Source: an uncultured Candidatus Saccharibacteria bacterium
GTDB lineage: Bacteria > Patescibacteriota > Saccharimonadia > Saccharimonadales > UBA4665
Direction of reading: 5' to 3'
NCBI GenBank assembly: GCA_903839515.1
Contig: CAIMCP010000072.1
Location: forward strand, 1 to 44,690
DNA length: 44,690 nucleotides
Under the pieces are notes generated by a model. That model did not search any database, was not told the DNA's origin, and was given only the letters and a program-made list of their open reading frames with translations. The translations under genes and the position numbers were made by a program. Positions 1 through 44,690 of the stretch are shown piece by piece; within the stretch, counting starts at the first letter, position 1, and each line of letters begins with the position of its first letter.

Positions 1-2027
1 CCAACATATCCACCAATACTCATGCTGTAATTAGCACTTTCCACAGGTGTTACGCTTTTATCTGACAGGGTTGCTACAATCATAGCAACCGATGTTGCTC
101 CACAACCATTTGCACAAATTGTGCCCTTACCTGAAGGACTACTGTCGTAATGGGCGTTTGCCCATTTAGGATCACACTGATCGTAGAAGACAAAGTTTGC
201 TACCCCTGATCCTCCGCAACCACTAGAAGAAGCTGCTGTTTGACTACTTGGTACACCCCCAGCTTTCGTAAGCCAGCTAGCAAAATCAGGAGCCGATGAA
301 TAATCTATTTTAACACCACTAATTAGGCCTTTCTTATCAAGCGTTCCTGTTTTTACTGCACTATCTATCTGATTTCCATAGGACGCATAAGTCAATCCAC
401 CATTACCCGCTGGAGCTACATTTAACGAGGGATCGCTTTTATTTGGAAATGCTTTAGTAGCGGAAGGTTGGTACCAATTTATTGCCATCCAAAAAGGATC
501 GTTATTAAATTGTTTAGCCACAGGTATATTGGCGAGATAGGCGACCGCATCCTGAATACTTTCGGGTGCTAGATTTGCGGTAGCGTATTGCTGGGCTGGA
601 GGATAGAACTTTTTAGCGTAACCTTGCCAGGTTGCTGGAATGAATTGGTATTTACCGTAAGCCCCGTTACCACTATTGGCCGTTGGACTACCACCGCTTT
701 CATGCAAGGCTATAGCTTGCAAGAAAGCGTCTAATCCTCCGGCACTCGTTGGAGTACAAGCTGAACTACACGAAGCGTCGCTTCCACCAGGACTTACGCT
801 GGCAGTTTGAACCCCCGCAGGAGCATTAAGGAGCAAATCGTGCATTGCTTGGCCTGCTGTTGTTGTACTATCTGTGCCACTAATAAATGGGGCATCTGTC
901 GAAGGTTTAGCGAAACCTATCTCAAGCCAACCCGCAGGAGCAGCAGAACCATTTTCGTTAGGTGCTTTGTTAGTGTAAGCGATTAATTGGCCTGCTATAA
1001 CATGCTGATTAACAACTGACGGTATAACATGAACGTGTCCATAGTAAATCCAATCCGATGGACCACCGATAGATGTATCTAATTTTTCAACAGGATAATC
1101 GTTTCCGAATCCACCAGGGTCGGGACTTAATTGTTTTATTGTTCCAGGCGCTATTGCATATACACCCCCACCAGGAAATGTTTGTATATCCCAACCCTCA
1201 TCAACTCTCTGGTATTGCGTTGGTGTTTTTGTAGAAAAAGGCCAAACTAATCCTCCCGCAGTAGTTGTTGTGGTAGCTACTGTGCTTGGTGCAGCTGAAC
1301 CTGCAGGTACATTAGAGGCCATTGCCGATATATCGGCAGTCACGGCTGCAGAATAACCATTTGGGTCATTGCCATCTGATGCTGGAGCATAACCTCCAGC
1401 AGATAAAACAGTGAAAATACTTGCACCAGAATCTATATATTTACCAAATTGTGCCCTAAGATATGAAGCTTGATCCCCACCTCCGGCAATATTTTGGTTT
1501 TCAGCAGCAGTATAATCTACACTAGCTTTAATTGAAGACCAATAATACCACAAGTGACTTCCTTGAAAATTAGGCTGTGATGAAGTTGCTGTTCTTCCAA
1601 ATGAGTTATTAGCATGTTGAACATTGAAATCTGAAGGACTTGCCATACTTGATTCATGGTGGGCGAAAGCAACTATTAAAAATGGACTCACATTTGAATG
1701 CTGGGCATCTGCAACAATTACCGATCCAAGCCCAGCCATTTTGCTGGCAGGATTTGTCTTGGTAATGAAACTATCTATTGATGCAGCCATTGCAGTTGGG
1801 TCAAGGTTTGGAAAAGATAGTCCTGTTGGAGTTCCTACTCCTGCAACAACCGGAGTAGTTGATGATTCGCTAGTATTACATTTTGCACCAACCCAGTCAG
1901 TATAGTTGTTAAGAGCATTTAAATCTGACCGCGACATAGGTTCAGCGGAAACGGCACTAGCCATTAATATATTGAAAACCAACATGAGGCTTATAAAACT
2001 GAGTAAATACCTTTTTATTTTATTCAA
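1..2027 (-). CDS. Secreted multi-domain peptidoglycan hydrolase (VirB1/PrgK/CwlT functional class); C-terminus lies beyond the window edge
   Basis: This ORF is absent from the ORF track because it runs off the window. I translated it by hand from TTG at 2027, which overlaps the TGA of the upstream gene; GGAGG lies 6 nt upstream. There is no in-frame stop over 675 codons. The N-terminus MNKIKRYLLSFISLMLVFNILMASAVSA looks like a signal peptide. Four modules follow: FLIVAFAHHESSMAS..NNSFGR (glucosaminidase/FlgJ-like); WPF..DEGWDIQ..YYGHVHV..GQLIAYT (LytM/M23-like, first His not conserved); ALHESGGSPTANSGNGAYGKYQFIPATW (lysozyme-like transglycosylase); QCDPKWA..GTICANGCGATSVAMIV (C39/CHAP-like Cys peptidase). 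Confidence 0.8.
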   Translation of the reverse strand, partial: MNKIKRYLLSFISLMLVFNILMASAVSAEPMSRSDLNALNNYTDWVGAKCNTSESSTTPVVAGVGTPTGLSFPNLDPTAMAASIDSFITKTNPASKMAGLGSVIVADAQHSNVSPFLIVAFAHHESSMASPSDFNVQHANNSFGRTATSSQPNFQGSHLWYYWSSIKASVDYTAAENQNIAGGGDQASYLRAQFGKYIDSGASIFTVLSAGGYAPASDGNDPNGYSAAVTADISAMASNVPAGSAAPSTVATTTTTAGGLVWPFSTKTPTQYQRVDEGWDIQTFPGGGVYAIAPGTIKQLSPDPGGFGNDYPVEKLDTSIGGPSDWIYYGHVHVIPSVVNQHVIAGQLIAYTNKAPNENGSAAPAGWLEIGFAKPSTDAPFISGTDSTTTAGQAMHDLLLNAPAGVQTASVSPGGSDASCSSACTPTSAGGLDAFLQAIALHESGGSPTANSGNGAYGKYQFIPATWQGYAKKFYPPAQQYATANLAPESIQDAVAYLANIPVAKQFNNDPFWMAINWYQPSATKAFPNKSDPSLNVAPAGNGGLTYASYGNQIDSAVKTGTLDKKGLISGVKIDYSSAPDFASWLTKAGGVPSSQTAASSSGCGGSGVANFVFYDQCDPKWANAHYDSSPSGKGTICANGCGATSVAMIVATLSDKSVTPVESANYSMSIGGYV

Positions 2028-4735
2028 TTTCCACCTCCAAGATTTTGTTGCTGAGAGTCGGTTAATAAGCTAGTGTCATATACTGCTCCGGCAGCTCCAG
2101 TGGTAGATTTAATTAATAAACATGCATTTACTGAGTTATTAACTCCCTGCTGAGTATTCGGATCAATAGAATTTGTTGCTGCGTCATTCCAAGAATTATC
2201 TTTCCTATATGCTTGGGCTGCGTTATCTGAACAATTGTCATCCCAATATTGCTGAGGATCATCTGGTATTGATCCGTCTGGATAACCGTACTGTGTAATA
2301 CCAAATGGGTCACCCTGGAAACTAGGAGCCGCGAAGGCTTTTCTTGGGTTAATTATTGAAGAGAAGGAACTAGATAATTTATTAAAAGGATTGCTAATAA
2401 AACTAGATATTGTATCTTGAACAGTTGCTCCAAAACTATTAAAAGGTATACTCATAGAAATTGAAGAAACTAAAGAGAACCTACTGTCTGTGTTAAATAT
2501 TTTAGCCATAAATGATTGTTGGTTGAAATCTGACAACTCCTGATTGTATTCGTCATTCATTATTTTAGCAGTTTGTTGAGTGGTTAGGGCTTGACCTCCA
2601 AGCGTTGAGTGCGCATTATCGTTACCGGCAACATCAGCACCGGCGGCTATACTATTAAATGTTCTGCCACCACTCATATTTAGTCCTACTGTCTGAGGTA
2701 TTAGATAATTTACTACCGCCTCAACTATAGGGTTTATGGCTTTGCTTATTAGGCCTTTAGTTTGACAATAAAGAGGTAATATTGGCCCAAACGCGAATTG
2801 TAGCCCAGTAGGTAGGCTGCAGGCAGTATCCGCGACGCCAGTTAGCTTATTAGCAAAAAAACTTATTATGTCTTGAGCGCCACTAATTACCGCACCGATT
2901 GAGTTGGTCCAAATATCTGCAATAGCCTTAATAGCAGCTCCTGCGCCCGTTTTGAACCATTCAGATATTGCGTTTGCGATACCGTTACCTGCAGCAAAAT
3001 TCTCCTCATTACAGACTAATTGTCCGCTTGGAACAGGCTTACCATCATTACATATATACTTAGATGTTTTGTCTGTAGTTGACGTTGAAGCTGCAAAAAT
3101 TTTAGGAGATAATAGCGCGTCTGCAATGGTTGGAGATACAGTTGCTGTTTTTGGTGCAGGACTACCACCCAATAAGTTTGAATAAAGAGGGCTTTGTTCT
3201 GCTCCAGCCGTACCACCAATTAATGAATTCGTGGTATCGTCAACCTGACTTTTTGAAGCTGGGCCTAATGCACTGGTAAAACTCCCAACTTCAGCAGCAG
3301 TAACATGACCTGTGTGTATTTCGCTAGCTAAGGAACTATACATTCCCCAGGTTGCAACGGCCGAAGCAGAGTTAATAATATAGCCCAGTGCCCTAACTTT
3401 TGGTCCTGCGTGAGCTGCAAATTGAACAATTTCAGCAACCAAATTTATTTGCCCTACGAGCGGAACAGCTTTTCCTGCGGCTTCACCAGCTCCCTTACCT
3501 GCAAGCTCTGTAACAATTCTCTTAACTAAGTCCTTTGTAAAACCACCCTCGCTGTTAATTCTTTCAAGCTCTTTAGATAAATCTTCGATTGAGGTAAAAC
3601 CTAGTTTCGACAAAAGAGAGTCTAAAACCTTAGTGTTATCCTTTTCCAGTTTTGAACTAGCTCTACCGTTTTCCCCATCAGTATTCGATGGATTACTAGG
3701 ATCGTCAGGAGTTGTTGTTTCTGGCTTTGAAGGGTCACACTTTGGATCTATTAGACAAGTAACAGCCCCGCCCATAATAGAGGACCTTGGCGTTATAATT
3801 CTATTTACAAGAAACAATTTTGCGGCCACTTTCTGATCACTTATATTTTTAAAAAGAGGATCACTTATTTTGCAGAAAAATAAACACCTTCTGACGCCGT
3901 ATTTCTTTTCTAGTAACCTACCAACTTGGAATCTAGTATAAACTTTTTTGAAACCAGTTTCGTTAGCAGTCGCATCCCTAACAGCTTTTCTAACTCCGGC
4001 ATTATCAGAGCCTACAAAAATACTGTCAAAATAAATCCCTTCAGGCCCTAAATTTCTAATTGAATTACCAGGTGTTTTTAGTTGTAATTCACCACCACCA
4101 CTTATTTTAAATTCAACTCCGTATTTAGTAGCCAGCTTATTTTCTAATTTGTTATCCTTCCAGGTGTTAAATAATTTACTAACGGGTCCACCTTTTGTAT
4201 TTGCTTTTGCAGTACAGTTTTTATCAATAGTATTTCCACAATGTCCCTGATAGCCTGGAATAACTTGATCTTGGATATATTTTTTCAACAAATTATCTGT
4301 TTCTTTTTGAAGTGCTTGGTTGCCAGAAGCATAAAAATGACTCTTCAGGTTTTGGATAATGTGCTCAATCTTTAAAGGTATTAGCATTAAAAACATAGAA
4401 ACAACAAGAGCTGCAAGGCCACCAGCGGCACCACCACCAATAGCTATATTTTTTCTATTTTTTTTAACCGCACCAAACATTTTCTTGCCCATTATAGAGG
4501 CCCCGCCAGCAATAGAACTAGCCGCCGCTGGATTTGTGGTTTCGCTCTTCGAACCTGTACCAGAAACTAATCCACCAGCGGCACCACCAGTAAGCTTCTC
4601 TTTGTCTTCAAGACTTTTCGGACTAGATGAAGTCGGCTTAGTGGTATTAGATCCACTTTCCATAGCTTGAAGATTTGGTCGAGTAACCGGTGTTTGATCT
4701 TCTTTGTCGTATACACCGTTTGATTGACTTTCCAT
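2024..4735 (-). CDS. 903-aa membrane-anchored protein of the T4SS operon, function unknown
   Basis: Long ORF in the operon, with a 4-nt overlap to the hydrolase gene and a 7-nt gap after virB4. The first ~100 aa are Ser/Gly/Thr-rich and look disordered. A single TM follows (IAIGGGAAGGLAALVVSMFLMLIPL), then ~770 aa of Cys-containing, presumably extracytoplasmic sequence. I recognise no family motif. Confidence 0.75.
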   Translation of the reverse strand: MESQSNGVYDKEDQTPVTRPNLQAMESGSNTTKPTSSSPKSLEDKEKLTGGAAGGLVSGTGSKSETTNPAAASSIAGGASIMGKKMFGAVKKNRKNIAIGGGAAGGLAALVVSMFLMLIPLKIEHIIQNLKSHFYASGNQALQKETDNLLKKYIQDQVIPGYQGHCGNTIDKNCTAKANTKGGPVSKLFNTWKDNKLENKLATKYGVEFKISGGGELQLKTPGNSIRNLGPEGIYFDSIFVGSDNAGVRKAVRDATANETGFKKVYTRFQVGRLLEKKYGVRRCLFFCKISDPLFKNISDQKVAAKLFLVNRIITPRSSIMGGAVTCLIDPKCDPSKPETTTPDDPSNPSNTDGENGRASSKLEKDNTKVLDSLLSKLGFTSIEDLSKELERINSEGGFTKDLVKRIVTELAGKGAGEAAGKAVPLVGQINLVAEIVQFAAHAGPKVRALGYIINSASAVATWGMYSSLASEIHTGHVTAAEVGSFTSALGPASKSQVDDTTNSLIGGTAGAEQSPLYSNLLGGSPAPKTATVSPTIADALLSPKIFAASTSTTDKTSKYICNDGKPVPSGQLVCNEENFAAGNGIANAISEWFKTGAGAAIKAIADIWTNSIGAVISGAQDIISFFANKLTGVADTACSLPTGLQFAFGPILPLYCQTKGLISKAINPIVEAVVNYLIPQTVGLNMSGGRTFNSIAAGADVAGNDNAHSTLGGQALTTQQTAKIMNDEYNQELSDFNQQSFMAKIFNTDSRFSLVSSISMSIPFNSFGATVQDTISSFISNPFNKLSSSFSSIINPRKAFAAPSFQGDPFGITQYGYPDGSIPDDPQQYWDDNCSDNAAQAYRKDNSWNDAATNSIDPNTQQGVNNSVNACLLIKSTTGAAGAVYDTSLLTDSQQQNLGGGN

Positions 4736-4742
4736 ATTTACC

Positions 4743-6647
4743 CTAATTAATTGAGTTAGTTGATCCTGGAGCTAAAGTATTTGTAAGGTCTATGGTTCCC
4801 TCTTGGTATCCGCCAGCCGGCTGATTAGGATTAGTATTAACTAGATTCATCTCGGTTTGAGAGGCAACTACCTGAATATGTACGTGATTGGGCCCCGCAA
4901 AGAATAAGCCTTGTCCAACTGGGAATTGGCTTAGTCTTTTCTTCTCTTCCTCGGTTAATTTAAATACATCGGCAAGCACATCTACCGACGATGGAGACTG
5001 TTTGAAAAGAAGCTGCATAGAAGCATTGGCAACAATTGCCCGCCCCATTCGACTACCCATAAAGTCTTCGACGTCTTGGCTAATTGTAGTAATGCCAAGA
5101 TTATATTTTCTAGCCCTTTTAGCAAGAGAGAAAATAAAGTTAGCTGAATCTTCGTATTTCATGAGTTGCCAAGCTTCATCAATTATTAGCAGACGCTTCT
5201 TCTTATCCGACTTGGTTCTATTCCATATGTAGTTTAGGACAATGTACATAGCAACTGGTCTGAGTTCATCTTCAAGGTCTCTTACGTTAAAGACTACAAA
5301 TGGATTATCTATACTTATATTGCTTTGTTGAGAAAAAATACCTGCGAATGTACCAGTTGTGTATTTACGAATTCTTTGTGCAAGCTGAGGACCTGATCCG
5401 CCCATATGCAGTAACGTGTCATATAGATCAGCAATGGTTGGTGGAATTGTATTCTGGGTAAGTGGATCATTGGTTATGCCAGCCTTTGCATAAGTTTCAA
5501 TTAGGGCTGTATCTAAGTCAGACTCTTCAATTGGATTAAGCGCTGGAGAGACTGAATTATTGCCTCCTACGAGCTGTGCCTGAGCCCCACCCATCATAAG
5601 TCTAAGTAATCCGTGAAGCATGATTAAGTTACTTCTAAGTGCGTTATCTGCCTCCTCAGTGTCAATAACTTTAGGTAGATCAAATGGGTTAATTCTAGTA
5701 CTTGAGCTAAGGCTTAGTCTGACATATGCGCCGGCAACTGAGTCTGCAAGTTTTTGGTATTCGTTTTCAGGGTCAATTATAATAACTTCTGTACCAAACA
5801 TCATACTTCTAAGAGCTTCAAGTTTAACTGCAAAGGACTTTCCGGCTCCAGATTTAGCAAAGACAACCGAATTACCATTTTCTAGACTAAATCTGTCGAA
5901 TATAACAAGCCCAGAGTTATGCATATTAATTCCATAAAGGATTCCATTGTCTTGGCTTAAATTGGCACTAGTAAATGGAAAACTCGTAGATAGTGCACCT
6001 GTATTCATGTTACGTCTAATTTGCATTTCATCCACAAATTGAGGAACTACAGTATTAAGACCTTGTTCTTGTTGTGATGTTCCAGGCTTTGAATAAATTA
6101 GACCTTGTCCAAGCATTGTTTCAACCTTATGTGAAACAAACTCTAGCTCATCCATATCATTTGCATAAACATTGAAATAAAGTCCAAACCTAAAGAATCT
6201 TTCTTCTCCAACTTGAAGTTTGTCTCGCATTTCTTCGGCGTCCTGAATGGCTGCTTGTTTACCCGGATCTCTAACCTTGCCTTTTTCGGCATCAATTTGA
6301 ATTCCGGCTTCGAGTTGAGTCACCTTTTTTCTAAGATTCTGCATAACTATTTGGCTGGCAACAGGATAGATATAAATACTAATATCTATTACTTCATCAA
6401 TGTTAACTAGGCCGCTCAACCAGCCAGTATTAATTTGTCTTGGGTATCCATAAACATAGTAGCTTCTAGCAAGCCTTGTACCGATTCGGAAATAGTTACT
6501 TTGAAGCTCAATTGAACTTGGGGCAATGAAATCACGAAGGGCTGTAATGCCTTTTTGGAAAGCCATCATCACTTCTTGCTGTTCTTGTCGTTTTTGGTTT
6601 TCGGCTAATACCAGTGGATCAACTTTTTTATTCCCAAAAGCCATCAC
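4743..6647 (-). CDS. virB4: VirB4/TrsE-type T4SS ATPase
   Basis: Walker A is VVFAKSGAGKSFAVK and Walker B is KKRLLIIDEAWQLM, followed by ITTISQDVEDF. The N-terminal segment IAPSSIELQSNYFRIGTRLARSYYVYGYPRQINTGWLSGL..IDISIYIYP is typical of monoderm VirB4 proteins. Confidence 0.9.
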   Translation of the reverse strand: MMAFGNKKVDPLVLAENQKRQEQQEVMMAFQKGITALRDFIAPSSIELQSNYFRIGTRLARSYYVYGYPRQINTGWLSGLVNIDEVIDISIYIYPVASQIVMQNLRKKVTQLEAGIQIDAEKGKVRDPGKQAAIQDAEEMRDKLQVGEERFFRFGLYFNVYANDMDELEFVSHKVETMLGQGLIYSKPGTSQQEQGLNTVVPQFVDEMQIRRNMNTGALSTSFPFTSANLSQDNGILYGINMHNSGLVIFDRFSLENGNSVVFAKSGAGKSFAVKLEALRSMMFGTEVIIIDPENEYQKLADSVAGAYVRLSLSSSTRINPFDLPKVIDTEEADNALRSNLIMLHGLLRLMMGGAQAQLVGGNNSVSPALNPIEESDLDTALIETYAKAGITNDPLTQNTIPPTIADLYDTLLHMGGSGPQLAQRIRKYTTGTFAGIFSQQSNISIDNPFVVFNVRDLEDELRPVAMYIVLNYIWNRTKSDKKKRLLIIDEAWQLMKYEDSANFIFSLAKRARKYNLGITTISQDVEDFMGSRMGRAIVANASMQLLFKQSPSSVDVLADVFKLTEEEKKRLSQFPVGQGLFFAGPNHVHIQVVASQTEMNLVNTNPNQPAGGYQEGTIDLTNTLAPGSTNSIN

Positions 6648-7468
6648 ACACCTCCTTGGATGTTTGGTTTAGGCGCTACGCCACTACCCTTTTCAATTAC
6701 GTCGGCAGTTAAGCTATCAATTGGAAGAAGTGGTTGAGCAACGGCAGTATCGGGGTTGTAAACGTTATAGTAAAGCTCTATTAGCTCCTGTGTGTCTAGT
6801 GGAAGACCTTTGACTCCACACTGCTGAAGTCCTTGAATTGTTGCCTGGACTCTGTTTCGTAGTTCATTTTTAGCAGCCTCGAGACTAGCCTCGTCAACTA
6901 CTACATGTTTTTCTTTGTTGCCAAATAATTCCGAAAAGCCTGTTAGGAAATTTCGGCTTCCTGAGGTAATATTTTTCTTTATCTCAGGGCCTGGAAAGAA
7001 AGGCACCACTACATAGAAGTCCTTATCCATAATATTGGTCTGGCTACTTATTTGATCTATGAAGCCAATATAGTCATCCATAAGCATAGACAAAAGCATA
7101 TTATCTTGCTGGTGTTTTAAATTGTCTAACTTTTCTATGTAGCTCGACAAGTTAACCTGAACTGAATGAATAAAGATTTGGACTGGAAAATACAAGGAAT
7201 TTAAAAACCCCTGATAGCTAAACTCGACAGCTTCCTGTTCTCTTTGGCTCATAAGGTCAAAATTAATTGCCTTACACATAATTACGGCCCTATATGAGGC
7301 ATCGCCCATGATAGCAATACCATCTCTTATTTCGGCGATTTTAAGCAAGTTCTGTGTACTATTGATATTAGACTTAGCTTTTCCAGCTGTCTGTGTTGAG
7401 ACTGTAGGAGCACCGGGTGCCTGGACTGGATTTGCGCCTGCTTGATTTGGATAAGAAGAAGGATTCAT
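6644..7468 (-). CDS. 274-aa T4SS operon protein resembling the extreme N-terminal module of monoderm VirB4 ATPases
   Basis: AAGGGGTGG SD-like sequence upstream; the stop overlaps the virB4 start (ATGA). The segment IAEIRDGIAIMGDASYRAVIMCKAINFDLMSQREQEAVEFSYQGFLNSLYFPVQIFI resembles, from memory, the first ~100 aa of long Tn916/ICEBs1-type VirB4 proteins. There is no TM segment. The N-terminal ~45 aa are low complexity. Confidence 0.6.
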   Translation of the reverse strand: MNPSSYPNQAGANPVQAPGAPTVSTQTAGKAKSNINSTQNLLKIAEIRDGIAIMGDASYRAVIMCKAINFDLMSQREQEAVEFSYQGFLNSLYFPVQIFIHSVQVNLSSYIEKLDNLKHQQDNMLLSMLMDDYIGFIDQISSQTNIMDKDFYVVVPFFPGPEIKKNITSGSRNFLTGFSELFGNKEKHVVVDEASLEAAKNELRNRVQATIQGLQQCGVKGLPLDTQELIELYYNVYNPDTAVAQPLLPIDSLTADVIEKGSGVAPKPNIQGGV

Positions 7469-7517
7469 TTATTTCTTTGCCACCCCTTAGCGGTAATAAT
7501 TATTATTTCTAACTAAC

Positions 7518-8549
7518 TTAGTGAAGGTTAATAACAACCTCATCATCTAACCCAGACTGATCTTTTTTATTAGCTTCATGCGCAATCGTAGAAACATAAA
7601 GATCGTTGCTGCTAGCCATATTAATTATAGCAGGGTCAGGAGTGTGTGTCATCTTATTAACAGGAGCGCTTTGGGTCATTTTTTCTTCCTTTTTTTGCTC
7701 AGATAAAGGTCGTACAATTCTTAAATTACTGTTGTACTCTTTTTGAATTCTTTCGTGCTTTGCGGCCAATTCCTCACTAATAGCTTTTTCTTGTTCAGGA
7801 GTATATGTATTTTCCATATAACTCGGTCTAACTAGGGGCGTATTAGTAACACTAGGGCCCGAGAACCAGCTAGTATTATGGTTGCCAGTATTCTTATTTT
7901 TTAACGATTCTTCAATTTCTTTTCTATGTTTTTCGGTAGCTTCGCGGATTTTCTCGGTGAACTTGAACGCTGTTGCATTATTCTTTTCGTCTAAGACATC
8001 GTCATTAGCTTTAATTTCAGCCGCAGGAGCCTCTATTTCCATGCTACCGGGCGCCAATCTGTCCTCACTTACTATAACCGGCTGTGCGACTGCCTCGGGA
8101 GCCGTAAATAGGTTTACATTGACATTTTTAGTTGCCCATCCTCTAGTGTCTATTGTTTCAGCAAGAACTTTTAGTCTTCCCTGTACTTCTTCTTGAGTAA
8201 GCCCATTAGTATATTGAATTTGAACTTTTTTTGGAGCCGTTATTGTCACTAGATTTTTTATTCCACTTTGATTCCATATTCTTTTATGGGGGTAGATAAA
8301 ATACTTCAGTTTAGCTAGCGCCCAAATTTCAGTAGGTTGATCCCTACCCCATGGAACAGCAAAGAATACAGAAAACATAACGATTGGCAAGAAAACTACT
8401 AGTAGAAAGGCGGCATGTTTGGCATATACAATATAGCTTAAATAAAGAAACGCTACGGCTATACATCCAAAGATAAACTGAACCGCAGACAACGGCCCTA
8501 TTAGCTTATCTTCTGCTTCTATATCTTGGATTACTTTATATGTTGCCAT
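7518..8549 (-). CDS. PrgI/VirB3-like membrane protein with a long hydrophilic C-terminal extension
   Basis: The N-terminus MATYKVIQDIEAEDKLIGPLSAVQFIFG followed by two TM helices matches the PrgI-family pattern. I took ATG at 8549 as the start (AAGGA upstream) rather than the track's TTG at 8552. About 240 aa of charged, non-membrane tail follows. Confidence 0.7.
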   Translation of the reverse strand: MATYKVIQDIEAEDKLIGPLSAVQFIFGCIAVAFLYLSYIVYAKHAAFLLVVFLPIVMFSVFFAVPWGRDQPTEIWALAKLKYFIYPHKRIWNQSGIKNLVTITAPKKVQIQYTNGLTQEEVQGRLKVLAETIDTRGWATKNVNVNLFTAPEAVAQPVIVSEDRLAPGSMEIEAPAAEIKANDDVLDEKNNATAFKFTEKIREATEKHRKEIEESLKNKNTGNHNTSWFSGPSVTNTPLVRPSYMENTYTPEQEKAISEELAAKHERIQKEYNSNLRIVRPLSEQKKEEKMTQSAPVNKMTHTPDPAIINMASSNDLYVSTIAHEANKKDQSGLDDEVVINLH

Positions 8550-8570
8550 CAATCATTGTCCTTAGATTAT

Positions 8571-11500
8571 TTAGGGATTATTCTGACCATTTCCACCATT
8601 GTTTGTTGGTGGGAGATTATCTCTAATTAAGTCAGCGTTTGCTTCGGCCACGTCAGCATTTTCGTAACTCATGAATTTACCCGATGGAGTTCTGGGTCTG
8701 CCACTCGAGTCTATATCTATGATGTCATCAGACCATCTAGGATATGTAGGTGGAGTCGGTGGTGCAGGAGGAGCTGGTGGTGGAGTCGGTGGTGCAGGAG
8801 GAGCTGGTGGTGGAGTCGGTGGTGCAGGAGGCAGCCCACCAACGACCCTAACATCATCGCTTGCCCTTCTAGCTTGTGCGACTGCCTGAGTATATGCCGG
8901 ACTTGGAGGTCCTGCAACGCCACCAGGTGCAGCACTACCTGCAAATGCTTGATATCCAGCATCGCCCGCAATAAAGCTTGTTATGTGCCCTAAGCCCTCT
9001 GTCGCTGCTGTCCTTTGGTCTGGTGAAGCTGTCGCACTACTAATTATTCCCTGAAGTTCCTCCTGAGCTTGAGCTACTGCTGCATATTCTGCAACACCAG
9101 CTCCGGGCTTACTAGCGGCTTCAGCGGCACCTTGACCCTGGGCAATAAAAGCTGATGGTTTATTGTTAAGATAGGCAGTCTTATCTTGTCGAGAAACAGC
9201 TTTAATTGGATTGTACTCCACGCTAGTATCGCCAAGATGGCCAAATCCTGCCGCACCAAGTGCGCCCTTAGCTGCTATAAGTTTTTGCGAAGCAACACCA
9301 TAATTATCGTCATTCGTATCAAGAACAGTTCTCCCTTGAGCATCTGTGGTGTAATCACAACCAGTTGATCTAGCAACATCTCTCACTAGCCTATCATGTC
9401 CAATTCCTGGATCCTCACCAGAGTCTGTGTTGTATCCATACCCAGCGGCAACTTTTTGAGCAAGAAATGCATCACCAGTTCCTGCGCTCTGTCTAATTTG
9501 ACGTGCCGCAGCCACTGCACCCGCTGCGGCGCCCCCATTTGCGGTCGCTAGTCTATTTAATTCGAATTCGCCTTGTTGTCTCGACATTGCTCCGGTGGCC
9601 ATGGCTGACATAATAATTCCCGCATCATTATAGTCTGCATTGCCTTTCCACTGCTCGTTGATTGGATTGCTGGCAAGCTCTTGAGCGCCTGCAGCTCCTG
9701 TTCTTGCAGATCTTCTAATCGCAGCACCGCCCCCCCCATGTCTTAGTCTGGTCCCTATTGCACCAACTGAAGTACCGTTCTGTTCTCGTCCAGCTTGTGC
9801 TCTTCTTCTGGCGGTGTTGTAGCGACTATTAGGATCTCTTGGATCGCCTCTAAGTGATTTGTTGGCCCAATCAGCACCCTTCTTAGTCATGCCACTAACT
9901 TGAGAAATTACTCCTCCAGAAATTTTGAAAGCAAAAGGTATAAGAAAGAGCGGTATAATTCCAGCGATTATGCCTAAAATTTGGTTCCAAGAATTATCAG
10001 AAGAAAGACTTCCAAAAACTACTGCCGTAACATTGGCAATCGCTATAACCAGCATTACAACTGGATATACTACTAGGGTTTTTATTAAAAGATCCCACCA
10101 TTTTTTAAAATATTGTTCAGTGTTTGGTAGACAATATAGCGCAAAAGCAATAGGCGCTGTTATGGTTAGGAATATAATTAAGCCCTGTCTAATGACTATG
10201 GTAATGAGAACGCCAATGACCGCCAATATGGCTGGAACGGCTATTGTCAATAGCAGGAATCCAATACCGTCCCCAATAATACCAATAAGCAGAAGTGTTG
10301 CGGCTCCACCACCCGCAAGAGTTGTGAGTATTCCCGTCCCACCGCCAACCATAATGTGCCAAACTCCCGCAGCTAGAAAAGGTTGCTTTATTAGGTCGTA
10401 AACACCAGCGCCTAAGATATTAAATACATCAATCATAATCGCAACGACATATATCGATAGATTGATTAAAATAACAGCAACCAATATTCTTGGAATCATC
10501 TTTTTTATCGTATAGTTTGCAACCATCCCACCGCCAATTGCCTCAACAAGTACTGCAATCAAAAGAGCTATAATTAGGAAAAGGTTTCCATATATTCTAA
10601 AGTTTGCCCAAACATTAAAAATACACCCGCTGTTATCGTTTGGGCTACAAGTCGTACTAAAGTTTATTGGAGTGACTTTGAGTAAAGATGCCACTTCGTT
10701 TTCTATCGTAGATTCTAAGCCAGTAATACCGTCAAAAACAGCACAGGTTATCCACGAAAGAGGACCACCACTACTTAAGCAATCCTCGGAGGATGTAGGT
10801 CCACCACCCGAATTAGATGTTGAACCTGTTGACGCTGGAATCGGTACGGATGGGCTTGAGCCAGGAGTTCCTAGAACAGCTATTACAAAACCACCATTGG
10901 CATTAACGGTAGAAGGAGATCCATTAGTATAGCCAATTTGACCATAGCCTAGCAGATCTAAATAGCATGATGGAGAATAAGGAATTTTTGCTGGCGTTAT
11001 TGTAGTAGGGCTTGATTTTATTGGATAGAACGTAGCAGTACCGTTTTTGTAAACAATTATAGATGAACAGGGAGTACCAACAAGTGAGTAAACATCCCCG
11101 GCAGAGCTAATTTTTTTATCCTGATTAAATTTATTTCCTCCATTCATATTCACAATACTTGTTCCGCTAAACTCGTAGGTATATTTAGAGTTATTGCCGT
11201 CACCAATATTGATTATCGTCGTAGTCTCTGGCTGACAGCCACCGTTTCCAGTTCCAGCTCCACCCAAAAGCCACTGGGCTCTAAATTGACCACCTGCAGA
11301 TGTGCTGGCTCCAGTTCCGCCAGGAGTTGCATTTATTATTGCGTGTGAACTAGCACAAGCTGGTTTGTCGCTTGTATATTCACCCGTACCACCCGTGTAA
11401 TAGTCGTAAGCTCCATTTTTATCTATAAATTTAATAGTAGACTTATCTGGAAGTGTGCCTACGATTGTATAGGCACTTTGCCACTTAAAATCAATTGCTT

Positions 11501-11621
11501 TAACCCCAGTTTTGAAGCTTGTGAATGTTAAATCAGCAAAGGAAACCGCTTTTCCTGTAAAAACAAAAAACAGTAAGGCCAGTACTAAACTCGACGATAG
11601 AATTAATAATTTTTTTTTCAT
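8571..11621 (-). CDS. VirB6/TrbL-like polytopic channel protein with large N-terminal ectodomain and Ala/Gly/Pro-rich C-terminal tail
   Basis: Signal peptide MKKKLLILSSSLVLALLFFVFTGKAVSFA, then a ~330-aa Cys-containing domain. Next comes a block of roughly 7-8 hydrophobic helices (about aa 340-590). The last ~420 aa are an Ala/Gly-rich tail ending in PPAPPTPPPAPPAPPTPPPAPPAPPTPPT. It is the first gene of the operon. Confidence 0.75.
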   Translation of the reverse strand: MKKKLLILSSSLVLALLFFVFTGKAVSFADLTFTSFKTGVKAIDFKWQSAYTIVGTLPDKSTIKFIDKNGAYDYYTGGTGEYTSDKPACASSHAIINATPGGTGASTSAGGQFRAQWLLGGAGTGNGGCQPETTTIINIGDGNNSKYTYEFSGTSIVNMNGGNKFNQDKKISSAGDVYSLVGTPCSSIIVYKNGTATFYPIKSSPTTITPAKIPYSPSCYLDLLGYGQIGYTNGSPSTVNANGGFVIAVLGTPGSSPSVPIPASTGSTSNSGGGPTSSEDCLSSGGPLSWITCAVFDGITGLESTIENEVASLLKVTPINFSTTCSPNDNSGCIFNVWANFRIYGNLFLIIALLIAVLVEAIGGGMVANYTIKKMIPRILVAVILINLSIYVVAIMIDVFNILGAGVYDLIKQPFLAAGVWHIMVGGGTGILTTLAGGGAATLLLIGIIGDGIGFLLLTIAVPAILAVIGVLITIVIRQGLIIFLTITAPIAFALYCLPNTEQYFKKWWDLLIKTLVVYPVVMLVIAIANVTAVVFGSLSSDNSWNQILGIIAGIIPLFLIPFAFKISGGVISQVSGMTKKGADWANKSLRGDPRDPNSRYNTARRRAQAGREQNGTSVGAIGTRLRHGGGGAAIRRSARTGAAGAQELASNPINEQWKGNADYNDAGIIMSAMATGAMSRQQGEFELNRLATANGGAAAGAVAAARQIRQSAGTGDAFLAQKVAAGYGYNTDSGEDPGIGHDRLVRDVARSTGCDYTTDAQGRTVLDTNDDNYGVASQKLIAAKGALGAAGFGHLGDTSVEYNPIKAVSRQDKTAYLNNKPSAFIAQGQGAAEAASKPGAGVAEYAAVAQAQEELQGIISSATASPDQRTAATEGLGHITSFIAGDAGYQAFAGSAAPGGVAGPPSPAYTQAVAQARRASDDVRVVGGLPPAPPTPPPAPPAPPTPPPAPPAPPTPPTYPRWSDDIIDIDSSGRPRTPSGKFMSYENADVAEANADLIRDNLPPTNNGGNGQNNP
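8749..8830. repeat. Perfect 30-bp tandem repeat (about 2.7 copies) inside the VirB6-like CDS
   Basis: The plus-strand unit ggtggagtcggtggtgcaggaggagctggt occurs at 8749-8778 and 8779-8808, and partially at 8809-8830. It is in frame (10 codons) and encodes the PPAPPAPPTP repeats. Confidence 0.9.
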
Positions 11622-11752
11622 CCGACCATTACCTTTAAACTAAACATATAATCCCTAAAAGCCATATAATATAAATATATCATAACGCTAAGCTTTAATA
11701 TTAGCATTTAGTTATAAAAAAATGGATAAAATTTTACAAGAGCTCATGCATA

Positions 11753-11781
11753 TTGATTTACTGGCCTTCAGTATATATAGT
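11753..11781 (+). promoter_or_regulatory. Candidate sigma70-type promoter of the pilin array
   Basis: TTGATT (11753-58), a 17-nt spacer, then TATAGT (11776-81). The ATG at 11790 lies 8 nt after the -10, with no SD in between. Confidence 0.4.
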
Positions 11782-11789
11782 AAAACCTA

Positions 11790-12224
11790 ATGATTAAGCA
11801 TAAAAAACATAAAAACTTCACGATGAGAAAAACGTTTGTAGCTTTTTTTTGCTTATTCTTTCTTTCTATTGTCCCCGCAACCCCAGCTTTCGCCGGAAAG
11901 GTTTGTGGTGGTGGGCCTCAGCCAAATGGCGGTGACCCCTATCCGTCAACCACCACTGCAATCGATTTAGGCTGTACCGGAAAAGGAAACCCTATCATGG
12001 ATATGTTGTTTGGAGTTATTAGATTTTTGGCAGCTGGTGTTGGAGTTGTGATAATAGGATCAACAATTTTTGCTGGCGTTCAATACGCAACCGCGAGAGA
12101 TAGCCCAGAGGCCGTCCAGAAAGCTAAAGGCAGGATTATATCTAATTTAATGGCACTTCTCCTCTATATATTTGGCTATGCCCTTCTCAACTTCCTAATA
12201 CCGGGAGGGTTCTTTAACAGATGA
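11790..12224 (+). CDS. VirB2/TrbC-type T4SS pilin-like protein, paralog 1
   Basis: Signal peptide ending PAFA|G, a variable segment with 2 Cys, then two TM helices flanking a short polar loop (QYATARDSPEAVQKAKGRII). An alternative start is ATG 11823 (MRKTF). Confidence 0.7.
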   Translation: MIKHKKHKNFTMRKTFVAFFCLFFLSIVPATPAFAGKVCGGGPQPNGGDPYPSTTTAIDLGCTGKGNPIMDMLFGVIRFLAAGVGVVIIGSTIFAGVQYATARDSPEAVQKAKGRIISNLMALLLYIFGYALLNFLIPGGFFNR

Positions 12225-12589
12225 TTAATCTTCTAACATCTTTCGCAGATTCTACCTGCACATTTAGTGGAGGCGCTTTCTTGACACTACCGCACTGGTA
12301 TCAGTATTTGAGCGGTACGATGGTTAATAATGTCTGCAGCCCCCAAATTCAAGGTATTAACGATATTTGGCTTATTGTCCTTGCCGTTACAGAGATGCTA
12401 CTTCAGCTAGTTGCGCTTATTGCTATCATAATGGTTATTTATGGAGGTGTTCAAATGCTTACAAGTCAAGGGCAGCCAGATGGCATAGCTAAAGCAAGGA
12501 CGACAATTATTAATGCACTTATTGGAATGACGATATCTATTGCCGCAGCAGCCATAATAACATTCTTGGCGGGGAATATTGGCGGATGA
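12221..12589 (+). CDS. VirB2/TrbC-type pilin-like protein, paralog 2 (no obvious signal peptide)
   Basis: ATGA overlap with paralog 1. Two Cys in the N-terminal segment, then TM - QMLTSQGQPDGIAKARTTIINAL - TM. Confidence 0.65.
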   Translation: MINLLTSFADSTCTFSGGAFLTLPHWYQYLSGTMVNNVCSPQIQGINDIWLIVLAVTEMLLQLVALIAIIMVIYGGVQMLTSQGQPDGIAKARTTIINALIGMTISIAAAAIITFLAGNIGG

Positions 12590-12912
12590 TAGGAATACTT
12601 AACACCTTTCACCAATTAGCAGCATCGGGAACAGCTGCGGTCAATAGTTGTGGAACCGGAAACTGTAGTATTGGCATCCCAACGGTTGGTGCCAATAATG
12701 GATCGCTAACATCAATTCTGCAAATCGTTTTTGGAATAATTGGATCAGTCGCAGTTCTTATCATAGTATTAGCTGGGCTTCAGCTAATTACATCTGGCGG
12801 AAATCCTGAATCAGCCAAAAAAGCCAGAGAGACAATTATATATGCCGTTGCGGGACTGGTGATTGTAGTAAGTGCCGAAATTATAGTCACCTTCTTCCTG
12901 GGAAAATTGTAA
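12586..12912 (+). CDS. VirB2/TrbC-type pilin-like protein, paralog 3 (no obvious signal peptide)
   Basis: ATGA overlap with paralog 2. CGTGNC pair, then TM - LQLITSGGNPESAKKARETIIYAV - TM. Confidence 0.65.
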   Translation: MIGILNTFHQLAASGTAAVNSCGTGNCSIGIPTVGANNGSLTSILQIVFGIIGSVAVLIIVLAGLQLITSGGNPESAKKARETIIYAVAGLVIVVSAEIIVTFFLGKL

Positions 12913-12914
12913 TT

Positions 12915-13304
12915 ATGAAAAAATACCTATCAATTCTTTTAATACCATTATTTATACTCTCATTTAGTACAAATGTTTTTGCGGTAGATTTGCTCGCAAA
13001 CACATGCGCCAATGCAAACTCTAATCAGCCAGGTTCAGCTCCAGGTATCTGCAGAGATAACCAGACCAACTCCACCACAAATCCAATCTATTCAATCTTC
13101 AAAACTGTACTAAACCTTCTATCTTATGCAATTGGCTTTATATCTGTAGTTGTAATAATAATTGCAGGACTAAGGATGATTTTATCCGGAGGAGATCCGC
13201 AAACGCTGAATTCAGCCAGGAACGCAATTATTTATGCAGCTGGAGGAATAGTAATTGCTGCAATCGCTCAAATAATTGTAGTTTTTGTACTAAGCAGGTT
13301 TTAA
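12915..13304 (+). CDS. VirB2/TrbC-type pilin-like protein, paralog 4
   Basis: Signal peptide ending NVFA|V, 2 Cys, then LLSYAIGFISVVVIIIAGLRMILSGGDPQTLNSARNAIIYAAGGIVIAAIAQIIVVFVL. Confidence 0.75.
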   Translation: MKKYLSILLIPLFILSFSTNVFAVDLLANTCANANSNQPGSAPGICRDNQTNSTTNPIYSIFKTVLNLLSYAIGFISVVVIIIAGLRMILSGGDPQTLNSARNAIIYAAGGIVIAAIAQIIVVFVLSRF

Positions 13305-13320
13305 TACTATAATTAACAAT

Positions 13321-13728
13321 ATGAGAAATATAATACACAAACTTAAAATTCCAATAATTACCTTCACGATAATGATGAGCTTTGGCGTGGCCTCTAGCTC
13401 TTTAGCATTTGCGAGCCCTTTTAACAGCGCCACCAATTCTGTGTGTAACGGCGCCGCAATAAATGGTACTGGTCAATGTTCAGGAAATACAAGCCAGACC
13501 AGCCTTAATAATGTTTTAAAAACAGTACTTAACATACTGTCATTTGTTGTTGGATTTGTCGCAGTTCTTATGATTATTATAAGTGGTTTTAGGATAATTG
13601 TTTCAGGCGGCGACACGAATTCATTTAATAGCGCCAAAAATGGACTTTTGTACGCCGTAATTGGTATTGTTATTGTTGCAATATCTCAAGTCATAGTTCA
13701 GTTTGTTCTAACAAATGCTACAAAATAA
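13321..13728 (+). CDS. VirB2/TrbC-type pilin-like protein, paralog 5
   Basis: Signal peptide ending LAFA|S, 2 Cys, then ILSFVVGFVAVLMIIISGFRIIVSGGDTNSFNSAKNGLLYAVIGIVIVAISQVIVQFVL. Confidence 0.75.
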   Translation: MRNIIHKLKIPIITFTIMMSFGVASSSLAFASPFNSATNSVCNGAAINGTGQCSGNTSQTSLNNVLKTVLNILSFVVGFVAVLMIIISGFRIIVSGGDTNSFNSAKNGLLYAVIGIVIVAISQVIVQFVLTNATK

Positions 13729-13805
13729 AATACTATTGCTTAACTTGAGTTAAATATGATATATAATTAGATAAAGAAATTTAAAATTCGAAAGGCCAAT
13801 AAGAA

Positions 13806-14228
13806 ATGATTAAATCACTAAAATATAAACTATTTACACTAGCAACCGGTATTGCTTTACTGCTTCCGCTAGGTTTCAGTAGCCTTGCATATGCCCAAGG
13901 CTTTGATCAACAGAATGCATTTAAATCGCAAGGATGTTCAGGAACACAGGCCGGCGGAACAACAACATGCGCTAACGCAGGTACAAGCCTAAACACCTTA
14001 ATTAAAAATATATTGAATGTTCTATCTTATGTCGTTGGTGTCGTTGCCGTTATTATGATTATTATAGCTGGATTTAGGTACATTGTATCTGGTGGTGAAT
14101 CGGGCGGTGTTACGGGGGCCAAGAACGCAATTCTATTCGCAATCGTAGGCATAGTTATAGTGGCAATCGCTCAAATAATTGTTCAGTTTGTACTTACAAA
14201 GTCAACTGCAACCACATCTACTCCTTAA
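13806..14228 (+). CDS. VirB2/TrbC-type pilin-like protein, paralog 6
   Basis: Signal peptide ending LAYA|Q, 2 Cys, then VLSYVVGVVAVIMIIIAGFRYIVSGGESGGVTGAKNAILFAIVGIVIVAIAQIIVQFVL. It shares the 19-nt string caatcgctcaaataattgt with paralog 4. Confidence 0.75.
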   Translation: MIKSLKYKLFTLATGIALLLPLGFSSLAYAQGFDQQNAFKSQGCSGTQAGGTTTCANAGTSLNTLIKNILNVLSYVVGVVAVIMIIIAGFRYIVSGGESGGVTGAKNAILFAIVGIVIVAIAQIIVQFVLTKSTATTSTP

Positions 14229-14248
14229 GTATATATAGTATGGAAAAC

Positions 14249-14278
14249 AAAAAAGGCTCGTGCTAGCGAGCCTTTTTT
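14249..14278. terminator. Bidirectional intrinsic terminator between the pilin array and hsp20
   Basis: aaaaaaGGCTCGtgctagCGAGCCtttttt. The GC stem is at 14255-60 and 14267-72. It is flanked by an A-run and a T-run, so it reads as hairpin plus U-tract on both strands. Confidence 0.75.
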
Positions 14279-14297
14279 AATATCTATTATTTTTTGT

Positions 14298-14771
14298 TTA
14301 TAAAATCTGTATTTTCTTTATTGTATCTTGCTTCATTTTTGCGAAGCTAATAGTTAGTACGCCGTCTTTTAGTTGAGCCTGAATATCGTCTTCCTTTACG
14401 GAAACCGGCAAGGCTAAACTTCTTGAGAACTCTCCCCAGTAACATTCCTGGACAAAATAATTCTCAACATCATCTTCGTTACCCGCTGATAGTGTTCCTC
14501 TAATACTTAAAGTATTGTCGGAGATGCTAACATCTAGGTCACTTTTGTTTACCCCTGCTGTCCTAGCCTTAACAACTAGTTTTTCTCTTGTCTCATAGAC
14601 GTCGACAGCTAATTGTCCTGGGACTGCTTCATCTTCATCCCATTCTTCATTTACTGCTTCTGGTGCCCCACTAGGTTGATCTGGTGCAGCTGAATCGTCG
14701 TCTCCTAGAAATGCTGCTGTAAGTTCATCCTCTTCCATCAAAAGGTCGTCGTCGCGGTTATTTCGCGCCAT
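14298..14771 (-). CDS. Hsp20/alpha-crystallin small heat-shock protein
   Basis: Alpha-crystallin domain LAVDVYETREKLVVKARTAGVNKSDLDVSISDNTLSIRG..GEFSRSLALPVSVKEDDIQAQLKDGVLTISF. I chose the start at ATG 14771 (MARNN) because GGAGGG lies 7 nt upstream; the track start is 14786. Confidence 0.85.
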   Translation of the reverse strand: MARNNRDDDLLMEEDELTAAFLGDDDSAAPDQPSGAPEAVNEEWDEDEAVPGQLAVDVYETREKLVVKARTAGVNKSDLDVSISDNTLSIRGTLSAGNEDDVENYFVQECYWGEFSRSLALPVSVKEDDIQAQLKDGVLTISFAKMKQDTIKKIQIL

Positions 14772-14828
14772 ATTGTTACCCTCCATTGATTTATGCTATT
14801 TGTACTTACCCTTTTTGTCTTAGTGTTA

Positions 14829-14857
14829 AGTATATCTATGTTTATGAAAATGAGCAA
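14829..14857 (-). promoter_or_regulatory. Candidate hsp20 promoter
   Basis: On the minus strand: TTGCTC (14857-52), a 17-nt spacer, then TATACT (14834-29). Confidence 0.4.
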
Positions 14858-14937
14858 CTAGTCATTTAGATATTTACAACACAATAATTACAACATTGCT
14901 GATATTTTATTTTATACAATGAAATTTTAGGAATTCT

Positions 14938-14946
14938 TGATATAAT
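14938..14946 (+). promoter_or_regulatory. Extended -10 promoter (TGATATAAT) for the tRNA-Ser pair
   Basis: A perfect TGnTATAAT sits 11 nt upstream of the mature tRNA 5' end at 14958. Confidence 0.5.
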
Positions 14947-14957
14947 CGTAACTGATT

Positions 14958-15047
14958 GGAAGGGTCGCATAGTGGTCGAGTGCACCTGTCTTGAAAACAG
15001 GAGAACCGGAAACGGTTCCGTGGGTTCGAATCCCACCCCTTCCGCCA
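14958..15047 (+). tRNA. tRNA-Ser (anticodon UGA), CCA encoded
   Basis: Hand-folded. Acceptor GGAAGGG/CCCTTCC; anticodon stem CCTGT/ACAGG with loop CTTGAAA; long variable arm GAACCG-GAAA-CGGTTC; T arm GTGGG-TTCGAAT-CCCAC. Confidence 0.9.
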
Positions 15048-15082
15048 TTGTACTTTTATTAGGTACAATTATGTGAATCTAT

Positions 15083-15175
15083 GGAGAGGTACCCAAGTGG
15101 CTGAAGGGGACGGTTTGCTAAATCGTTAGGGGGGCGAAAGTTCCCGCGAGGGTTCGAATCCCTCCCTCTCCGCCA
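15083..15175 (+). tRNA. tRNA-Ser (anticodon GCU), CCA encoded
   Basis: Acceptor GGAGAGG/CCTCTCC; anticodon loop TTGCTAA; long variable arm; T loop GGTTCGAATCC. Confidence 0.9.
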
Positions 15176-15209
15176 GATTCAACTAATTCAATCGCAGATT
15201 ACTTCCTAT

Positions 15210-16310
15210 ATGATTAAGAGCATCAAAAAAAAATTTACCAATGCCTACAGCTACTGTATAGCCCGTGAATGGCTTCTAGCCCTACTCTTAACTCTCACAA
15301 TAGTAGTTATTGGAATTACGATATCGTTAATTGCTCACCCGTTCATGTCATTAAACATGGAACCAACAGCCAGAAACCTAGCCGATCCAAATGTCTCCAT
15401 TCACTATTTAGCAAATTGGGACGGAGTCAGATATATGGAGGTTGCTTCACAGGGCTACCATGATAGCTTTGTAACCGGTTTTTTCCCGCTTTATTCAATT
15501 CTTATCTCTTTGCTGGAAAAAATTATTGGATCATACTTGGCGAGCGGTTTAATAATTGCCTGGATTTCATTGGTCGGAGCAATTTATTACTACATAAAGA
15601 TTATTAAGCTATATTTTAAGGTTAATAATCTAAATGCAGTAAAAGCTAGCCTTTTGTTTGTCCTTTTTCCGTCGGCCGTTTATCTAATGTTACTTTATAC
15701 TGAAAGCCTATTCGCATTCTTATCTCTTGGGGCCATATACTACGCCCTCAAGGGAAAATATTGGCAAGCAGGTATATTTACTGCTTTCGCAACTGCAACC
15801 CATATCACAGGCCCTTTTTTAGTTATTCTCATCGGCCTCATATTGATTGAGGAAAAGGTTAAGTTGTTGAATGTAGTAAAAGCCATGGCTCTTGGGTGCG
15901 TAGGCCTAATAGCCTATATGATTTATCTATATAGAAATTTCAATAATCCACTTGAGTTTATTGTTGCTCAAGAGACTCACGGCTGGCTCCACTATACTTT
16001 TATGCAACAAGTCGGTCGCATCAACTTGATTGAATGGGCTATGTTAATTTTAGTTATCATAACCACTATTTACTGGTGGAAAAGAAGAAAGAGTTTCGCT
16101 ATTTACTCCGGACTTAACCTGCTTATCCCTTTCGTTGGTGGACAGTTCGGAGGGTTTCCTCGGTACTGCTTGATGATCTTCCCTATCCAATTTATGATCT
16201 ACGATATTTTTAGAAGACACCCCAAAACACTAAACTCAACGATTATATTTTTTGGATTTTGTTGGTCCTGGATATTAATTTTATTTACTGCTGGATATGT
16301 CGTTAGTTAA
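15210..16310 (+). CDS. Polytopic GT-C-type (PIG-V/mannosyltransferase-like) membrane glycosyltransferase
   Basis: About 9-10 hydrophobic helices. The first loop carries NWDGVRYMEVASQGY, the WD..Y..IA..GY signature of PIG-V-like GT-C enzymes. Confidence 0.55.
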   Translation: MIKSIKKKFTNAYSYCIAREWLLALLLTLTIVVIGITISLIAHPFMSLNMEPTARNLADPNVSIHYLANWDGVRYMEVASQGYHDSFVTGFFPLYSILISLLEKIIGSYLASGLIIAWISLVGAIYYYIKIIKLYFKVNNLNAVKASLLFVLFPSAVYLMLLYTESLFAFLSLGAIYYALKGKYWQAGIFTAFATATHITGPFLVILIGLILIEEKVKLLNVVKAMALGCVGLIAYMIYLYRNFNNPLEFIVAQETHGWLHYTFMQQVGRINLIEWAMLILVIITTIYWWKRRKSFAIYSGLNLLIPFVGGQFGGFPRYCLMIFPIQFMIYDIFRRHPKTLNSTIIFFGFCWSWILILFTAGYVVS

Positions 16311-16351
16311 TATATTGAATTCTTAAGAAGGAAATAAGGTATAATAGGCCT

Positions 16352-17302
16352 ATGAAATTAGTAATTATGATTCCTTGTCTTAACGAGGAAACAACCCTGC
16401 CCCTCGTGTTGTCGAGGATTCCTAGAGAAATTAAGGGAATAGATAGCATTAAGGTGTTAATTATAGATGATGGATGCACAGATAAGACTGTTGAGGTTGC
16501 TAAAAATCTAGGAGTTAAAGATTTCGTACATCATGCAAAAAACCGAGGACTTGCCCACTCGCTCAGGGATGGTATCCAAAAAGGTCTTGAACTTGGTGGC
16601 GATATACTAGTGTTGACAGATGGTGATAATCAGTACCCACAAGAGAAGATACCTGATTTAATCCAGCCAATTATAGACGGAAAAGCCGATACCGTTATAG
16701 GAGACCGGCAAGTTACTACTATTGAACACTTTAGTCCCGTCAAAAAGTTTCTCCAGGTTTTCGGAACTAAAGTAGTAAATAGTCTGGCTGGAACCGACAT
16801 CCCCGATAGCACCAGTGGCTTTAGGGCTTATTCAAAAGAGTCTGCAATTAAATTAAACTTAGTGGGTAGGTTTAACTTTGCGGCTGAGACGACCATACAG
16901 GCATCCAATAAAAGACTAGCCATAGTCAGTATTCCGATAATAACCAATCCCAAGACAAGAGAATCTAGACTCTTCAAATCATCCTGGGAGCACGTCAGAA
17001 AAAGCACAGTTGCAATGCTTAATAGCTTTACGATGTACAGACCCTACACAGTTTTCTTGTCTATTGGCGCAGTCCTGTTTATAGGAGGAGCAATCCCCTT
17101 CATTCATTATTTGTATCTTGTGGCCACCCAGCCCGATCCTTTTGGAGCTCATCATATTCAGTCACTAGTAATTGGGGCAGTTCTACTTAACGCATCATTC
17201 ACCTCATTTACTCTAGGAATAATTGCCAATCTTATCAGAATTAATAGATCACTAATCGAGGATATTCTTGAAGTTCAGAAAAACGAGATATTCAAGAAAT
17301 AA
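16352..17302 (+). CDS. GT2 polyprenol-phosphate glycosyltransferase (GtrB/DPM1-like) with C-terminal TM helices
   Basis: IMIPCLNEE..LIIDDGCTDKT..LTDGDNQYP..STSGFRAY, plus two C-terminal TM helices. Confidence 0.8.
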   Translation: MKLVIMIPCLNEETTLPLVLSRIPREIKGIDSIKVLIIDDGCTDKTVEVAKNLGVKDFVHHAKNRGLAHSLRDGIQKGLELGGDILVLTDGDNQYPQEKIPDLIQPIIDGKADTVIGDRQVTTIEHFSPVKKFLQVFGTKVVNSLAGTDIPDSTSGFRAYSKESAIKLNLVGRFNFAAETTIQASNKRLAIVSIPIITNPKTRESRLFKSSWEHVRKSTVAMLNSFTMYRPYTVFLSIGAVLFIGGAIPFIHYLYLVATQPDPFGAHHIQSLVIGAVLLNASFTSFTLGIIANLIRINRSLIEDILEVQKNEIFKK

Positions 17303-17344
17303 TTTTAATTCTATAATAAACAACAATTAAGCTAAACTATATTT

Positions 17345-17857
17345 ATGGGTGAAGATAGCGACAAATATTCAGCAAAAAAAATACATTCAGAAAGTAATAT
17401 AAAGGAATTTAGTTGGAATGGGCCTGAGTTTATCTACCATGAGAAAAACTTCAAGTGGTATATTTACTTAGTTTTAGTAACGTCTGCCCTGGTCGCTGTT
17501 CTGGTGATGTTCACAAAAGATATTATCTCCGCCATTCTTGCCGTCCTACTAGCATCGATTTTTGGTGTTTATGCCAACAAGAAGCCAGCAACTGTTAAGA
17601 TATCGGTAAACAAAAAAGGTGTAGAAATTGCCAATAAAACTACTTACTACGAGAGCTTTAAGTCTTACTCGGTATTAGATTTTGAAGAATATTCATGCGT
17701 AACCTTCATGCCAGTTAAGAGATTTAGTATCTTGCTTTCGATATATTTTAAGACTGAAGACAAGGATAAAATTATAGCTGTTTTCGAGAATAAATTGCCT
17801 CTCGACAATAGAAAAGAAGATTTTATTGATAGAGCAACAAGAGTCATAGGCTTTTAA
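17345..17857 (+). CDS. Hypothetical membrane protein (TM hairpin plus soluble C-terminal domain)
   Basis: An ORF with two adjacent TM helices (aa ~40-80). No motif recognised. Confidence 0.55.
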   Translation: MGEDSDKYSAKKIHSESNIKEFSWNGPEFIYHEKNFKWYIYLVLVTSALVAVLVMFTKDIISAILAVLLASIFGVYANKKPATVKISVNKKGVEIANKTTYYESFKSYSVLDFEEYSCVTFMPVKRFSILLSIYFKTEDKDKIIAVFENKLPLDNRKEDFIDRATRVIGF

Positions 17858-17919
17858 GCTATTTAGTATATCATTTAACCTGATATACTTAAGCTTATAA
17901 ATAACCCTAGAGGTTTTCA

Positions 17920-19386
17920 TTGAAACAAGAAAGTCAAAAAAAAGACAAAAATAACGTAGCGGGGTTTCTAGATAAGTTTTCTCCAAAAGAAATGACTAAT
18001 CTTCCCACCCAGCCGATGATCAACTATTTTGGCGGGCTCAGAAAAAGTTCGGCGCTGATTATGGGAACGGGTTCGATAATAGCTATTATTCTTCTGTATT
18101 TTTTTCTTTCTCCATTTTTTGTAAGAATAAAAATCGGCAATATTAATGTTACTGGCGGCAAAACCAAAGTTGTATATATGAAAGCAATTTCCGGCCAAGT
18201 AGATAACTATAGAATCTCAGTCGAATACTCAAATAAAGTTATTAAAAAATACACTCTTTCAGATGTTGGAGTTTCTGTTAATTACCCCGAAACTATTAAA
18301 AACTTACACCAGGCGAGCTATAGTATTTCAAATAGGTTGCAGCTTTGGAAGGTTAACCCTGTCCATATTTCCTACTCAGTAAACCAAAAAACACTAGCAG
18401 CATTTAATAAAGCAAATTTAACACAAGTTATTAAGGCTCCGAAAAATGCCAGCATATCCCTTTCAGGAGGTGCAATAGTACTAGCAGACAGTTCATTTGG
18501 GAAGGAATATGCAGTTAGTGGCGGCCCCTCTAAAATACTAAACAGTGCCGAATCTTTAAGTCCGACAACCATAAAACTGAAGATAATTTCGCTATCCCCT
18601 ACAATATCTACCGCTCAATTAAGTTCACAAGAGCCAGAAATTAATAAAATATTAGCCCAACGTGTCGTACTCAACGTAGCCGGTACCAGCACTACAGTAC
18701 CAAGCAGCTCACTAAGTTCGTGGTTAAGCTTAAACGTAAACCCAGTTAGCGGAAAAATATCCACAGAAGTTAATAAGGCAAGTGTAATCGACTATATGAA
18801 TAAAATAGCATATAGCTACACCAGGCCCGTTAAAGACCAGATTGTAATGAACAGCGTCGATGGATCAAGTATTGTAATTGTTCCTGGTCAAAACGGAATT
18901 GCTGTTAGTAATGTTTCGGGCGCGGCACAAGCAATTATTAATCAAATCCTAGGTGGTCAAGGAGTCGATGCGACTATAGTTGTAAGCACTGCTCAATACC
19001 AAACGATAACAACTGCGGATTACCCTAAATGGATAGAGGTTAATGTCAGCACAAAAAGAATGTACGCATATGAGAACGCTAATTTGGTTAATAGTTTTCT
19101 GGTTTCAGCTGGGAAGTCTTCAACCCCCACCCCTATTGGTCAGTTCCATATTTTATCCAAAGTTGCACTCCAGACAATGGTTGGAGCAGATTATGTTCAG
19201 CCAAACGTGCCCTGGATAAATTATTTCAAGTCCGGTGGCTATGCAATTCATGGAAATTACTGGAGGACATCGAGCTGGTTTGGCAATATAAATAGCTCAC
19301 ATGGCTGCGTTGGGCTACAGGTTGGTGACGCTGAGTGGATATATAATTGGGCCCCTATAGGGACCCCAATTATTATTCATACCTAG
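17920..19386 (+). CDS. L,D-transpeptidase (YkuD domain) with N-terminal TM anchor
   Basis: The C-terminus reads TPTPIGQFHI..YAIHGNYW..SHGCVGL, the YkuD catalytic H..SHGC motif. The track start is a TTG; the true start may be an internal ATG (MTNLPTQ). Confidence 0.85.
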   Translation: MKQESQKKDKNNVAGFLDKFSPKEMTNLPTQPMINYFGGLRKSSALIMGTGSIIAIILLYFFLSPFFVRIKIGNINVTGGKTKVVYMKAISGQVDNYRISVEYSNKVIKKYTLSDVGVSVNYPETIKNLHQASYSISNRLQLWKVNPVHISYSVNQKTLAAFNKANLTQVIKAPKNASISLSGGAIVLADSSFGKEYAVSGGPSKILNSAESLSPTTIKLKIISLSPTISTAQLSSQEPEINKILAQRVVLNVAGTSTTVPSSSLSSWLSLNVNPVSGKISTEVNKASVIDYMNKIAYSYTRPVKDQIVMNSVDGSSIVIVPGQNGIAVSNVSGAAQAIINQILGGQGVDATIVVSTAQYQTITTADYPKWIEVNVSTKRMYAYENANLVNSFLVSAGKSSTPTPIGQFHILSKVALQTMVGADYVQPNVPWINYFKSGGYAIHGNYWRTSSWFGNINSSHGCVGLQVGDAEWIYNWAPIGTPIIIHT

Positions 19387-19401
19387 CTGGTTAAGCGTTC
19401 T

Positions 19402-19800
19402 TTATTTCTCTTTTTGATGTCCCTGAACCATGATTGCATAAAGGATTAATGCATCAACAATTAATACCACTATAGACCATAGAGGATAAATTGGAAGTGA
19501 CGCAACTGCGCTCAGCATGCTTAAAACGATAACAATACTGGCAAAAAATCTTCCCCAGGTGTCACCGTGCGCTAGCGATACGGCCGCAGAAATGATAACT
19601 ATGCCAGCGATAATGTTTATCCATCCCCATTTGTTATAGTTCAAGATCCATACGTTACCAGATTCCTGAACAAAAAAAGTGTGTCTTCCTAGGTCAGCTA
19701 TTCCCTGAATTACGCTAAATAGACCACTGAATAAAAGCATAAAGCTGGCAAAACCAACCCAGCCTGACCATCCGCTTACAGTGTTAAGTTTAGTTCCCAT
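19402..19800 (-). CDS. Small integral membrane protein (4 TM), function unknown
   Basis: A 132-aa ORF that is almost entirely hydrophobic helices. Confidence 0.6.
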   Translation of the reverse strand: MGTKLNTVSGWSGWVGFASFMLLFSGLFSVIQGIADLGRHTFFVQESGNVWILNYNKWGWINIIAGIVIISAAVSLAHGDTWGRFFASIVIVLSMLSAVASLPIYPLWSIVVLIVDALILYAIMVQGHQKEK

Positions 19801-19900
19801 AATAATCTCCCTTTATTTACTTATAACTTGATAGTATCCCTTATTCAGTCAAAAAACAACAGCTTTGCAAAATAGTACAAAAACTGATATAATATGTATT

Positions 19901-20245
19901 ATGAATGGTCGAGAATCGAATAATAAAAAACGCCATGATTTACGTATTGGTGAGAGTTTCAGTGGATATTTAATTGGCATTGAGCCCCCTATTGCCCATA
20001 AAAAGGTGTCGATAGTTTCTAAGATAATTGCTGAAGCATTGAGTTTAGACACTACAGAGGTGCAATCGTCGACCGTTTTTAGTCAAAAAACTCACAACGA
20101 ATTTTTTCTTGGAGATATTGAGCGAGGCAAAGCTATTTCTATAGCAATGAGCATTGAAAAAGCTTTAGGAGATAAAGAAACCACTATTGTCCCAGACTTA
20201 AGCAATACATATCAAGCTTCCAATACTACGCTATTTGACGACTAG
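19901..20245 (+). CDS. Hypothetical protein
   Basis: No motif recognised. I moved the start to ATG 19901, which lies 7 nt after a perfect TGATATAAT (19885-93). Confidence 0.4.
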   Translation: MNGRESNNKKRHDLRIGESFSGYLIGIEPPIAHKKVSIVSKIIAEALSLDTTEVQSSTVFSQKTHNEFFLGDIERGKAISIAMSIEKALGDKETTIVPDLSNTYQASNTTLFDD

Positions 20246-20250
20246 AAGCT

Positions 20251-21723
20251 TTATTGAAGCGAAGAAGTTAAGCGAGCTATATTGTTTAGAAATACTGATT
20301 TTCTGGATTTTTTTGTCCATGAATCTAAATGTATTTGGTTTGATTTTTCTAGATATATTCTGCTTATCTTAACAAATTCCTTAACTGCTTTGGGGTCATA
20401 GCATATTAAAGTTAGTTCAAGATCAAGTTCGAATGATCGAATATCTAGATTGCTTGAGCCAACAGTAACTAGTTCATTGTCTATGATAATAAACTTCGAA
20501 TGTAGTAAAACAGGAGCTCTATAGTTAAATATTTTTACGCCAGCCCTCAAAAGGTCCTCGTAGAATGATCTTTGAGCATGTGCGACCATCCATTGATCTA
20601 TTGCCTCTGAGTTTATTAGTATCACCTCTACGCCTCTTTTTGCGGCACTGGTTATTGCATGGAGAAAAGATACGTCCGGTACAAAATAAGGATTAACCAA
20701 AACAATTTTTTTAGTTGCGCTATATATAAGACTGGTGAATAGCTTAAGATTATTTTCATCTTCATATCCAGGACCGCTTGGAAGTATTTGTATCTTAGTG
20801 TCACCATATGACTGAAGCTCTGCGTTCATTATGTCCGCTGAATTATAATCCAATAAGTTCCCAGTCTCTGAGAACCAGTCAGTTAGAAATATGGCTGATA
20901 GTTGAAGAACGGCTGGCCCGCAAATTCTAGCCACTACTTCGTCGTAATAAATATTGTCTCGTCTGTGATAATTCCTTTGAACAATGTTTTGTGAGCCGGT
21001 ATAACCCGTAACCCCATCAATAACTATTAATTTTCTATGATTTCTAAGATCAGGTCTCACATAGCCTCTTCCCGGAAACCTTAGGGGCAGAATTTCTTGT
21101 GCAACCACCCCATCATTTTTTAGTCTTTCAGTCATTTTTTTATATGACTTGAATTTTTTGGTAGAAAAACTGTCATACATTACCCTGACTTTGACTCCCC
21201 TATCGACAGCTCGCTTTAAGGCGTCGAATATTGGAGCTGTAGAATCGTCAAGAACAAGAATAAAATACTCTAGATAAATAAAATTTTTGGCCTTATCTAA
21301 GTCCTCTACTATAGAGTTGAAAATATCATTGTATTCTGACAAAACCTTGATACTATTACCTCCAAAAACCGGTAAATGGCTTAAGGCCAAAGCTAACTTA
21401 GAGACTTGCAAATATTTTGTGCCCACATCTGCCGATAAGAGTTTTTTATCTTTTTGTTTGCTCTTAAGTTCATGGACTGTTGAAGATATTATCTTGTTCA
21501 GTGTTTTTTGAGCATTTCTTCTAGACTTAGGTAATTTCGGGTTCCCTAGGATTAGGAATAATATAATGCCAAATTCAGGAAAGAAGAATATTAAAAGTAG
21601 CCATGCCATAGCCGAGGAAGGTTTTCTATTTTTTGGTACAAAGTAAATGGATGCTATTCTTATGAACCACTCCAATAAAAGCCAAAAAGAGCCCAAGAAA
21701 CTAAGATTCAATAACCAGTTCAA
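20251..21723 (-). CDS. cls: Cardiolipin synthase (PLD family)
   Basis: Two N-terminal TM helices and two HKD motifs: HRKLIVIDG..GSQN and HSKFIIIDN..GSSNLD. Confidence 0.9.
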   Translation of the reverse strand: MNWLLNLSFLGSFWLLLEWFIRIASIYFVPKNRKPSSAMAWLLLIFFFPEFGIILFLILGNPKLPKSRRNAQKTLNKIISSTVHELKSKQKDKKLLSADVGTKYLQVSKLALALSHLPVFGGNSIKVLSEYNDIFNSIVEDLDKAKNFIYLEYFILVLDDSTAPIFDALKRAVDRGVKVRVMYDSFSTKKFKSYKKMTERLKNDGVVAQEILPLRFPGRGYVRPDLRNHRKLIVIDGVTGYTGSQNIVQRNYHRRDNIYYDEVVARICGPAVLQLSAIFLTDWFSETGNLLDYNSADIMNAELQSYGDTKIQILPSGPGYEDENNLKLFTSLIYSATKKIVLVNPYFVPDVSFLHAITSAAKRGVEVILINSEAIDQWMVAHAQRSFYEDLLRAGVKIFNYRAPVLLHSKFIIIDNELVTVGSSNLDIRSFELDLELTLICYDPKAVKEFVKISRIYLEKSNQIHLDSWTKKSRKSVFLNNIARLTSSLQ

Positions 21724-21782
21724 AGTTAATTCTTCCTACTAATAAATTTACTCAAATGCATATTTCAAAACCATATAACCTC

Positions 21783-22085
21783 TTAGTCGCCAATTGATAC
21801 GTCTTGCCAAAAGGCAACATAACCTGCAAAGTCTTTTTTAACTACTTCTATAGATCCCTCTTTGGGGTTTGGATATGACCAAGCGTTGTCTTTGCTCCAA
21901 TCATTACCCTTCCCTACGTCAAAATACTGGCAGACACCCTTCCATGGACATGTATATGGAGTTGGGCTTTTTCGAAGGTATTCCTGTTTGACTGAATCTG
22001 GTGGAAAATACCAGTTTCCCTCAATGTATATCAGGTCATCTTTTGGGGCTTCAGCTAGAACTATGTTTTTCCATGCCGCTTTCAT
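21783..22085 (-). CDS. DUF427 domain protein
   Basis: GNWYFPPDSV..TCPWKGVCQYFDV is the characteristic DUF427 pattern. Confidence 0.7.
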   Translation of the reverse strand: MKAAWKNIVLAEAPKDDLIYIEGNWYFPPDSVKQEYLRKSPTPYTCPWKGVCQYFDVGKGNDWSKDNAWSYPNPKEGSIEVVKKDFAGYVAFWQDVSIGD

Positions 22086-22177
22086 GTTTTAATTATACCC
22101 CGAATTTTGTTTGCAGATATTTTTTATATTCTTAGGCAGAAAATATATTTGGGCTATAATTAAAAAACAGGTGATTA

Positions 22178-23596
22178 ATGTCTTTGAAAAAAATATACAG
22201 CTTCATTAATTTTACGAATATAAAAGCCTCTTTGGTTTATGTGCAGAAAAAACACCCCAAGCTACTCCTAACCTTTAAGCTATTATTCGTTTTTGGGTTA
22301 TTTTACGGGGTTTGCATCTCTAGACTAGACCCAGACTTTGGGTGGCATTTGAGATCTGGCTACTATTTCCGTCAATTTGGAATTCCCACCCACGACATCT
22401 ACACCTATACTGCCAGAAATTTCAGATGGATTGATCATGAATGGGGTAGTGATGTAATGATTTCGTATATATATAGCTTCGGTGGCTATATAACTTTAGC
22501 TGTATTTTATGCCACTATTTGGACTTTATCGTTATTTGTAAACAATAAGTCCAAGAATAGCCTAGTATTATTACTCGCCACACTCGCTATGCTCCCCTAT
22601 GCCGGCATTAGACCCATTGCCTGGACTGTTTTAGCATTATCTATATTAATGAGGCTAGCAGCTTCTAAAAATAGGTATTTAAGATGGCTAATACCTGTCT
22701 TGTTTTTTATATGGGCAAATTTGCATGCTGGATTTATAATCGGCTTACTTTATCTGCTTTATCTAGCGATAACTAAGAAAAAAATGTATTGGTTTAGAGT
22801 TTTTGTGGTGTCTATCATAGCGACATTTATAAATGCCTATGGTCCATCTGTATATATTGAAATGGCTAGAACTCTATTTGACCCCTCCCTGCATAGCCAC
22901 ATAACAGAGTGGAAAAGCTTTTTTGTTAAGACACCATCAATTTTATATATTTTTTTCTGGGCTATTGGATTTGCAATGTATTCCAAAAATAAGTTAATAA
23001 ACTATATTCGCTTCGACACTTTGCTTGGATTAGCTGCAATTAGTGCCAATAGAAATATTCCCTTATTTGTCGCGGGCTCCATAAACCGTACTAATGAATA
23101 TGTGGAGAAAATATACGAGTCATTTCCCAAAAAAATCGACCCACTAGGTAAAAAAATACTAGTAATTTTTATTCTATCGATATCAGTTTTAGTATTTTAT
23201 AGCCTAAAGGATAGTTATTGGCCAATAGCCCAAAGAACAGCAGATTACCCTGTTCAAGGGGTTAATTATCTTCAAAAACATGCCTGCAAAGGTAATCTTT
23301 TCAATAATTATAACGATGGGGGGTATATAATCTGGAAACTTCCAAATACCCCAGTATTTATTGATGGTCGCATGCCAAGCTGGAAGGATTCTGGCGGACA
23401 CGAATACTTTGATATTTATCTGTCGGTGATAGATAATCAGTCATCACAAAACAAAATCTTTAAGGAGTACAATATTCAGTGTGTTTTGGTTGCTAAAAAT
23501 GATGGTTTTAAGAGGCTTATAAATAACCTAAAAGATAAGGGTTGGAAGACGGCTAGTCGAGGAAATGGGGATATTCTTTTAGTCAGTAATCAATAA
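22178..23596 (+). CDS. Polytopic membrane protein, possibly GT-C-like glycosyltransferase
   Basis: About 10 TM helices followed by a ~130-aa soluble C-terminal domain. DPDFGWHLRSGYYF lies in the first loop. The function call is weak. Confidence 0.5.
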   Translation: MSLKKIYSFINFTNIKASLVYVQKKHPKLLLTFKLLFVFGLFYGVCISRLDPDFGWHLRSGYYFRQFGIPTHDIYTYTARNFRWIDHEWGSDVMISYIYSFGGYITLAVFYATIWTLSLFVNNKSKNSLVLLLATLAMLPYAGIRPIAWTVLALSILMRLAASKNRYLRWLIPVLFFIWANLHAGFIIGLLYLLYLAITKKKMYWFRVFVVSIIATFINAYGPSVYIEMARTLFDPSLHSHITEWKSFFVKTPSILYIFFWAIGFAMYSKNKLINYIRFDTLLGLAAISANRNIPLFVAGSINRTNEYVEKIYESFPKKIDPLGKKILVIFILSISVLVFYSLKDSYWPIAQRTADYPVQGVNYLQKHACKGNLFNNYNDGGYIIWKLPNTPVFIDGRMPSWKDSGGHEYFDIYLSVIDNQSSQNKIFKEYNIQCVLVAKNDGFKRLINNLKDKGWKTASRGNGDILLVSNQ

Positions 23597-23673
23597 TGGT
23601 GCACCCGACAGGATTCGAACCTACGACCTTTGGCTCCGCAAGCCAACGCTCTATCCAGCTGAGCTACGGGTGC
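23597..23673 (-). tRNA. tRNA-Arg (anticodon GCG), CCA encoded
   Basis: The reverse complement is GCACCCGTAGCTCAGCTGGATAGAGCGTTGGCTTGCGGAGCCAAAGGTCGTAGGTTCGAATCCTGTCGGGTGCACCA. Anticodon stem TTGGC/GCCAA with loop TTGCGGA. It abuts the stop codon of the preceding CDS. Confidence 0.8.
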
Positions 23674-23725
23674 ATTTAAGAAGTAATACTAACATGTTTT
23701 ACCCTATTTATCCAGAGTGAATACC

Positions 23726-23734
23726 TGTTACAAT
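23726..23734 (+). promoter_or_regulatory. Extended -10 promoter (TGTTACAAT) for tRNA-Ser(CGA)
   Basis: A TGnTACAAT sits 10 nt upstream of the tRNA 5' end at 23745. Confidence 0.4.
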
Positions 23735-23744
23735 ATCAAACTAC

Positions 23745-23834
23745 GGAGAGGTGGCCGAGCGGTTGAAGGCGCTGCTCTCGAAAAGCAGTATATCGGAAAC
23801 GGTATCGAGAGTTCGAATCTCTCCCTCTCCGCCA
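23745..23834 (+). tRNA. tRNA-Ser (anticodon CGA), CCA encoded
   Basis: Acceptor GGAGAGG/CCTCTCC; anticodon stem CTGCT/AGCAG with loop CTCGAAA; long variable arm; T loop AGTTCGAATCT. Confidence 0.9.
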
Positions 23835-23835
23835 T

Positions 23836-23865
23836 ATCGTATTACTTACAATAAAGTAATACGAT
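23836..23865. promoter_or_regulatory. Perfect 12-bp inverted repeat: candidate antitoxin operator or tRNA 3' hairpin
   Basis: ATCGTATTACTT-acaata-AAGTAATACGAT. The right arm abuts and overlaps the TTGACA -35 of the TA promoter. No T-tract follows. Confidence 0.5.
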
Positions 23866-23894
23866 TGACAAACGCACTACTTATTATGTATAAT
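23865..23894 (+). promoter_or_regulatory. Candidate promoter of the AbrB-type antitoxin/PIN toxin operon
   Basis: TTGACA (23865-70), an 18-nt spacer, then TATAAT (23889-94). ATG 23901 follows after 6 nt. Confidence 0.5.
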
Positions 23895-23900
23895 ATGACC

Positions 23901-24149
23901 ATGTCGGTAACACTTTCAACGAAATATCAGATAGTGATTCCAAAAGATGTTAGAAAGCAGCTTGGATTAAAATCTGGTCAGAAAATGGAAATTAATAAGA
24001 TTGATGAAAATAGCATAGTTTTAACTAAACAACTTACCGCCGATCAATATGTTGAGAAATATTCCGGACTACTAAAAAACACTCCTTGGATTACAAAAAA
24101 AATCGATGCCGCAGAGTATCTTCGCAACGAAAGAGATAGAGACAGATGA
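23901..24149 (+). CDS. AbrB/SpoVT/MazE-fold antitoxin (VapB-like)
   Basis: MSVTLSTKYQIVIPKDVRKQLGLKSGQKMEI is the looped-hinge-helix motif. The track ORF (from 23751) runs across the tRNA and was trimmed. Alternative in-frame ATGs are at 23886 and 23895. Confidence 0.8.
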   Translation: MSVTLSTKYQIVIPKDVRKQLGLKSGQKMEINKIDENSIVLTKQLTADQYVEKYSGLLKNTPWITKKIDAAEYLRNERDRDR

Positions 24150-24535
24150 TCTCTCTCGACACCAATATATTTATATACTGGCTTGAGAAAAATACTGACT
24201 TTTATGAGATTAGTGCCCAAATTATCAAGAAAATATATTCTGGAGAGATAAGCGCAACCTGTTCGTCTCTAGTATTGGCTGAAATATATAACAATAACCA
24301 ACTTATCGTTGAGGCAATTAAAAATTTACCTAATCTTAAGATAGTTAATGTATCTGATGAAGTGGCTGAATTAGCGGGCAAACTTAGATTTGGCTATGGA
24401 TTAAAAGTCATAGATTCAGTCCATATCGCCTCAGCAATAATCTCTGGTTCAGATTCATTCATTACAAATGATGTTTATCTGTCTAAAAAGAATATTTCCA
24501 AAATATCAATAATTCTGCCAACCAAATTCTTATAA
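24146..24535 (+). CDS. PIN-domain toxin (VapC-like), apparently intact
   Basis: ATGA overlap with the antitoxin gene. MISLDTNIFIYWL..LAEIY..DSVHIASAI..FITND carries the PIN acidic residues. Confidence 0.8.
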   Translation: MISLDTNIFIYWLEKNTDFYEISAQIIKKIYSGEISATCSSLVLAEIYNNNQLIVEAIKNLPNLKIVNVSDEVAELAGKLRFGYGLKVIDSVHIASAIISGSDSFITNDVYLSKKNISKISIILPTKFL

Positions 24536-24595
24536 CCTAAACAATAAAAAAGACTAAATCTTTATTTTTAGCCCTTCGGCTGGTAATATTAGGCT

Positions 24596-25435
24596 ATGGA
24601 TGAGAAAGGGTTGGGAGCACGTCTTCAGAAAGCACGTCAAAATGCAGGGCTTACGCAGCAAGAACTGTGTCACAAGTCTGGTCTCAGTTACTCTACGCTT
24701 GCTAAGATAGAGCGAGGTGCTATAAAGTCACCTTCTATTTTTACAATACAAAAAATTGCCGATACAATTGGAATTGATTTAGACGCGCTTGTTAGTGGAG
24801 ATACTAGCCGAATAAGGCATATGAAAAAATCTAAGTCCGGACTTAGTTTTATATATTTCGATGTTAATGGCTGTCTTGTGCATTTTTTCAATCGAGCATT
24901 CACGGAACTGGCTCATATGAGTGGTAAACCCTCCGACTTAATTGAATCATTGTTCTGGCACTATAACGACCAGATTTGCAGGGGTGAGATGCCACTTGAG
25001 GACTTTAATAAGAAGCTATCGGAGCTGCTTGAGATAAAGGATATAGACTGGAAGGAATATTACTTTAACGCTATTGAACCAATATCTGATAGCTATGATT
25101 TGATCACATGGGCTTCAACCCATTACAAGGTTGGGCTTCTAACAAACTCTATGCCCGGTTTTCTGGATGAGTTAATTGCAAGAAATATTATCCCCGACCT
25201 AAAATACGATGCCATTATTGATTCCTCTAAGATTGGTCACATTAAACCCGAAATTGAAATATATCATGCTGCAGAAAAAGCTGCCAAGTGCGACGCCAAA
25301 GAAATCTTATCTATAGATGACTCAAGGGCAAACCTAATGGCGGCTGAAAAGCTAGGCTGGCATGTTTCGTGGTTCGACGACTATTCGAGTGGGGATTCGG
25401 CTTCTAGAATAAGAAATCTTCTAGAGCCCGCTTAA
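24596..25435 (+). CDS. XRE-family HTH domain fused to a HAD-superfamily hydrolase-like domain
   Basis: The N-terminus LGARLQKARQNAGLTQQELCHKSGLSYSTLAKIERG is a Cro/C1 HTH. HAD motifs follow: IYFDVNGCL (motif I with Asn at Asp+2), LLTNS, KPEIEIY and IDDSRAN. Confidence 0.75.
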   Translation: MDEKGLGARLQKARQNAGLTQQELCHKSGLSYSTLAKIERGAIKSPSIFTIQKIADTIGIDLDALVSGDTSRIRHMKKSKSGLSFIYFDVNGCLVHFFNRAFTELAHMSGKPSDLIESLFWHYNDQICRGEMPLEDFNKKLSELLEIKDIDWKEYYFNAIEPISDSYDLITWASTHYKVGLLTNSMPGFLDELIARNIIPDLKYDAIIDSSKIGHIKPEIEIYHAAEKAAKCDAKEILSIDDSRANLMAAEKLGWHVSWFDDYSSGDSASRIRNLLEPA

Positions 25436-25436
25436 T

Positions 25437-27989
25437 CTAGAATTTAGTAGCTTCTTCTTTGAGTAATGCTATTTCTTCCTCAATCTCTTTGAGGTTTTTC
25501 TTGGTATCTTCAATAATTTTTTTAGGTGCTTTTTCGATATATGACTTATTGGATAGTCTAGCTCTTAAATTTTCCGCCTGTGTTTCACGTTGTTTAACTT
25601 TGTCTTTAATCTCATCTAGATATTGATTAATAACTGATTTGTCTACGTCAATCCAGGCAGCCATTTCGGAAGAAGTTAATTTGATTCCCTCCCCTGTTTC
25701 AACTTCCTTAATATCTGACAGATTTGCAAGTTTCTTAGTCAGATCAATTTCTTCCTGATCCACTTCACTCAATTTGGTCATTGTTAAGTTGGGCTTGTTT
25801 AGCTTCAGGGTGTTAGAAATATTTCTAATCTCGATAACTGTATTTTTTAGCTTATCGAATTTAGCCGCTAATTTTTTATCCGAAGGTATTATGTCTTCTA
25901 ATTTAGCGCTTATAAGCAGTTCTGATTCATTAGCTGGTTTAAGCGACTGCCAAATAGCTTCTGTAACAAAAGGCGCATAAGGGTGTAGTAACTTAAGGCT
26001 ACTTATTAGCGTATAAGCCAAAATGGAGTCATTTGAGCGGCTTTTTGAGGCTTCAATGTACCAATCTGCTAAATCATCCCAAATGAAGTGGTAGAGCCTC
26101 TCATAGCCTTCAGCAAAACCATATTTTTCCATGTCTTTGGCTAAGTTATTTTGAAGGTCACTAAGCTTACCTATTATCCAGTGATCGGCCATTGTTTCAG
26201 GAACTGGCTTTTTACCTTTAGAGCTATTTACCTTTTCCTGTGAAAACCTGGCTATATTCCAAAGTTTATTACAAAAGTTTCTAGCATCTTCAACTTTTCG
26301 GTGGTCGTATCCCCTGTTTACTCCAGGAACACGTCCGGAAATCATGCCCATTCGAAGGGCGTCTGAACCATATTCATTAACTACATCAATCGGATTGATT
26401 ACATTGCCAAGGCTTTTGCTCATCTTGGCGCCATCCTCTGCCATAACATATCCGTGAATATAAACATCTTTAAACGGAATATCACCGGTTTCATAAAGGC
26501 TGAGCATAATCATTCGGCTTACCCATGGAAATAGTATTTCTCCACCAGTATCCATAAGGCTTAGAGGGTAGAATTTTTTAAAAGTTTCAGAATTTGGATA
26601 GTCTGTCGCAACAAATGGCCAGGAGCTACTTGAGAACCAGGTATCAAATACATCAGTATCTCGCCTATATGTTTTATTATTTACCTCAATAAGTTCTTGC
26701 TCTACCCTTTCGTCGAAAATCCAATCATCGGGATTATCTTCATTTACAAATGCTGGAATTGGGATTCCCCAAGAAATTTGACGGCTTATATTCCAATCCC
26801 TAAGTTGTTTCAAGTAGTTTATGAGCTGAACTCTCTTTGAGTCAGGATAAAATTTAATCTCCCTGTCTTCAAGTGCTTCTATTGCTTTCTTAGCAAGAGG
26901 CTTCATGTCTATAAACCATTGTTCTTTTAAGAGCGGCTGAATAGTAGTTTTACACTTATAGCAGTGACCAACACTGTGCTTATAGTCTTCTGTTTTTTCT
27001 AGGAATCCCTGACTACTTAGGTCACTAACGATTTCTTTTCTGGCTTCAATAACATCTATGCCTCTATATTTTTCAGGCATCTCATGAGTTATTTTTCCAT
27101 TGAAATCTATAACAGACATGAACGGTAAAGAGTGTCTCTGGGCTGCTTCGTAGTCATTGGGGTCGTGGGCTGGAGTTATTTTGACTGCCCCTGTTCCAAA
27201 TTTAGTATCGACAAAATCATCTGCTATGACCGGCACTTCCCTGTTGGTTATCGGTAGAGTCACCGTTTTGCCAATATAATCTAGATATCGTTTGTCGGTT
27301 GGATTAACAGCTACTGCCGTATCACCGAGCATTGTTTCGGGTCTTGTTGTTGCGACTACTAAATATTTATCTGTTCCGGTGATTGGATATTTAATATACC
27401 AAAGATGTCCCTGCTCTTCTTTAAACTCAACTTCATAGTCTGCAAAACCAGTACCATGAAACGTACAGTAATTAACTAGTCTTTCACCTCTGTAAATAAG
27501 TCCATCGTCCCACATCTTTTTAAATCTTTTATAGGCCGAATCTACAACTTTTTTATCTAAGCTAAAAACATGGCTTGACCAGTCAAAACTAGCGCCCAGT
27601 TGTTTCAGCTGGTTTTCTACATTATTCTTGTTTGCTGCAACAAAATCCCAGATTTGAGAATAGAGCTCTTCCCTGCTGAAATCGAAGCGACTCTTGCCTT
27701 CTTTCTCGAGCTGTCGTTCGAATACTACCTGAGTTTCGAATCCTGCGTGATCAGTACCGGGAACGAACAAGACATCGCAACCAATTAGTCTATGATATCT
27801 TGCAGATATATCTTGAATACCCATCGTAAATGCATGTCCAATATGGAGGTTTCCATTAGCGTTCGGAGGCGGAAAAACCATTGAGAATGGTTTCCCTGTT
27901 CCACTTGGCCTGAATGCGTTATTATTCTCCCATAAAGAATAGATGTCTTGCTCGTGTTCTTTAGGGTTATAGGTTTTAGGTAGTTCCAT
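25437..27989 (-). CDS. valS: Valyl-tRNA synthetase
   Basis: PPPNANGNLHIGHA (HIGH motif), KMSKSLGN, and a C-terminal coiled coil. Length is 850 aa. Confidence 0.95.
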   Translation of the reverse strand: MELPKTYNPKEHEQDIYSLWENNNAFRPSGTGKPFSMVFPPPNANGNLHIGHAFTMGIQDISARYHRLIGCDVLFVPGTDHAGFETQVVFERQLEKEGKSRFDFSREELYSQIWDFVAANKNNVENQLKQLGASFDWSSHVFSLDKKVVDSAYKRFKKMWDDGLIYRGERLVNYCTFHGTGFADYEVEFKEEQGHLWYIKYPITGTDKYLVVATTRPETMLGDTAVAVNPTDKRYLDYIGKTVTLPITNREVPVIADDFVDTKFGTGAVKITPAHDPNDYEAAQRHSLPFMSVIDFNGKITHEMPEKYRGIDVIEARKEIVSDLSSQGFLEKTEDYKHSVGHCYKCKTTIQPLLKEQWFIDMKPLAKKAIEALEDREIKFYPDSKRVQLINYLKQLRDWNISRQISWGIPIPAFVNEDNPDDWIFDERVEQELIEVNNKTYRRDTDVFDTWFSSSSWPFVATDYPNSETFKKFYPLSLMDTGGEILFPWVSRMIMLSLYETGDIPFKDVYIHGYVMAEDGAKMSKSLGNVINPIDVVNEYGSDALRMGMISGRVPGVNRGYDHRKVEDARNFCNKLWNIARFSQEKVNSSKGKKPVPETMADHWIIGKLSDLQNNLAKDMEKYGFAEGYERLYHFIWDDLADWYIEASKSRSNDSILAYTLISSLKLLHPYAPFVTEAIWQSLKPANESELLISAKLEDIIPSDKKLAAKFDKLKNTVIEIRNISNTLKLNKPNLTMTKLSEVDQEEIDLTKKLANLSDIKEVETGEGIKLTSSEMAAWIDVDKSVINQYLDEIKDKVKQRETQAENLRARLSNKSYIEKAPKKIIEDTKKNLKEIEEEIALLKEEATKF

Positions 27990-28048
27990 TTAGTAAATAA
28001 TAACATCAGATAAGGGATTTGACCACAACGGAGGTTCACGTGAAATAT

Positions 28049-29110
28049 TTACATCGACAGATTAGGATTGATCTGTAGCTTATAGGGGTCAACAGGGGTG
28101 ATATTATTCATAGCCATAAAACAGCCCAATGTGGCTATCATGGCACCATTATCTGTACACAGTTTTATGTCTGGATATTGTAGTTCCGCGTGAAGTCTTT
28201 TGGTAAGCTGAAGCCTTAGCTCAGAATTTGCTGCGACACCACCAGCAATTAAAATTGTCTTAGGATTATATTCATTTTCAGCCATAACAGTTTTATCTAC
28301 GAGTGTTTCAATTGAAGTCCTAAGGAAACTGGCTGCAATATCTGCCTTCTGAGCCTCACTGAGTAGGCCTGAGAGCTCAAAAGAAGGGAAGTCATATGAT
28401 TTACCAACTTCAGCTTGAGCGAGTCTTAAAACGGCTGTTTTTAGGCCAGAGAAACTAAAGTCGTATTTGTTTGATAGTCTGGCTTTGGGAAGTTTGTATT
28501 TATCTGGATCACCATTCGCTGCGGCTATCTCAATATTGGGACCGCCAGGGTAGGGGAGTCCTAGAAGTTTGGCTACCTTATCGAAGGCTTCTCCAACTGC
28601 ATCATCTGTAGTTTGACCAAGAAGTTTGTAGTTAAAGTGACTTTCAAAGAATACAAGTTGTGAATGACCTCCAGAGACAATTAAAGCTAGAAGAGGGAAG
28701 TCTGGTTGTTTGTCTGGTAGCTTGTATCCATCAAGGTTTGACTCGGTTATGAAGTTTGCATAGACATGACCCTCAACATGATTGGCTGCGTATAGGGGTA
28801 GGTTCTTGGTAATCGCTAATGTCTTCGCGGTTTCGACTCCAACTAGCAGGCTGCCACCCAGACCAGCTCCATAAGTTACAGCAATCCCATCGAGTTCTTT
28901 CCAACCAACATCAGCTTGCTTCATCGCCTCGTCGATTACTGGAATTATTGATTCAATGTGAGAACGTGCTGCAATTTCTGGAACAATACCTCCGTATTTG
29001 GCATGCTCATGCATGCTGGTTGCCACAACATTACTAAGCATTTTATAGCCGTCTTCAACTATTGATGCTGCTGTTTCGTCACAACTTGATTCAATTCCGA
29101 GTATTTTCAT
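28049..29110 (-). CDS. tsaD: tRNA N6-threonylcarbamoyladenosine transferase TsaD (Kae1/Gcp family)
   Basis: MKILGIESSCDETAASIV..GGIVPEIAARSH..ANHVEGH..VSGGHS. I trimmed the start to ATG 29110; the track's 19-aa N-terminal extension is hydrophobic and overlaps the divergent gene. Confidence 0.9.
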   Translation of the reverse strand: MKILGIESSCDETAASIVEDGYKMLSNVVATSMHEHAKYGGIVPEIAARSHIESIIPVIDEAMKQADVGWKELDGIAVTYGAGLGGSLLVGVETAKTLAITKNLPLYAANHVEGHVYANFITESNLDGYKLPDKQPDFPLLALIVSGGHSQLVFFESHFNYKLLGQTTDDAVGEAFDKVAKLLGLPYPGGPNIEIAAANGDPDKYKLPKARLSNKYDFSFSGLKTAVLRLAQAEVGKSYDFPSFELSGLLSEAQKADIAASFLRTSIETLVDKTVMAENEYNPKTILIAGGVAANSELRLQLTKRLHAELQYPDIKLCTDNGAMIATLGCFMAMNNITPVDPYKLQINPNLSM

Positions 29111-29135
29111 TACTTTAAATAGTATACTTATAGCT

Positions 29136-30440
29136 ATGAGTTTTAGAAAATTTGTAAAAATGTTCATACCAACAGGGATATTTCATAAAGTTGAGCCATT
29201 TGGCCATTTACTTGAAGCCGTAATATTCAACATTCTTTATGGTTTTCCTGCTCGGAAACTAAAAGTTATTGGCGTAACAGGTACTAATGGAAAAACCACC
29301 ACGACCTTTTTGATTCATAGAATGTTACATGAAGCAGGCTTTAAGGTAGGACTAAATACTACAGTGGCTTACGGCGCAGGACTTGATATTAATTCGCAAA
29401 TGGAACACATGACGAGCCTTCCGGTTCCGAAGTTCATGCGAAGACTTAAAGAGCTGAATAAGGCAGGAATAGAGTATCTAGTTCTTGAAACTACTTCGCA
29501 GGCAATGGCACAAAACAGAGTTTGGGGCGTAAAATATTACCTATCCGTAATGACAAACATTACTCATGAGCATTTAGATTACCATGGTACTTTTGAAAAC
29601 TACCGGAGCGCTAAGGTAAAAATGTTTGAATGGACCAACAAAAATTCGAATGGCCTTAGGGCTGGGGTTATTAATGCGGATGATGATAGTGATAAATATT
29701 TTTCCGACGCTGTTGCACACCCTTTAACATACGGAGTTAAAGAGGGGGACATTAAAGCCAAGAATATAAAACTTTCAGCTGACGGGGTGAGCTACATAGC
29801 TAGCCTTAAGGGTGTAGATTATAAGATAAAATGCAATCTTAGCGGAATGTTCAATGTCTATAACTCACTAGCAGTTGTCGGTGTTGGAGTGTTACTCGGC
29901 CTTAATAGTAACCAAATAGAGCAGGGAATAGCAGCTCTCGAGAGTGTTGAAGGGCGAATGACTAAAATCGACGAGGGACAGAAATTTTCAGTAATAGTAG
30001 ATTATGCCCATACCCCCGACAGTTTTGAAAAATTATTATCTGAACTGCGACCAGTCGTAGAGGGTAGGTTTATAGTGATGTTTGGTTCGGCCGGTAGAAG
30101 AGACGAGGCAAAGCGTTCTATCCAGGGTGAAATAGCCGGTAAATATGCAGACTTTGTAGTGCTAACCGAAGAAGATGATAGAGATATTGATGGCAATACA
30201 ATCCTCAACCAAATTGCTGAAGGGGCAGAGAAGTCAGGCAAACAAAAAGACAAAGACATGTTCTTAATTCTTGATCGAACAAAAGCCATTAAATACTCGT
30301 TTCAATTAGCAAAAGACAAGGATGACCTAGTTTTACTGCTCGGTAAGGGCCATGAGAAAACAATAGAAAGAGCTGACGGTGAACATCCCTGGAATGAAAT
30401 TGAAGTATCACACAAACAACTCAAGAAATTATTAAAGTAA
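29136..30440 (+). CDS. murE: Mur ligase family, MurE-like, with a short N-terminal domain
   Basis: VIGVTGTNGKTTTT P-loop at about aa 45-58, NITHEHLDYHG, and VDYAHTPDSFEKLL (MurE-type signature). At 434 aa it is shorter than typical MurE. An alternative start is ATG 29160. Confidence 0.7.
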   Translation: MSFRKFVKMFIPTGIFHKVEPFGHLLEAVIFNILYGFPARKLKVIGVTGTNGKTTTTFLIHRMLHEAGFKVGLNTTVAYGAGLDINSQMEHMTSLPVPKFMRRLKELNKAGIEYLVLETTSQAMAQNRVWGVKYYLSVMTNITHEHLDYHGTFENYRSAKVKMFEWTNKNSNGLRAGVINADDDSDKYFSDAVAHPLTYGVKEGDIKAKNIKLSADGVSYIASLKGVDYKIKCNLSGMFNVYNSLAVVGVGVLLGLNSNQIEQGIAALESVEGRMTKIDEGQKFSVIVDYAHTPDSFEKLLSELRPVVEGRFIVMFGSAGRRDEAKRSIQGEIAGKYADFVVLTEEDDRDIDGNTILNQIAEGAEKSGKQKDKDMFLILDRTKAIKYSFQLAKDKDDLVLLLGKGHEKTIERADGEHPWNEIEVSHKQLKKLLK

Positions 30441-30479
30441 TAACTTTACACTTAAGACTTACTTTGTCAAGATGGTAGC

Positions 30480-30737
30480 ATGACCTACACTCGCAGTATT
30501 ACCAGTAAGGGGCAAATAACGATTCCTCTTGAATTTAGGAAAAAATTAAATCTTGATAAAACAGGTAGAGCATCGATTTATCTTAACGATAATGACGACA
30601 TTGTAATTACTAGACCAAAAAGTCTTGACGATGTAAGAAAACTTCTAAAATCTGAATCAAGTAATGATGATTTTTCTAAAAATGATAAAAATATAGGAAA
30701 ATATCTGGCTCAAAAATATGAAAATAGTCGACACTAA
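30480..30737 (+). CDS. AbrB/SpoVT/MazE-fold antitoxin
   Basis: ITSKGQITIPLEFRKKLNLDKTGRASIYL. Confidence 0.75.
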   Translation: MTYTRSITSKGQITIPLEFRKKLNLDKTGRASIYLNDNDDIVITRPKSLDDVRKLLKSESSNDDFSKNDKNIGKYLAQKYENSRH

Positions 30738-31100
30738 TATTGTTTTAAGGTGGCTTTTAGGCGACCACAATGAACTCAGCGCAAGGCTGAGAAAATAGTC
30801 AATAAATCAAAGCCGTCAACTTTGATGGTAACGGATGTAATAGTGGCGGAAATTGTTTATGTACTTATAGGTCTTGGTAAAAATAGGACTCAGGTTTTCG
30901 AGGCCATTAATCTTCTAATTAGAACTATCGAATTTAAATTTGAAAACGAATTAATTATTTCAAAAACTAATCAGTATATAAAAATTACTAAACTTGATTT
31001 TGCAGATTGCTACCTATTAGCCAGATCTATTATTGAAAAAAATGAGATTTTAAGTTTCGATAATGCTCTCAATAAAGAATATATTAAATCAGTCTCTTAG
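30718..31100 (+). pseudogene. PIN-domain (VapC-like) toxin disrupted by a frameshift
   Basis: ATG 30718 gives MKIVDTNIVLRWLLGDHNELSARLRK and stops at TAG 30796-98. The rest of the PIN domain (KAEKIVNKSKPSTLMVTDVIVAEIVYVL..DFADCYLLARS..SFDNAL) continues in the frame open from 30774. The shift must therefore lie between 30774 and 30798. Confidence 0.7.
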
Positions 31101-31886
31101 CTCAAGAGTTAGGCATTTAACACCACCACCACTCTTCTGATATTCACTTATAGGAACAGTAAAAACATTCATTCCTTTTTGCCGGTATTTTTCTATTAAA
31201 CCATAGGCTTTATCTGATAAAACTATATTTTTGCCATCGCTCATTGCGTTAAGCCCATAAGCCAGTGTATCTTCGTCGCTAGCCTCTATAACATTTGGGA
31301 CTATTTCATGTATTCTTTTGATGCTCTTTTCGGTGAAGGCACCCGGCCAAATTGCGACAGTTTCCTTATCGACTATGGTTAGGCAGGTGTCAAGATGATA
31401 GAATCTAGCATCTGCAAGCTGTAGGGAGACTAGCTTGATTCCAAAAAAATCTCTTAGCTCATTGTGACAAGCTTGATCACTTCTCCATGGGAAACCGGCA
31501 AATAAGGTGTCGTTCCAAAGGAGTGCATCTCCTTCACCTTCAAAGTCATATTTAGGTTCAAGAAATTCAGTATAACCATTATCTTCAAACCACTTCCTAA
31601 AAAGTTTTGTTTCTGGCTGTCGATCGGGTGCTCGAAAGGTGGGCAGAGCTACTTTGCCGTTAATAACTAACGCACCATTTGCCGTGAAAACCATGTCTGG
31701 TAGTTTTTCGATAGGATCTATAAGTTTTACTTCCCAGCCAAGCTTATTTACATAAATATCGTATAGCTTTTTCCATTGGTCCATGGCTTCGATGCTTTGA
31801 ACCTGATTTTTAGTACTCATCCAAGGGTTAATCTCATACTCTATGTCGAAATAATCTGGAGAACACATGAGTATTTTTTTCGTCAT
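31089..31886 (-). CDS. Guanidino-group-modifying enzyme superfamily (amidinotransferase/DDAH-like)
   Basis: KILMCSPDYFDIEYEINPWM at the N-terminus and SGGGVKCLTLEL (catalytic Cys) at the C-terminus. I set the start at ATG 31886 (MTKKIL). Confidence 0.7.
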   Translation of the reverse strand: MTKKILMCSPDYFDIEYEINPWMSTKNQVQSIEAMDQWKKLYDIYVNKLGWEVKLIDPIEKLPDMVFTANGALVINGKVALPTFRAPDRQPETKLFRKWFEDNGYTEFLEPKYDFEGEGDALLWNDTLFAGFPWRSDQACHNELRDFFGIKLVSLQLADARFYHLDTCLTIVDKETVAIWPGAFTEKSIKRIHEIVPNVIEASDEDTLAYGLNAMSDGKNIVLSDKAYGLIEKYRQKGMNVFTVPISEYQKSGGGVKCLTLELRD

Positions 31887-31932
31887 TGAGATTAATGTTA
31901 TCAAATAAAATACCATTGCTCAAACAATAATG

Positions 31933-31961
31933 TTGACGGGACTTGTGTATTTTATTATCAT
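31933..31961 (+). promoter_or_regulatory. Candidate groESL promoter
   Basis: TTGACG (31933-38), a 17-nt spacer, then TATCAT (31956-61). Confidence 0.45.
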
Positions 31962-31973
31962 TAAAACTCATGG

Positions 31974-32000
31974 CTGGCACTCTCACTATTAAAGTGCTAG
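31974..32000. promoter_or_regulatory. CIRCE-like inverted repeat (HrcA operator)
   Basis: CTGGCACTC-tcactatta-AAGTGCTAG compared with the consensus TTAGCACTC-N9-GAGTGCTAA. It matches 7/9 in each arm with exact N9 spacing. It lies between the promoter and the AAGGAGG SD of groES. Confidence 0.7.
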
Positions 32001-32031
32001 CGCCAATAACTAATAAGGAGGCTAACACTAA

Positions 32032-32301
32032 ATGAAAACGAAAATTCAACCACTTGCAGACTATGTTGTAGCTCAAAATGAAGAGCCTGCAACAAAGACT
32101 CTCTCTGGAATTTATCTACCAGAAAATTCAGCTCAAAAATCTCAAATAGCAGTTGTCTTATCTATCGGTAAGGATGTTAAAAATGTAGTGAAGGGTGATC
32201 GCATAATCCACAAAGGCTATAGCTCAACCGAGCTTAAGATATCTGGAGAAGAGTACTTATTAGTTAAAGAAGAAGACATTATAGCAACCGTAAACCAATA
32301 A
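32032..32301 (+). CDS. groES: Co-chaperonin GroES
   Basis: IQPLADYVVAQ..SGIYLPENS..VVLSIG..GDRIIH, with AAGGAGG upstream. Confidence 0.95.
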   Translation: MKTKIQPLADYVVAQNEEPATKTLSGIYLPENSAQKSQIAVVLSIGKDVKNVVKGDRIIHKGYSSTELKISGEEYLLVKEEDIIATVNQ

Positions 32302-32320
32302 ATTAGGAGTATATTTCAAG

Positions 32321-33964
32321 ATGGCAAAAAAAGTTTTTTATGATGAAGATGCAAGAAGAAGAGTATTAGCCGGAGCTCAGATACTTTATGATGCAGTTAA
32401 GACGACAATGGGCCCAAAAGGACGAAATGTAATTATTAGTAAGAGTTATGGTGGTCCAACGGTAACTCATGATGGTGTGACAGTTGCTAAGGGAGTAGAT
32501 ATTCCAGAAGTTGACGATGAGACCTTGGGTCAAAAAGTCGGAGCAGAATTAATTAAGCAAGCTGCGAACAAAATGAACGATGTAGCTGGTGATGGGACAA
32601 CCACTGTAACAGTTCTAACATACAACATTCTAAACGAAGCAAATAAGTTAATTGCTGCTGGACATAATCCGATGCAACTACGCAAGGGACTAGAAGCAGC
32701 TGCAAGTGATGTTATTAAAAAGCTAGGTACAATGAGTGAATCAATTAGTGGCAAAAAGAGTCGAGTAGCTGAGGTTGCTACAATTTCTGCAGGAGATGAA
32801 GAGATAGGTAAATTAATTGCAGATGTTATAGATAAGGTAGGCAAGGACAGTGTTATTACCGTCGAAGAAGGCCAGGGGCTTAATCTTGAGAGTGAAGTTG
32901 TTGAAGGTTTCACATTTTCACGTGGCTTTATTAGTCCATATATGGTTACAGATACTGCTCGAATGGAAGCAGTTTATGAGAAAGCATCAATACTTATTAC
33001 TGATAAAAAAATCGCTTCAGTATCCGAGTTATTGCCAATACTTGAAAAGCTAGCTCAAGCTGGTAAAAAAGAACTTGTAATTATTGCCGAGGATGTTGAA
33101 GGGGAGGCACTAGGAACATTGGTACTTAATAGACTTAAGGGTGTATTCAATACTGTTGCAATTAAAGCTCCTGATTTTGGCGATCGAAGAAGAGAAGTCT
33201 TGACCGATATAGCAACACTCACAGGAGCGACACTTATTTCTGAAGAGCAGGGACACAGTTTTGAGTCTACAGAATTAGACATGCTTGGAACTGCTAGAAA
33301 AGTAATTGTTACCAAGGACGACACCACGATTATTGAGGGAGCCGGATCTAAAAATACTCAAAATGAAAGATTAAAGCAGATAAATGCTCAGATTACAGCT
33401 GCAACTAGTGAATTTGATAAAGAAAGCCTAAAGAAGAGAAAAGCAGCTCTTGCAGGTAAAGTTGCGGTCATAAAAGTAGGCGGAGCTACTGAGACTGAAA
33501 TTGAAGAGAAGAAATTTAGAGTAGATGATGCAGTTGCGTCCGTAAAAGCAGCATTAGACGAAGGAATTGTTGCTGGCGGTGGCGTAACTCTTATCAATCT
33601 TGCGGGTACAATTAAAACATCTGCTGATGATGCGCATGCAACAGGAGCTCAAATTCTTAAAAACGCACTCGAGCAACCATTTAGGATTCTTCTATCTAAT
33701 TCTGGAATTAATCCTGATGAATGGATTCCACTGGTTAAAAAGGCAAAAGATGGAATGGGAATTAACGTAAATCAGCCAACAAAACTAGTTGATATGAAGG
33801 CTAATGGAGTTATTGATCCGGCCAGAGTTACCAAAGAAGCTTTGCAAAATTCAGTTAGTATTGCTGGAACAGCTATGACTATGGGTGCATTAATTGTTGA
33901 TATTCCTGAGAAGAAGGAAGCAATGCCTTCAATGCAGGGCGGTATGGGAGGAATGGACTACTAA
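32321..33964 (+). CDS. groEL: Chaperonin GroEL
   Basis: AKKVFYDEDARR..TMGPKGRNV..AGDGTTT..VAGGG, with a C-terminal GGMGGMDY tail. Confidence 0.97.
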   Translation: MAKKVFYDEDARRRVLAGAQILYDAVKTTMGPKGRNVIISKSYGGPTVTHDGVTVAKGVDIPEVDDETLGQKVGAELIKQAANKMNDVAGDGTTTVTVLTYNILNEANKLIAAGHNPMQLRKGLEAAASDVIKKLGTMSESISGKKSRVAEVATISAGDEEIGKLIADVIDKVGKDSVITVEEGQGLNLESEVVEGFTFSRGFISPYMVTDTARMEAVYEKASILITDKKIASVSELLPILEKLAQAGKKELVIIAEDVEGEALGTLVLNRLKGVFNTVAIKAPDFGDRRREVLTDIATLTGATLISEEQGHSFESTELDMLGTARKVIVTKDDTTIIEGAGSKNTQNERLKQINAQITAATSEFDKESLKKRKAALAGKVAVIKVGGATETEIEEKKFRVDDAVASVKAALDEGIVAGGGVTLINLAGTIKTSADDAHATGAQILKNALEQPFRILLSNSGINPDEWIPLVKKAKDGMGINVNQPTKLVDMKANGVIDPARVTKEALQNSVSIAGTAMTMGALIVDIPEKKEAMPSMQGGMGGMDY

Positions 33965-34006
33965 AGTCCATTCTAAGAAACAAGATTTAAAAAATATCTA
34001 TCTTGG

Positions 34007-34588
34007 CTATTTTTGAGTGAAGTAATTTATCTCGTTAACAACGTCAAGTAGTGCTTGAGCTCTTTCTTTTTCGTCTGGGATTTGTTGAGCAGCATCATAG
34101 GCAGACTGAACTAGGGATTGGTTGTCAGATGCCTGAATCATCATCATGGTTGTATGAAATTTTTCAGAAGCAGATTGCTCGAGTTGTCCAACCAAGGGTG
34201 AAAGTTTTTCTAAGGCTTCTTGTTTAATGGCCAGTAGATTTGAATCAACGGGTCCAGATTCTAGTTTTAATTCAGGAGCAATTGACGGAGCTACTGAACT
34301 AATTGTTGCTTGAATTTCATTAGGCGTTTCAGCAGGGGTTGAGTTATCTAACGACAGAAAAGGTCGGCTCGGATTGTCTATTGTTGGCGCTGGGGGACTG
34401 CCATAAGTAATCTGGGTTGGGGCTTCTGCTACTACTGGTGCAGTTGGTGGTTCGATAATGCTTGGAGTTGGGGCAGCAGTAGCCATGATAGTTGGAATTG
34501 CAGCAGAAGGAATTGTCGCTGCGGGGACAGCATTAATAGCGTTATTAGTTGGTGCAACTGGATTATCCTGGTTATTTTGTCCGAACAT
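34007..34588 (-). CDS. Hypothetical protein: Pro/Ala/Thr-rich N-terminal half, helical C-terminal half
   Basis: ORF only. No TM segment and no recognised motif. Confidence 0.5.
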   Translation of the reverse strand: MFGQNNQDNPVAPTNNAINAVPAATIPSAAIPTIMATAAPTPSIIEPPTAPVVAEAPTQITYGSPPAPTIDNPSRPFLSLDNSTPAETPNEIQATISSVAPSIAPELKLESGPVDSNLLAIKQEALEKLSPLVGQLEQSASEKFHTTMMMIQASDNQSLVQSAYDAAQQIPDEKERAQALLDVVNEINYFTQK

Positions 34589-34680
34589 TTAGCCCCCTAA
34601 ATTATTTTATATATACAATTTAATTACAATAAGCTTATAATAACAAATAATTAGCATAAACATAACAAAAAGGAATAATA

Positions 34681-35706
34681 ATGTTAGACGATTTAAAACT
34701 AATCCACAGTAAAGATTCAAACGATACGCTCGGAACAGCTAGCAAACAATACCAGCAAGTTTTAATAGATTATTCTTTGAATCTTGAAAAAAAGCATTTT
34801 AGTAATATTGTTCTTGCGGGAATGGGCGGTTCGGCACTAGCAGGATTAATAGCTCAAACATGGCCAGGCTTTAAAATACCCTTCGTAATTTCTAGAGATT
34901 ATAGTATTCCAGGATTTCTTGGTGAAGAAAGTTTATTTTTAGCTTCGAGCTATTCTGGCAATACTGAAGAAACCTTAAGTGCACTCTCCGAAGCCGAAAA
35001 AACTGGAGCAACCATCGTAATTATTGCTAGTGGTGGCAAGTTAGAGCAAATAGCTAAGGAGAAAGGCTACCCAATAGCACTCTTACCGAGCGGGCTACAG
35101 CCGAGGCACGCCACTTTATATGGTTTGAAAGCTATACTTCAAATTACGGATCAGTTCGGAATAACAAATGGATCTTCGGAAGAACTTGCTTCAAAGAGCG
35201 AATATATTAAAAACTTATGTCATGATTGGTATCCAGAAAATCCAACAAAAGATAATTATGGTAAGCAAATTGCTCAAGAGCTAATGGGTAAATCAATCGT
35301 GGTATATACTGGTCCATTGCTAAGTTCAGTAGGATATAAATGGAAAATAAGTTTTAATGAAAATTCAAAACACATCGCCTGGGTAAATCAATTTTCTGAA
35401 TTTAATCATAATGAATTTTTGGGATGGACAAAGCAGCCAGTCGATAAGCCCTATGCTGTTATTGACCTTAGAAGTAATCTTGAAAACCCAAGAATTAATA
35501 AGCGCTTCGAGATTAGTCAGAAGTTACTGAGTGGCCTAAGGCCTGAACCAATCTCAATCGCCGCTCAAGGAGATAATATTTTAGATCAAATACTTTGGAT
35601 GATGATCCTTGGAGATTTTGTCAGCATATATCTAGCACTTTTATCTAATCTTAATCCATTCCCAGTCGAACTAATTGAAAAATTAAAAGTCGAACTTAAT
35701 AATTAA
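34681..35706 (+). CDS. Bifunctional phosphoglucose/phosphomannose isomerase (SIS domain)
   Basis: VLAGMGGSALAG..ASSYSGNTEETL..IASGGKL. The ~340-aa length fits the PGI/PMI family. Confidence 0.8.
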   Translation: MLDDLKLIHSKDSNDTLGTASKQYQQVLIDYSLNLEKKHFSNIVLAGMGGSALAGLIAQTWPGFKIPFVISRDYSIPGFLGEESLFLASSYSGNTEETLSALSEAEKTGATIVIIASGGKLEQIAKEKGYPIALLPSGLQPRHATLYGLKAILQITDQFGITNGSSEELASKSEYIKNLCHDWYPENPTKDNYGKQIAQELMGKSIVVYTGPLLSSVGYKWKISFNENSKHIAWVNQFSEFNHNEFLGWTKQPVDKPYAVIDLRSNLENPRINKRFEISQKLLSGLRPEPISIAAQGDNILDQILWMMILGDFVSIYLALLSNLNPFPVELIEKLKVELNN

Positions 35707-35745
35707 GCTTTTGTTTATAGACCACTAAAATTATATAATAGGCAT

Positions 35746-36426
35746 ATGATGGAGAAACGGGGGCTGAATGCTTCCAGTATATATTGGGCACTAGCTATTC
35801 AGGCACTTATAGCCATAATATTTTTAATTTTTAGCTCGGTCACTAATCACACTGGTAAATTTTCATTCTTAATTTTCAACCTTTTTTTGGCATGGGTACC
35901 ACTTGGTATAGCTATAGTCCTCAAGAAATACCTTAAAAATAACCCAATTCTCAGCTTCAAGGGAATACTACTAGCTTTTGTTTGGGTATGTTTCTTGCCT
36001 AATAGCTTTTATATACTGAGCGACTTTATACACCTGAATAATTTTAATAGTGTCGATATCCTTTTTGACATAATAACCTTTTTTCTAGTAGCGGTTAACG
36101 GGATAATCGCCGGTATTATTAGTATCTATATAATCCACGAGGAGCTTAATAAAAGGCTTAAATCTAGACAATCGCTTGTCATAGTTATGGGTCTATTTCT
36201 TATGTGTGGATTCGGTATTTACCTCGGCCGATACTTAAGGCTGAATAGCTGGGATATAATTACCAATCCCTTGGTATTAATCTTTGATATGACTAATCCG
36301 TTATTCGATCCAGAAACTCAATTTAAGGCATTTACTGCGTGTCTGGGAATCTTAGGCTTAATTGGAAGTAGCTACATAATTCTTTGGCAATCTATTAAGT
36401 ATCTGACCCATAAAGTAAGAATCTAA
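35746..36426 (+). CDS. DUF1361 family membrane protein
   Basis: IFNLFLAWVPLGIA signature and about 6 TM helices. Confidence 0.65.
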   Translation: MMEKRGLNASSIYWALAIQALIAIIFLIFSSVTNHTGKFSFLIFNLFLAWVPLGIAIVLKKYLKNNPILSFKGILLAFVWVCFLPNSFYILSDFIHLNNFNSVDILFDIITFFLVAVNGIIAGIISIYIIHEELNKRLKSRQSLVIVMGLFLMCGFGIYLGRYLRLNSWDIITNPLVLIFDMTNPLFDPETQFKAFTACLGILGLIGSSYIILWQSIKYLTHKVRI

Positions 36427-36446
36427 TCTGTTATACTGAGTTAATA

Positions 36447-38150
36447 ATGAAAGACCAGATTAAAAAAGCAATCATAAATGAAGTTTTTAAGCAGTACAAG
36501 GTTACTGTTGATCCAGAAATTACTAGACCTGATGAAAAATATGGTGACTACACTACAAATATAAGTTTCAGCCTGGCTGGTCAGCTCCATAAAAGCCCAA
36601 AAGAGATTGCTGACTCGCTTATTGATGGGATTAAGTATTCTCTCAATACCAATATTCAAGAAATTAAGAATGTTTCAAATTTTCTGAATATAAAGCTAAG
36701 CGATAAGGCACTTCTTCAGGATGCTAGCCTGGCCTTATCCTACCAGCCAGATTATTATCGGGACCAAGTTATTGTTTGTGAATACTCAGATCCTAATCCT
36801 TTTAAGGTTCTCCATGTAGGGCACCTTTACACGTCAATTGTTGGAAATGCTATAGCTAATTTATTTGAGGTAGCTCAGGGGAAGGTAATAAGAGCTAACT
36901 TTGGTGGAGACGTCGGCAGACATGTCGCTATAAATATATGGGCAATACTGCAATATGCCGGTCAGGGAAATCGGGAAGAAGCAAAATCTGCGATATCTGA
37001 GCTAGAAGAAGAGTCGCTCGACGTAAAAGCTGCATGGCTTGCATCGCGTTATGTTGAGGGAACCAAGGCTTTTGAGTCTGACGACCCCAAGCCCAAAGAG
37101 GAAATAATGCAGCTAAATAAGGAAATATATAAAATCGTAGAAGATAATGAGCACGAATCTTCACTTGCGAAAATCTATTGGCAATGTCGAGAATGGAGCT
37201 ATGATTACTTCAAACAGTTCTACGATGATATTGAAATTACTCCTTTCGATAAATACTATCCAGAAAGTGAAACAGCTCCGATTGGTGTAAAAACTGTGAA
37301 TGAGCATTTGAATGACGGGGTCTATGAAAAAAGCGATGGTGCAATTGTTTTTAAGGGTGAAAAATACGGACTTCATACTAGAGTCTTCATAACTTCACAG
37401 GGTCTACCTTCCTATGAGGCCAAAGACCTCGGTCTTATAATGACAAAATATAGGGACTATACCTTCGATAAATCAGTTATTATAACCGGCAATGAGATAA
37501 CAGATTATATGAGAGTGGTTATGAAAAGTATTGAGCAGTTTAACCCTAAACTAGTCAAGGCCTCCACACATCTAACTCACGGAATGGTTAAAATGGCTGG
37601 GGGAGTTAAGATGAGTAGTCGAAAGGGCAATGGACTGAGTGCAATCTCTGTAATTGAAAATACCGCTAAAATTAATCTCGAAAATACCAACAAAGAAAAT
37701 ATGGATACAACTCTCGGAGCCATAAAATACGCTTTTTTGAAGCAAAGACTTGGCCCGGATCTTATTTATGATCCTGTTGAGTCGGTTAGCTTGGTAGGCA
37801 ATAGTGGCCCTTATCTTCAATATGCCTATGCCCGTGCAAGGAGTATCTTGGGTAAATCTAAAAATACTAAAACGCCCGAAAATTACGATCTTGACGCTAA
37901 TGAGAGGTCTTTATCTAGAAAAATAAGTGAATATCCTGATTATTTAGATAAGTCGATAAATGAAATTATGCCTCACCATATATGTACTTATCTTTATGAA
38001 CTGGCTCAAGTGTTCAATAAGTTTTATGAAAATAGTCGAGTCATTGATGATCCAAGGGAGCCAATAAGGATAAAATTAGTTGAACAATATTCTCAAATTT
38101 TGAAGAAAGGACTTAGCCTCCTTAGTATTTCAGCTCCTAATCAGGTTTAA
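36447..38150 (+). CDS. argS: Arginyl-tRNA synthetase
   Basis: SDPNPFKVLHVGHL (HIGH-type), KMSSRKG (KMSK-type), and a DALR-like anticodon-binding C-terminus. Confidence 0.93.
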   Translation: MKDQIKKAIINEVFKQYKVTVDPEITRPDEKYGDYTTNISFSLAGQLHKSPKEIADSLIDGIKYSLNTNIQEIKNVSNFLNIKLSDKALLQDASLALSYQPDYYRDQVIVCEYSDPNPFKVLHVGHLYTSIVGNAIANLFEVAQGKVIRANFGGDVGRHVAINIWAILQYAGQGNREEAKSAISELEEESLDVKAAWLASRYVEGTKAFESDDPKPKEEIMQLNKEIYKIVEDNEHESSLAKIYWQCREWSYDYFKQFYDDIEITPFDKYYPESETAPIGVKTVNEHLNDGVYEKSDGAIVFKGEKYGLHTRVFITSQGLPSYEAKDLGLIMTKYRDYTFDKSVIITGNEITDYMRVVMKSIEQFNPKLVKASTHLTHGMVKMAGGVKMSSRKGNGLSAISVIENTAKINLENTNKENMDTTLGAIKYAFLKQRLGPDLIYDPVESVSLVGNSGPYLQYAYARARSILGKSKNTKTPENYDLDANERSLSRKISEYPDYLDKSINEIMPHHICTYLYELAQVFNKFYENSRVIDDPREPIRIKLVEQYSQILKKGLSLLSISAPNQV

Positions 38151-38200
38151 TTCGTATTATAATTGATTAATACTGTATTTTTATAAGGAGATATTGTTAA

Positions 38201-38599
38201 ATGGATAAAGTGATAAAGCATAGTAAAAAAGCAGCTGCCAAGGTAGCACCTATAACTACAAAGACCATAAATGAGCAAGTTGGTGGCTTTGGAGAGTTTA
38301 TTAAAGAATTTGGGGTTATTGGGCTTGCTGTTGGATTTGTATTTGGTGCTCAAGTTAAAACAGTCGTAGATATTTTTACGGCATCAATAATTAATCCACT
38401 TCTAGGCTTGCTTCTTCCTGGCGCTGGTAGCCTGAGTCAGAAGACATTTAGTCTGACTGTTTTTTCTAAAACTGCAGTTTTTGGTTGGGGTGTATTTATA
38501 TCTAGCCTAATTAGCTTCATAATAGTGGCAATAATTATTTACGCTACTTATAAAATATTTCATCTTGATAGATTAGCACAAAAAAATAATCTCAAATGA
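38201..38599 (+). CDS. mscL: Large-conductance mechanosensitive channel MscL (with ~25-aa N-terminal extension)
   Basis: GEFIKEFGVIGLAVGFVFGAQVKTVVDIFTASIINPLLG, a second TM helix, and AAGGAG upstream. Confidence 0.85.
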   Translation: MDKVIKHSKKAAAKVAPITTKTINEQVGGFGEFIKEFGVIGLAVGFVFGAQVKTVVDIFTASIINPLLGLLLPGAGSLSQKTFSLTVFSKTAVFGWGVFISSLISFIIVAIIIYATYKIFHLDRLAQKNNLK

Positions 38600-38976
38600 C
38601 TAACGACGACTACAAGCAAAAATTGAGTGAAGAGCAATACGCTGTTCTTCGTGAATCTGCCACCGAACCACCATTTAGTGGGAAGTTTGATGATTTTTGG
38701 AAAACTGGTGACTATAAGTGCGGTGCATGTGGAACTGTTTTATTTAAATCTAACACCAAGTATGACGCAGGATGTGGATGGCCTAGTTTTTGGGACGCCG
38801 CCGACAATTCGAAAATTAAGCTTATTGACGATGATTCTTTAGGAATGCAAAGAACCGAAGTAAGATGTGGGGTGTGCGATAGTCACCTCGGACATTTATT
38901 CAATGATGGACCCGTAGAGCACGGACGAAGAAGATACTGTATTAATTCTGCCGCTTTAAACTTCGAAGATAAATAA
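38596..38976 (+). CDS. msrB: Peptide-methionine (R)-S-oxide reductase
   Basis: CGACGTVLFKS..GCGWPSF..VRCGVCDSHLGHLFNDGP..RYCINS. ATGA overlap with mscL. Confidence 0.93.
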   Translation: MTNDDYKQKLSEEQYAVLRESATEPPFSGKFDDFWKTGDYKCGACGTVLFKSNTKYDAGCGWPSFWDAADNSKIKLIDDDSLGMQRTEVRCGVCDSHLGHLFNDGPVEHGRRRYCINSAALNFEDK

Positions 38977-38983
38977 TGACTAA

Positions 38984-39328
38984 TTAAATAGCGACAACAT
39001 TTCCATCGTAATATTTATTTCCCCATTTTGCCATCTGCTTCAGTAGGGGAATCAAATCGAGACCTTTATCCGTTAAGGTATATTCAATTCTTGGAGGAAC
39101 TTCGTTATAGCTTTTCTTAGTAACTATATTATGCCTTTCAAGCTCATCTAGGCGTTGTGAGAGGGTTTTTGGGCTAATACCGACCAAAGACCTCTCTAGC
39201 TCACTAAAGCGCATACTACCATCCGCTAAATCTCTCAAAATAAGTGCGGTCCATTTGCTTCCAATTATTGCCATAGCCGTAGCTACGCATCCGGAATAAG
39301 GTTCAATACATGATTTATTATTTTTCAT
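38984..39328 (-). CDS. HxlR-family winged-helix transcriptional regulator
   Basis: IIGSKWTALILRDLADGSMRFSELERSLVGISPKTLSQRLDELERHNIV..PPRIEYTLTDKG. Confidence 0.88.
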   Translation of the reverse strand: MKNNKSCIEPYSGCVATAMAIIGSKWTALILRDLADGSMRFSELERSLVGISPKTLSQRLDELERHNIVTKKSYNEVPPRIEYTLTDKGLDLIPLLKQMAKWGNKYYDGNVVAI

Positions 39329-39332
39329 ACTT

Positions 39333-39378
39333 TACTTTGTATAGTAATGGGATTATCATATTAATACTATACAAAGTA
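39333..39378. promoter_or_regulatory. Perfect 14-bp inverted repeat in the HxlR / FMN-reductase divergent intergenic region (candidate operator)
   Basis: TACTTTGTATAGTA (39333-46), an 18-nt spacer, then TACTATACAAAGTA (39365-78). The arms are exact reverse complements. Confidence 0.6.
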
Positions 39379-39405
39379 TATCATTAATAAATCGAGGAGC
39401 TGAAT

Positions 39406-39990
39406 ATGAATTTACAAATTATTGTCGGAAGTACAAGAGTGGGACGAAGGTCACTACAGTTTTCTAAGTGGATTGAAAAAACTGCGAAAGAAAATAAGAA
39501 TCTTAATGTTGAACTAGTCGATCTTATAGATTACGACTTACCAATGTTTAATGAGCCAGTTTCTCCTAGATATAATCCTGACAGAAAACTTGAAGGTGAC
39601 GTTAAGAAGTTTTTAGAAAAATTAGCTAAGGGCGATGCATATGTTTTTGTAACGCCTGAATATAATCACTCTCTATCTGGAGTTCTTAAAAACGCCTTAG
39701 ATTACATAGCTTATGAACTTGATAAGAAACCAGCTGCTGTAGCAACCCATGGTAGCGTTGGTGGTGCACGTGCTGCTGAACATTTAAAAATGATTCTATC
39801 TGAGTGCCGGGCAGTAATAGTTCCAATAAACCTCCACTTCAATCATTTCATTGATTCTAATATTGACGAAGAAGGCAATCTCATAAAAGATCTCAAGGAA
39901 TTAGCATATGGACCCCACACAACCGTAAATACGATGCTAGAAGAACTAACCTGGTACGGACAGGCTCTAAAAACAGCCCGAGAACAATAA
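39406..39990 (+). CDS. NADPH-dependent FMN reductase family protein
   Basis: IVGSTRVGR..FVTPEYNHSLSGVLKNALDY, with GAGGAG upstream. Confidence 0.85.
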   Translation: MNLQIIVGSTRVGRRSLQFSKWIEKTAKENKNLNVELVDLIDYDLPMFNEPVSPRYNPDRKLEGDVKKFLEKLAKGDAYVFVTPEYNHSLSGVLKNALDYIAYELDKKPAAVATHGSVGGARAAEHLKMILSECRAVIVPINLHFNHFIDSNIDEEGNLIKDLKELAYGPHTTVNTMLEELTWYGQALKTAREQ

Positions 39991-40043
39991 ATATTAACTG
40001 ACTTAGTCTTAACTTGACCAACATATTTTGATAATATAATTTT

Positions 40044-40301
40044 ATGAATGAAGTAGTATCTATTTACAAAGCAAAAACTAATCTTAGTAAGTTGGTCAAA
40101 AAGGCCAGCGAGGGGTCTACGATATACATTGGATCTTACGGTCGAGCTCAGGCTATTTTATCGCCTATGCCTAAAAAAAAGGAAATAAACATCGGCATTT
40201 GGGCAGATAAAAAACGAGACAATGCTTACGAAGATATCGTTTCTAGTGACCCAGATATTGTTAAAAGTTTTAATAAAAGCATAAATAAAGAAATTCTATG
40301 A
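40044..40301 (+). CDS. Phd/YefM-family antitoxin
   Basis: VSIYKAKTNLSKLVKKASEGSTIYIGSYGRAQAILSPM. Confidence 0.8.
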   Translation: MNEVVSIYKAKTNLSKLVKKASEGSTIYIGSYGRAQAILSPMPKKKEINIGIWADKKRDNAYEDIVSSDPDIVKSFNKSINKEIL

Positions 40302-40684
40302 TGGGTTAAAGCATTCTGATAGATTCCCATATACTCATATGGATGCTTTACGAACCCGATAAAATAAGTTCTGAATCTGTAAAATTAATACAAGATAGTG
40401 TAAACGTTTAACTATCTGTAGTTTCCGTCTGGGAGCTAGCTATAGAATATAATAATAAGAGATTATTGTATTCTCCTGATGAGATTTCGCTAGGCATAGA
40501 AGAATTAAATCTAACACTATTAAATTTGAAAATCCAGCATTCTATAAACATACAAAACATAAATTTACCACACAATGATCCTTTTGATACTCTTTTAATA
40601 TCTAAATCAGAAATAGAAAATTTAATATTTTTGACAGCAGATAAAGCTCTACTTAGTAGCCAGTACAATACCCATAAATGCTAA
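40298..40684 (+). pseudogene. PIN-domain (VapC-like) toxin with two in-frame TAA stops
   Basis: One frame reads MMG*SILIDSHILIWMLYEPDKISSESVKLIQDSVNV*LSVVSVWELAIEYNNKRL..LPHNDPFDTLLISKSEIENLIFLTADKAL. The stops are at 40307-09 and 40409-11. ATGA-type overlap with the antitoxin stop. Confidence 0.75.
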
Positions 40685-40747
40685 TCAGTCTTGCAATTTA
40701 AGTCATATTATGCTAATGTATACATAGTTTATTAAAAATAAAAAATT

Positions 40748-41689
40748 ATGTCAGAAGTACTTACTCAACAAAATCCTAATTTAGAGCAAGCGAATCCCGG
40801 CCTATCGCCTGAATCTGTTAATAGTTGGATGAAACAAGCTGATGGTTATTTAGACCAGAAATTTACTGTATATGATAATGGACAGCCTAAAAAATATGTT
40901 CTGAAAGACGCTGTTAATAAGCACGTTTTAGATGATTCTGGCAATAAGACTGGTGAAGTTCTTCCAATAGTTTTAGTAGAGTCTGAGGATGGCAAAACAA
41001 GTGAAATGAACACTGAGGATTTCCTTGTAAATCAAGGTTTTACCGATGAGGTGTTCAATGAAACTAGCGAGATTGGTTCAGGTGATAGTCAAGACGAAAC
41101 ATCAGAAACCAATTATGATGATTTATTCTCAGATGATTATGACAAAACACCACATTCTGTTGAGCGTGCTCAGGTTAGAACCCCAGAAGTAAAAAGGGAA
41201 GATGTTCAGTCATCGGAATTAGGACTTATTGAAGTAATAAAAAGAGATTCAAATTTCAAATTGTTAATGGATAAAATTACTTCTAAATTTGATACCTCAA
41301 GCCAAGCGGATATGTTAAAAAAACTACGCGAAGACCAAGATACATCTTCAGAGATTAAGGATTACATTTCTCTCAAGCTTGAACAAAATTTACATAAAAT
41401 GCCAGCTAGAATTTTTGAGAATAGCGATAAAAACTATAAAAATCCAAACTATCCTGGATATGAAAACGCTAACAAGTTAACAAGTCGTGAATATACGATA
41501 ATATTGGCTGAATCCATGATAAATGGAAGTTTTAATTTTGATTATTCAAAATCTTCTCCAATTCTTATAAATAGTAATAATGAAGTTGAAGTTGGGCAGC
41601 ATAGAGTCGCTGCTTTATATAGCCTTGGATTCAATCTTGATGACCCCTGGGTTCAAGAAAACTTCAAAATAGAGAGAAATAATAAGTAA
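40748..41689 (+). CDS. Hypothetical protein (acidic N-terminal half)
   Basis: ORF only. The C-terminal EVGQHRVAALYSLG is faintly ParB/Srx-like (G.HR..A). Confidence 0.5.
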   Translation: MSEVLTQQNPNLEQANPGLSPESVNSWMKQADGYLDQKFTVYDNGQPKKYVLKDAVNKHVLDDSGNKTGEVLPIVLVESEDGKTSEMNTEDFLVNQGFTDEVFNETSEIGSGDSQDETSETNYDDLFSDDYDKTPHSVERAQVRTPEVKREDVQSSELGLIEVIKRDSNFKLLMDKITSKFDTSSQADMLKKLREDQDTSSEIKDYISLKLEQNLHKMPARIFENSDKNYKNPNYPGYENANKLTSREYTIILAESMINGSFNFDYSKSSPILINSNNEVEVGQHRVAALYSLGFNLDDPWVQENFKIERNNK

Positions 41690-41707
41690 ATTTGGTATAG
41701 TTAGTCT

Positions 41708-42256
41708 ATGAAAGAAATAGATAAGACAATAAAACCTACCAAATTACTATGGGTAGATCTAGAGATGACCGGTCTCGACCCAAATAAAGATGTAATTTTA
41801 GAGGTCGCCGTAGAAGTTACAGATTTTTCTTTAAAAACTCTAGCTAGCTATGAAGCAGTTGTTAAACATTCTGACGAAATACTTAGCAATATGAACGAAT
41901 GGTCTCAAAAACAGCATAAAGTTAGCGGATTAATAGAAAGAATTAAAAAGAATGGGCAGTCTGAGAGATCAGTTAAAGACCAGTTGATTGGTTTTATTAA
42001 AGCTCAGTTTGGAAATGAGCCAGCGATACTCGCAGGTAATTCGATTCATAATGACCGTAAATTTATTGAGAAGTGGTGGCCTGAGGTGAATGACCTACTA
42101 CACTACAGAATGCTCGATGTTAGTTCTTTTAAGGTTTTAATGTCTGGTAAGTATGACATAAACTTCGAAAAAAATAGTTCTCATAGGGCATTTGACGATA
42201 TCCAAGCTTCAATAGCTGAACTACAATTTTATATAGATAAGTTCAAAGGTTTATAA
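41708..42256 (+). CDS. orn: Oligoribonuclease
   Basis: LLWVDLEMTGLDP..ILEVA..LAGNSIHNDRKFI..LHYRMLDVSS..HRAFDDIQASIAEL (DEDDh exonuclease motifs). Confidence 0.92.
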   Translation: MKEIDKTIKPTKLLWVDLEMTGLDPNKDVILEVAVEVTDFSLKTLASYEAVVKHSDEILSNMNEWSQKQHKVSGLIERIKKNGQSERSVKDQLIGFIKAQFGNEPAILAGNSIHNDRKFIEKWWPEVNDLLHYRMLDVSSFKVLMSGKYDINFEKNSSHRAFDDIQASIAELQFYIDKFKGL

Positions 42257-42273
42257 ATAATTAAGGCTTAAGT

Positions 42274-42600
42274 ATGTTAGATTATAAAACTGTAAAAAAG
42301 CTACTGAATTCATATTCTGAAATCACTATGTCATGTCCTTATGGGGAGGACATAGAGGTTTATTATTTAGGAGAGGAAATGTTTGCACTTCTGTACAAAG
42401 ATCTTCATCCCTTACAGCTAAGTCTTAGATGTGACAGGCTCCTGGCTAAACATTTAAAAGAAAAATTTGAGTCAGTACTTGGTGGTAGAGACCTCAATCC
42501 AAATAAATGGATTACCGTCATATTAAGCGGCCAACTTAGTGAAGAAGAGGTGCGTGATCTTATTAGGCATTCTTTTGAGATGACTAAAAAGCTCAATTAG
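42274..42600 (+). CDS. MmcQ/YjbR-family protein
   Basis: PYGEDIEVYYLGEEMFAL..LSLRCDRLLAKHLKEKF..NPNKWITVILSG. Confidence 0.65.
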   Translation: MLDYKTVKKLLNSYSEITMSCPYGEDIEVYYLGEEMFALLYKDLHPLQLSLRCDRLLAKHLKEKFESVLGGRDLNPNKWITVILSGQLSEEEVRDLIRHSFEMTKKLN

Positions 42601-43213
42601 CCAATAGACTGTTGCTGGCTTTTAGTAGTAGTACGTTTTGCTTATAAATATTATCTAGAATTTTCTTCTCACCCGTATTAGCAGCAGGGAAGGCTTTATG
42701 GATGTTTTGCTGATAATTATTTAAAGTTTGCTGATAATTGGTTATAAAGCTACTATCAAAACCACCATTTGTTACGGCGTCTGCCAAGCTTTTATTAACA
42801 GTTGGGTTTTGATAAGAAGCATTTAATATTGTTACTGTCTTTCCGCTTGCTTTAAGTACGCCAATAAGTTGCGATTGAGCGCTGGAAACAGATACGGTTG
42901 TGGTTCCGGCAAGGTTAAGTATTGCTTGATTGGTAGAATTTTTAGTCCCAGAAACAGCAATGGTATTTAAAATAGACTGATCTTCAACAACATTGATTAG
43001 GTTCTGACTGTTAGCATTTTTAGAACCAGATAGAATTGCATTAAAAACAATAAATAGCGTTAAGAGTACGGTGATTCCAACGACTACAACTATGATTCTG
43101 GATTTTAGGCTTCCACCCCTAGGAACAAGCTTATTAATTGGACTACCAGGGCTAGCCGGCTTATCATTCAGAAAATAATATGGATTGTTGTTTTGTGGTT
43201 GATTTGGTTGCAT
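42593..43213 (-). CDS. Hypothetical membrane-anchored exported protein
   Basis: Pro/Asn-rich N-terminus, a single TM (IIVVVVGITVLLTLFIVFNAIL), then a polar ectodomain. Confidence 0.55.
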   Translation of the reverse strand: MQPNQPQNNNPYYFLNDKPASPGSPINKLVPRGGSLKSRIIVVVVGITVLLTLFIVFNAILSGSKNANSQNLINVVEDQSILNTIAVSGTKNSTNQAILNLAGTTTVSVSSAQSQLIGVLKASGKTVTILNASYQNPTVNKSLADAVTNGGFDSSFITNYQQTLNNYQQNIHKAFPAANTGEKKILDNIYKQNVLLLKASNSLLAN

Positions 43214-43277
43214 GTATCTTATTTAACCATAACTGACTTCATGAGCCCAAGCAACTTTAGCGTACAATAATATATAT

Positions 43278-44690
43278 ATGAGTGCTATTGATGAAATTAA
43301 AGAAAGAATTTCGATAGAGGATGTTGTTTCTCAATATGTCCAATTGAAACGTGCCGGTAGAAATTTTAAAGGCCTAAGTCCATTCAATACCGAAAAATCA
43401 CCAAGCTTTATTGTTAGTCCCGAAAAACAAATTTGGCACGACTTCAGTAGCGGTAAGGGAGGTAATGTTTTTAGCTTTGTTATGGAGATGGAGGGGCTAG
43501 ATTTTAGGGGGGCTTTAGAGTTTTTGGCAAGACAATCAGGAGTAGACCTTACTAAGTATGATTCTAAGTCTTACAGCAGTGACGCTAAAACCAAAGAAAA
43601 ACTTTATGAAATTCTAGAAATTGCTACAAAATTTTACCAAATTCATTTATCAAAAAATTCGCTAGCCCAAGAATATATATTCAAGAAAAGAACAATCGAT
43701 AAGGCAACTGCTTTGGCCTTTAGATTGGGTTATTCACCTAACTCAAGGTCTGCGTTAACGGACTATCTTAAAAGAAAAGGAACCCAGGAGAGTCTTATTA
43801 AGGCTGCCGGACTGGGAATCGTTAGAGATGGATCTATGATAGATATGTTCAGAGGGAGAGTTATGATTCCACTGGCAGACCAAACAGGTAGAACTATTGG
43901 TTTTACCGCTAGAGAACTAACACCTAGTCAAAATAGCCCTAAGTACATCAATACTCCACAAACACTTCTCTACGATAAAAGTCGACACATATTCGGACTA
44001 GATAAGGCTAAGGAGTCTATTAGGAAACTTAATTATGTCGTTGTAGTTGAAGGCAATATGGATGTTGTTAGTTCATATCAGGCTGGAATTTTTCAGGTAG
44101 TTGCAACTGCTGGAACGGCCCTTACTGAATATCACCTAAAAGGATTAAACCGATTCACTTCAGATATTAGGTTATGTTTTGATAGGGATCAGGCTGGAAT
44201 TAATGCTACAGAGAGAGCTATACCGATTGCATCAAAAGTTGGAATTGGTCTATCCATGATAAATATTCCTGAAGGAAAAGATCCCGATGACCTTATAAAA
44301 GTAAATCCTACTGCATGGCTTGAAACAATCGAAAAACCAATTTATGCAGTTGATTGGCTTGTAGATTATTATGAAAAAGTTATAGATATAAATTCAGGGC
44401 AAGGGAAAAGGCAATTCAGCGACATAATCCTTCGGGTAATTGGGAATATTGATGATCCAGTTGAGAAAGATCACTATCTAAGCAAGCTTGCTAAGATTAT
44501 TGACGTATCTAAGGATGCTTTGTCGGAAAAACTTGGTAATGAAAAAAAATCTCCCCCTGTTCTTAAAAAGAAACATACTAGTAGTGACGGAGACAGGACT
44601 TACGACATTAGTAGATACCAGAATCACTTCTTGGGCCTTGTAATTAATAATAGTGAGCTTAGGATATTACTTGAACCAATGACCCAGGAC
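43278..44690 (+). CDS. dnaG: DNA primase DnaG (C-terminus beyond the window), zinc-ribbon ligands substituted
   Basis: Hand translation from ATG 43278 shows no stop over 471 codons. It reads MSAIDEIKERISIEDVVSQYVQLKRAGRNFKGLSPFNTEKSPSFIVSPEKQIWHDFSSGKGGNVFSFVM, then RVMIPLADQTGRTIGFTARE, then the TOPRIM segment VVVEGNMDVVSSYQAG. Confidence 0.9.
   Translation, partial: MSAIDEIKERISIEDVVSQYVQLKRAGRNFKGLSPFNTEKSPSFIVSPEKQIWHDFSSGKGGNVFSFVMEMEGLDFRGALEFLARQSGVDLTKYDSKSYSSDAKTKEKLYEILEIATKFYQIHLSKNSLAQEYIFKKRTIDKATALAFRLGYSPNSRSALTDYLKRKGTQESLIKAAGLGIVRDGSMIDMFRGRVMIPLADQTGRTIGFTARELTPSQNSPKYINTPQTLLYDKSRHIFGLDKAKESIRKLNYVVVVEGNMDVVSSYQAGIFQVVATAGTALTEYHLKGLNRFTSDIRLCFDRDQAGINATERAIPIASKVGIGLSMINIPEGKDPDDLIKVNPTAWLETIEKPIYAVDWLVDYYEKVIDINSGQGKRQFSDIILRVIGNIDDPVEKDHYLSKLAKIIDVSKDALSEKLGNEKKSPPVLKKKHTSSDGDRTYDISRYQNHFLGLVINNSELRILLEPMTQD

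What the first reader, a model, noticed from the sequence alone, without database searches (positions are those of the whole stretch)
1..14228. Compact monoderm-style type IV secretion-like locus with no relaxase or coupling protein in view
Seen in sequence:
- Six co-directional minus-strand genes are tightly packed, with 4-nt overlaps at 2024-2027 and 6644-6647 and gaps of 7-49 nt.
- They encode a VirB6/TrbL-like giant, a PrgI/VirB3-like protein, a 274-aa protein, a VirB4 ATPase (Walker A GAGKS, Walker B LLIIDEAW), a 903-aa membrane-anchored orphan, and a multi-domain PG hydrolase.
- Six small VirB2/TrbC-like pilin genes are transcribed divergently from them.

Established knowledge: VirB4, VirB6, VirB3, a VirB1-type hydrolase and pilin form the conserved core of monoderm T4SSs.

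Inference:
- Nothing in the window resembles a relaxase, a VirD4/TcpA-type coupling ATPase, an integrase or a partition system.
- The right flank is housekeeping (hsp20, two tRNA-Ser, envelope genes).
- The locus therefore looks like a chromosomal, possibly non-conjugative apparatus.
- In an ultrasmall, host-dependent bacterium the obvious hypotheses are host-contact, effector, DNA or nutrient trafficking.

T4SS-like loci have been noted in Saccharibacteria-type genomes, so the class is not new. Several components here have no assignable function.
Basis: partly seen in the sequence, partly recalled or inferred. Interest (0 to 1): 0.75.

Follow-up and report, generated by a model that had tools for sequence, protein, structure and literature searches.

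The report
Saccharibacteria chromosomal type IV secretion locus
This is the well-documented chromosomal, relaxase-free type IV secretion and pilus gene cluster that Saccharibacteria carry beside their replication origin; it is real and correctly read, but already described in the literature, and its function is still unknown.

Summary
Window 1-14228 carries six co-directional minus-strand genes: a cell-wall hydrolase, a 903-aa membrane-anchored protein, VirB4, a 274-aa TrsD-like protein, PrgI/VirB3, and a VirB6/TrbL-like giant. Six VirB2-type pilin genes are transcribed divergently from them.

The same gene order recurs across the 80 Saccharibacteria species loci fetched, where the flanks are held. 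In 54 of 55 loci with enough flank, recF-dnaN(-dnaA) follows downstream; hsp20 lies on the pilin side in 32 loci. No relaxase, coupling protein, integrase or att repeat was found, so the integrative-element rival is rejected.

The locus matches, gene for gene, SEML1_0006-0020 of Southlakia epibionticum. Those genes were essential in Tn-seq (Wang 2023), and the system was surveyed across Patescibacteria by Quinonero-Coronel et al. (2025). It is therefore already known.

Corrections and additions:
- The 274-aa protein matches the N-terminal part of VirB4 profiles (TrsD-like).
- The 903-aa "orphan" belongs to a large unannotated family (634 clusters at E<=1e-30). The predicted fold is all-helical with no match in the PDB or BFVD, and relatives carry swappable C-terminal enzyme domains.
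- The hydrolase gene is strongly domain-shuffled between species.
- Pilins fall into about four position-conserved classes.
- VirB4 is more conserved than DnaA.

The likely role is a coupling-protein-independent pilus and wall-breaching apparatus at the host interface. Its substrate is unknown.

The parts
1..2027 (-). Secreted multi-domain cell-wall hydrolase in the VirB1 role. It has a signal peptide, an unassigned N-terminal domain, an M23-like domain, an SLT/transglycosylase domain and a C39-like cysteine peptidase. The 3' end is cut by the window and contig edge.
   Evidence: SLT 37 bits, Transglycosylas 44 bits; M23 and C39_2 below cutoff. One search shows the TTG start with a Shine-Dalgarno. 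One search shows the contig end. One search shows that the same gene position in 60 relatives carries shuffled hydrolase domains.
2024..4735 (-). 903-aa bitopic membrane protein. The N-terminus is disordered, there is one transmembrane helix (about 97-128), and the rest is a roughly 775-aa cysteine-rich all-helical ectodomain. It is the scaffold-only member of a large family whose relatives carry variable C-terminal enzyme domains. It sits at the position of SEML1_0007.
   Evidence: no Pfam or NCBIfam hit. (homologues; invariant Cys columns). (AF2 pLDDT 66, pTM 0.71). (no fold match). (TM helix). (634 clusters at E<=1e-30). (VanY, M23, CHAP, EEP, GDSL and phosphatase C-termini in relatives).
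4743..6644 (-). VirB4 ATPase of the CD1110/MPF-FATA type, 633 aa. It covers profile positions 183-733 of 752, so it lacks the N-terminal segment.
   Evidence: It is 75-92% identical across Saccharibacteria.
6644..7468 (-). 274-aa TrsD-like protein that matches the N-terminal part of VirB4 profiles. It sits at the position of SEML1_0009.
   Evidence: CD1110 profile positions 3-118; VirB4_plasma 94-246; TrsD 27 bits; all below cutoff. (precomputed PF26593 TraC-like). (29% identity, E 1e-26 to the 274-aa protein beside VirB4 in Pontibacillus).
7518..8552 (-). PrgI/VirB3-like protein: an N-terminal two-TM PrgI domain followed by a charged extension of about 250 aa.
   Evidence: PF12666, 29.7 bits against a cutoff of 27; residues 6-92. 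(TM segments).
8571..11621 (-). Extended VirB6/TrbL-like protein. It has a signal peptide, an ectodomain of about 300 aa, a polytopic core (about 290-575), a helical C-terminal domain and a proline-rich tail.
   Evidence: PF19590. (transitive Pfam TrbL via P0114). (CD3337/EF1877, 22 bits). (best fold match is R388 TrwI/VirB6). (30-bp repeat).
11622..11789 (.). Divergent intergenic region between the machinery operon and the pilin operon. It presumably holds promoters for both.
   Evidence: sigma-70-like matches at 11641-11670 and 11753-11781, + strand. These are consensus matches only.
11790..12224 (+). Pilin 1, VirB2-like. Its position class next to VirB6 is conserved across species.
   Evidence: 20.4 bits, below cutoff. 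(Mbov_0395 pilin-like, 26.9 bits). (positional orthology).
12221..12589 (+). Pilin 2, VirB2-like.
   Evidence: 29.3 bits against a cutoff of 26.6..
12586..12912 (+). Pilin 3, VirB2-like.
   Evidence: 52.6 bits..
12915..13304 (+). Pilin 4, a member of the pilin 4/5/6 paralogue group.
   Evidence: 37.4 bits. (47% identity to pilins 5 and 6).
13321..13728 (+). Pilin 5.
   Evidence: 42.3 bits..
13806..14228 (+). Pilin 6.
   Evidence: 47.3 bits..
14248..14279 (.). Bidirectional terminator-like hairpin with a 13-bp stem, closing the pilin operon and the convergent hsp20 gene.
14298..14786 (-). hsp20, a conserved neighbour that marks the right boundary of the locus.
   Evidence: (hsp20 next to the pilin array in 32 loci, 70-87% identical). 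(SEML1_0020).
14958..15175 (+). Two tRNA-Ser genes. They form the boundary and are not an attachment site.
   Evidence: (no repeat of their 3' ends in the locus).

Best explanation
Identity (confidence about 0.95). This is the vertically inherited chromosomal type IV secretion-derived apparatus of Saccharibacteria. Judged by gene order and domain content, it corresponds to SEML1_0006-0019 of Southlakia epibionticum. It is not a mobile element.

How it probably works (inferred; about 0.35 for the full chain):
1. A VirB4 hexamer works with a separately encoded TrsD-like protein that resembles the VirB4 N-terminal domain. PrgI/VirB3 tethers the ATPase to the membrane.
2. This motor extracts VirB2-type pilins from the membrane and polymerises them on an extended VirB6 platform. 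The resulting pilus or tube is built from about four non-redundant pilin classes.
3. The pilus passes through a hole cut in the cell wall by the co-encoded hydrolases.
4. No coupling protein is needed. In Agrobacterium, VirD4 is likewise dispensable for T-pilus biogenesis, and the Bordetella Ptl system has no coupling protein at all.
5. The fast-evolving, Sec-exported, wall-active modules are the secreted hydrolase and the 903-aa anchored scaffold, whose relatives carry swappable C-terminal peptidase, esterase, nuclease or phosphatase domains. These are proposed to act at, or be delivered to, the host cell envelope. This would make or maintain the epibiont-host junction through which the parasite feeds.

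What is shown: the gene content, synteny, conservation pattern and domain shuffling.

What is inferred: pilus formation, a heteromeric pilus, host-directed action, and the nature of the substrate.

The confidence value of 0.8 refers to the identity together with the general mode, namely a chromosomal, coupling-protein-independent pilus and secretion apparatus at the host interface.
For: - Components: VirB4 passes the CD1110 equivalog cutoff and matches 4AG5. The TrsD-like protein matches the N-terminal positions of VirB4 profiles. PrgI passes its cutoff. VirB6 is supported by precomputed and transitive Pfam hits and by the best fold match. Five of six pilins pass T4SS_pilin.
- Chromosomal and vertically inherited: the order hsp20 | pilins | VirB6 | PrgI | TrsD | VirB4 | 903-aa | hydrolase recurs across the 80 species loci wherever the flanks are held. 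recF-dnaN(-dnaA) follows in 54 of 55 loci, including the two closest relatives.
- Strong constraint: median VirB4 identity is 80%, against 71% for DnaA, 62% for DnaN and 49% for RecF in the same 31 loci. This fits the Tn-seq essentiality of SEML1_0006-0011 and 0013-0019 (PMC10633639).
- Host-facing parts diverge fast: median identity is 39-44% for pilins, 31% for VirB6 and 29% for the 903-aa protein.
- Hydrolase modules are shuffled. At the hydrolase position in 61 proteins: Phage_lysozyme2 34, GDSL 12, Amidase_3 11, M23 9, CHAP 9, NlpC/P60 8, C39_2 7, SLT_2 7. At the C-terminus of the 903-aa position in 60 loci: VanY 7, M23 4, Exo_endo_phos 3, GDSL 3, CHAP 2, Y_phosphatase3 1.
- Pilin order 1-2-3 followed by pilin 4/5/6-like copies is kept in 24 of 30 arrays. 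All six pilin genes are essential in S. epibionticum.
- A conjugative relative in Embleya has a coupling protein and a relaxase-family gene directly after VirB4, where this locus has the 903-aa gene and the hydrolase.
Against: - Function has never been shown experimentally. The literature calls it 'completely unknown' (PMC11665869).
- No pilus has been visualised.
- Coupling-protein homologues exist elsewhere in many Patescibacteria genomes (PMC12102498). The rest of this genome could not be inspected.
- The hydrolases may act only on the bacterium's own wall.
- Tn-seq essentiality of upstream pilin genes could partly reflect polar effects.
- The 903-aa model has only moderate confidence (pLDDT 66).
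- The VirB6 fold match is weak (E 0.25).
- Correspondence to the S. epibionticum genes rests on gene order and domain annotation, not on direct alignment.
Confidence: 0.8

Rival explanations
1. An import machine. The apparatus would take up host DNA, nucleotides or other macromolecules, like the Helicobacter ComB T4SS or the archaeal Ced system, both of which lack a coupling protein and a relaxase.
For: There is no relaxase or coupling protein in the locus or in its conserved flanks. VirB4 has a weak similarity to CedB (47 bits) and CedD (31 bits), far below their cutoffs. Saccharibacteria cannot make nucleotides, and comEC-dependent competence is dispensable while the T4SS is essential. This has led authors to propose this role (PMC11665869; PMC12857230).
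Against: No homologue of the other ComB subunits (ComB7-10) or of CedA was found among the locus proteins. No DNA-binding or nuclease component is conserved in the locus. The conserved partners are wall hydrolases. The VirB4 is nearest to conjugative Gram-positive VirB4s (CD1110 family), not to CedB or ComB4.
Confidence: 0.2
2. A contact or adhesion organelle only. The machine would build a VirB2 pilus that binds the host, and nothing would pass through it.
For: The gene set is essentially the pilus-biogenesis subset of a T4SS without a substrate receptor. Pilins diverge fast, as expected for host-binding surfaces.
Against: Saccharibacteria already use type IV pili for adhesion and motility (PMC10633639; PMC11623550, listed). 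The tight and universal linkage to diverse wall-degrading and other enzyme modules is not needed for adhesion alone.
Confidence: 0.15
3. An ordinary or decaying integrative conjugative element inserted at tRNA-Ser, with its relaxase, coupling protein and integrase lying just beyond the left edge.
For: VirB4 belongs to a family otherwise found on conjugative elements of Firmicutes and Actinobacteria. Two tRNA-Ser genes lie 0.7 kb from the pilin array.
Against: In the two closest relatives (90-92% VirB4 identity), the region beyond the hydrolase is one or two small ORFs followed by recF, dnaN, dnaA and rnpA. recF-dnaN follows in 54 of 55 loci. Gene order, including hsp20, is conserved across species. 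VirB4 is more conserved than DnaA. There is no att-like repeat of the tRNA-Ser 3' ends. No integrase, relaxase or coupling protein was found among the window ORFs scanned.
Confidence: 0.02

Closest known systems
Saccharibacteria/Patescibacteria chromosomal T4SS. The prototype is Southlakia epibionticum ML1 SEML1_0006-0019 (Wang et al. 2023, PMC10633639); the phylum-wide survey is Quinonero-Coronel et al. 2025 (PMC12102498).
   Same: The gene order is the same: dnaA-dnaN-recF ... hydrolase, large anchored protein, VirB4, TrsD-like, PrgI, VirB6-like, six divergent VirB2-like pilins, hsp20, tRNA-Ser. There is no relaxase or coupling protein nearby, and the locus is close to dnaA.
   Different: The window has one VirB6-like giant, whereas ML1 has two (0011 and 0013). 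The window also lacks the non-essential NTF2-like gene 0012. The window's 903-aa protein lacks the C-terminal DD-peptidase domain of SEML1_0007. The hydrolase domain set differs: M23-like, SLT and C39-like here, against lysozyme, lysozyme and cysteine protease in ML1.
Gram-positive conjugative T4SS of the MPF-FATA class with CD1110-family VirB4. Examples are pGO1/pIP501-type systems with TrsD and TrsE, pCF10 PrgI/PrgJ/PrgK, and the Embleya plasmid NZ_CP108778.1.
   Same: Shared features are a CD1110-family VirB4 (352 bits), a TrsD-like partner, PrgI, a VirB6-like polytopic protein and a multi-domain wall hydrolase. From my own knowledge, not tested here: the M23, SLT and cysteine-peptidase combination resembles PrgK.
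   Different: The conjugative systems carry a coupling protein and a relaxase. In Embleya these lie directly after VirB4. They sit on mobile elements. Published descriptions say they lack VirB2 pilins. Here there is no coupling protein or relaxase, the location is chromosomal and next to the origin, and there are six pilins.
Pilin-bearing, relaxase-less module on the Pontibacillus sp. ALD_SL1 898-kb replicon (NZ_CP062975.1), and the Mbov_0395/Mbov_0397 families of Mycoplasma ICEs.
   Same: The Pontibacillus module has two VirB2-like pilins (phmmer E about 1e-9 to 1e-11 against window pilins), a polytopic 779-aa protein, a 116-aa protein, a 274-aa TrsD-like protein (29% identity), VirB4 (36% identity) and an anchored 1050-aa peptidoglycan metalloendopeptidase. 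No relaxase or coupling protein is annotated within 12 kb. Window pilins also hit the NCBIfam Mbov_0395 pilin-like family below its cutoff.
   Different: The pilins there are co-directional and only two in number. The large hydrolase shows no detectable similarity to the 903-aa family. The host is a free-living Bacillota species. Function and essentiality are unknown.
T4SSs that work without a coupling protein: Bordetella Ptl, Brucella VirB, Helicobacter ComB and archaeal Ced.
   Same: They operate without a VirD4-type receptor (PMC12102498; PMC12857230). Ptl substrates are first exported by Sec, which parallels the signal peptide and membrane anchor on the hydrolase and the 903-aa protein.
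   Different: Ptl, Brucella VirB and ComB are diderm systems with VirB7-10 components, and Ced is archaeal. None of their other subunits is detectable here.

Membership tests
Patescibacteria-clade chromosomal T4SS (Wang 2023; Quinonero-Coronel 2025) | VirB4 belongs to the Patescibacteria VirB4 group | tested here: met
   It is 75-92% identical to VirB4 in 80 fetched Saccharibacteria species loci, and 588 relatives were confirmed. The nearest plasmid VirB4s are only 27-37% identical. No formal phylogeny was built.
Patescibacteria-clade chromosomal T4SS (Wang 2023; Quinonero-Coronel 2025) | TrsD-like, PrgI/VirB3 and VirB6 genes adjacent to virB4 | tested here: met
Patescibacteria-clade chromosomal T4SS (Wang 2023; Quinonero-Coronel 2025) | Array of 2-11 divergent VirB2-like pilin genes near virB4 | tested here: met
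   There are six genes, 20-50% identical to each other. Five pass the PF18895 cutoff.
Patescibacteria-clade chromosomal T4SS (Wang 2023; Quinonero-Coronel 2025) | No relaxase or coupling protein in the cluster; chromosomal location close to dnaA | tested here: met
   None was found among the window ORFs scanned. recF-dnaN(-dnaA) lies 5.7-9.8 kb past VirB4 in 54 of 55 relatives. The window itself ends before that point.
Patescibacteria-clade chromosomal T4SS (Wang 2023; Quinonero-Coronel 2025) | Essential for epibiotic growth | not testable with these tools
   This is known only for S. epibionticum ML1. Very high VirB4 conservation is consistent with it.
Conjugative MPF-FATA T4SS / integrative conjugative element | VirB4 of the Gram-positive conjugative type | tested here: met
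   NF045971 conju_CD1110 at 352 bits against a cutoff of 325.
Conjugative MPF-FATA T4SS / integrative conjugative element | Coupling protein (VirD4 or TcpA) and relaxase linked to the system | tested here: not met
   Absent from the window ORFs scanned and from the conserved flanks in relatives. The rest of the genome was not inspected.
Conjugative MPF-FATA T4SS / integrative conjugative element | Integrase, att direct repeats and patchy distribution as a mobile element | tested here: not met
   No integrase and no tRNA-Ser 3' repeat were found. The flanking synteny is fixed across species.
VirB6/TrbL family (1016-aa protein) | Polytopic core matching TrbL/VirB6 profiles or fold | tested here: inconclusive
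   A direct Pfam scan gave no significant hit (TrbL E 4.1). Precomputed PF19590 TrbL_3 hits exist on this protein and on many homologues. Homologue P0114 passes PF04610 over the aligned region. The best fold match is TrwI/VirB6, with probability 0.93 but E 0.25. Taken together, membership is probable.
VirB2/TrbC pilins | Small protein with a signal or leader sequence and two hydrophobic helices, matching T4SS_pilin or TrbC | tested here: met
   Pilin 1 is below the cutoff. Pilins 2 and 3 show no N-terminal hydrophobic leader segment in the scan.
ComB / Ced DNA-uptake T4SS | ComB7-10 or CedA/A1/A2 partners; ComB4- or CedB-type ATPase | tested here: not met
   The only hits are weak ones to CedB (47 bits against a cutoff of 700) and CedD (31 bits against 600). 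No partner families were hit.
Gram-positive VirB1-type hydrolases (PrgK/TraG/CwlT-like) | Secreted or anchored protein combining a lytic transglycosylase with a peptidase domain, encoded in the T4SS operon | tested here: met
   The SLT and Transglycosylas domains are significant. M23 and C39_2 are below cutoff. The gene is the last of the operon visible in the window.

The most novel reading that the evidence does not exclude
Two linked proposals go beyond what I found in the papers read.

1. The 903-aa family (SEML1_0007-like) is a fold not represented in the PDB or BFVD. It would act as a membrane-anchored carrier whose C-terminus is a swappable 'warhead': DD-peptidase, M23, CHAP, GDSL esterase, EEP nuclease/phosphatase or tyrosine phosphatase. 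Together with the equally shuffled downstream hydrolase, it would be the host-directed payload of a Ptl-like, coupling-protein-independent T4SS. On this reading the Saccharibacteria T4SS is a host-wall-breaching and effector-presenting device.

2. Its pilus would be a fixed heteromer of about four ancient pilin classes, not a set of antigenic variants.

Related pilin-bearing, relaxase-less modules also exist in Bacillota (Pontibacillus). VirB2-type pilins may therefore be ancestral to this branch of monoderm T4SSs rather than a Patescibacteria novelty.
Probability: 0.25. Interest if true: 0.6.

Novelty: already known. Interest (0 to 1): 0.3.

Why it matters
The Saccharibacteria T4SS is described as the first T4SS shown to be essential for the bacterium that carries it, and its function is an open question in the biology of ultrasmall epibionts (PMC12857230, PMC11665869). 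This window adds one more species copy. It does not change the picture.

The comparative details gathered here could help design experiments on the known system:
- the shuffled enzyme modules on a conserved scaffold;
- the position-conserved pilin classes;
- VirB4 being more conserved than DnaA;
- a Bacillota relative with pilins.

Tried and rejected
- The exact-match contig look-up with the 634-aa GTG-start VirB4 found nothing. The 633-aa ATG-start protein was found, but the contig ends at the same place as the window, so it gave no extra left flank.
- Profile searches of the 903-aa and 1016-aa families against PDB sequences gave only low-complexity noise.
- Foldseek of the 903-aa model against the PDB and BFVD gave no match with E below 0.1.
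- A direct Pfam scan of the VirB6-like core failed. This Pfam copy appears to lack PF19590.
- The unassigned N-terminal 260 aa of the hydrolase got no Pfam hit.
- I considered the 903-aa protein as a degenerate coupling protein and rejected it. It has no P-loop hit, a single TM helix, and a cysteine-rich region with ten invariant Cys columns that is presumably extracellular.
- I considered an ICE inserted at tRNA-Ser and rejected it.
- Rfam found only the two tRNAs in 1-16000.
- The whole-genome presence of a distant coupling protein in this organism could not be checked.

Full report
**What is there**

- Gaps on the minus strand are 7, 49 and 18 nt.
- The hydrolase TTG start at 2027 overlaps the upstream stop by 4 nt and has a GGAGGTG ribosome-binding site.
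- At the other claimed 4-nt overlap, the GGAGG at 6651-6655 fits the ATG at 6644 rather than the GTG at 6647. VirB4 is therefore 633 aa and the overlap is 1 nt. The public gene call agrees.
- A terminator-like hairpin with a 13-bp stem at 14248-14279 closes the pilin operon and the convergent hsp20 gene.

**Identity of the parts**

- VirB4 passes the NCBIfam equivalog for CD1110-family conjugative VirB4 (352 bits against a cutoff of 325). It covers profile positions 183-733 of 752. It also hits Pfam P-loop_TraG, AAA_10 and DUF87 and the Gram-positive VirB4 C-terminal domain structure 4AG5 (E 4.8e-46).
- The 274-aa protein matches the N-terminal positions of the same VirB4 profiles (CD1110 positions 3-118; VirB4_plasma 94-246) and TrsD. 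All these hits are below cutoff. Its precomputed annotation is PF26593 TraC-like. It therefore corresponds to the TrsD-like protein that Quinonero-Coronel et al. describe as the most abundant partner of Patescibacteria VirB4.
- PrgI passes its Pfam cutoff over residues 6-92 and carries a C-terminal extension of about 250 aa.
- Five pilins pass PF18895. Pilin 1 is below the cutoff.
- All three pilins tested (1, 3 and 6) also match the NCBIfam Mycoplasma-ICE 'Mbov_0395 pilin-like' family below its cutoff.
- In the hydrolase, the SLT and transglycosylase domains are significant, while the M23-like and C39-like domains are below cutoff. The gene is truncated by the window edge, which is also a contig end in the public assembly.

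**The VirB6 claim**

My Pfam copy gave no hit for the 1016-aa protein and appears to lack PF19590. The claim is still probably right, for four reasons:
- This protein and dozens of homologues carry precomputed PF19590 TrbL_3.
- Homologue P0114 passes PF04610 TrbL over the region that aligns to window residues 281-590 at 36% identity.
- NCBIfam gives a weak CD3337/EF1877 mobilome membrane protein hit.
- In the AlphaFold model the membrane core has pLDDT 80-90, and its best PDB matches are five chains of R388 TrwI/VirB6. These matches are weak (probability 0.57-0.93, target TM-score about 0.4, E 0.25-1.2).

The protein is an 'extended' VirB6, with an ectodomain of about 300 aa and a C-terminal region of about 430 aa. 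That region ends in a proline-rich tail encoded by a perfect 30-bp tandem repeat.

**The 903-aa 'orphan'**

It has no Pfam, NCBIfam or PDB sequence match, but it is not an orphan.
- A profile of 33 homologues finds 634 clusters at E<=1e-30 among 50%-identity cluster representatives.
- It has a disordered N-terminus, one transmembrane helix (about 97-128) and a roughly 775-aa all-helical domain with ten invariant cysteine columns.
- The model (pLDDT 66, pTM 0.71) has no Foldseek match in the PDB or BFVD.
- Many relatives are 1000-1700 aa because they add a C-terminal enzyme domain. Across 60 loci the counts are VanY/M15 7, M23 4, Exo_endo_phos 3, GDSL 3, CHAP 2, and tyrosine phosphatase, M14 and NlpC/P60 1 each.
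- The window copy is scaffold-only.

**The hydrolase gene**

The downstream hydrolase gene is just as variable. Among 61 proteins at that position, Phage_lysozyme2 occurs in 34, GDSL in 12, Amidase_3 in 11, M23 in 9, CHAP in 9, NlpC/P60 in 8, C39_2 in 7 and SLT_2 in 7. Even the two closest relatives differ from the window: one has Amidase_3 plus CHAP, the other GDSL plus a weak, sub-cutoff Amidase_5 hit.

**Context and the mobile-element question**

- A scan of GTDB species genomes confirmed 588 VirB4 relatives. The best 80 are 75-92% identical, and nearly all records are labelled Saccharibacteria, Saccharimonadales or Patescibacteria; a few carry only generic labels and one is labelled Dormiibacterota.
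- Wherever the flanks are held, gene order is hsp20 | pilin array (divergent) | VirB6-like | PrgI | TrsD-like | VirB4 | 903-aa family | hydrolase.
- Beyond the hydrolase, the two closest relatives have one or two small ORFs, then recF, dnaN and dnaA; rnpA also follows in one of them (L051).
- recF-dnaN follows within 5.7-9.8 kb of VirB4 in 54 of 55 loci with enough flank.
- The window's right side is housekeeping.
- No relaxase, coupling ATPase, integrase or partition gene is present among the ORFs scanned. The tRNA-Ser 3' ends have no repeat in the locus.
- In the same 31 loci, median VirB4 identity is 80%, against 71% for DnaA, 62% for DnaN and 49% for RecF.

This is a core chromosomal system next to the origin-region genes, not an ICE.

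**Comparison with the literature**

Tables S1 and S2 of Wang et al. 2023 list the following for S. epibionticum ML1:
- dnaA, dnaN, recF;
- two small exported proteins;
- a lysozyme/lysozyme/cysteine-protease protein (0006);
- an 1113-aa protein with a C-terminal DD-peptidase (0007);
- VirB4 (0008);
- a 293-aa protein (0009);
- PrgI (0010);
- VirB6-like giants (0011 and 0013);
- six pilins (0014-0019);
- Hsp20 (0020);
- tRNA-Ser.

All the T4SS genes except the NTF2-like 0012 are scored essential. Quinonero-Coronel et al. 2025 describe the same repertoire across Patescibacteria: MPF-FATA-related VirB4, TrsD, PrgI, VirB6, VirB2 arrays of 2-11 genes, rarity of relaxases, coupling proteins mostly distant from virB4, and proximity to dnaA. 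Reviews state that the function is completely unknown and list effector delivery or uptake as speculation. The finding is therefore already known. The correspondence to ML1 rests on synteny and domain content, not on a direct alignment.

**Relatives outside the phylum**

The nearest plasmid-borne VirB4s are 27-37% identical and come from Bacillota and Actinomycetota.
- An Embleya plasmid shows the conjugative layout: a 753-aa protein, a 349-aa PrgI, a 165-aa protein, VirB4, then a coupling protein, a replication-relaxation family protein and NlpC/P60. The coupling protein and the relaxase-family gene occupy the position where Saccharibacteria have the 903-aa gene and the hydrolase.
- A Pontibacillus 898-kb replicon has two VirB2-like pilins, a polytopic protein, a 116-aa protein, a TrsD-like 274-aa protein (29% identity), VirB4 (36% identity) and an anchored 1050-aa peptidoglycan metalloendopeptidase. 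No relaxase or coupling protein is annotated within 12 kb, and flagellar genes flank the module.

Pilin-bearing, relaxase-less modules are therefore not confined to Patescibacteria.

**Pilins**

The six are 20-50% identical to each other. Across 30 arrays (4-9 genes, most often 6), the order from the VirB6 side is pilin 1, pilin 2, pilin 3, then two or three or more copies resembling pilins 4-6. This order holds in 24 of 30 arrays. These are ancient, position-conserved classes rather than recent variants. Combined with the essentiality of all six genes in ML1, this favours non-redundant roles, such as a heteromeric pilus or major and minor pilins, over antigenic variation. Polar effects in Tn-seq are a caveat.

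**Mechanism**

The gene content, conservation pattern and domain shuffling are shown. The rest is inferred.
- VirB4 with the TrsD-like protein and PrgI would power the assembly of VirB2 pilins on a VirB6 platform through a hydrolase-cut hole.
- This would work without a coupling protein, as in Agrobacterium T-pilus biogenesis and the Ptl system.
- The Sec-exported, rapidly diversifying wall-active modules would act at the host envelope.
- I put about 0.35 on that full chain, about 0.2 on an import role, about 0.15 on adhesion only, and about 0.02 on a mobile element.

**Verdict**

The system is already known, and interest is low to moderate (0.3).

Noticed in passing
L081 (NZ_CP062975.1, Pontibacillus sp. 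ALD_SL1) 6018-17036: This Bacillota 898-kb replicon carries a homologous module: two VirB2-like pilins, a polytopic 779-aa protein, a 116-aa protein, a TrsD-like 274-aa protein, VirB4 (36% identity) and an anchored 1050-aa PG metalloendopeptidase. No relaxase or coupling protein is annotated within 12 kb, and chemotaxis and flagellar genes flank it. This suggests that pilin-bearing, relaxase-less monoderm T4SS modules exist outside Patescibacteria.
   Followed up: partly
L082 (NZ_CP108778.1, Embleya sp.) 8110-18426: This actinobacterial plasmid relative (VirB4 37% identical) has a 349-aa PrgI like the window's. It places a coupling protein and a replication-relaxation protein directly after VirB4, then NlpC/P60. 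It is a useful picture of the conjugative counterpart.
   Followed up: partly
window 8749-8831: A perfect 30-bp tandem repeat (2.8 copies) encodes the proline-rich repeats near the C-terminus of the VirB6-like protein. Repeats of this kind are prone to changes in copy number.
   Followed up: no
window about 27000-28000 (whole-window profile): Cumulative GC skew reaches its minimum near 27-28 kb. In relatives, however, dnaA lies only about 5 kb beyond the left edge of the window. The skew may follow gene orientation rather than replication.
   Followed up: no
window 23597-24535: A MazE-like antitoxin and a PIN-domain toxin form a pair directly downstream of divergent tRNA-Arg and tRNA-Ser genes. 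The listed antitoxin ORF start (23751) overlaps the tRNA-Ser gene, so the true start is probably further downstream.
   Followed up: no
window 31089-31916: A 275-aa amidinotransferase-fold protein hits the DDAH and arginine deiminase families. Arginine catabolism is reported as essential in cultivated Saccharibacteria (PMC10633639).
   Followed up: no
window 24596-25435: One 279-aa protein fuses an HTH_3 (Cro/C1-type) DNA-binding domain to a HAD-family hydrolase domain.
   Followed up: no
window 22178-23596; 40748-41689; 17345-17857; 34007-34588; 42593-43213: These ORFs of 170-472 aa have no Pfam family at E<=0.001-0.01. None was examined further.
   Followed up: no
L064 (DALYDK010000005.1): This is the only locus of 55 without recF-dnaN downstream of VirB4. 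Its pilin genes lie about 9 kb downstream instead of upstream, so it is a rearranged variant of the locus.
   Followed up: no
loci L003, L029, L039, L056, L080 and others (region between the pilins and PrgI): The space between the pilin array and PrgI ranges from about 3 kb to about 7 kb. This implies one VirB6-like giant in some species, as in the window, and two in others, as in S. epibionticum ML1.
   Followed up: partly
window 14298-14786 and relatives: hsp20 sits next to the pilin array in 32 loci (70-87% identical) and is scored essential in S. epibionticum. Whether this linkage is functional is unknown.
   Followed up: no

Follow-up and report, generated by a model that had tools for sequence, protein, structure and literature searches.

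A T4SS is among the few machines that are known to be essential to Saccharibacteria in their epibiotic life (PMC11665869). The closest described system is that of Candidatus Southlakia epibionticum ML1, for which a 2023 study described six pilin genes, SEML1_0014-0019, all of them essential by Tn-seq (Wang et al., Cell 2023, PMC10633639). S. epibionticum is the only organism in which a requirement for epibiotic growth has been shown, again by Tn-seq, and its T4SS has no recognisable relaxase or coupling protein (PMC10633639); the essentiality of the five upstream genes could partly reflect polar effects. A survey of Patescibacteria describes, in the parts drawn upon here, tandem arrays of 2-11 VirB2-like genes near virB4, commonest in Saccharimonadia and Microgenomatia, whose members share a mean identity of 25% and at most 54% (Quinonero-Coronel et al., Microb Genom 2025, PMC12102498). 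The expectation that T4SS loci usually carry one pilin, which an initial annotation of the DNA analysed here had also stated, holds in general but not for these two groups, where by the survey's account multi-pilin arrays are typical. Tandem virB2/trwL copies are found in the host-interaction T4SS of Anaplasma phagocytophilum and Bartonella as well (as cited in PMC12102498), and for PrgF, a small protein of a monoderm T4SS, a tube standing on a VirB6 pentamer has been modelled (ter Beek et al., bioRxiv 10.64898/2025.12.18.695078). No T4SS-type pilus has been reported on any Patescibacterium, and the filaments that were purified from a related Saccharimonadia bacterium are unrelated Ig-fold Pam pili.

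We analysed a stretch of 44,690 nt (the window) from an uncultured Saccharimonadales bacterium, in which the surrounding housekeeping genes place the locus on the chromosome. Six consecutive ORFs on the + strand, spanning 11790-14228, encode two-helix membrane proteins of the VirB2/TrbC type: pil1 (11790..12224, 144 aa), pil2 (12221..12589, 122 aa), pil3 (12586..12912, 108 aa, the shortest paralog), pil4 (12915..13304, 129 aa), pil5 (13321..13728, 135 aa) and pil6 (13806..14228, 140 aa). The six tandem small ORFs of 108-144 aa with a shared core, and the ATGA overlaps at the pil1/pil2 and pil2/pil3 junctions, are thus as first annotated. The locus is collinear with SEML1_0006-0020 of S. epibionticum ML1, both having six PF18895 genes, a divergent VirB6-like-PrgI-VirB4 operon and a convergent Hsp20 gene, and the array is the counterpart of SEML1_0014-0019 and of a kind already known, a match that was judged by gene order, strands and sizes.

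The T4SS genes that diverge from the array all lie on the - strand. Nearest is a gene for a VirB6-like polytopic membrane protein (8571..11621, 1016 aa; NCBIfam CD3337/EF1877, E 5.6e-5), found at the position of SEML1_0011/0013, which are annotated as VirB6-like; its orthologue has a weak precomputed match to PF19590 TrbL_3, and it is presumably the platform for pilin assembly. Next come a PrgI (VirB3-like) family protein (7518..8552, 344 aa; PF12666, 29.7 bits), whose counterpart is SEML1_0010, and a TrsD/TraC-like protein (6644..7468, 274 aa; NCBIfam TrsD, E 2.9e-6, and VirB4_plasma, E 6.4e-8; precomputed PF26593 TraC-like for its orthologue) that resembles the N-terminal part of VirB4. The VirB4-type ATPase itself (4743..6647, 634 aa; PF19044 TraG P-loop, E 2e-24, and AAA_10) is 75-92% identical to the 80 matches listed, nearly all of them labelled Saccharibacteria or Saccharimonadales. 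It is followed by a 903-aa Cys-rich membrane-anchored protein (2024..4735) that gave no Pfam or NCBIfam match and holds the same position in the T4SS operon as SEML1_0007, and by a stop-free frame of at least 689 codons (1..2069) that continues past the left edge of the window. Judged by its position alone, that of SEML1_0006 (lysozyme-like and cysteine proteinase), the latter is probably the cell-wall hydrolase of the T4SS.

All six pil proteins can be aligned over a common core consisting of a hydrophobic helix, the motif (S/T/A)xG(G/Q/D)xxxxxxA(K/R) and a second hydrophobic helix, and all six match the Pfam family PF18895 T4SS_pilin (E 5e-14 to 5.5e-4), well past what chance would give. Five of them score above its gathering score of 26.6 bits (pil2 29.3, pil3 52.6, pil4 37.4, pil5 42.3 and pil6 47.3 bits), and the most divergent paralog, pil1, falls below it with 20.4 bits; pil1 is nevertheless tied to the family by a profile-profile comparison in hhalign, in which its position-1 orthologues matched the pil6 family at 99.2% (E 1.1e-19). 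The TrbC/VirB2 family PF04956 (whole-protein gathering score 27.9 bits) is passed by pil6 with 30.6 bits, while pil5 (26.5), pil3 (24.8) and pil4 (19.3) remain below it and the Pfam scan gave no match for pil1 or pil2. The 80-residue NCBIfam model NF045849 matches the core of all six (E 1.5e-7 to 1.2e-3), and since the scores, 18-31 bits, lie under the model cut-off of 40, the pil proteins are relatives of that family rather than members. AlphaFold2 models pil6 as a helical hairpin (H55-94/H99-135) with a pLDDT of about 90. A Foldseek search of the PDB with this model, a two-helix hairpin being a poor query, produced only matches with E of 2.6 or more, the best ones being generic helical hairpins, and solved T4SS pilins were absent from the matches of a profile search of PDB sequences, so that structural membership rests on a generic helical hairpin. 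Both the alignment and the pil6 model have the two long hydrophobic helices and the short polar loop with a basic residue that mark VirB2/TrbC pilins, and the opposite strand encodes VirB4, VirB3-like and VirB6-like proteins no more than 7 kb away, as expected for such pilins. The HMM matches and the gene context together support the VirB2/TrbC-like assignment originally proposed, and we regard the six proteins as putative T4SS pilins.

We then compared 32 loci from 32 species, which are those among the loci with enough flanking sequence that have exactly six genes in the same arrangement. Position in the array was kept in 183 of 192 best cross-species matches (in 32, 32, 32, 31, 24 and 32 of the 32 species for pil1 to pil6, respectively). 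Within the window the paralogs share 30-48% amino-acid identity, and pil4, pil5 and pil6, which had been called clearly recent duplicates, are only 39-48% identical to one another; moreover, each of the three has a same-position orthologue in species with a VirB4 identity of only about 78%, and the claim does not hold. The six genes represent six ancient, non-interchangeable groups in a fixed order, and neither recent duplicates nor a shuffling repertoire. Core identity among orthologues is highest for pil6 (64%). The cores of pil5 and pil6 are more similar within a genome (63%) than between genomes (52%), and this was so in 32 of 32 species; since no matching excess exists at synonymous sites, coevolution rather than recent conversion is indicated.

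The paralogs differ in the segment preceding the core. By sequence reading and a crude hydropathy scan, pil1, pil4, pil5 and pil6 begin with a basic n-region and a hydrophobic h-region that end in a predicted AxA-type site (AFA, VFA or AYA; VFA in pil4, AFA in pil5 and AYA in pil6), and no signal peptide of the Sec type is predicted in pil2 or pil3, which agrees with the initial annotation. It had also pointed to two Cys in each predicted mature N-segment, and indeed every pil protein has exactly two Cys between its signal peptide, or N-terminus, and helix 1, the core being Cys-free; the third Cys of pil1 sits inside its signal peptide. Each array position has its own conserved N-segment motif. 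That of pil1 is IDLGCxGKGNPI, and the start of pil1 at 11790 is backed by a conserved N-terminus, MI(K/S)xKK(H/Y)K, in L083. In pil2, C13 and C39 are accompanied by a cross-species motif, F(F/L)GxPxWYxYL, here AFLTLPHWYQYL (nt 12275-12310); the N-segment of pil3 is short; pil4 has C31 and C46 and lacks a C-terminal tail; pil5 has the loop C-NGAAINGTGQ-C; and pil6 has the loop C-SGTQAGGTTT-C and a short, S/T-rich C-terminal tail. Across the 32 species the Cys pair is conserved at positions 2, 4, 5 and 6, with exactly two Cys in 26 of 32 orthologues of pil2, two in 26 of 32 of pil4 and in all 32 of pil6; among pil3 orthologues 10 of 32 have the pair and 2 of 32 a hydrophobic N-terminal peak. Even Cys counts are kept among the orthologues, which together with the conserved pairs lends support to a disulfide-stabilised loop in the N-segments.

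Strains of the species differ in the same segments. Compared with a conspecific strain, pil5 has 84% amino-acid identity and a dS of 0.74, as against 0.02-0.05 in the flanking genes, and the divergence peaks at 13336-13535 (32 mismatches per 100 nt); three allele types of pil5 exist among the strains. A second hot spot, at 13836-14135, lies in pil6, and the strains carry divergent alleles of the N-termini of both genes. The VirB6-like protein is about 98% identical between strains over residues 265-600 and only about 25-30% at both ends, and it is at these ends and at the pil5 and pil6 N-termini that strain divergence is concentrated. Taken with the conserved Cys pairs and even Cys counts, this points to N-segments that face outward and are exposed.

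Expression signals, all of which are consensus matches only, set pil6 apart. A promoter-like site (TTGATT-17-TATAGT, 11753..11781, + strand) precedes pil1, with a -10 box that ends 8 nt before the ATG at 11790, suggesting a leaderless or very short-leader mRNA for pil1-pil5, and TATAGT-like boxes lie just 5' of the position-1 gene in several other species. The first five genes are tightly packed or overlapping. They are separated from pil6 by a spacer (13729..13805, + strand) that contains a second promoter-like site (TTAACT-16-TATAAT, 13740-13767) and a Shine-Dalgarno sequence (GAAAGG, 13790-13795), and whose length is conserved in the 32 species (median 75 nt, never overlapping). TGnTATAA, an extended -10 box, is found 5' of position 6 in 24 of 32 species (0-3 of 32 at the other positions) and a Shine-Dalgarno-like motif in 29 of 32 (2-14 of 32 elsewhere). 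We infer that pil6 alone has a conserved promoter and a strong ribosome-binding site of its own, both predicted, and since it is the only such gene it is the likely candidate for the major subunit. Further points for this role are its core conservation, the highest of the six, and the terminator-like hairpin directly after it: the hairpin (14249..14278, bidirectional, 13-bp stem) lies between pil6 and the convergent Hsp20 gene and marks the end of the transcription unit.

On balance we think it probable that this is the pil array of a chromosomal, monoderm-type (MPF-FATA-like) Saccharibacteria T4SS, orthologous to SEML1_0014-0019, that works as follows. A single transcript would yield the products of pil1-pil5, all at comparable and modest levels, and pil6, with its own promoter and a strong ribosome-binding site, would be expressed apart from them and in larger amounts. 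In the membrane, all six would have both the N-segment and the C-terminus facing outward and the SGG(D/E)...A(K/R) loop facing inward; pil1, pil4, pil5 and pil6 would be inserted via Sec, and pil2 and pil3 with no signal peptide being cleaved off. Extraction of the pilins, and their stacking into a wall-spanning tube, would be the work of the VirB4 ATPase and of the VirB6-like platform, a tube that reaches the host bacterium, with pil6 as the bulk and pil1-pil5 as minor subunits, e.g. for initiation, at the tip or as adaptors. Disulfide-clamped N-segments would decorate the outside of the tube, which might account for the strain differences in those of pil5 and pil6, and the pilin structure would be needed for epibiotic growth on the host. 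Most likely, then, the six pilins assemble jointly on VirB6, giving a filament or conduit that contacts the host. The coevolving cores of pil5 and pil6 (63% identity within and 52% between genomes) speak for co-assembly, and PrgF of pCF10 provides a precedent in monoderms for a VirB2-like tube on a VirB6 pentamer (bioRxiv 10.64898/2025.12.18.695078). That no filament of these pilins has been seen, and that the filaments of a related Saccharimonadia bacterium are Pam pili, was counted against a filament.

Among the three options offered by the initial annotation, a heteropolymeric filament and a division into major and minor pilins fit best, given the orthologous groups, the packing of the genes, the pil6 signals and essentiality. 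More tentatively, the product may be one filament or conduit of defined composition with pil6 as its repeating unit, in which pil1-pil5 play a specialised part comparable to that of minor pilins in type IV pili and in type II secretion; strain-level host specificity would then be set by the swappable VirB6 ends and by the disulfide-clamped N-termini that pil5 and pil6 expose. To our knowledge every solved T4SS pilus is a homopolymer of one pilin and a six-subunit heteropolymer has no precedent, so that such a filament, if real, would be a new architecture for the T4SS pilus superfamily.

One may also consider that the pil proteins are part of the translocon, forming a ring or short collar around VirB6/VirB3 in the membrane and wall, with no polymerisation past the cell surface. 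A T4SS-type pilus is unseen on any Patescibacterium, pil2 and pil3, having no signal peptide, resemble ordinary two-helix membrane proteins, and even the Gram-positive PrgF is expected by its authors to barely leave the wall (bioRxiv 10.64898/2025.12.18.695078). In contrast, outward exposure is indicated by the disulfide-type Cys pairs and by N-segments that vary among strains, the family is homologous to pilins that polymerise, and the dedicated strong expression signal of pil6 suggests a building block present in many copies; we therefore regard this arrangement as rather unlikely, though it deserves the most weight among the alternatives to a host-contacting filament or conduit.

Quite improbable, in our judgement, is a repertoire of six alternative pilin versions, differentially expressed or gene-converted, that would serve host range or the evasion of defence, as is suggested for Patescibacteria in the relevant part of PMC12102498, similar proposals having been made for the VirB2 copies of Anaplasma and Bartonella. 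The N-segments do differ among paralogs, and those of pil5 and pil6 vary by strain. In addition, pil4 and pil6 have in common the 19-nt string noticed in the initial annotation, which occurs exactly twice, at 13261 and 14164, and this 19-20-nt run is longer than codon resampling predicts (P 0.004 for these two genes, 0.012 for any two), making it mildly unusual. However, the run is confined to this species and absent from the sister species, and for no pair of paralogs did synonymous identity show a within-genome excess beyond the general codon-usage effect. One-to-one positional orthology is strict across the 32 species, N-segment motifs are conserved position by position, pil genes are overlapping and translationally coupled, none of the arrays examined contained pseudogenes, and in S. 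epibionticum all six genes are essential (PMC10633639). Surface variation through gene conversion between paralogs, as first suggested, is not supported, since synonymous sites show no homogenisation; variation of another kind exists among strains, in the form of divergent alleles of the pil5 and pil6 N-termini. As for secreted substrates or effectors delivered to the host, which the predicted Sec-type signal peptides in four of the six and the first labels of the TM7x equivalents ("Sec secreted array", "putative effector genes") might suggest, this is highly improbable, for all six proteins end in a pair of long hydrophobic helices with matches to pilin HMMs, two of them lack a signal peptide, and the 2025 survey, in the part concerned, re-assigned the TM7x array to VirB2-like pilins.

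The six genes thus stand for six fixed roles and not for a variable repertoire, and position 6 bears the marks of a bulk subunit. Co-existing strains differ in the exposed tips of positions 5 and 6 and at either end of VirB6, which makes these parts natural candidates for determinants of host recognition. Canonical VirB2/TrbC/TraA pilins of diderms (PF04956) resemble the window proteins in having a signal peptide, a pair of hydrophobic helices and a short polar loop that carries a basic residue, but they are encoded by a single gene per locus, form homopolymeric pili and lack an N-terminal Cys-pair segment. Some of them, namely TrbC, VirB2 and TrhA, are cyclised. Another small pilin-like protein of a monoderm T4SS is the conjugal transfer protein of the Mbov_0395 family from Mycoplasma ICEs (NF045849). 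PrgF of Enterococcus faecalis pCF10 is a small two-helix protein with an out-membrane-in-membrane-out topology, and it and its counterparts on Gram-positive plasmids, with or without a signal peptide, adjoin a VirB6-like gene and are essential (bioRxiv 10.64898/2025.12.18.695078); these systems have one functional pilin each, whereas the window has six related ones, and the pCF10 system is plasmid-borne and conjugative, whereas that of the window is chromosomal. The Anaplasma and Bartonella copies, as presented in PMC12102498, are read as antigenic or host-range variants, in contrast to the ancient collinear orthologous groups of the window, all apparently required. With 30-48% identity the window paralogs fit the arrays of the Patescibacteria survey, which takes VirB2 diversity as possible versatility towards hosts; relative to what we draw from that source, the present comparison adds the orthology by position, the promoter at position 6, the paired Cys and the hot spots of strain divergence.

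The closest likeness is to S. epibionticum, where six PF18895 pilin genes also lie on the strand opposite the VirB6-like, PrgI, VirB4 and hydrolase genes, encoding proteins of similar size, 132, 185, 103, 126, 127 and 138 aa (144, 122, 108, 129, 135 and 140 aa in the window), with an overlap near the start of the array, a spacer of roughly 80 nt before the last pilin, and a convergent Hsp20 gene and tRNA-Ser next to it. It is another species, its position-2 protein is longer, and where the window has a single VirB6-like gene it has two, separated by a small gene. The array adds no new kind of system, and its comparative results sharpen questions already posed by others, namely whether a tube of the VirB2 type is built in monoderms at all and what would make six different subunits necessary.

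The array consists of six small consecutive ORFs on the forward strand, pil1 (11790-12224, 144 aa), pil2 (12221-12589, 122 aa), pil3 (12586-12912, 108 aa), pil4 (12915-13304, 129 aa), pil5 (13321-13728, 135 aa) and pil6 (13806-14228, 140 aa), in full agreement with the range and lengths given in the initial annotation. ATGA overlaps join pil1 to pil2 and pil2 to pil3, as had been described, and are followed by gaps of 2 nt (pil3/pil4), 16 nt (pil4/pil5) and 77 nt (pil5/pil6). The C-terminal part of every protein comprises two long hydrophobic stretches with a (S/T/A)xG(G/Q/D)...A(K/R) loop between them, which bears out the common core proposed earlier, and all six do carry two cysteines ahead of helix 1, the core being free of cysteine; pil1 has a third within its signal peptide. 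Signal peptides, i.e. a basic stretch, a hydrophobic stretch and AFA, VFA or AYA, are predicted for pil1, pil4, pil5 and pil6 and not for pil2 and pil3, in agreement with the previous assignment.

That these genes encode T4SS pilins of the VirB2/TrbC type is supported by Pfam PF18895 (T4SS_pilin), which matches 6/6 proteins, those of pil2-6 exceeding the gathering score and that of pil1 falling below it (20.4 vs. 26.6 bits); pil6 in addition exceeds the PF04956 (TrbC/VirB2) gathering score. Since the position-1 orthologues, when aligned, match the profile of the pil6 family (99.2% probability, E 1.1e-19), pil1 belongs with the other five. The NCBIfam model of the Mycoplasma ICE "pilin-like conjugal transfer protein" likewise matches 6/6 proteins, all below its cut-off. 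AlphaFold2, given 120 homologues, models pil6 as a confident helix-loop-helix (55-94 and 99-135, pLDDT about 90), the N-segment between signal peptide and first helix being poorly defined. No pilin was found in the PDB, either by Foldseek with the pil6 model or by a profile search of PDB sequences; a bare two-helix hairpin is a weak query, and the absence of matches in structure or sequence profile is uninformative for such a hairpin and is no evidence against the family.

Divergently upstream of the array, on the reverse strand, lie genes for a VirB6-like polytopic protein (1016 aa, 8571-11621), a PrgI (VirB3-like) protein, a TrsD/TraC-like protein, the VirB4 ATPase and an unknown protein of 903 aa. 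On the same strand, a frame without stop codons (1-2069, at least 689 codons) continues past the left edge of the window. Its visible end has the sequence ...GTICANGCGATSVAMIVATL..., and by position it corresponds to SEML1_0006, the lysozyme/cysteine-protease gene of Southlakia epibionticum ML1 (Se). The remaining genes are housekeeping genes (ValRS, TsaD, a Mur ligase, GroEL, ArgRS, MscL, tRNAs), and the T4SS locus is therefore chromosomal. Its VirB4 is 75-92% identical to proteins in the 80 loci listed, nearly all of them in records labelled Saccharibacteria or Saccharimonadales. A search for further pilins with an iterated HMM found the six alone; a seventh, as a counterpart of the non-essential SEML1_0024, was considered near MscL/ArgRS and rejected, the ORFs there being MsrB (SelR) and an HxlR regulator. 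An Rfam scan of the window returned four tRNAs and nothing else. The cumulative GC skew has its minimum near 28 kb (region about 27000-29000), where gene orientation switches from mostly reverse to mostly forward and the TsaD and Mur ligase genes diverge; a replication origin may lie here, at 14-28 kb from the T4SS locus, and no dnaA was recognised among the window genes.

When the HMM built from the six window pilins was iterated across all ORFs of the 80 listed loci, a pilin array was found in 47 sources (46 loci and the window), of which 32, the window included, have exactly six pilin genes, the rest having 5-9 or being interrupted by contig ends. Array position was kept by the best cross-species BLAST hit in 32, 32, 32, 31, 24 and 32 of 32 cases for positions 1 to 6, respectively, and the 8 exceptions at position 5 were all to position 6. 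Since position is kept in this way, the duplications predate this radiation, and the earlier view of paralogs 4-6 as recent duplicates is wrong. Core identity among pilin orthologues is only 39-64%, compared with about 79% for VirB4: the pilins are fast-evolving, yet they retain their identity.

Several features are conserved by position. Exactly two cysteines occur in 32/32 orthologues at position 6, 29/32 at position 5 and 26/32 at each of positions 4 and 2; at position 1 their number is mostly even (2 to 10), and at position 3 a pair is present in only 10/32. A hydrophobic N-terminal peak is seen in 31-32 of 32 orthologues at positions 1, 4, 5 and 6, in 11 at position 2 and in two at position 3. 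Position 1 has the motif IDxGCxGxGNPI, and position 2 a conserved motif between its two cysteines, C...F(F/L)GxPxWYxYL...C (window 12275-12310, pil2 residues 19-30). In about a third of species the position-2 pilin has a Sec-type signal peptide, the remaining ones having a short MIxxLxxFAA-like N-terminus common to position 3. Position-6 pilins carry a short Ser/Thr/Gly/Ala/Asn-rich tail beyond the second helix (KSTATTSTP in pil6), and position-4 pilins have no C-terminal tail. In the window species pil6 is followed, at a distance of 1-3 kb, by genes for a mannosyltransferase-like membrane protein and a GT2 protein; to link the tail and these genes to glycosylation is speculation.

Junctions 1/2 to 4/5 are overlaps or few-nt gaps in most species, and junction 5/6 has a median length of 75 nt with an overlap in none of the 32 species. 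This last spacer contains the extended -10 box TGnTATAA in 24/32 species, against 0-3/32 upstream of the other five positions, and a AAGAAAGG-type Shine-Dalgarno in 29/32, against 2-14/32. In the window, scans place a promoter-like site (TTAACT-16-TATAAT, 13740-13767) in the 13729-13805 spacer before pil6 and a terminator-like hairpin with a 13-bp stem (14249-14278) directly after it. The stretch before pil1 (11753-11790) lacks a Shine-Dalgarno, and its best -10-like box, TATAGT, ends 8 nt ahead of the start codon; other species also have TATAGT-like boxes immediately before the opening gene of the array. Together these features hint that pil1 may be translated without a leader.

Within genomes the pil5 and pil6 cores are 63% alike, vs. 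52% between genomes, the within-genome value being higher in 32/32 species; for pil4-pil5 this is so in 26/32 species, and other pairs are near 50:50. A comparison of codon identity at shared residues in all fifteen pairs gave no extra excess for pil5-pil6 or pil4-pil5. Because pil5-pil6 has no special excess over the other fourteen pairs, recent gene conversion between paralogs, which had been suggested, is rejected and coevolution or old events are favoured. The identical 19-nt string pointed out in the initial annotation does occur, at two sites only (13261 in pil4 and 14164 in pil6); by codon resampling this 19-20-nt run has P of about 0.004 for the pair and 0.012 for any pair, and it is confined to conspecific contigs. 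At P about 0.01 and in this species only, it is too weak to serve as evidence.

Strains were compared through same-species contigs with flanking genes 97-100% identical (dS 0.02-0.05). Between these, pil1-4 are 97-98% identical, pil5 84% (dS 0.74) and pil6 93% (dS 0.40). Mismatches against a conspecific contig reach 11-32 per 100 nt, over a background of 0-4, in two hot spots, 13336-13535, which spans the pil5 signal peptide and N-segment, and 13836-14135, which spans the pil6 N-segment and first helix. Three allele types are seen, with most of the differences falling within the first ~25 residues of the mature pil5 and pil6 proteins. The raised dS implies that divergent alleles were imported or maintained, and not merely that point changes were selected. 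In the VirB6-like protein, residues about 265-600 are about 98% identical between conspecific strains and the N-terminal 260 and C-terminal 400 residues only 25-30%; the regions encoding these ends (8571-9779 and 10838-11621; N-terminal ectodomain and C-terminal tail) do not align at the DNA level, and to judge from sequence they look as if whole modules had been exchanged between strains. Two more mismatch clusters separate the window from the conspecific contig L081, at 14836-14935 upstream of the tRNA-Ser genes and at 15936-16035 within the PIG-V-type mannosyltransferase gene (10 and 22 per 100 nt). Another conspecific contig (L088, 5271-7845) differs downstream of Hsp20: in place of the tRNA-Ser and mannosyltransferase genes of the window it carries genes for a DpnII-like endonuclease and a D12-class methyltransferase together with a 398-aa gene, a restriction-modification insertion or rearrangement specific to that strain.

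Family, context, orthology and the conservation of the listed features are established for this array, and beyond them we infer the following mechanism. There would be five coupled minor subunits (pil1-5) and one major subunit (pil6), the latter expressed separately and strongly; VirB4 would extract the subunits from the membrane, on a VirB6 platform, and they would stack up as a tube or conduit that crosses the wall in the direction of the host, with the disulfide-clamped N-segments on its outside. Whether the six pilins co-assemble we consider evenly balanced, and pil6 has about an equal chance of being the major subunit or not. Alternatively, the pilins might form a collar within the membrane or wall, with no real filament, which is possible though unlikely. 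That they are a repertoire for variation, as had also been suggested, is improbable, and that these six small proteins are secreted effectors is very improbable. Overall, what was initially observed is confirmed and its interpretation supported in part.

In Se, the tables of Wang et al. (Cell 2023, PMC10633639) give six PF18895 genes, SEML1_0014-0019 (132, 185, 103, 126, 127 and 138 aa), which are encoded opposite the VirB6-like, PrgI and VirB4 genes; the last pilin gene is set off from the fifth by 83 nt, a convergent Hsp20 and tRNA-Ser come after it, and 6/6 scored essential. The gene order is identical to that of the window, whose array is almost certainly the orthologue of this essential Saccharibacterial T4SS pilin array. 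Quinonero-Coronel et al. 2025 (PMC12102498) recorded 441 VirB2 arrays of 2-11 genes each in 383 Patescibacteria assemblies, the majority in Saccharimonadia and Microgenomatia. A December 2025 preprint (ter Beek et al., bioRxiv 10.64898/2025.12.18.695078) shows that an essential VirB2-like protein, PrgF of Enterococcus faecalis pCF10, is present in Gram-positive conjugative systems as well, and models it as a tube atop a VirB6 pentamer. The Pam pili of a 2026 "novel pilus system in CPR" preprint, Ig-fold, donor-strand filaments, are unrelated to the window genes. The kind of system is thus already known and has an experimental anchor in a cultivated relative; what is known is usefully refined by the positional orthology, the expression signals at position 6 and the hot spots of divergence between strains, which lead to specific experiments.
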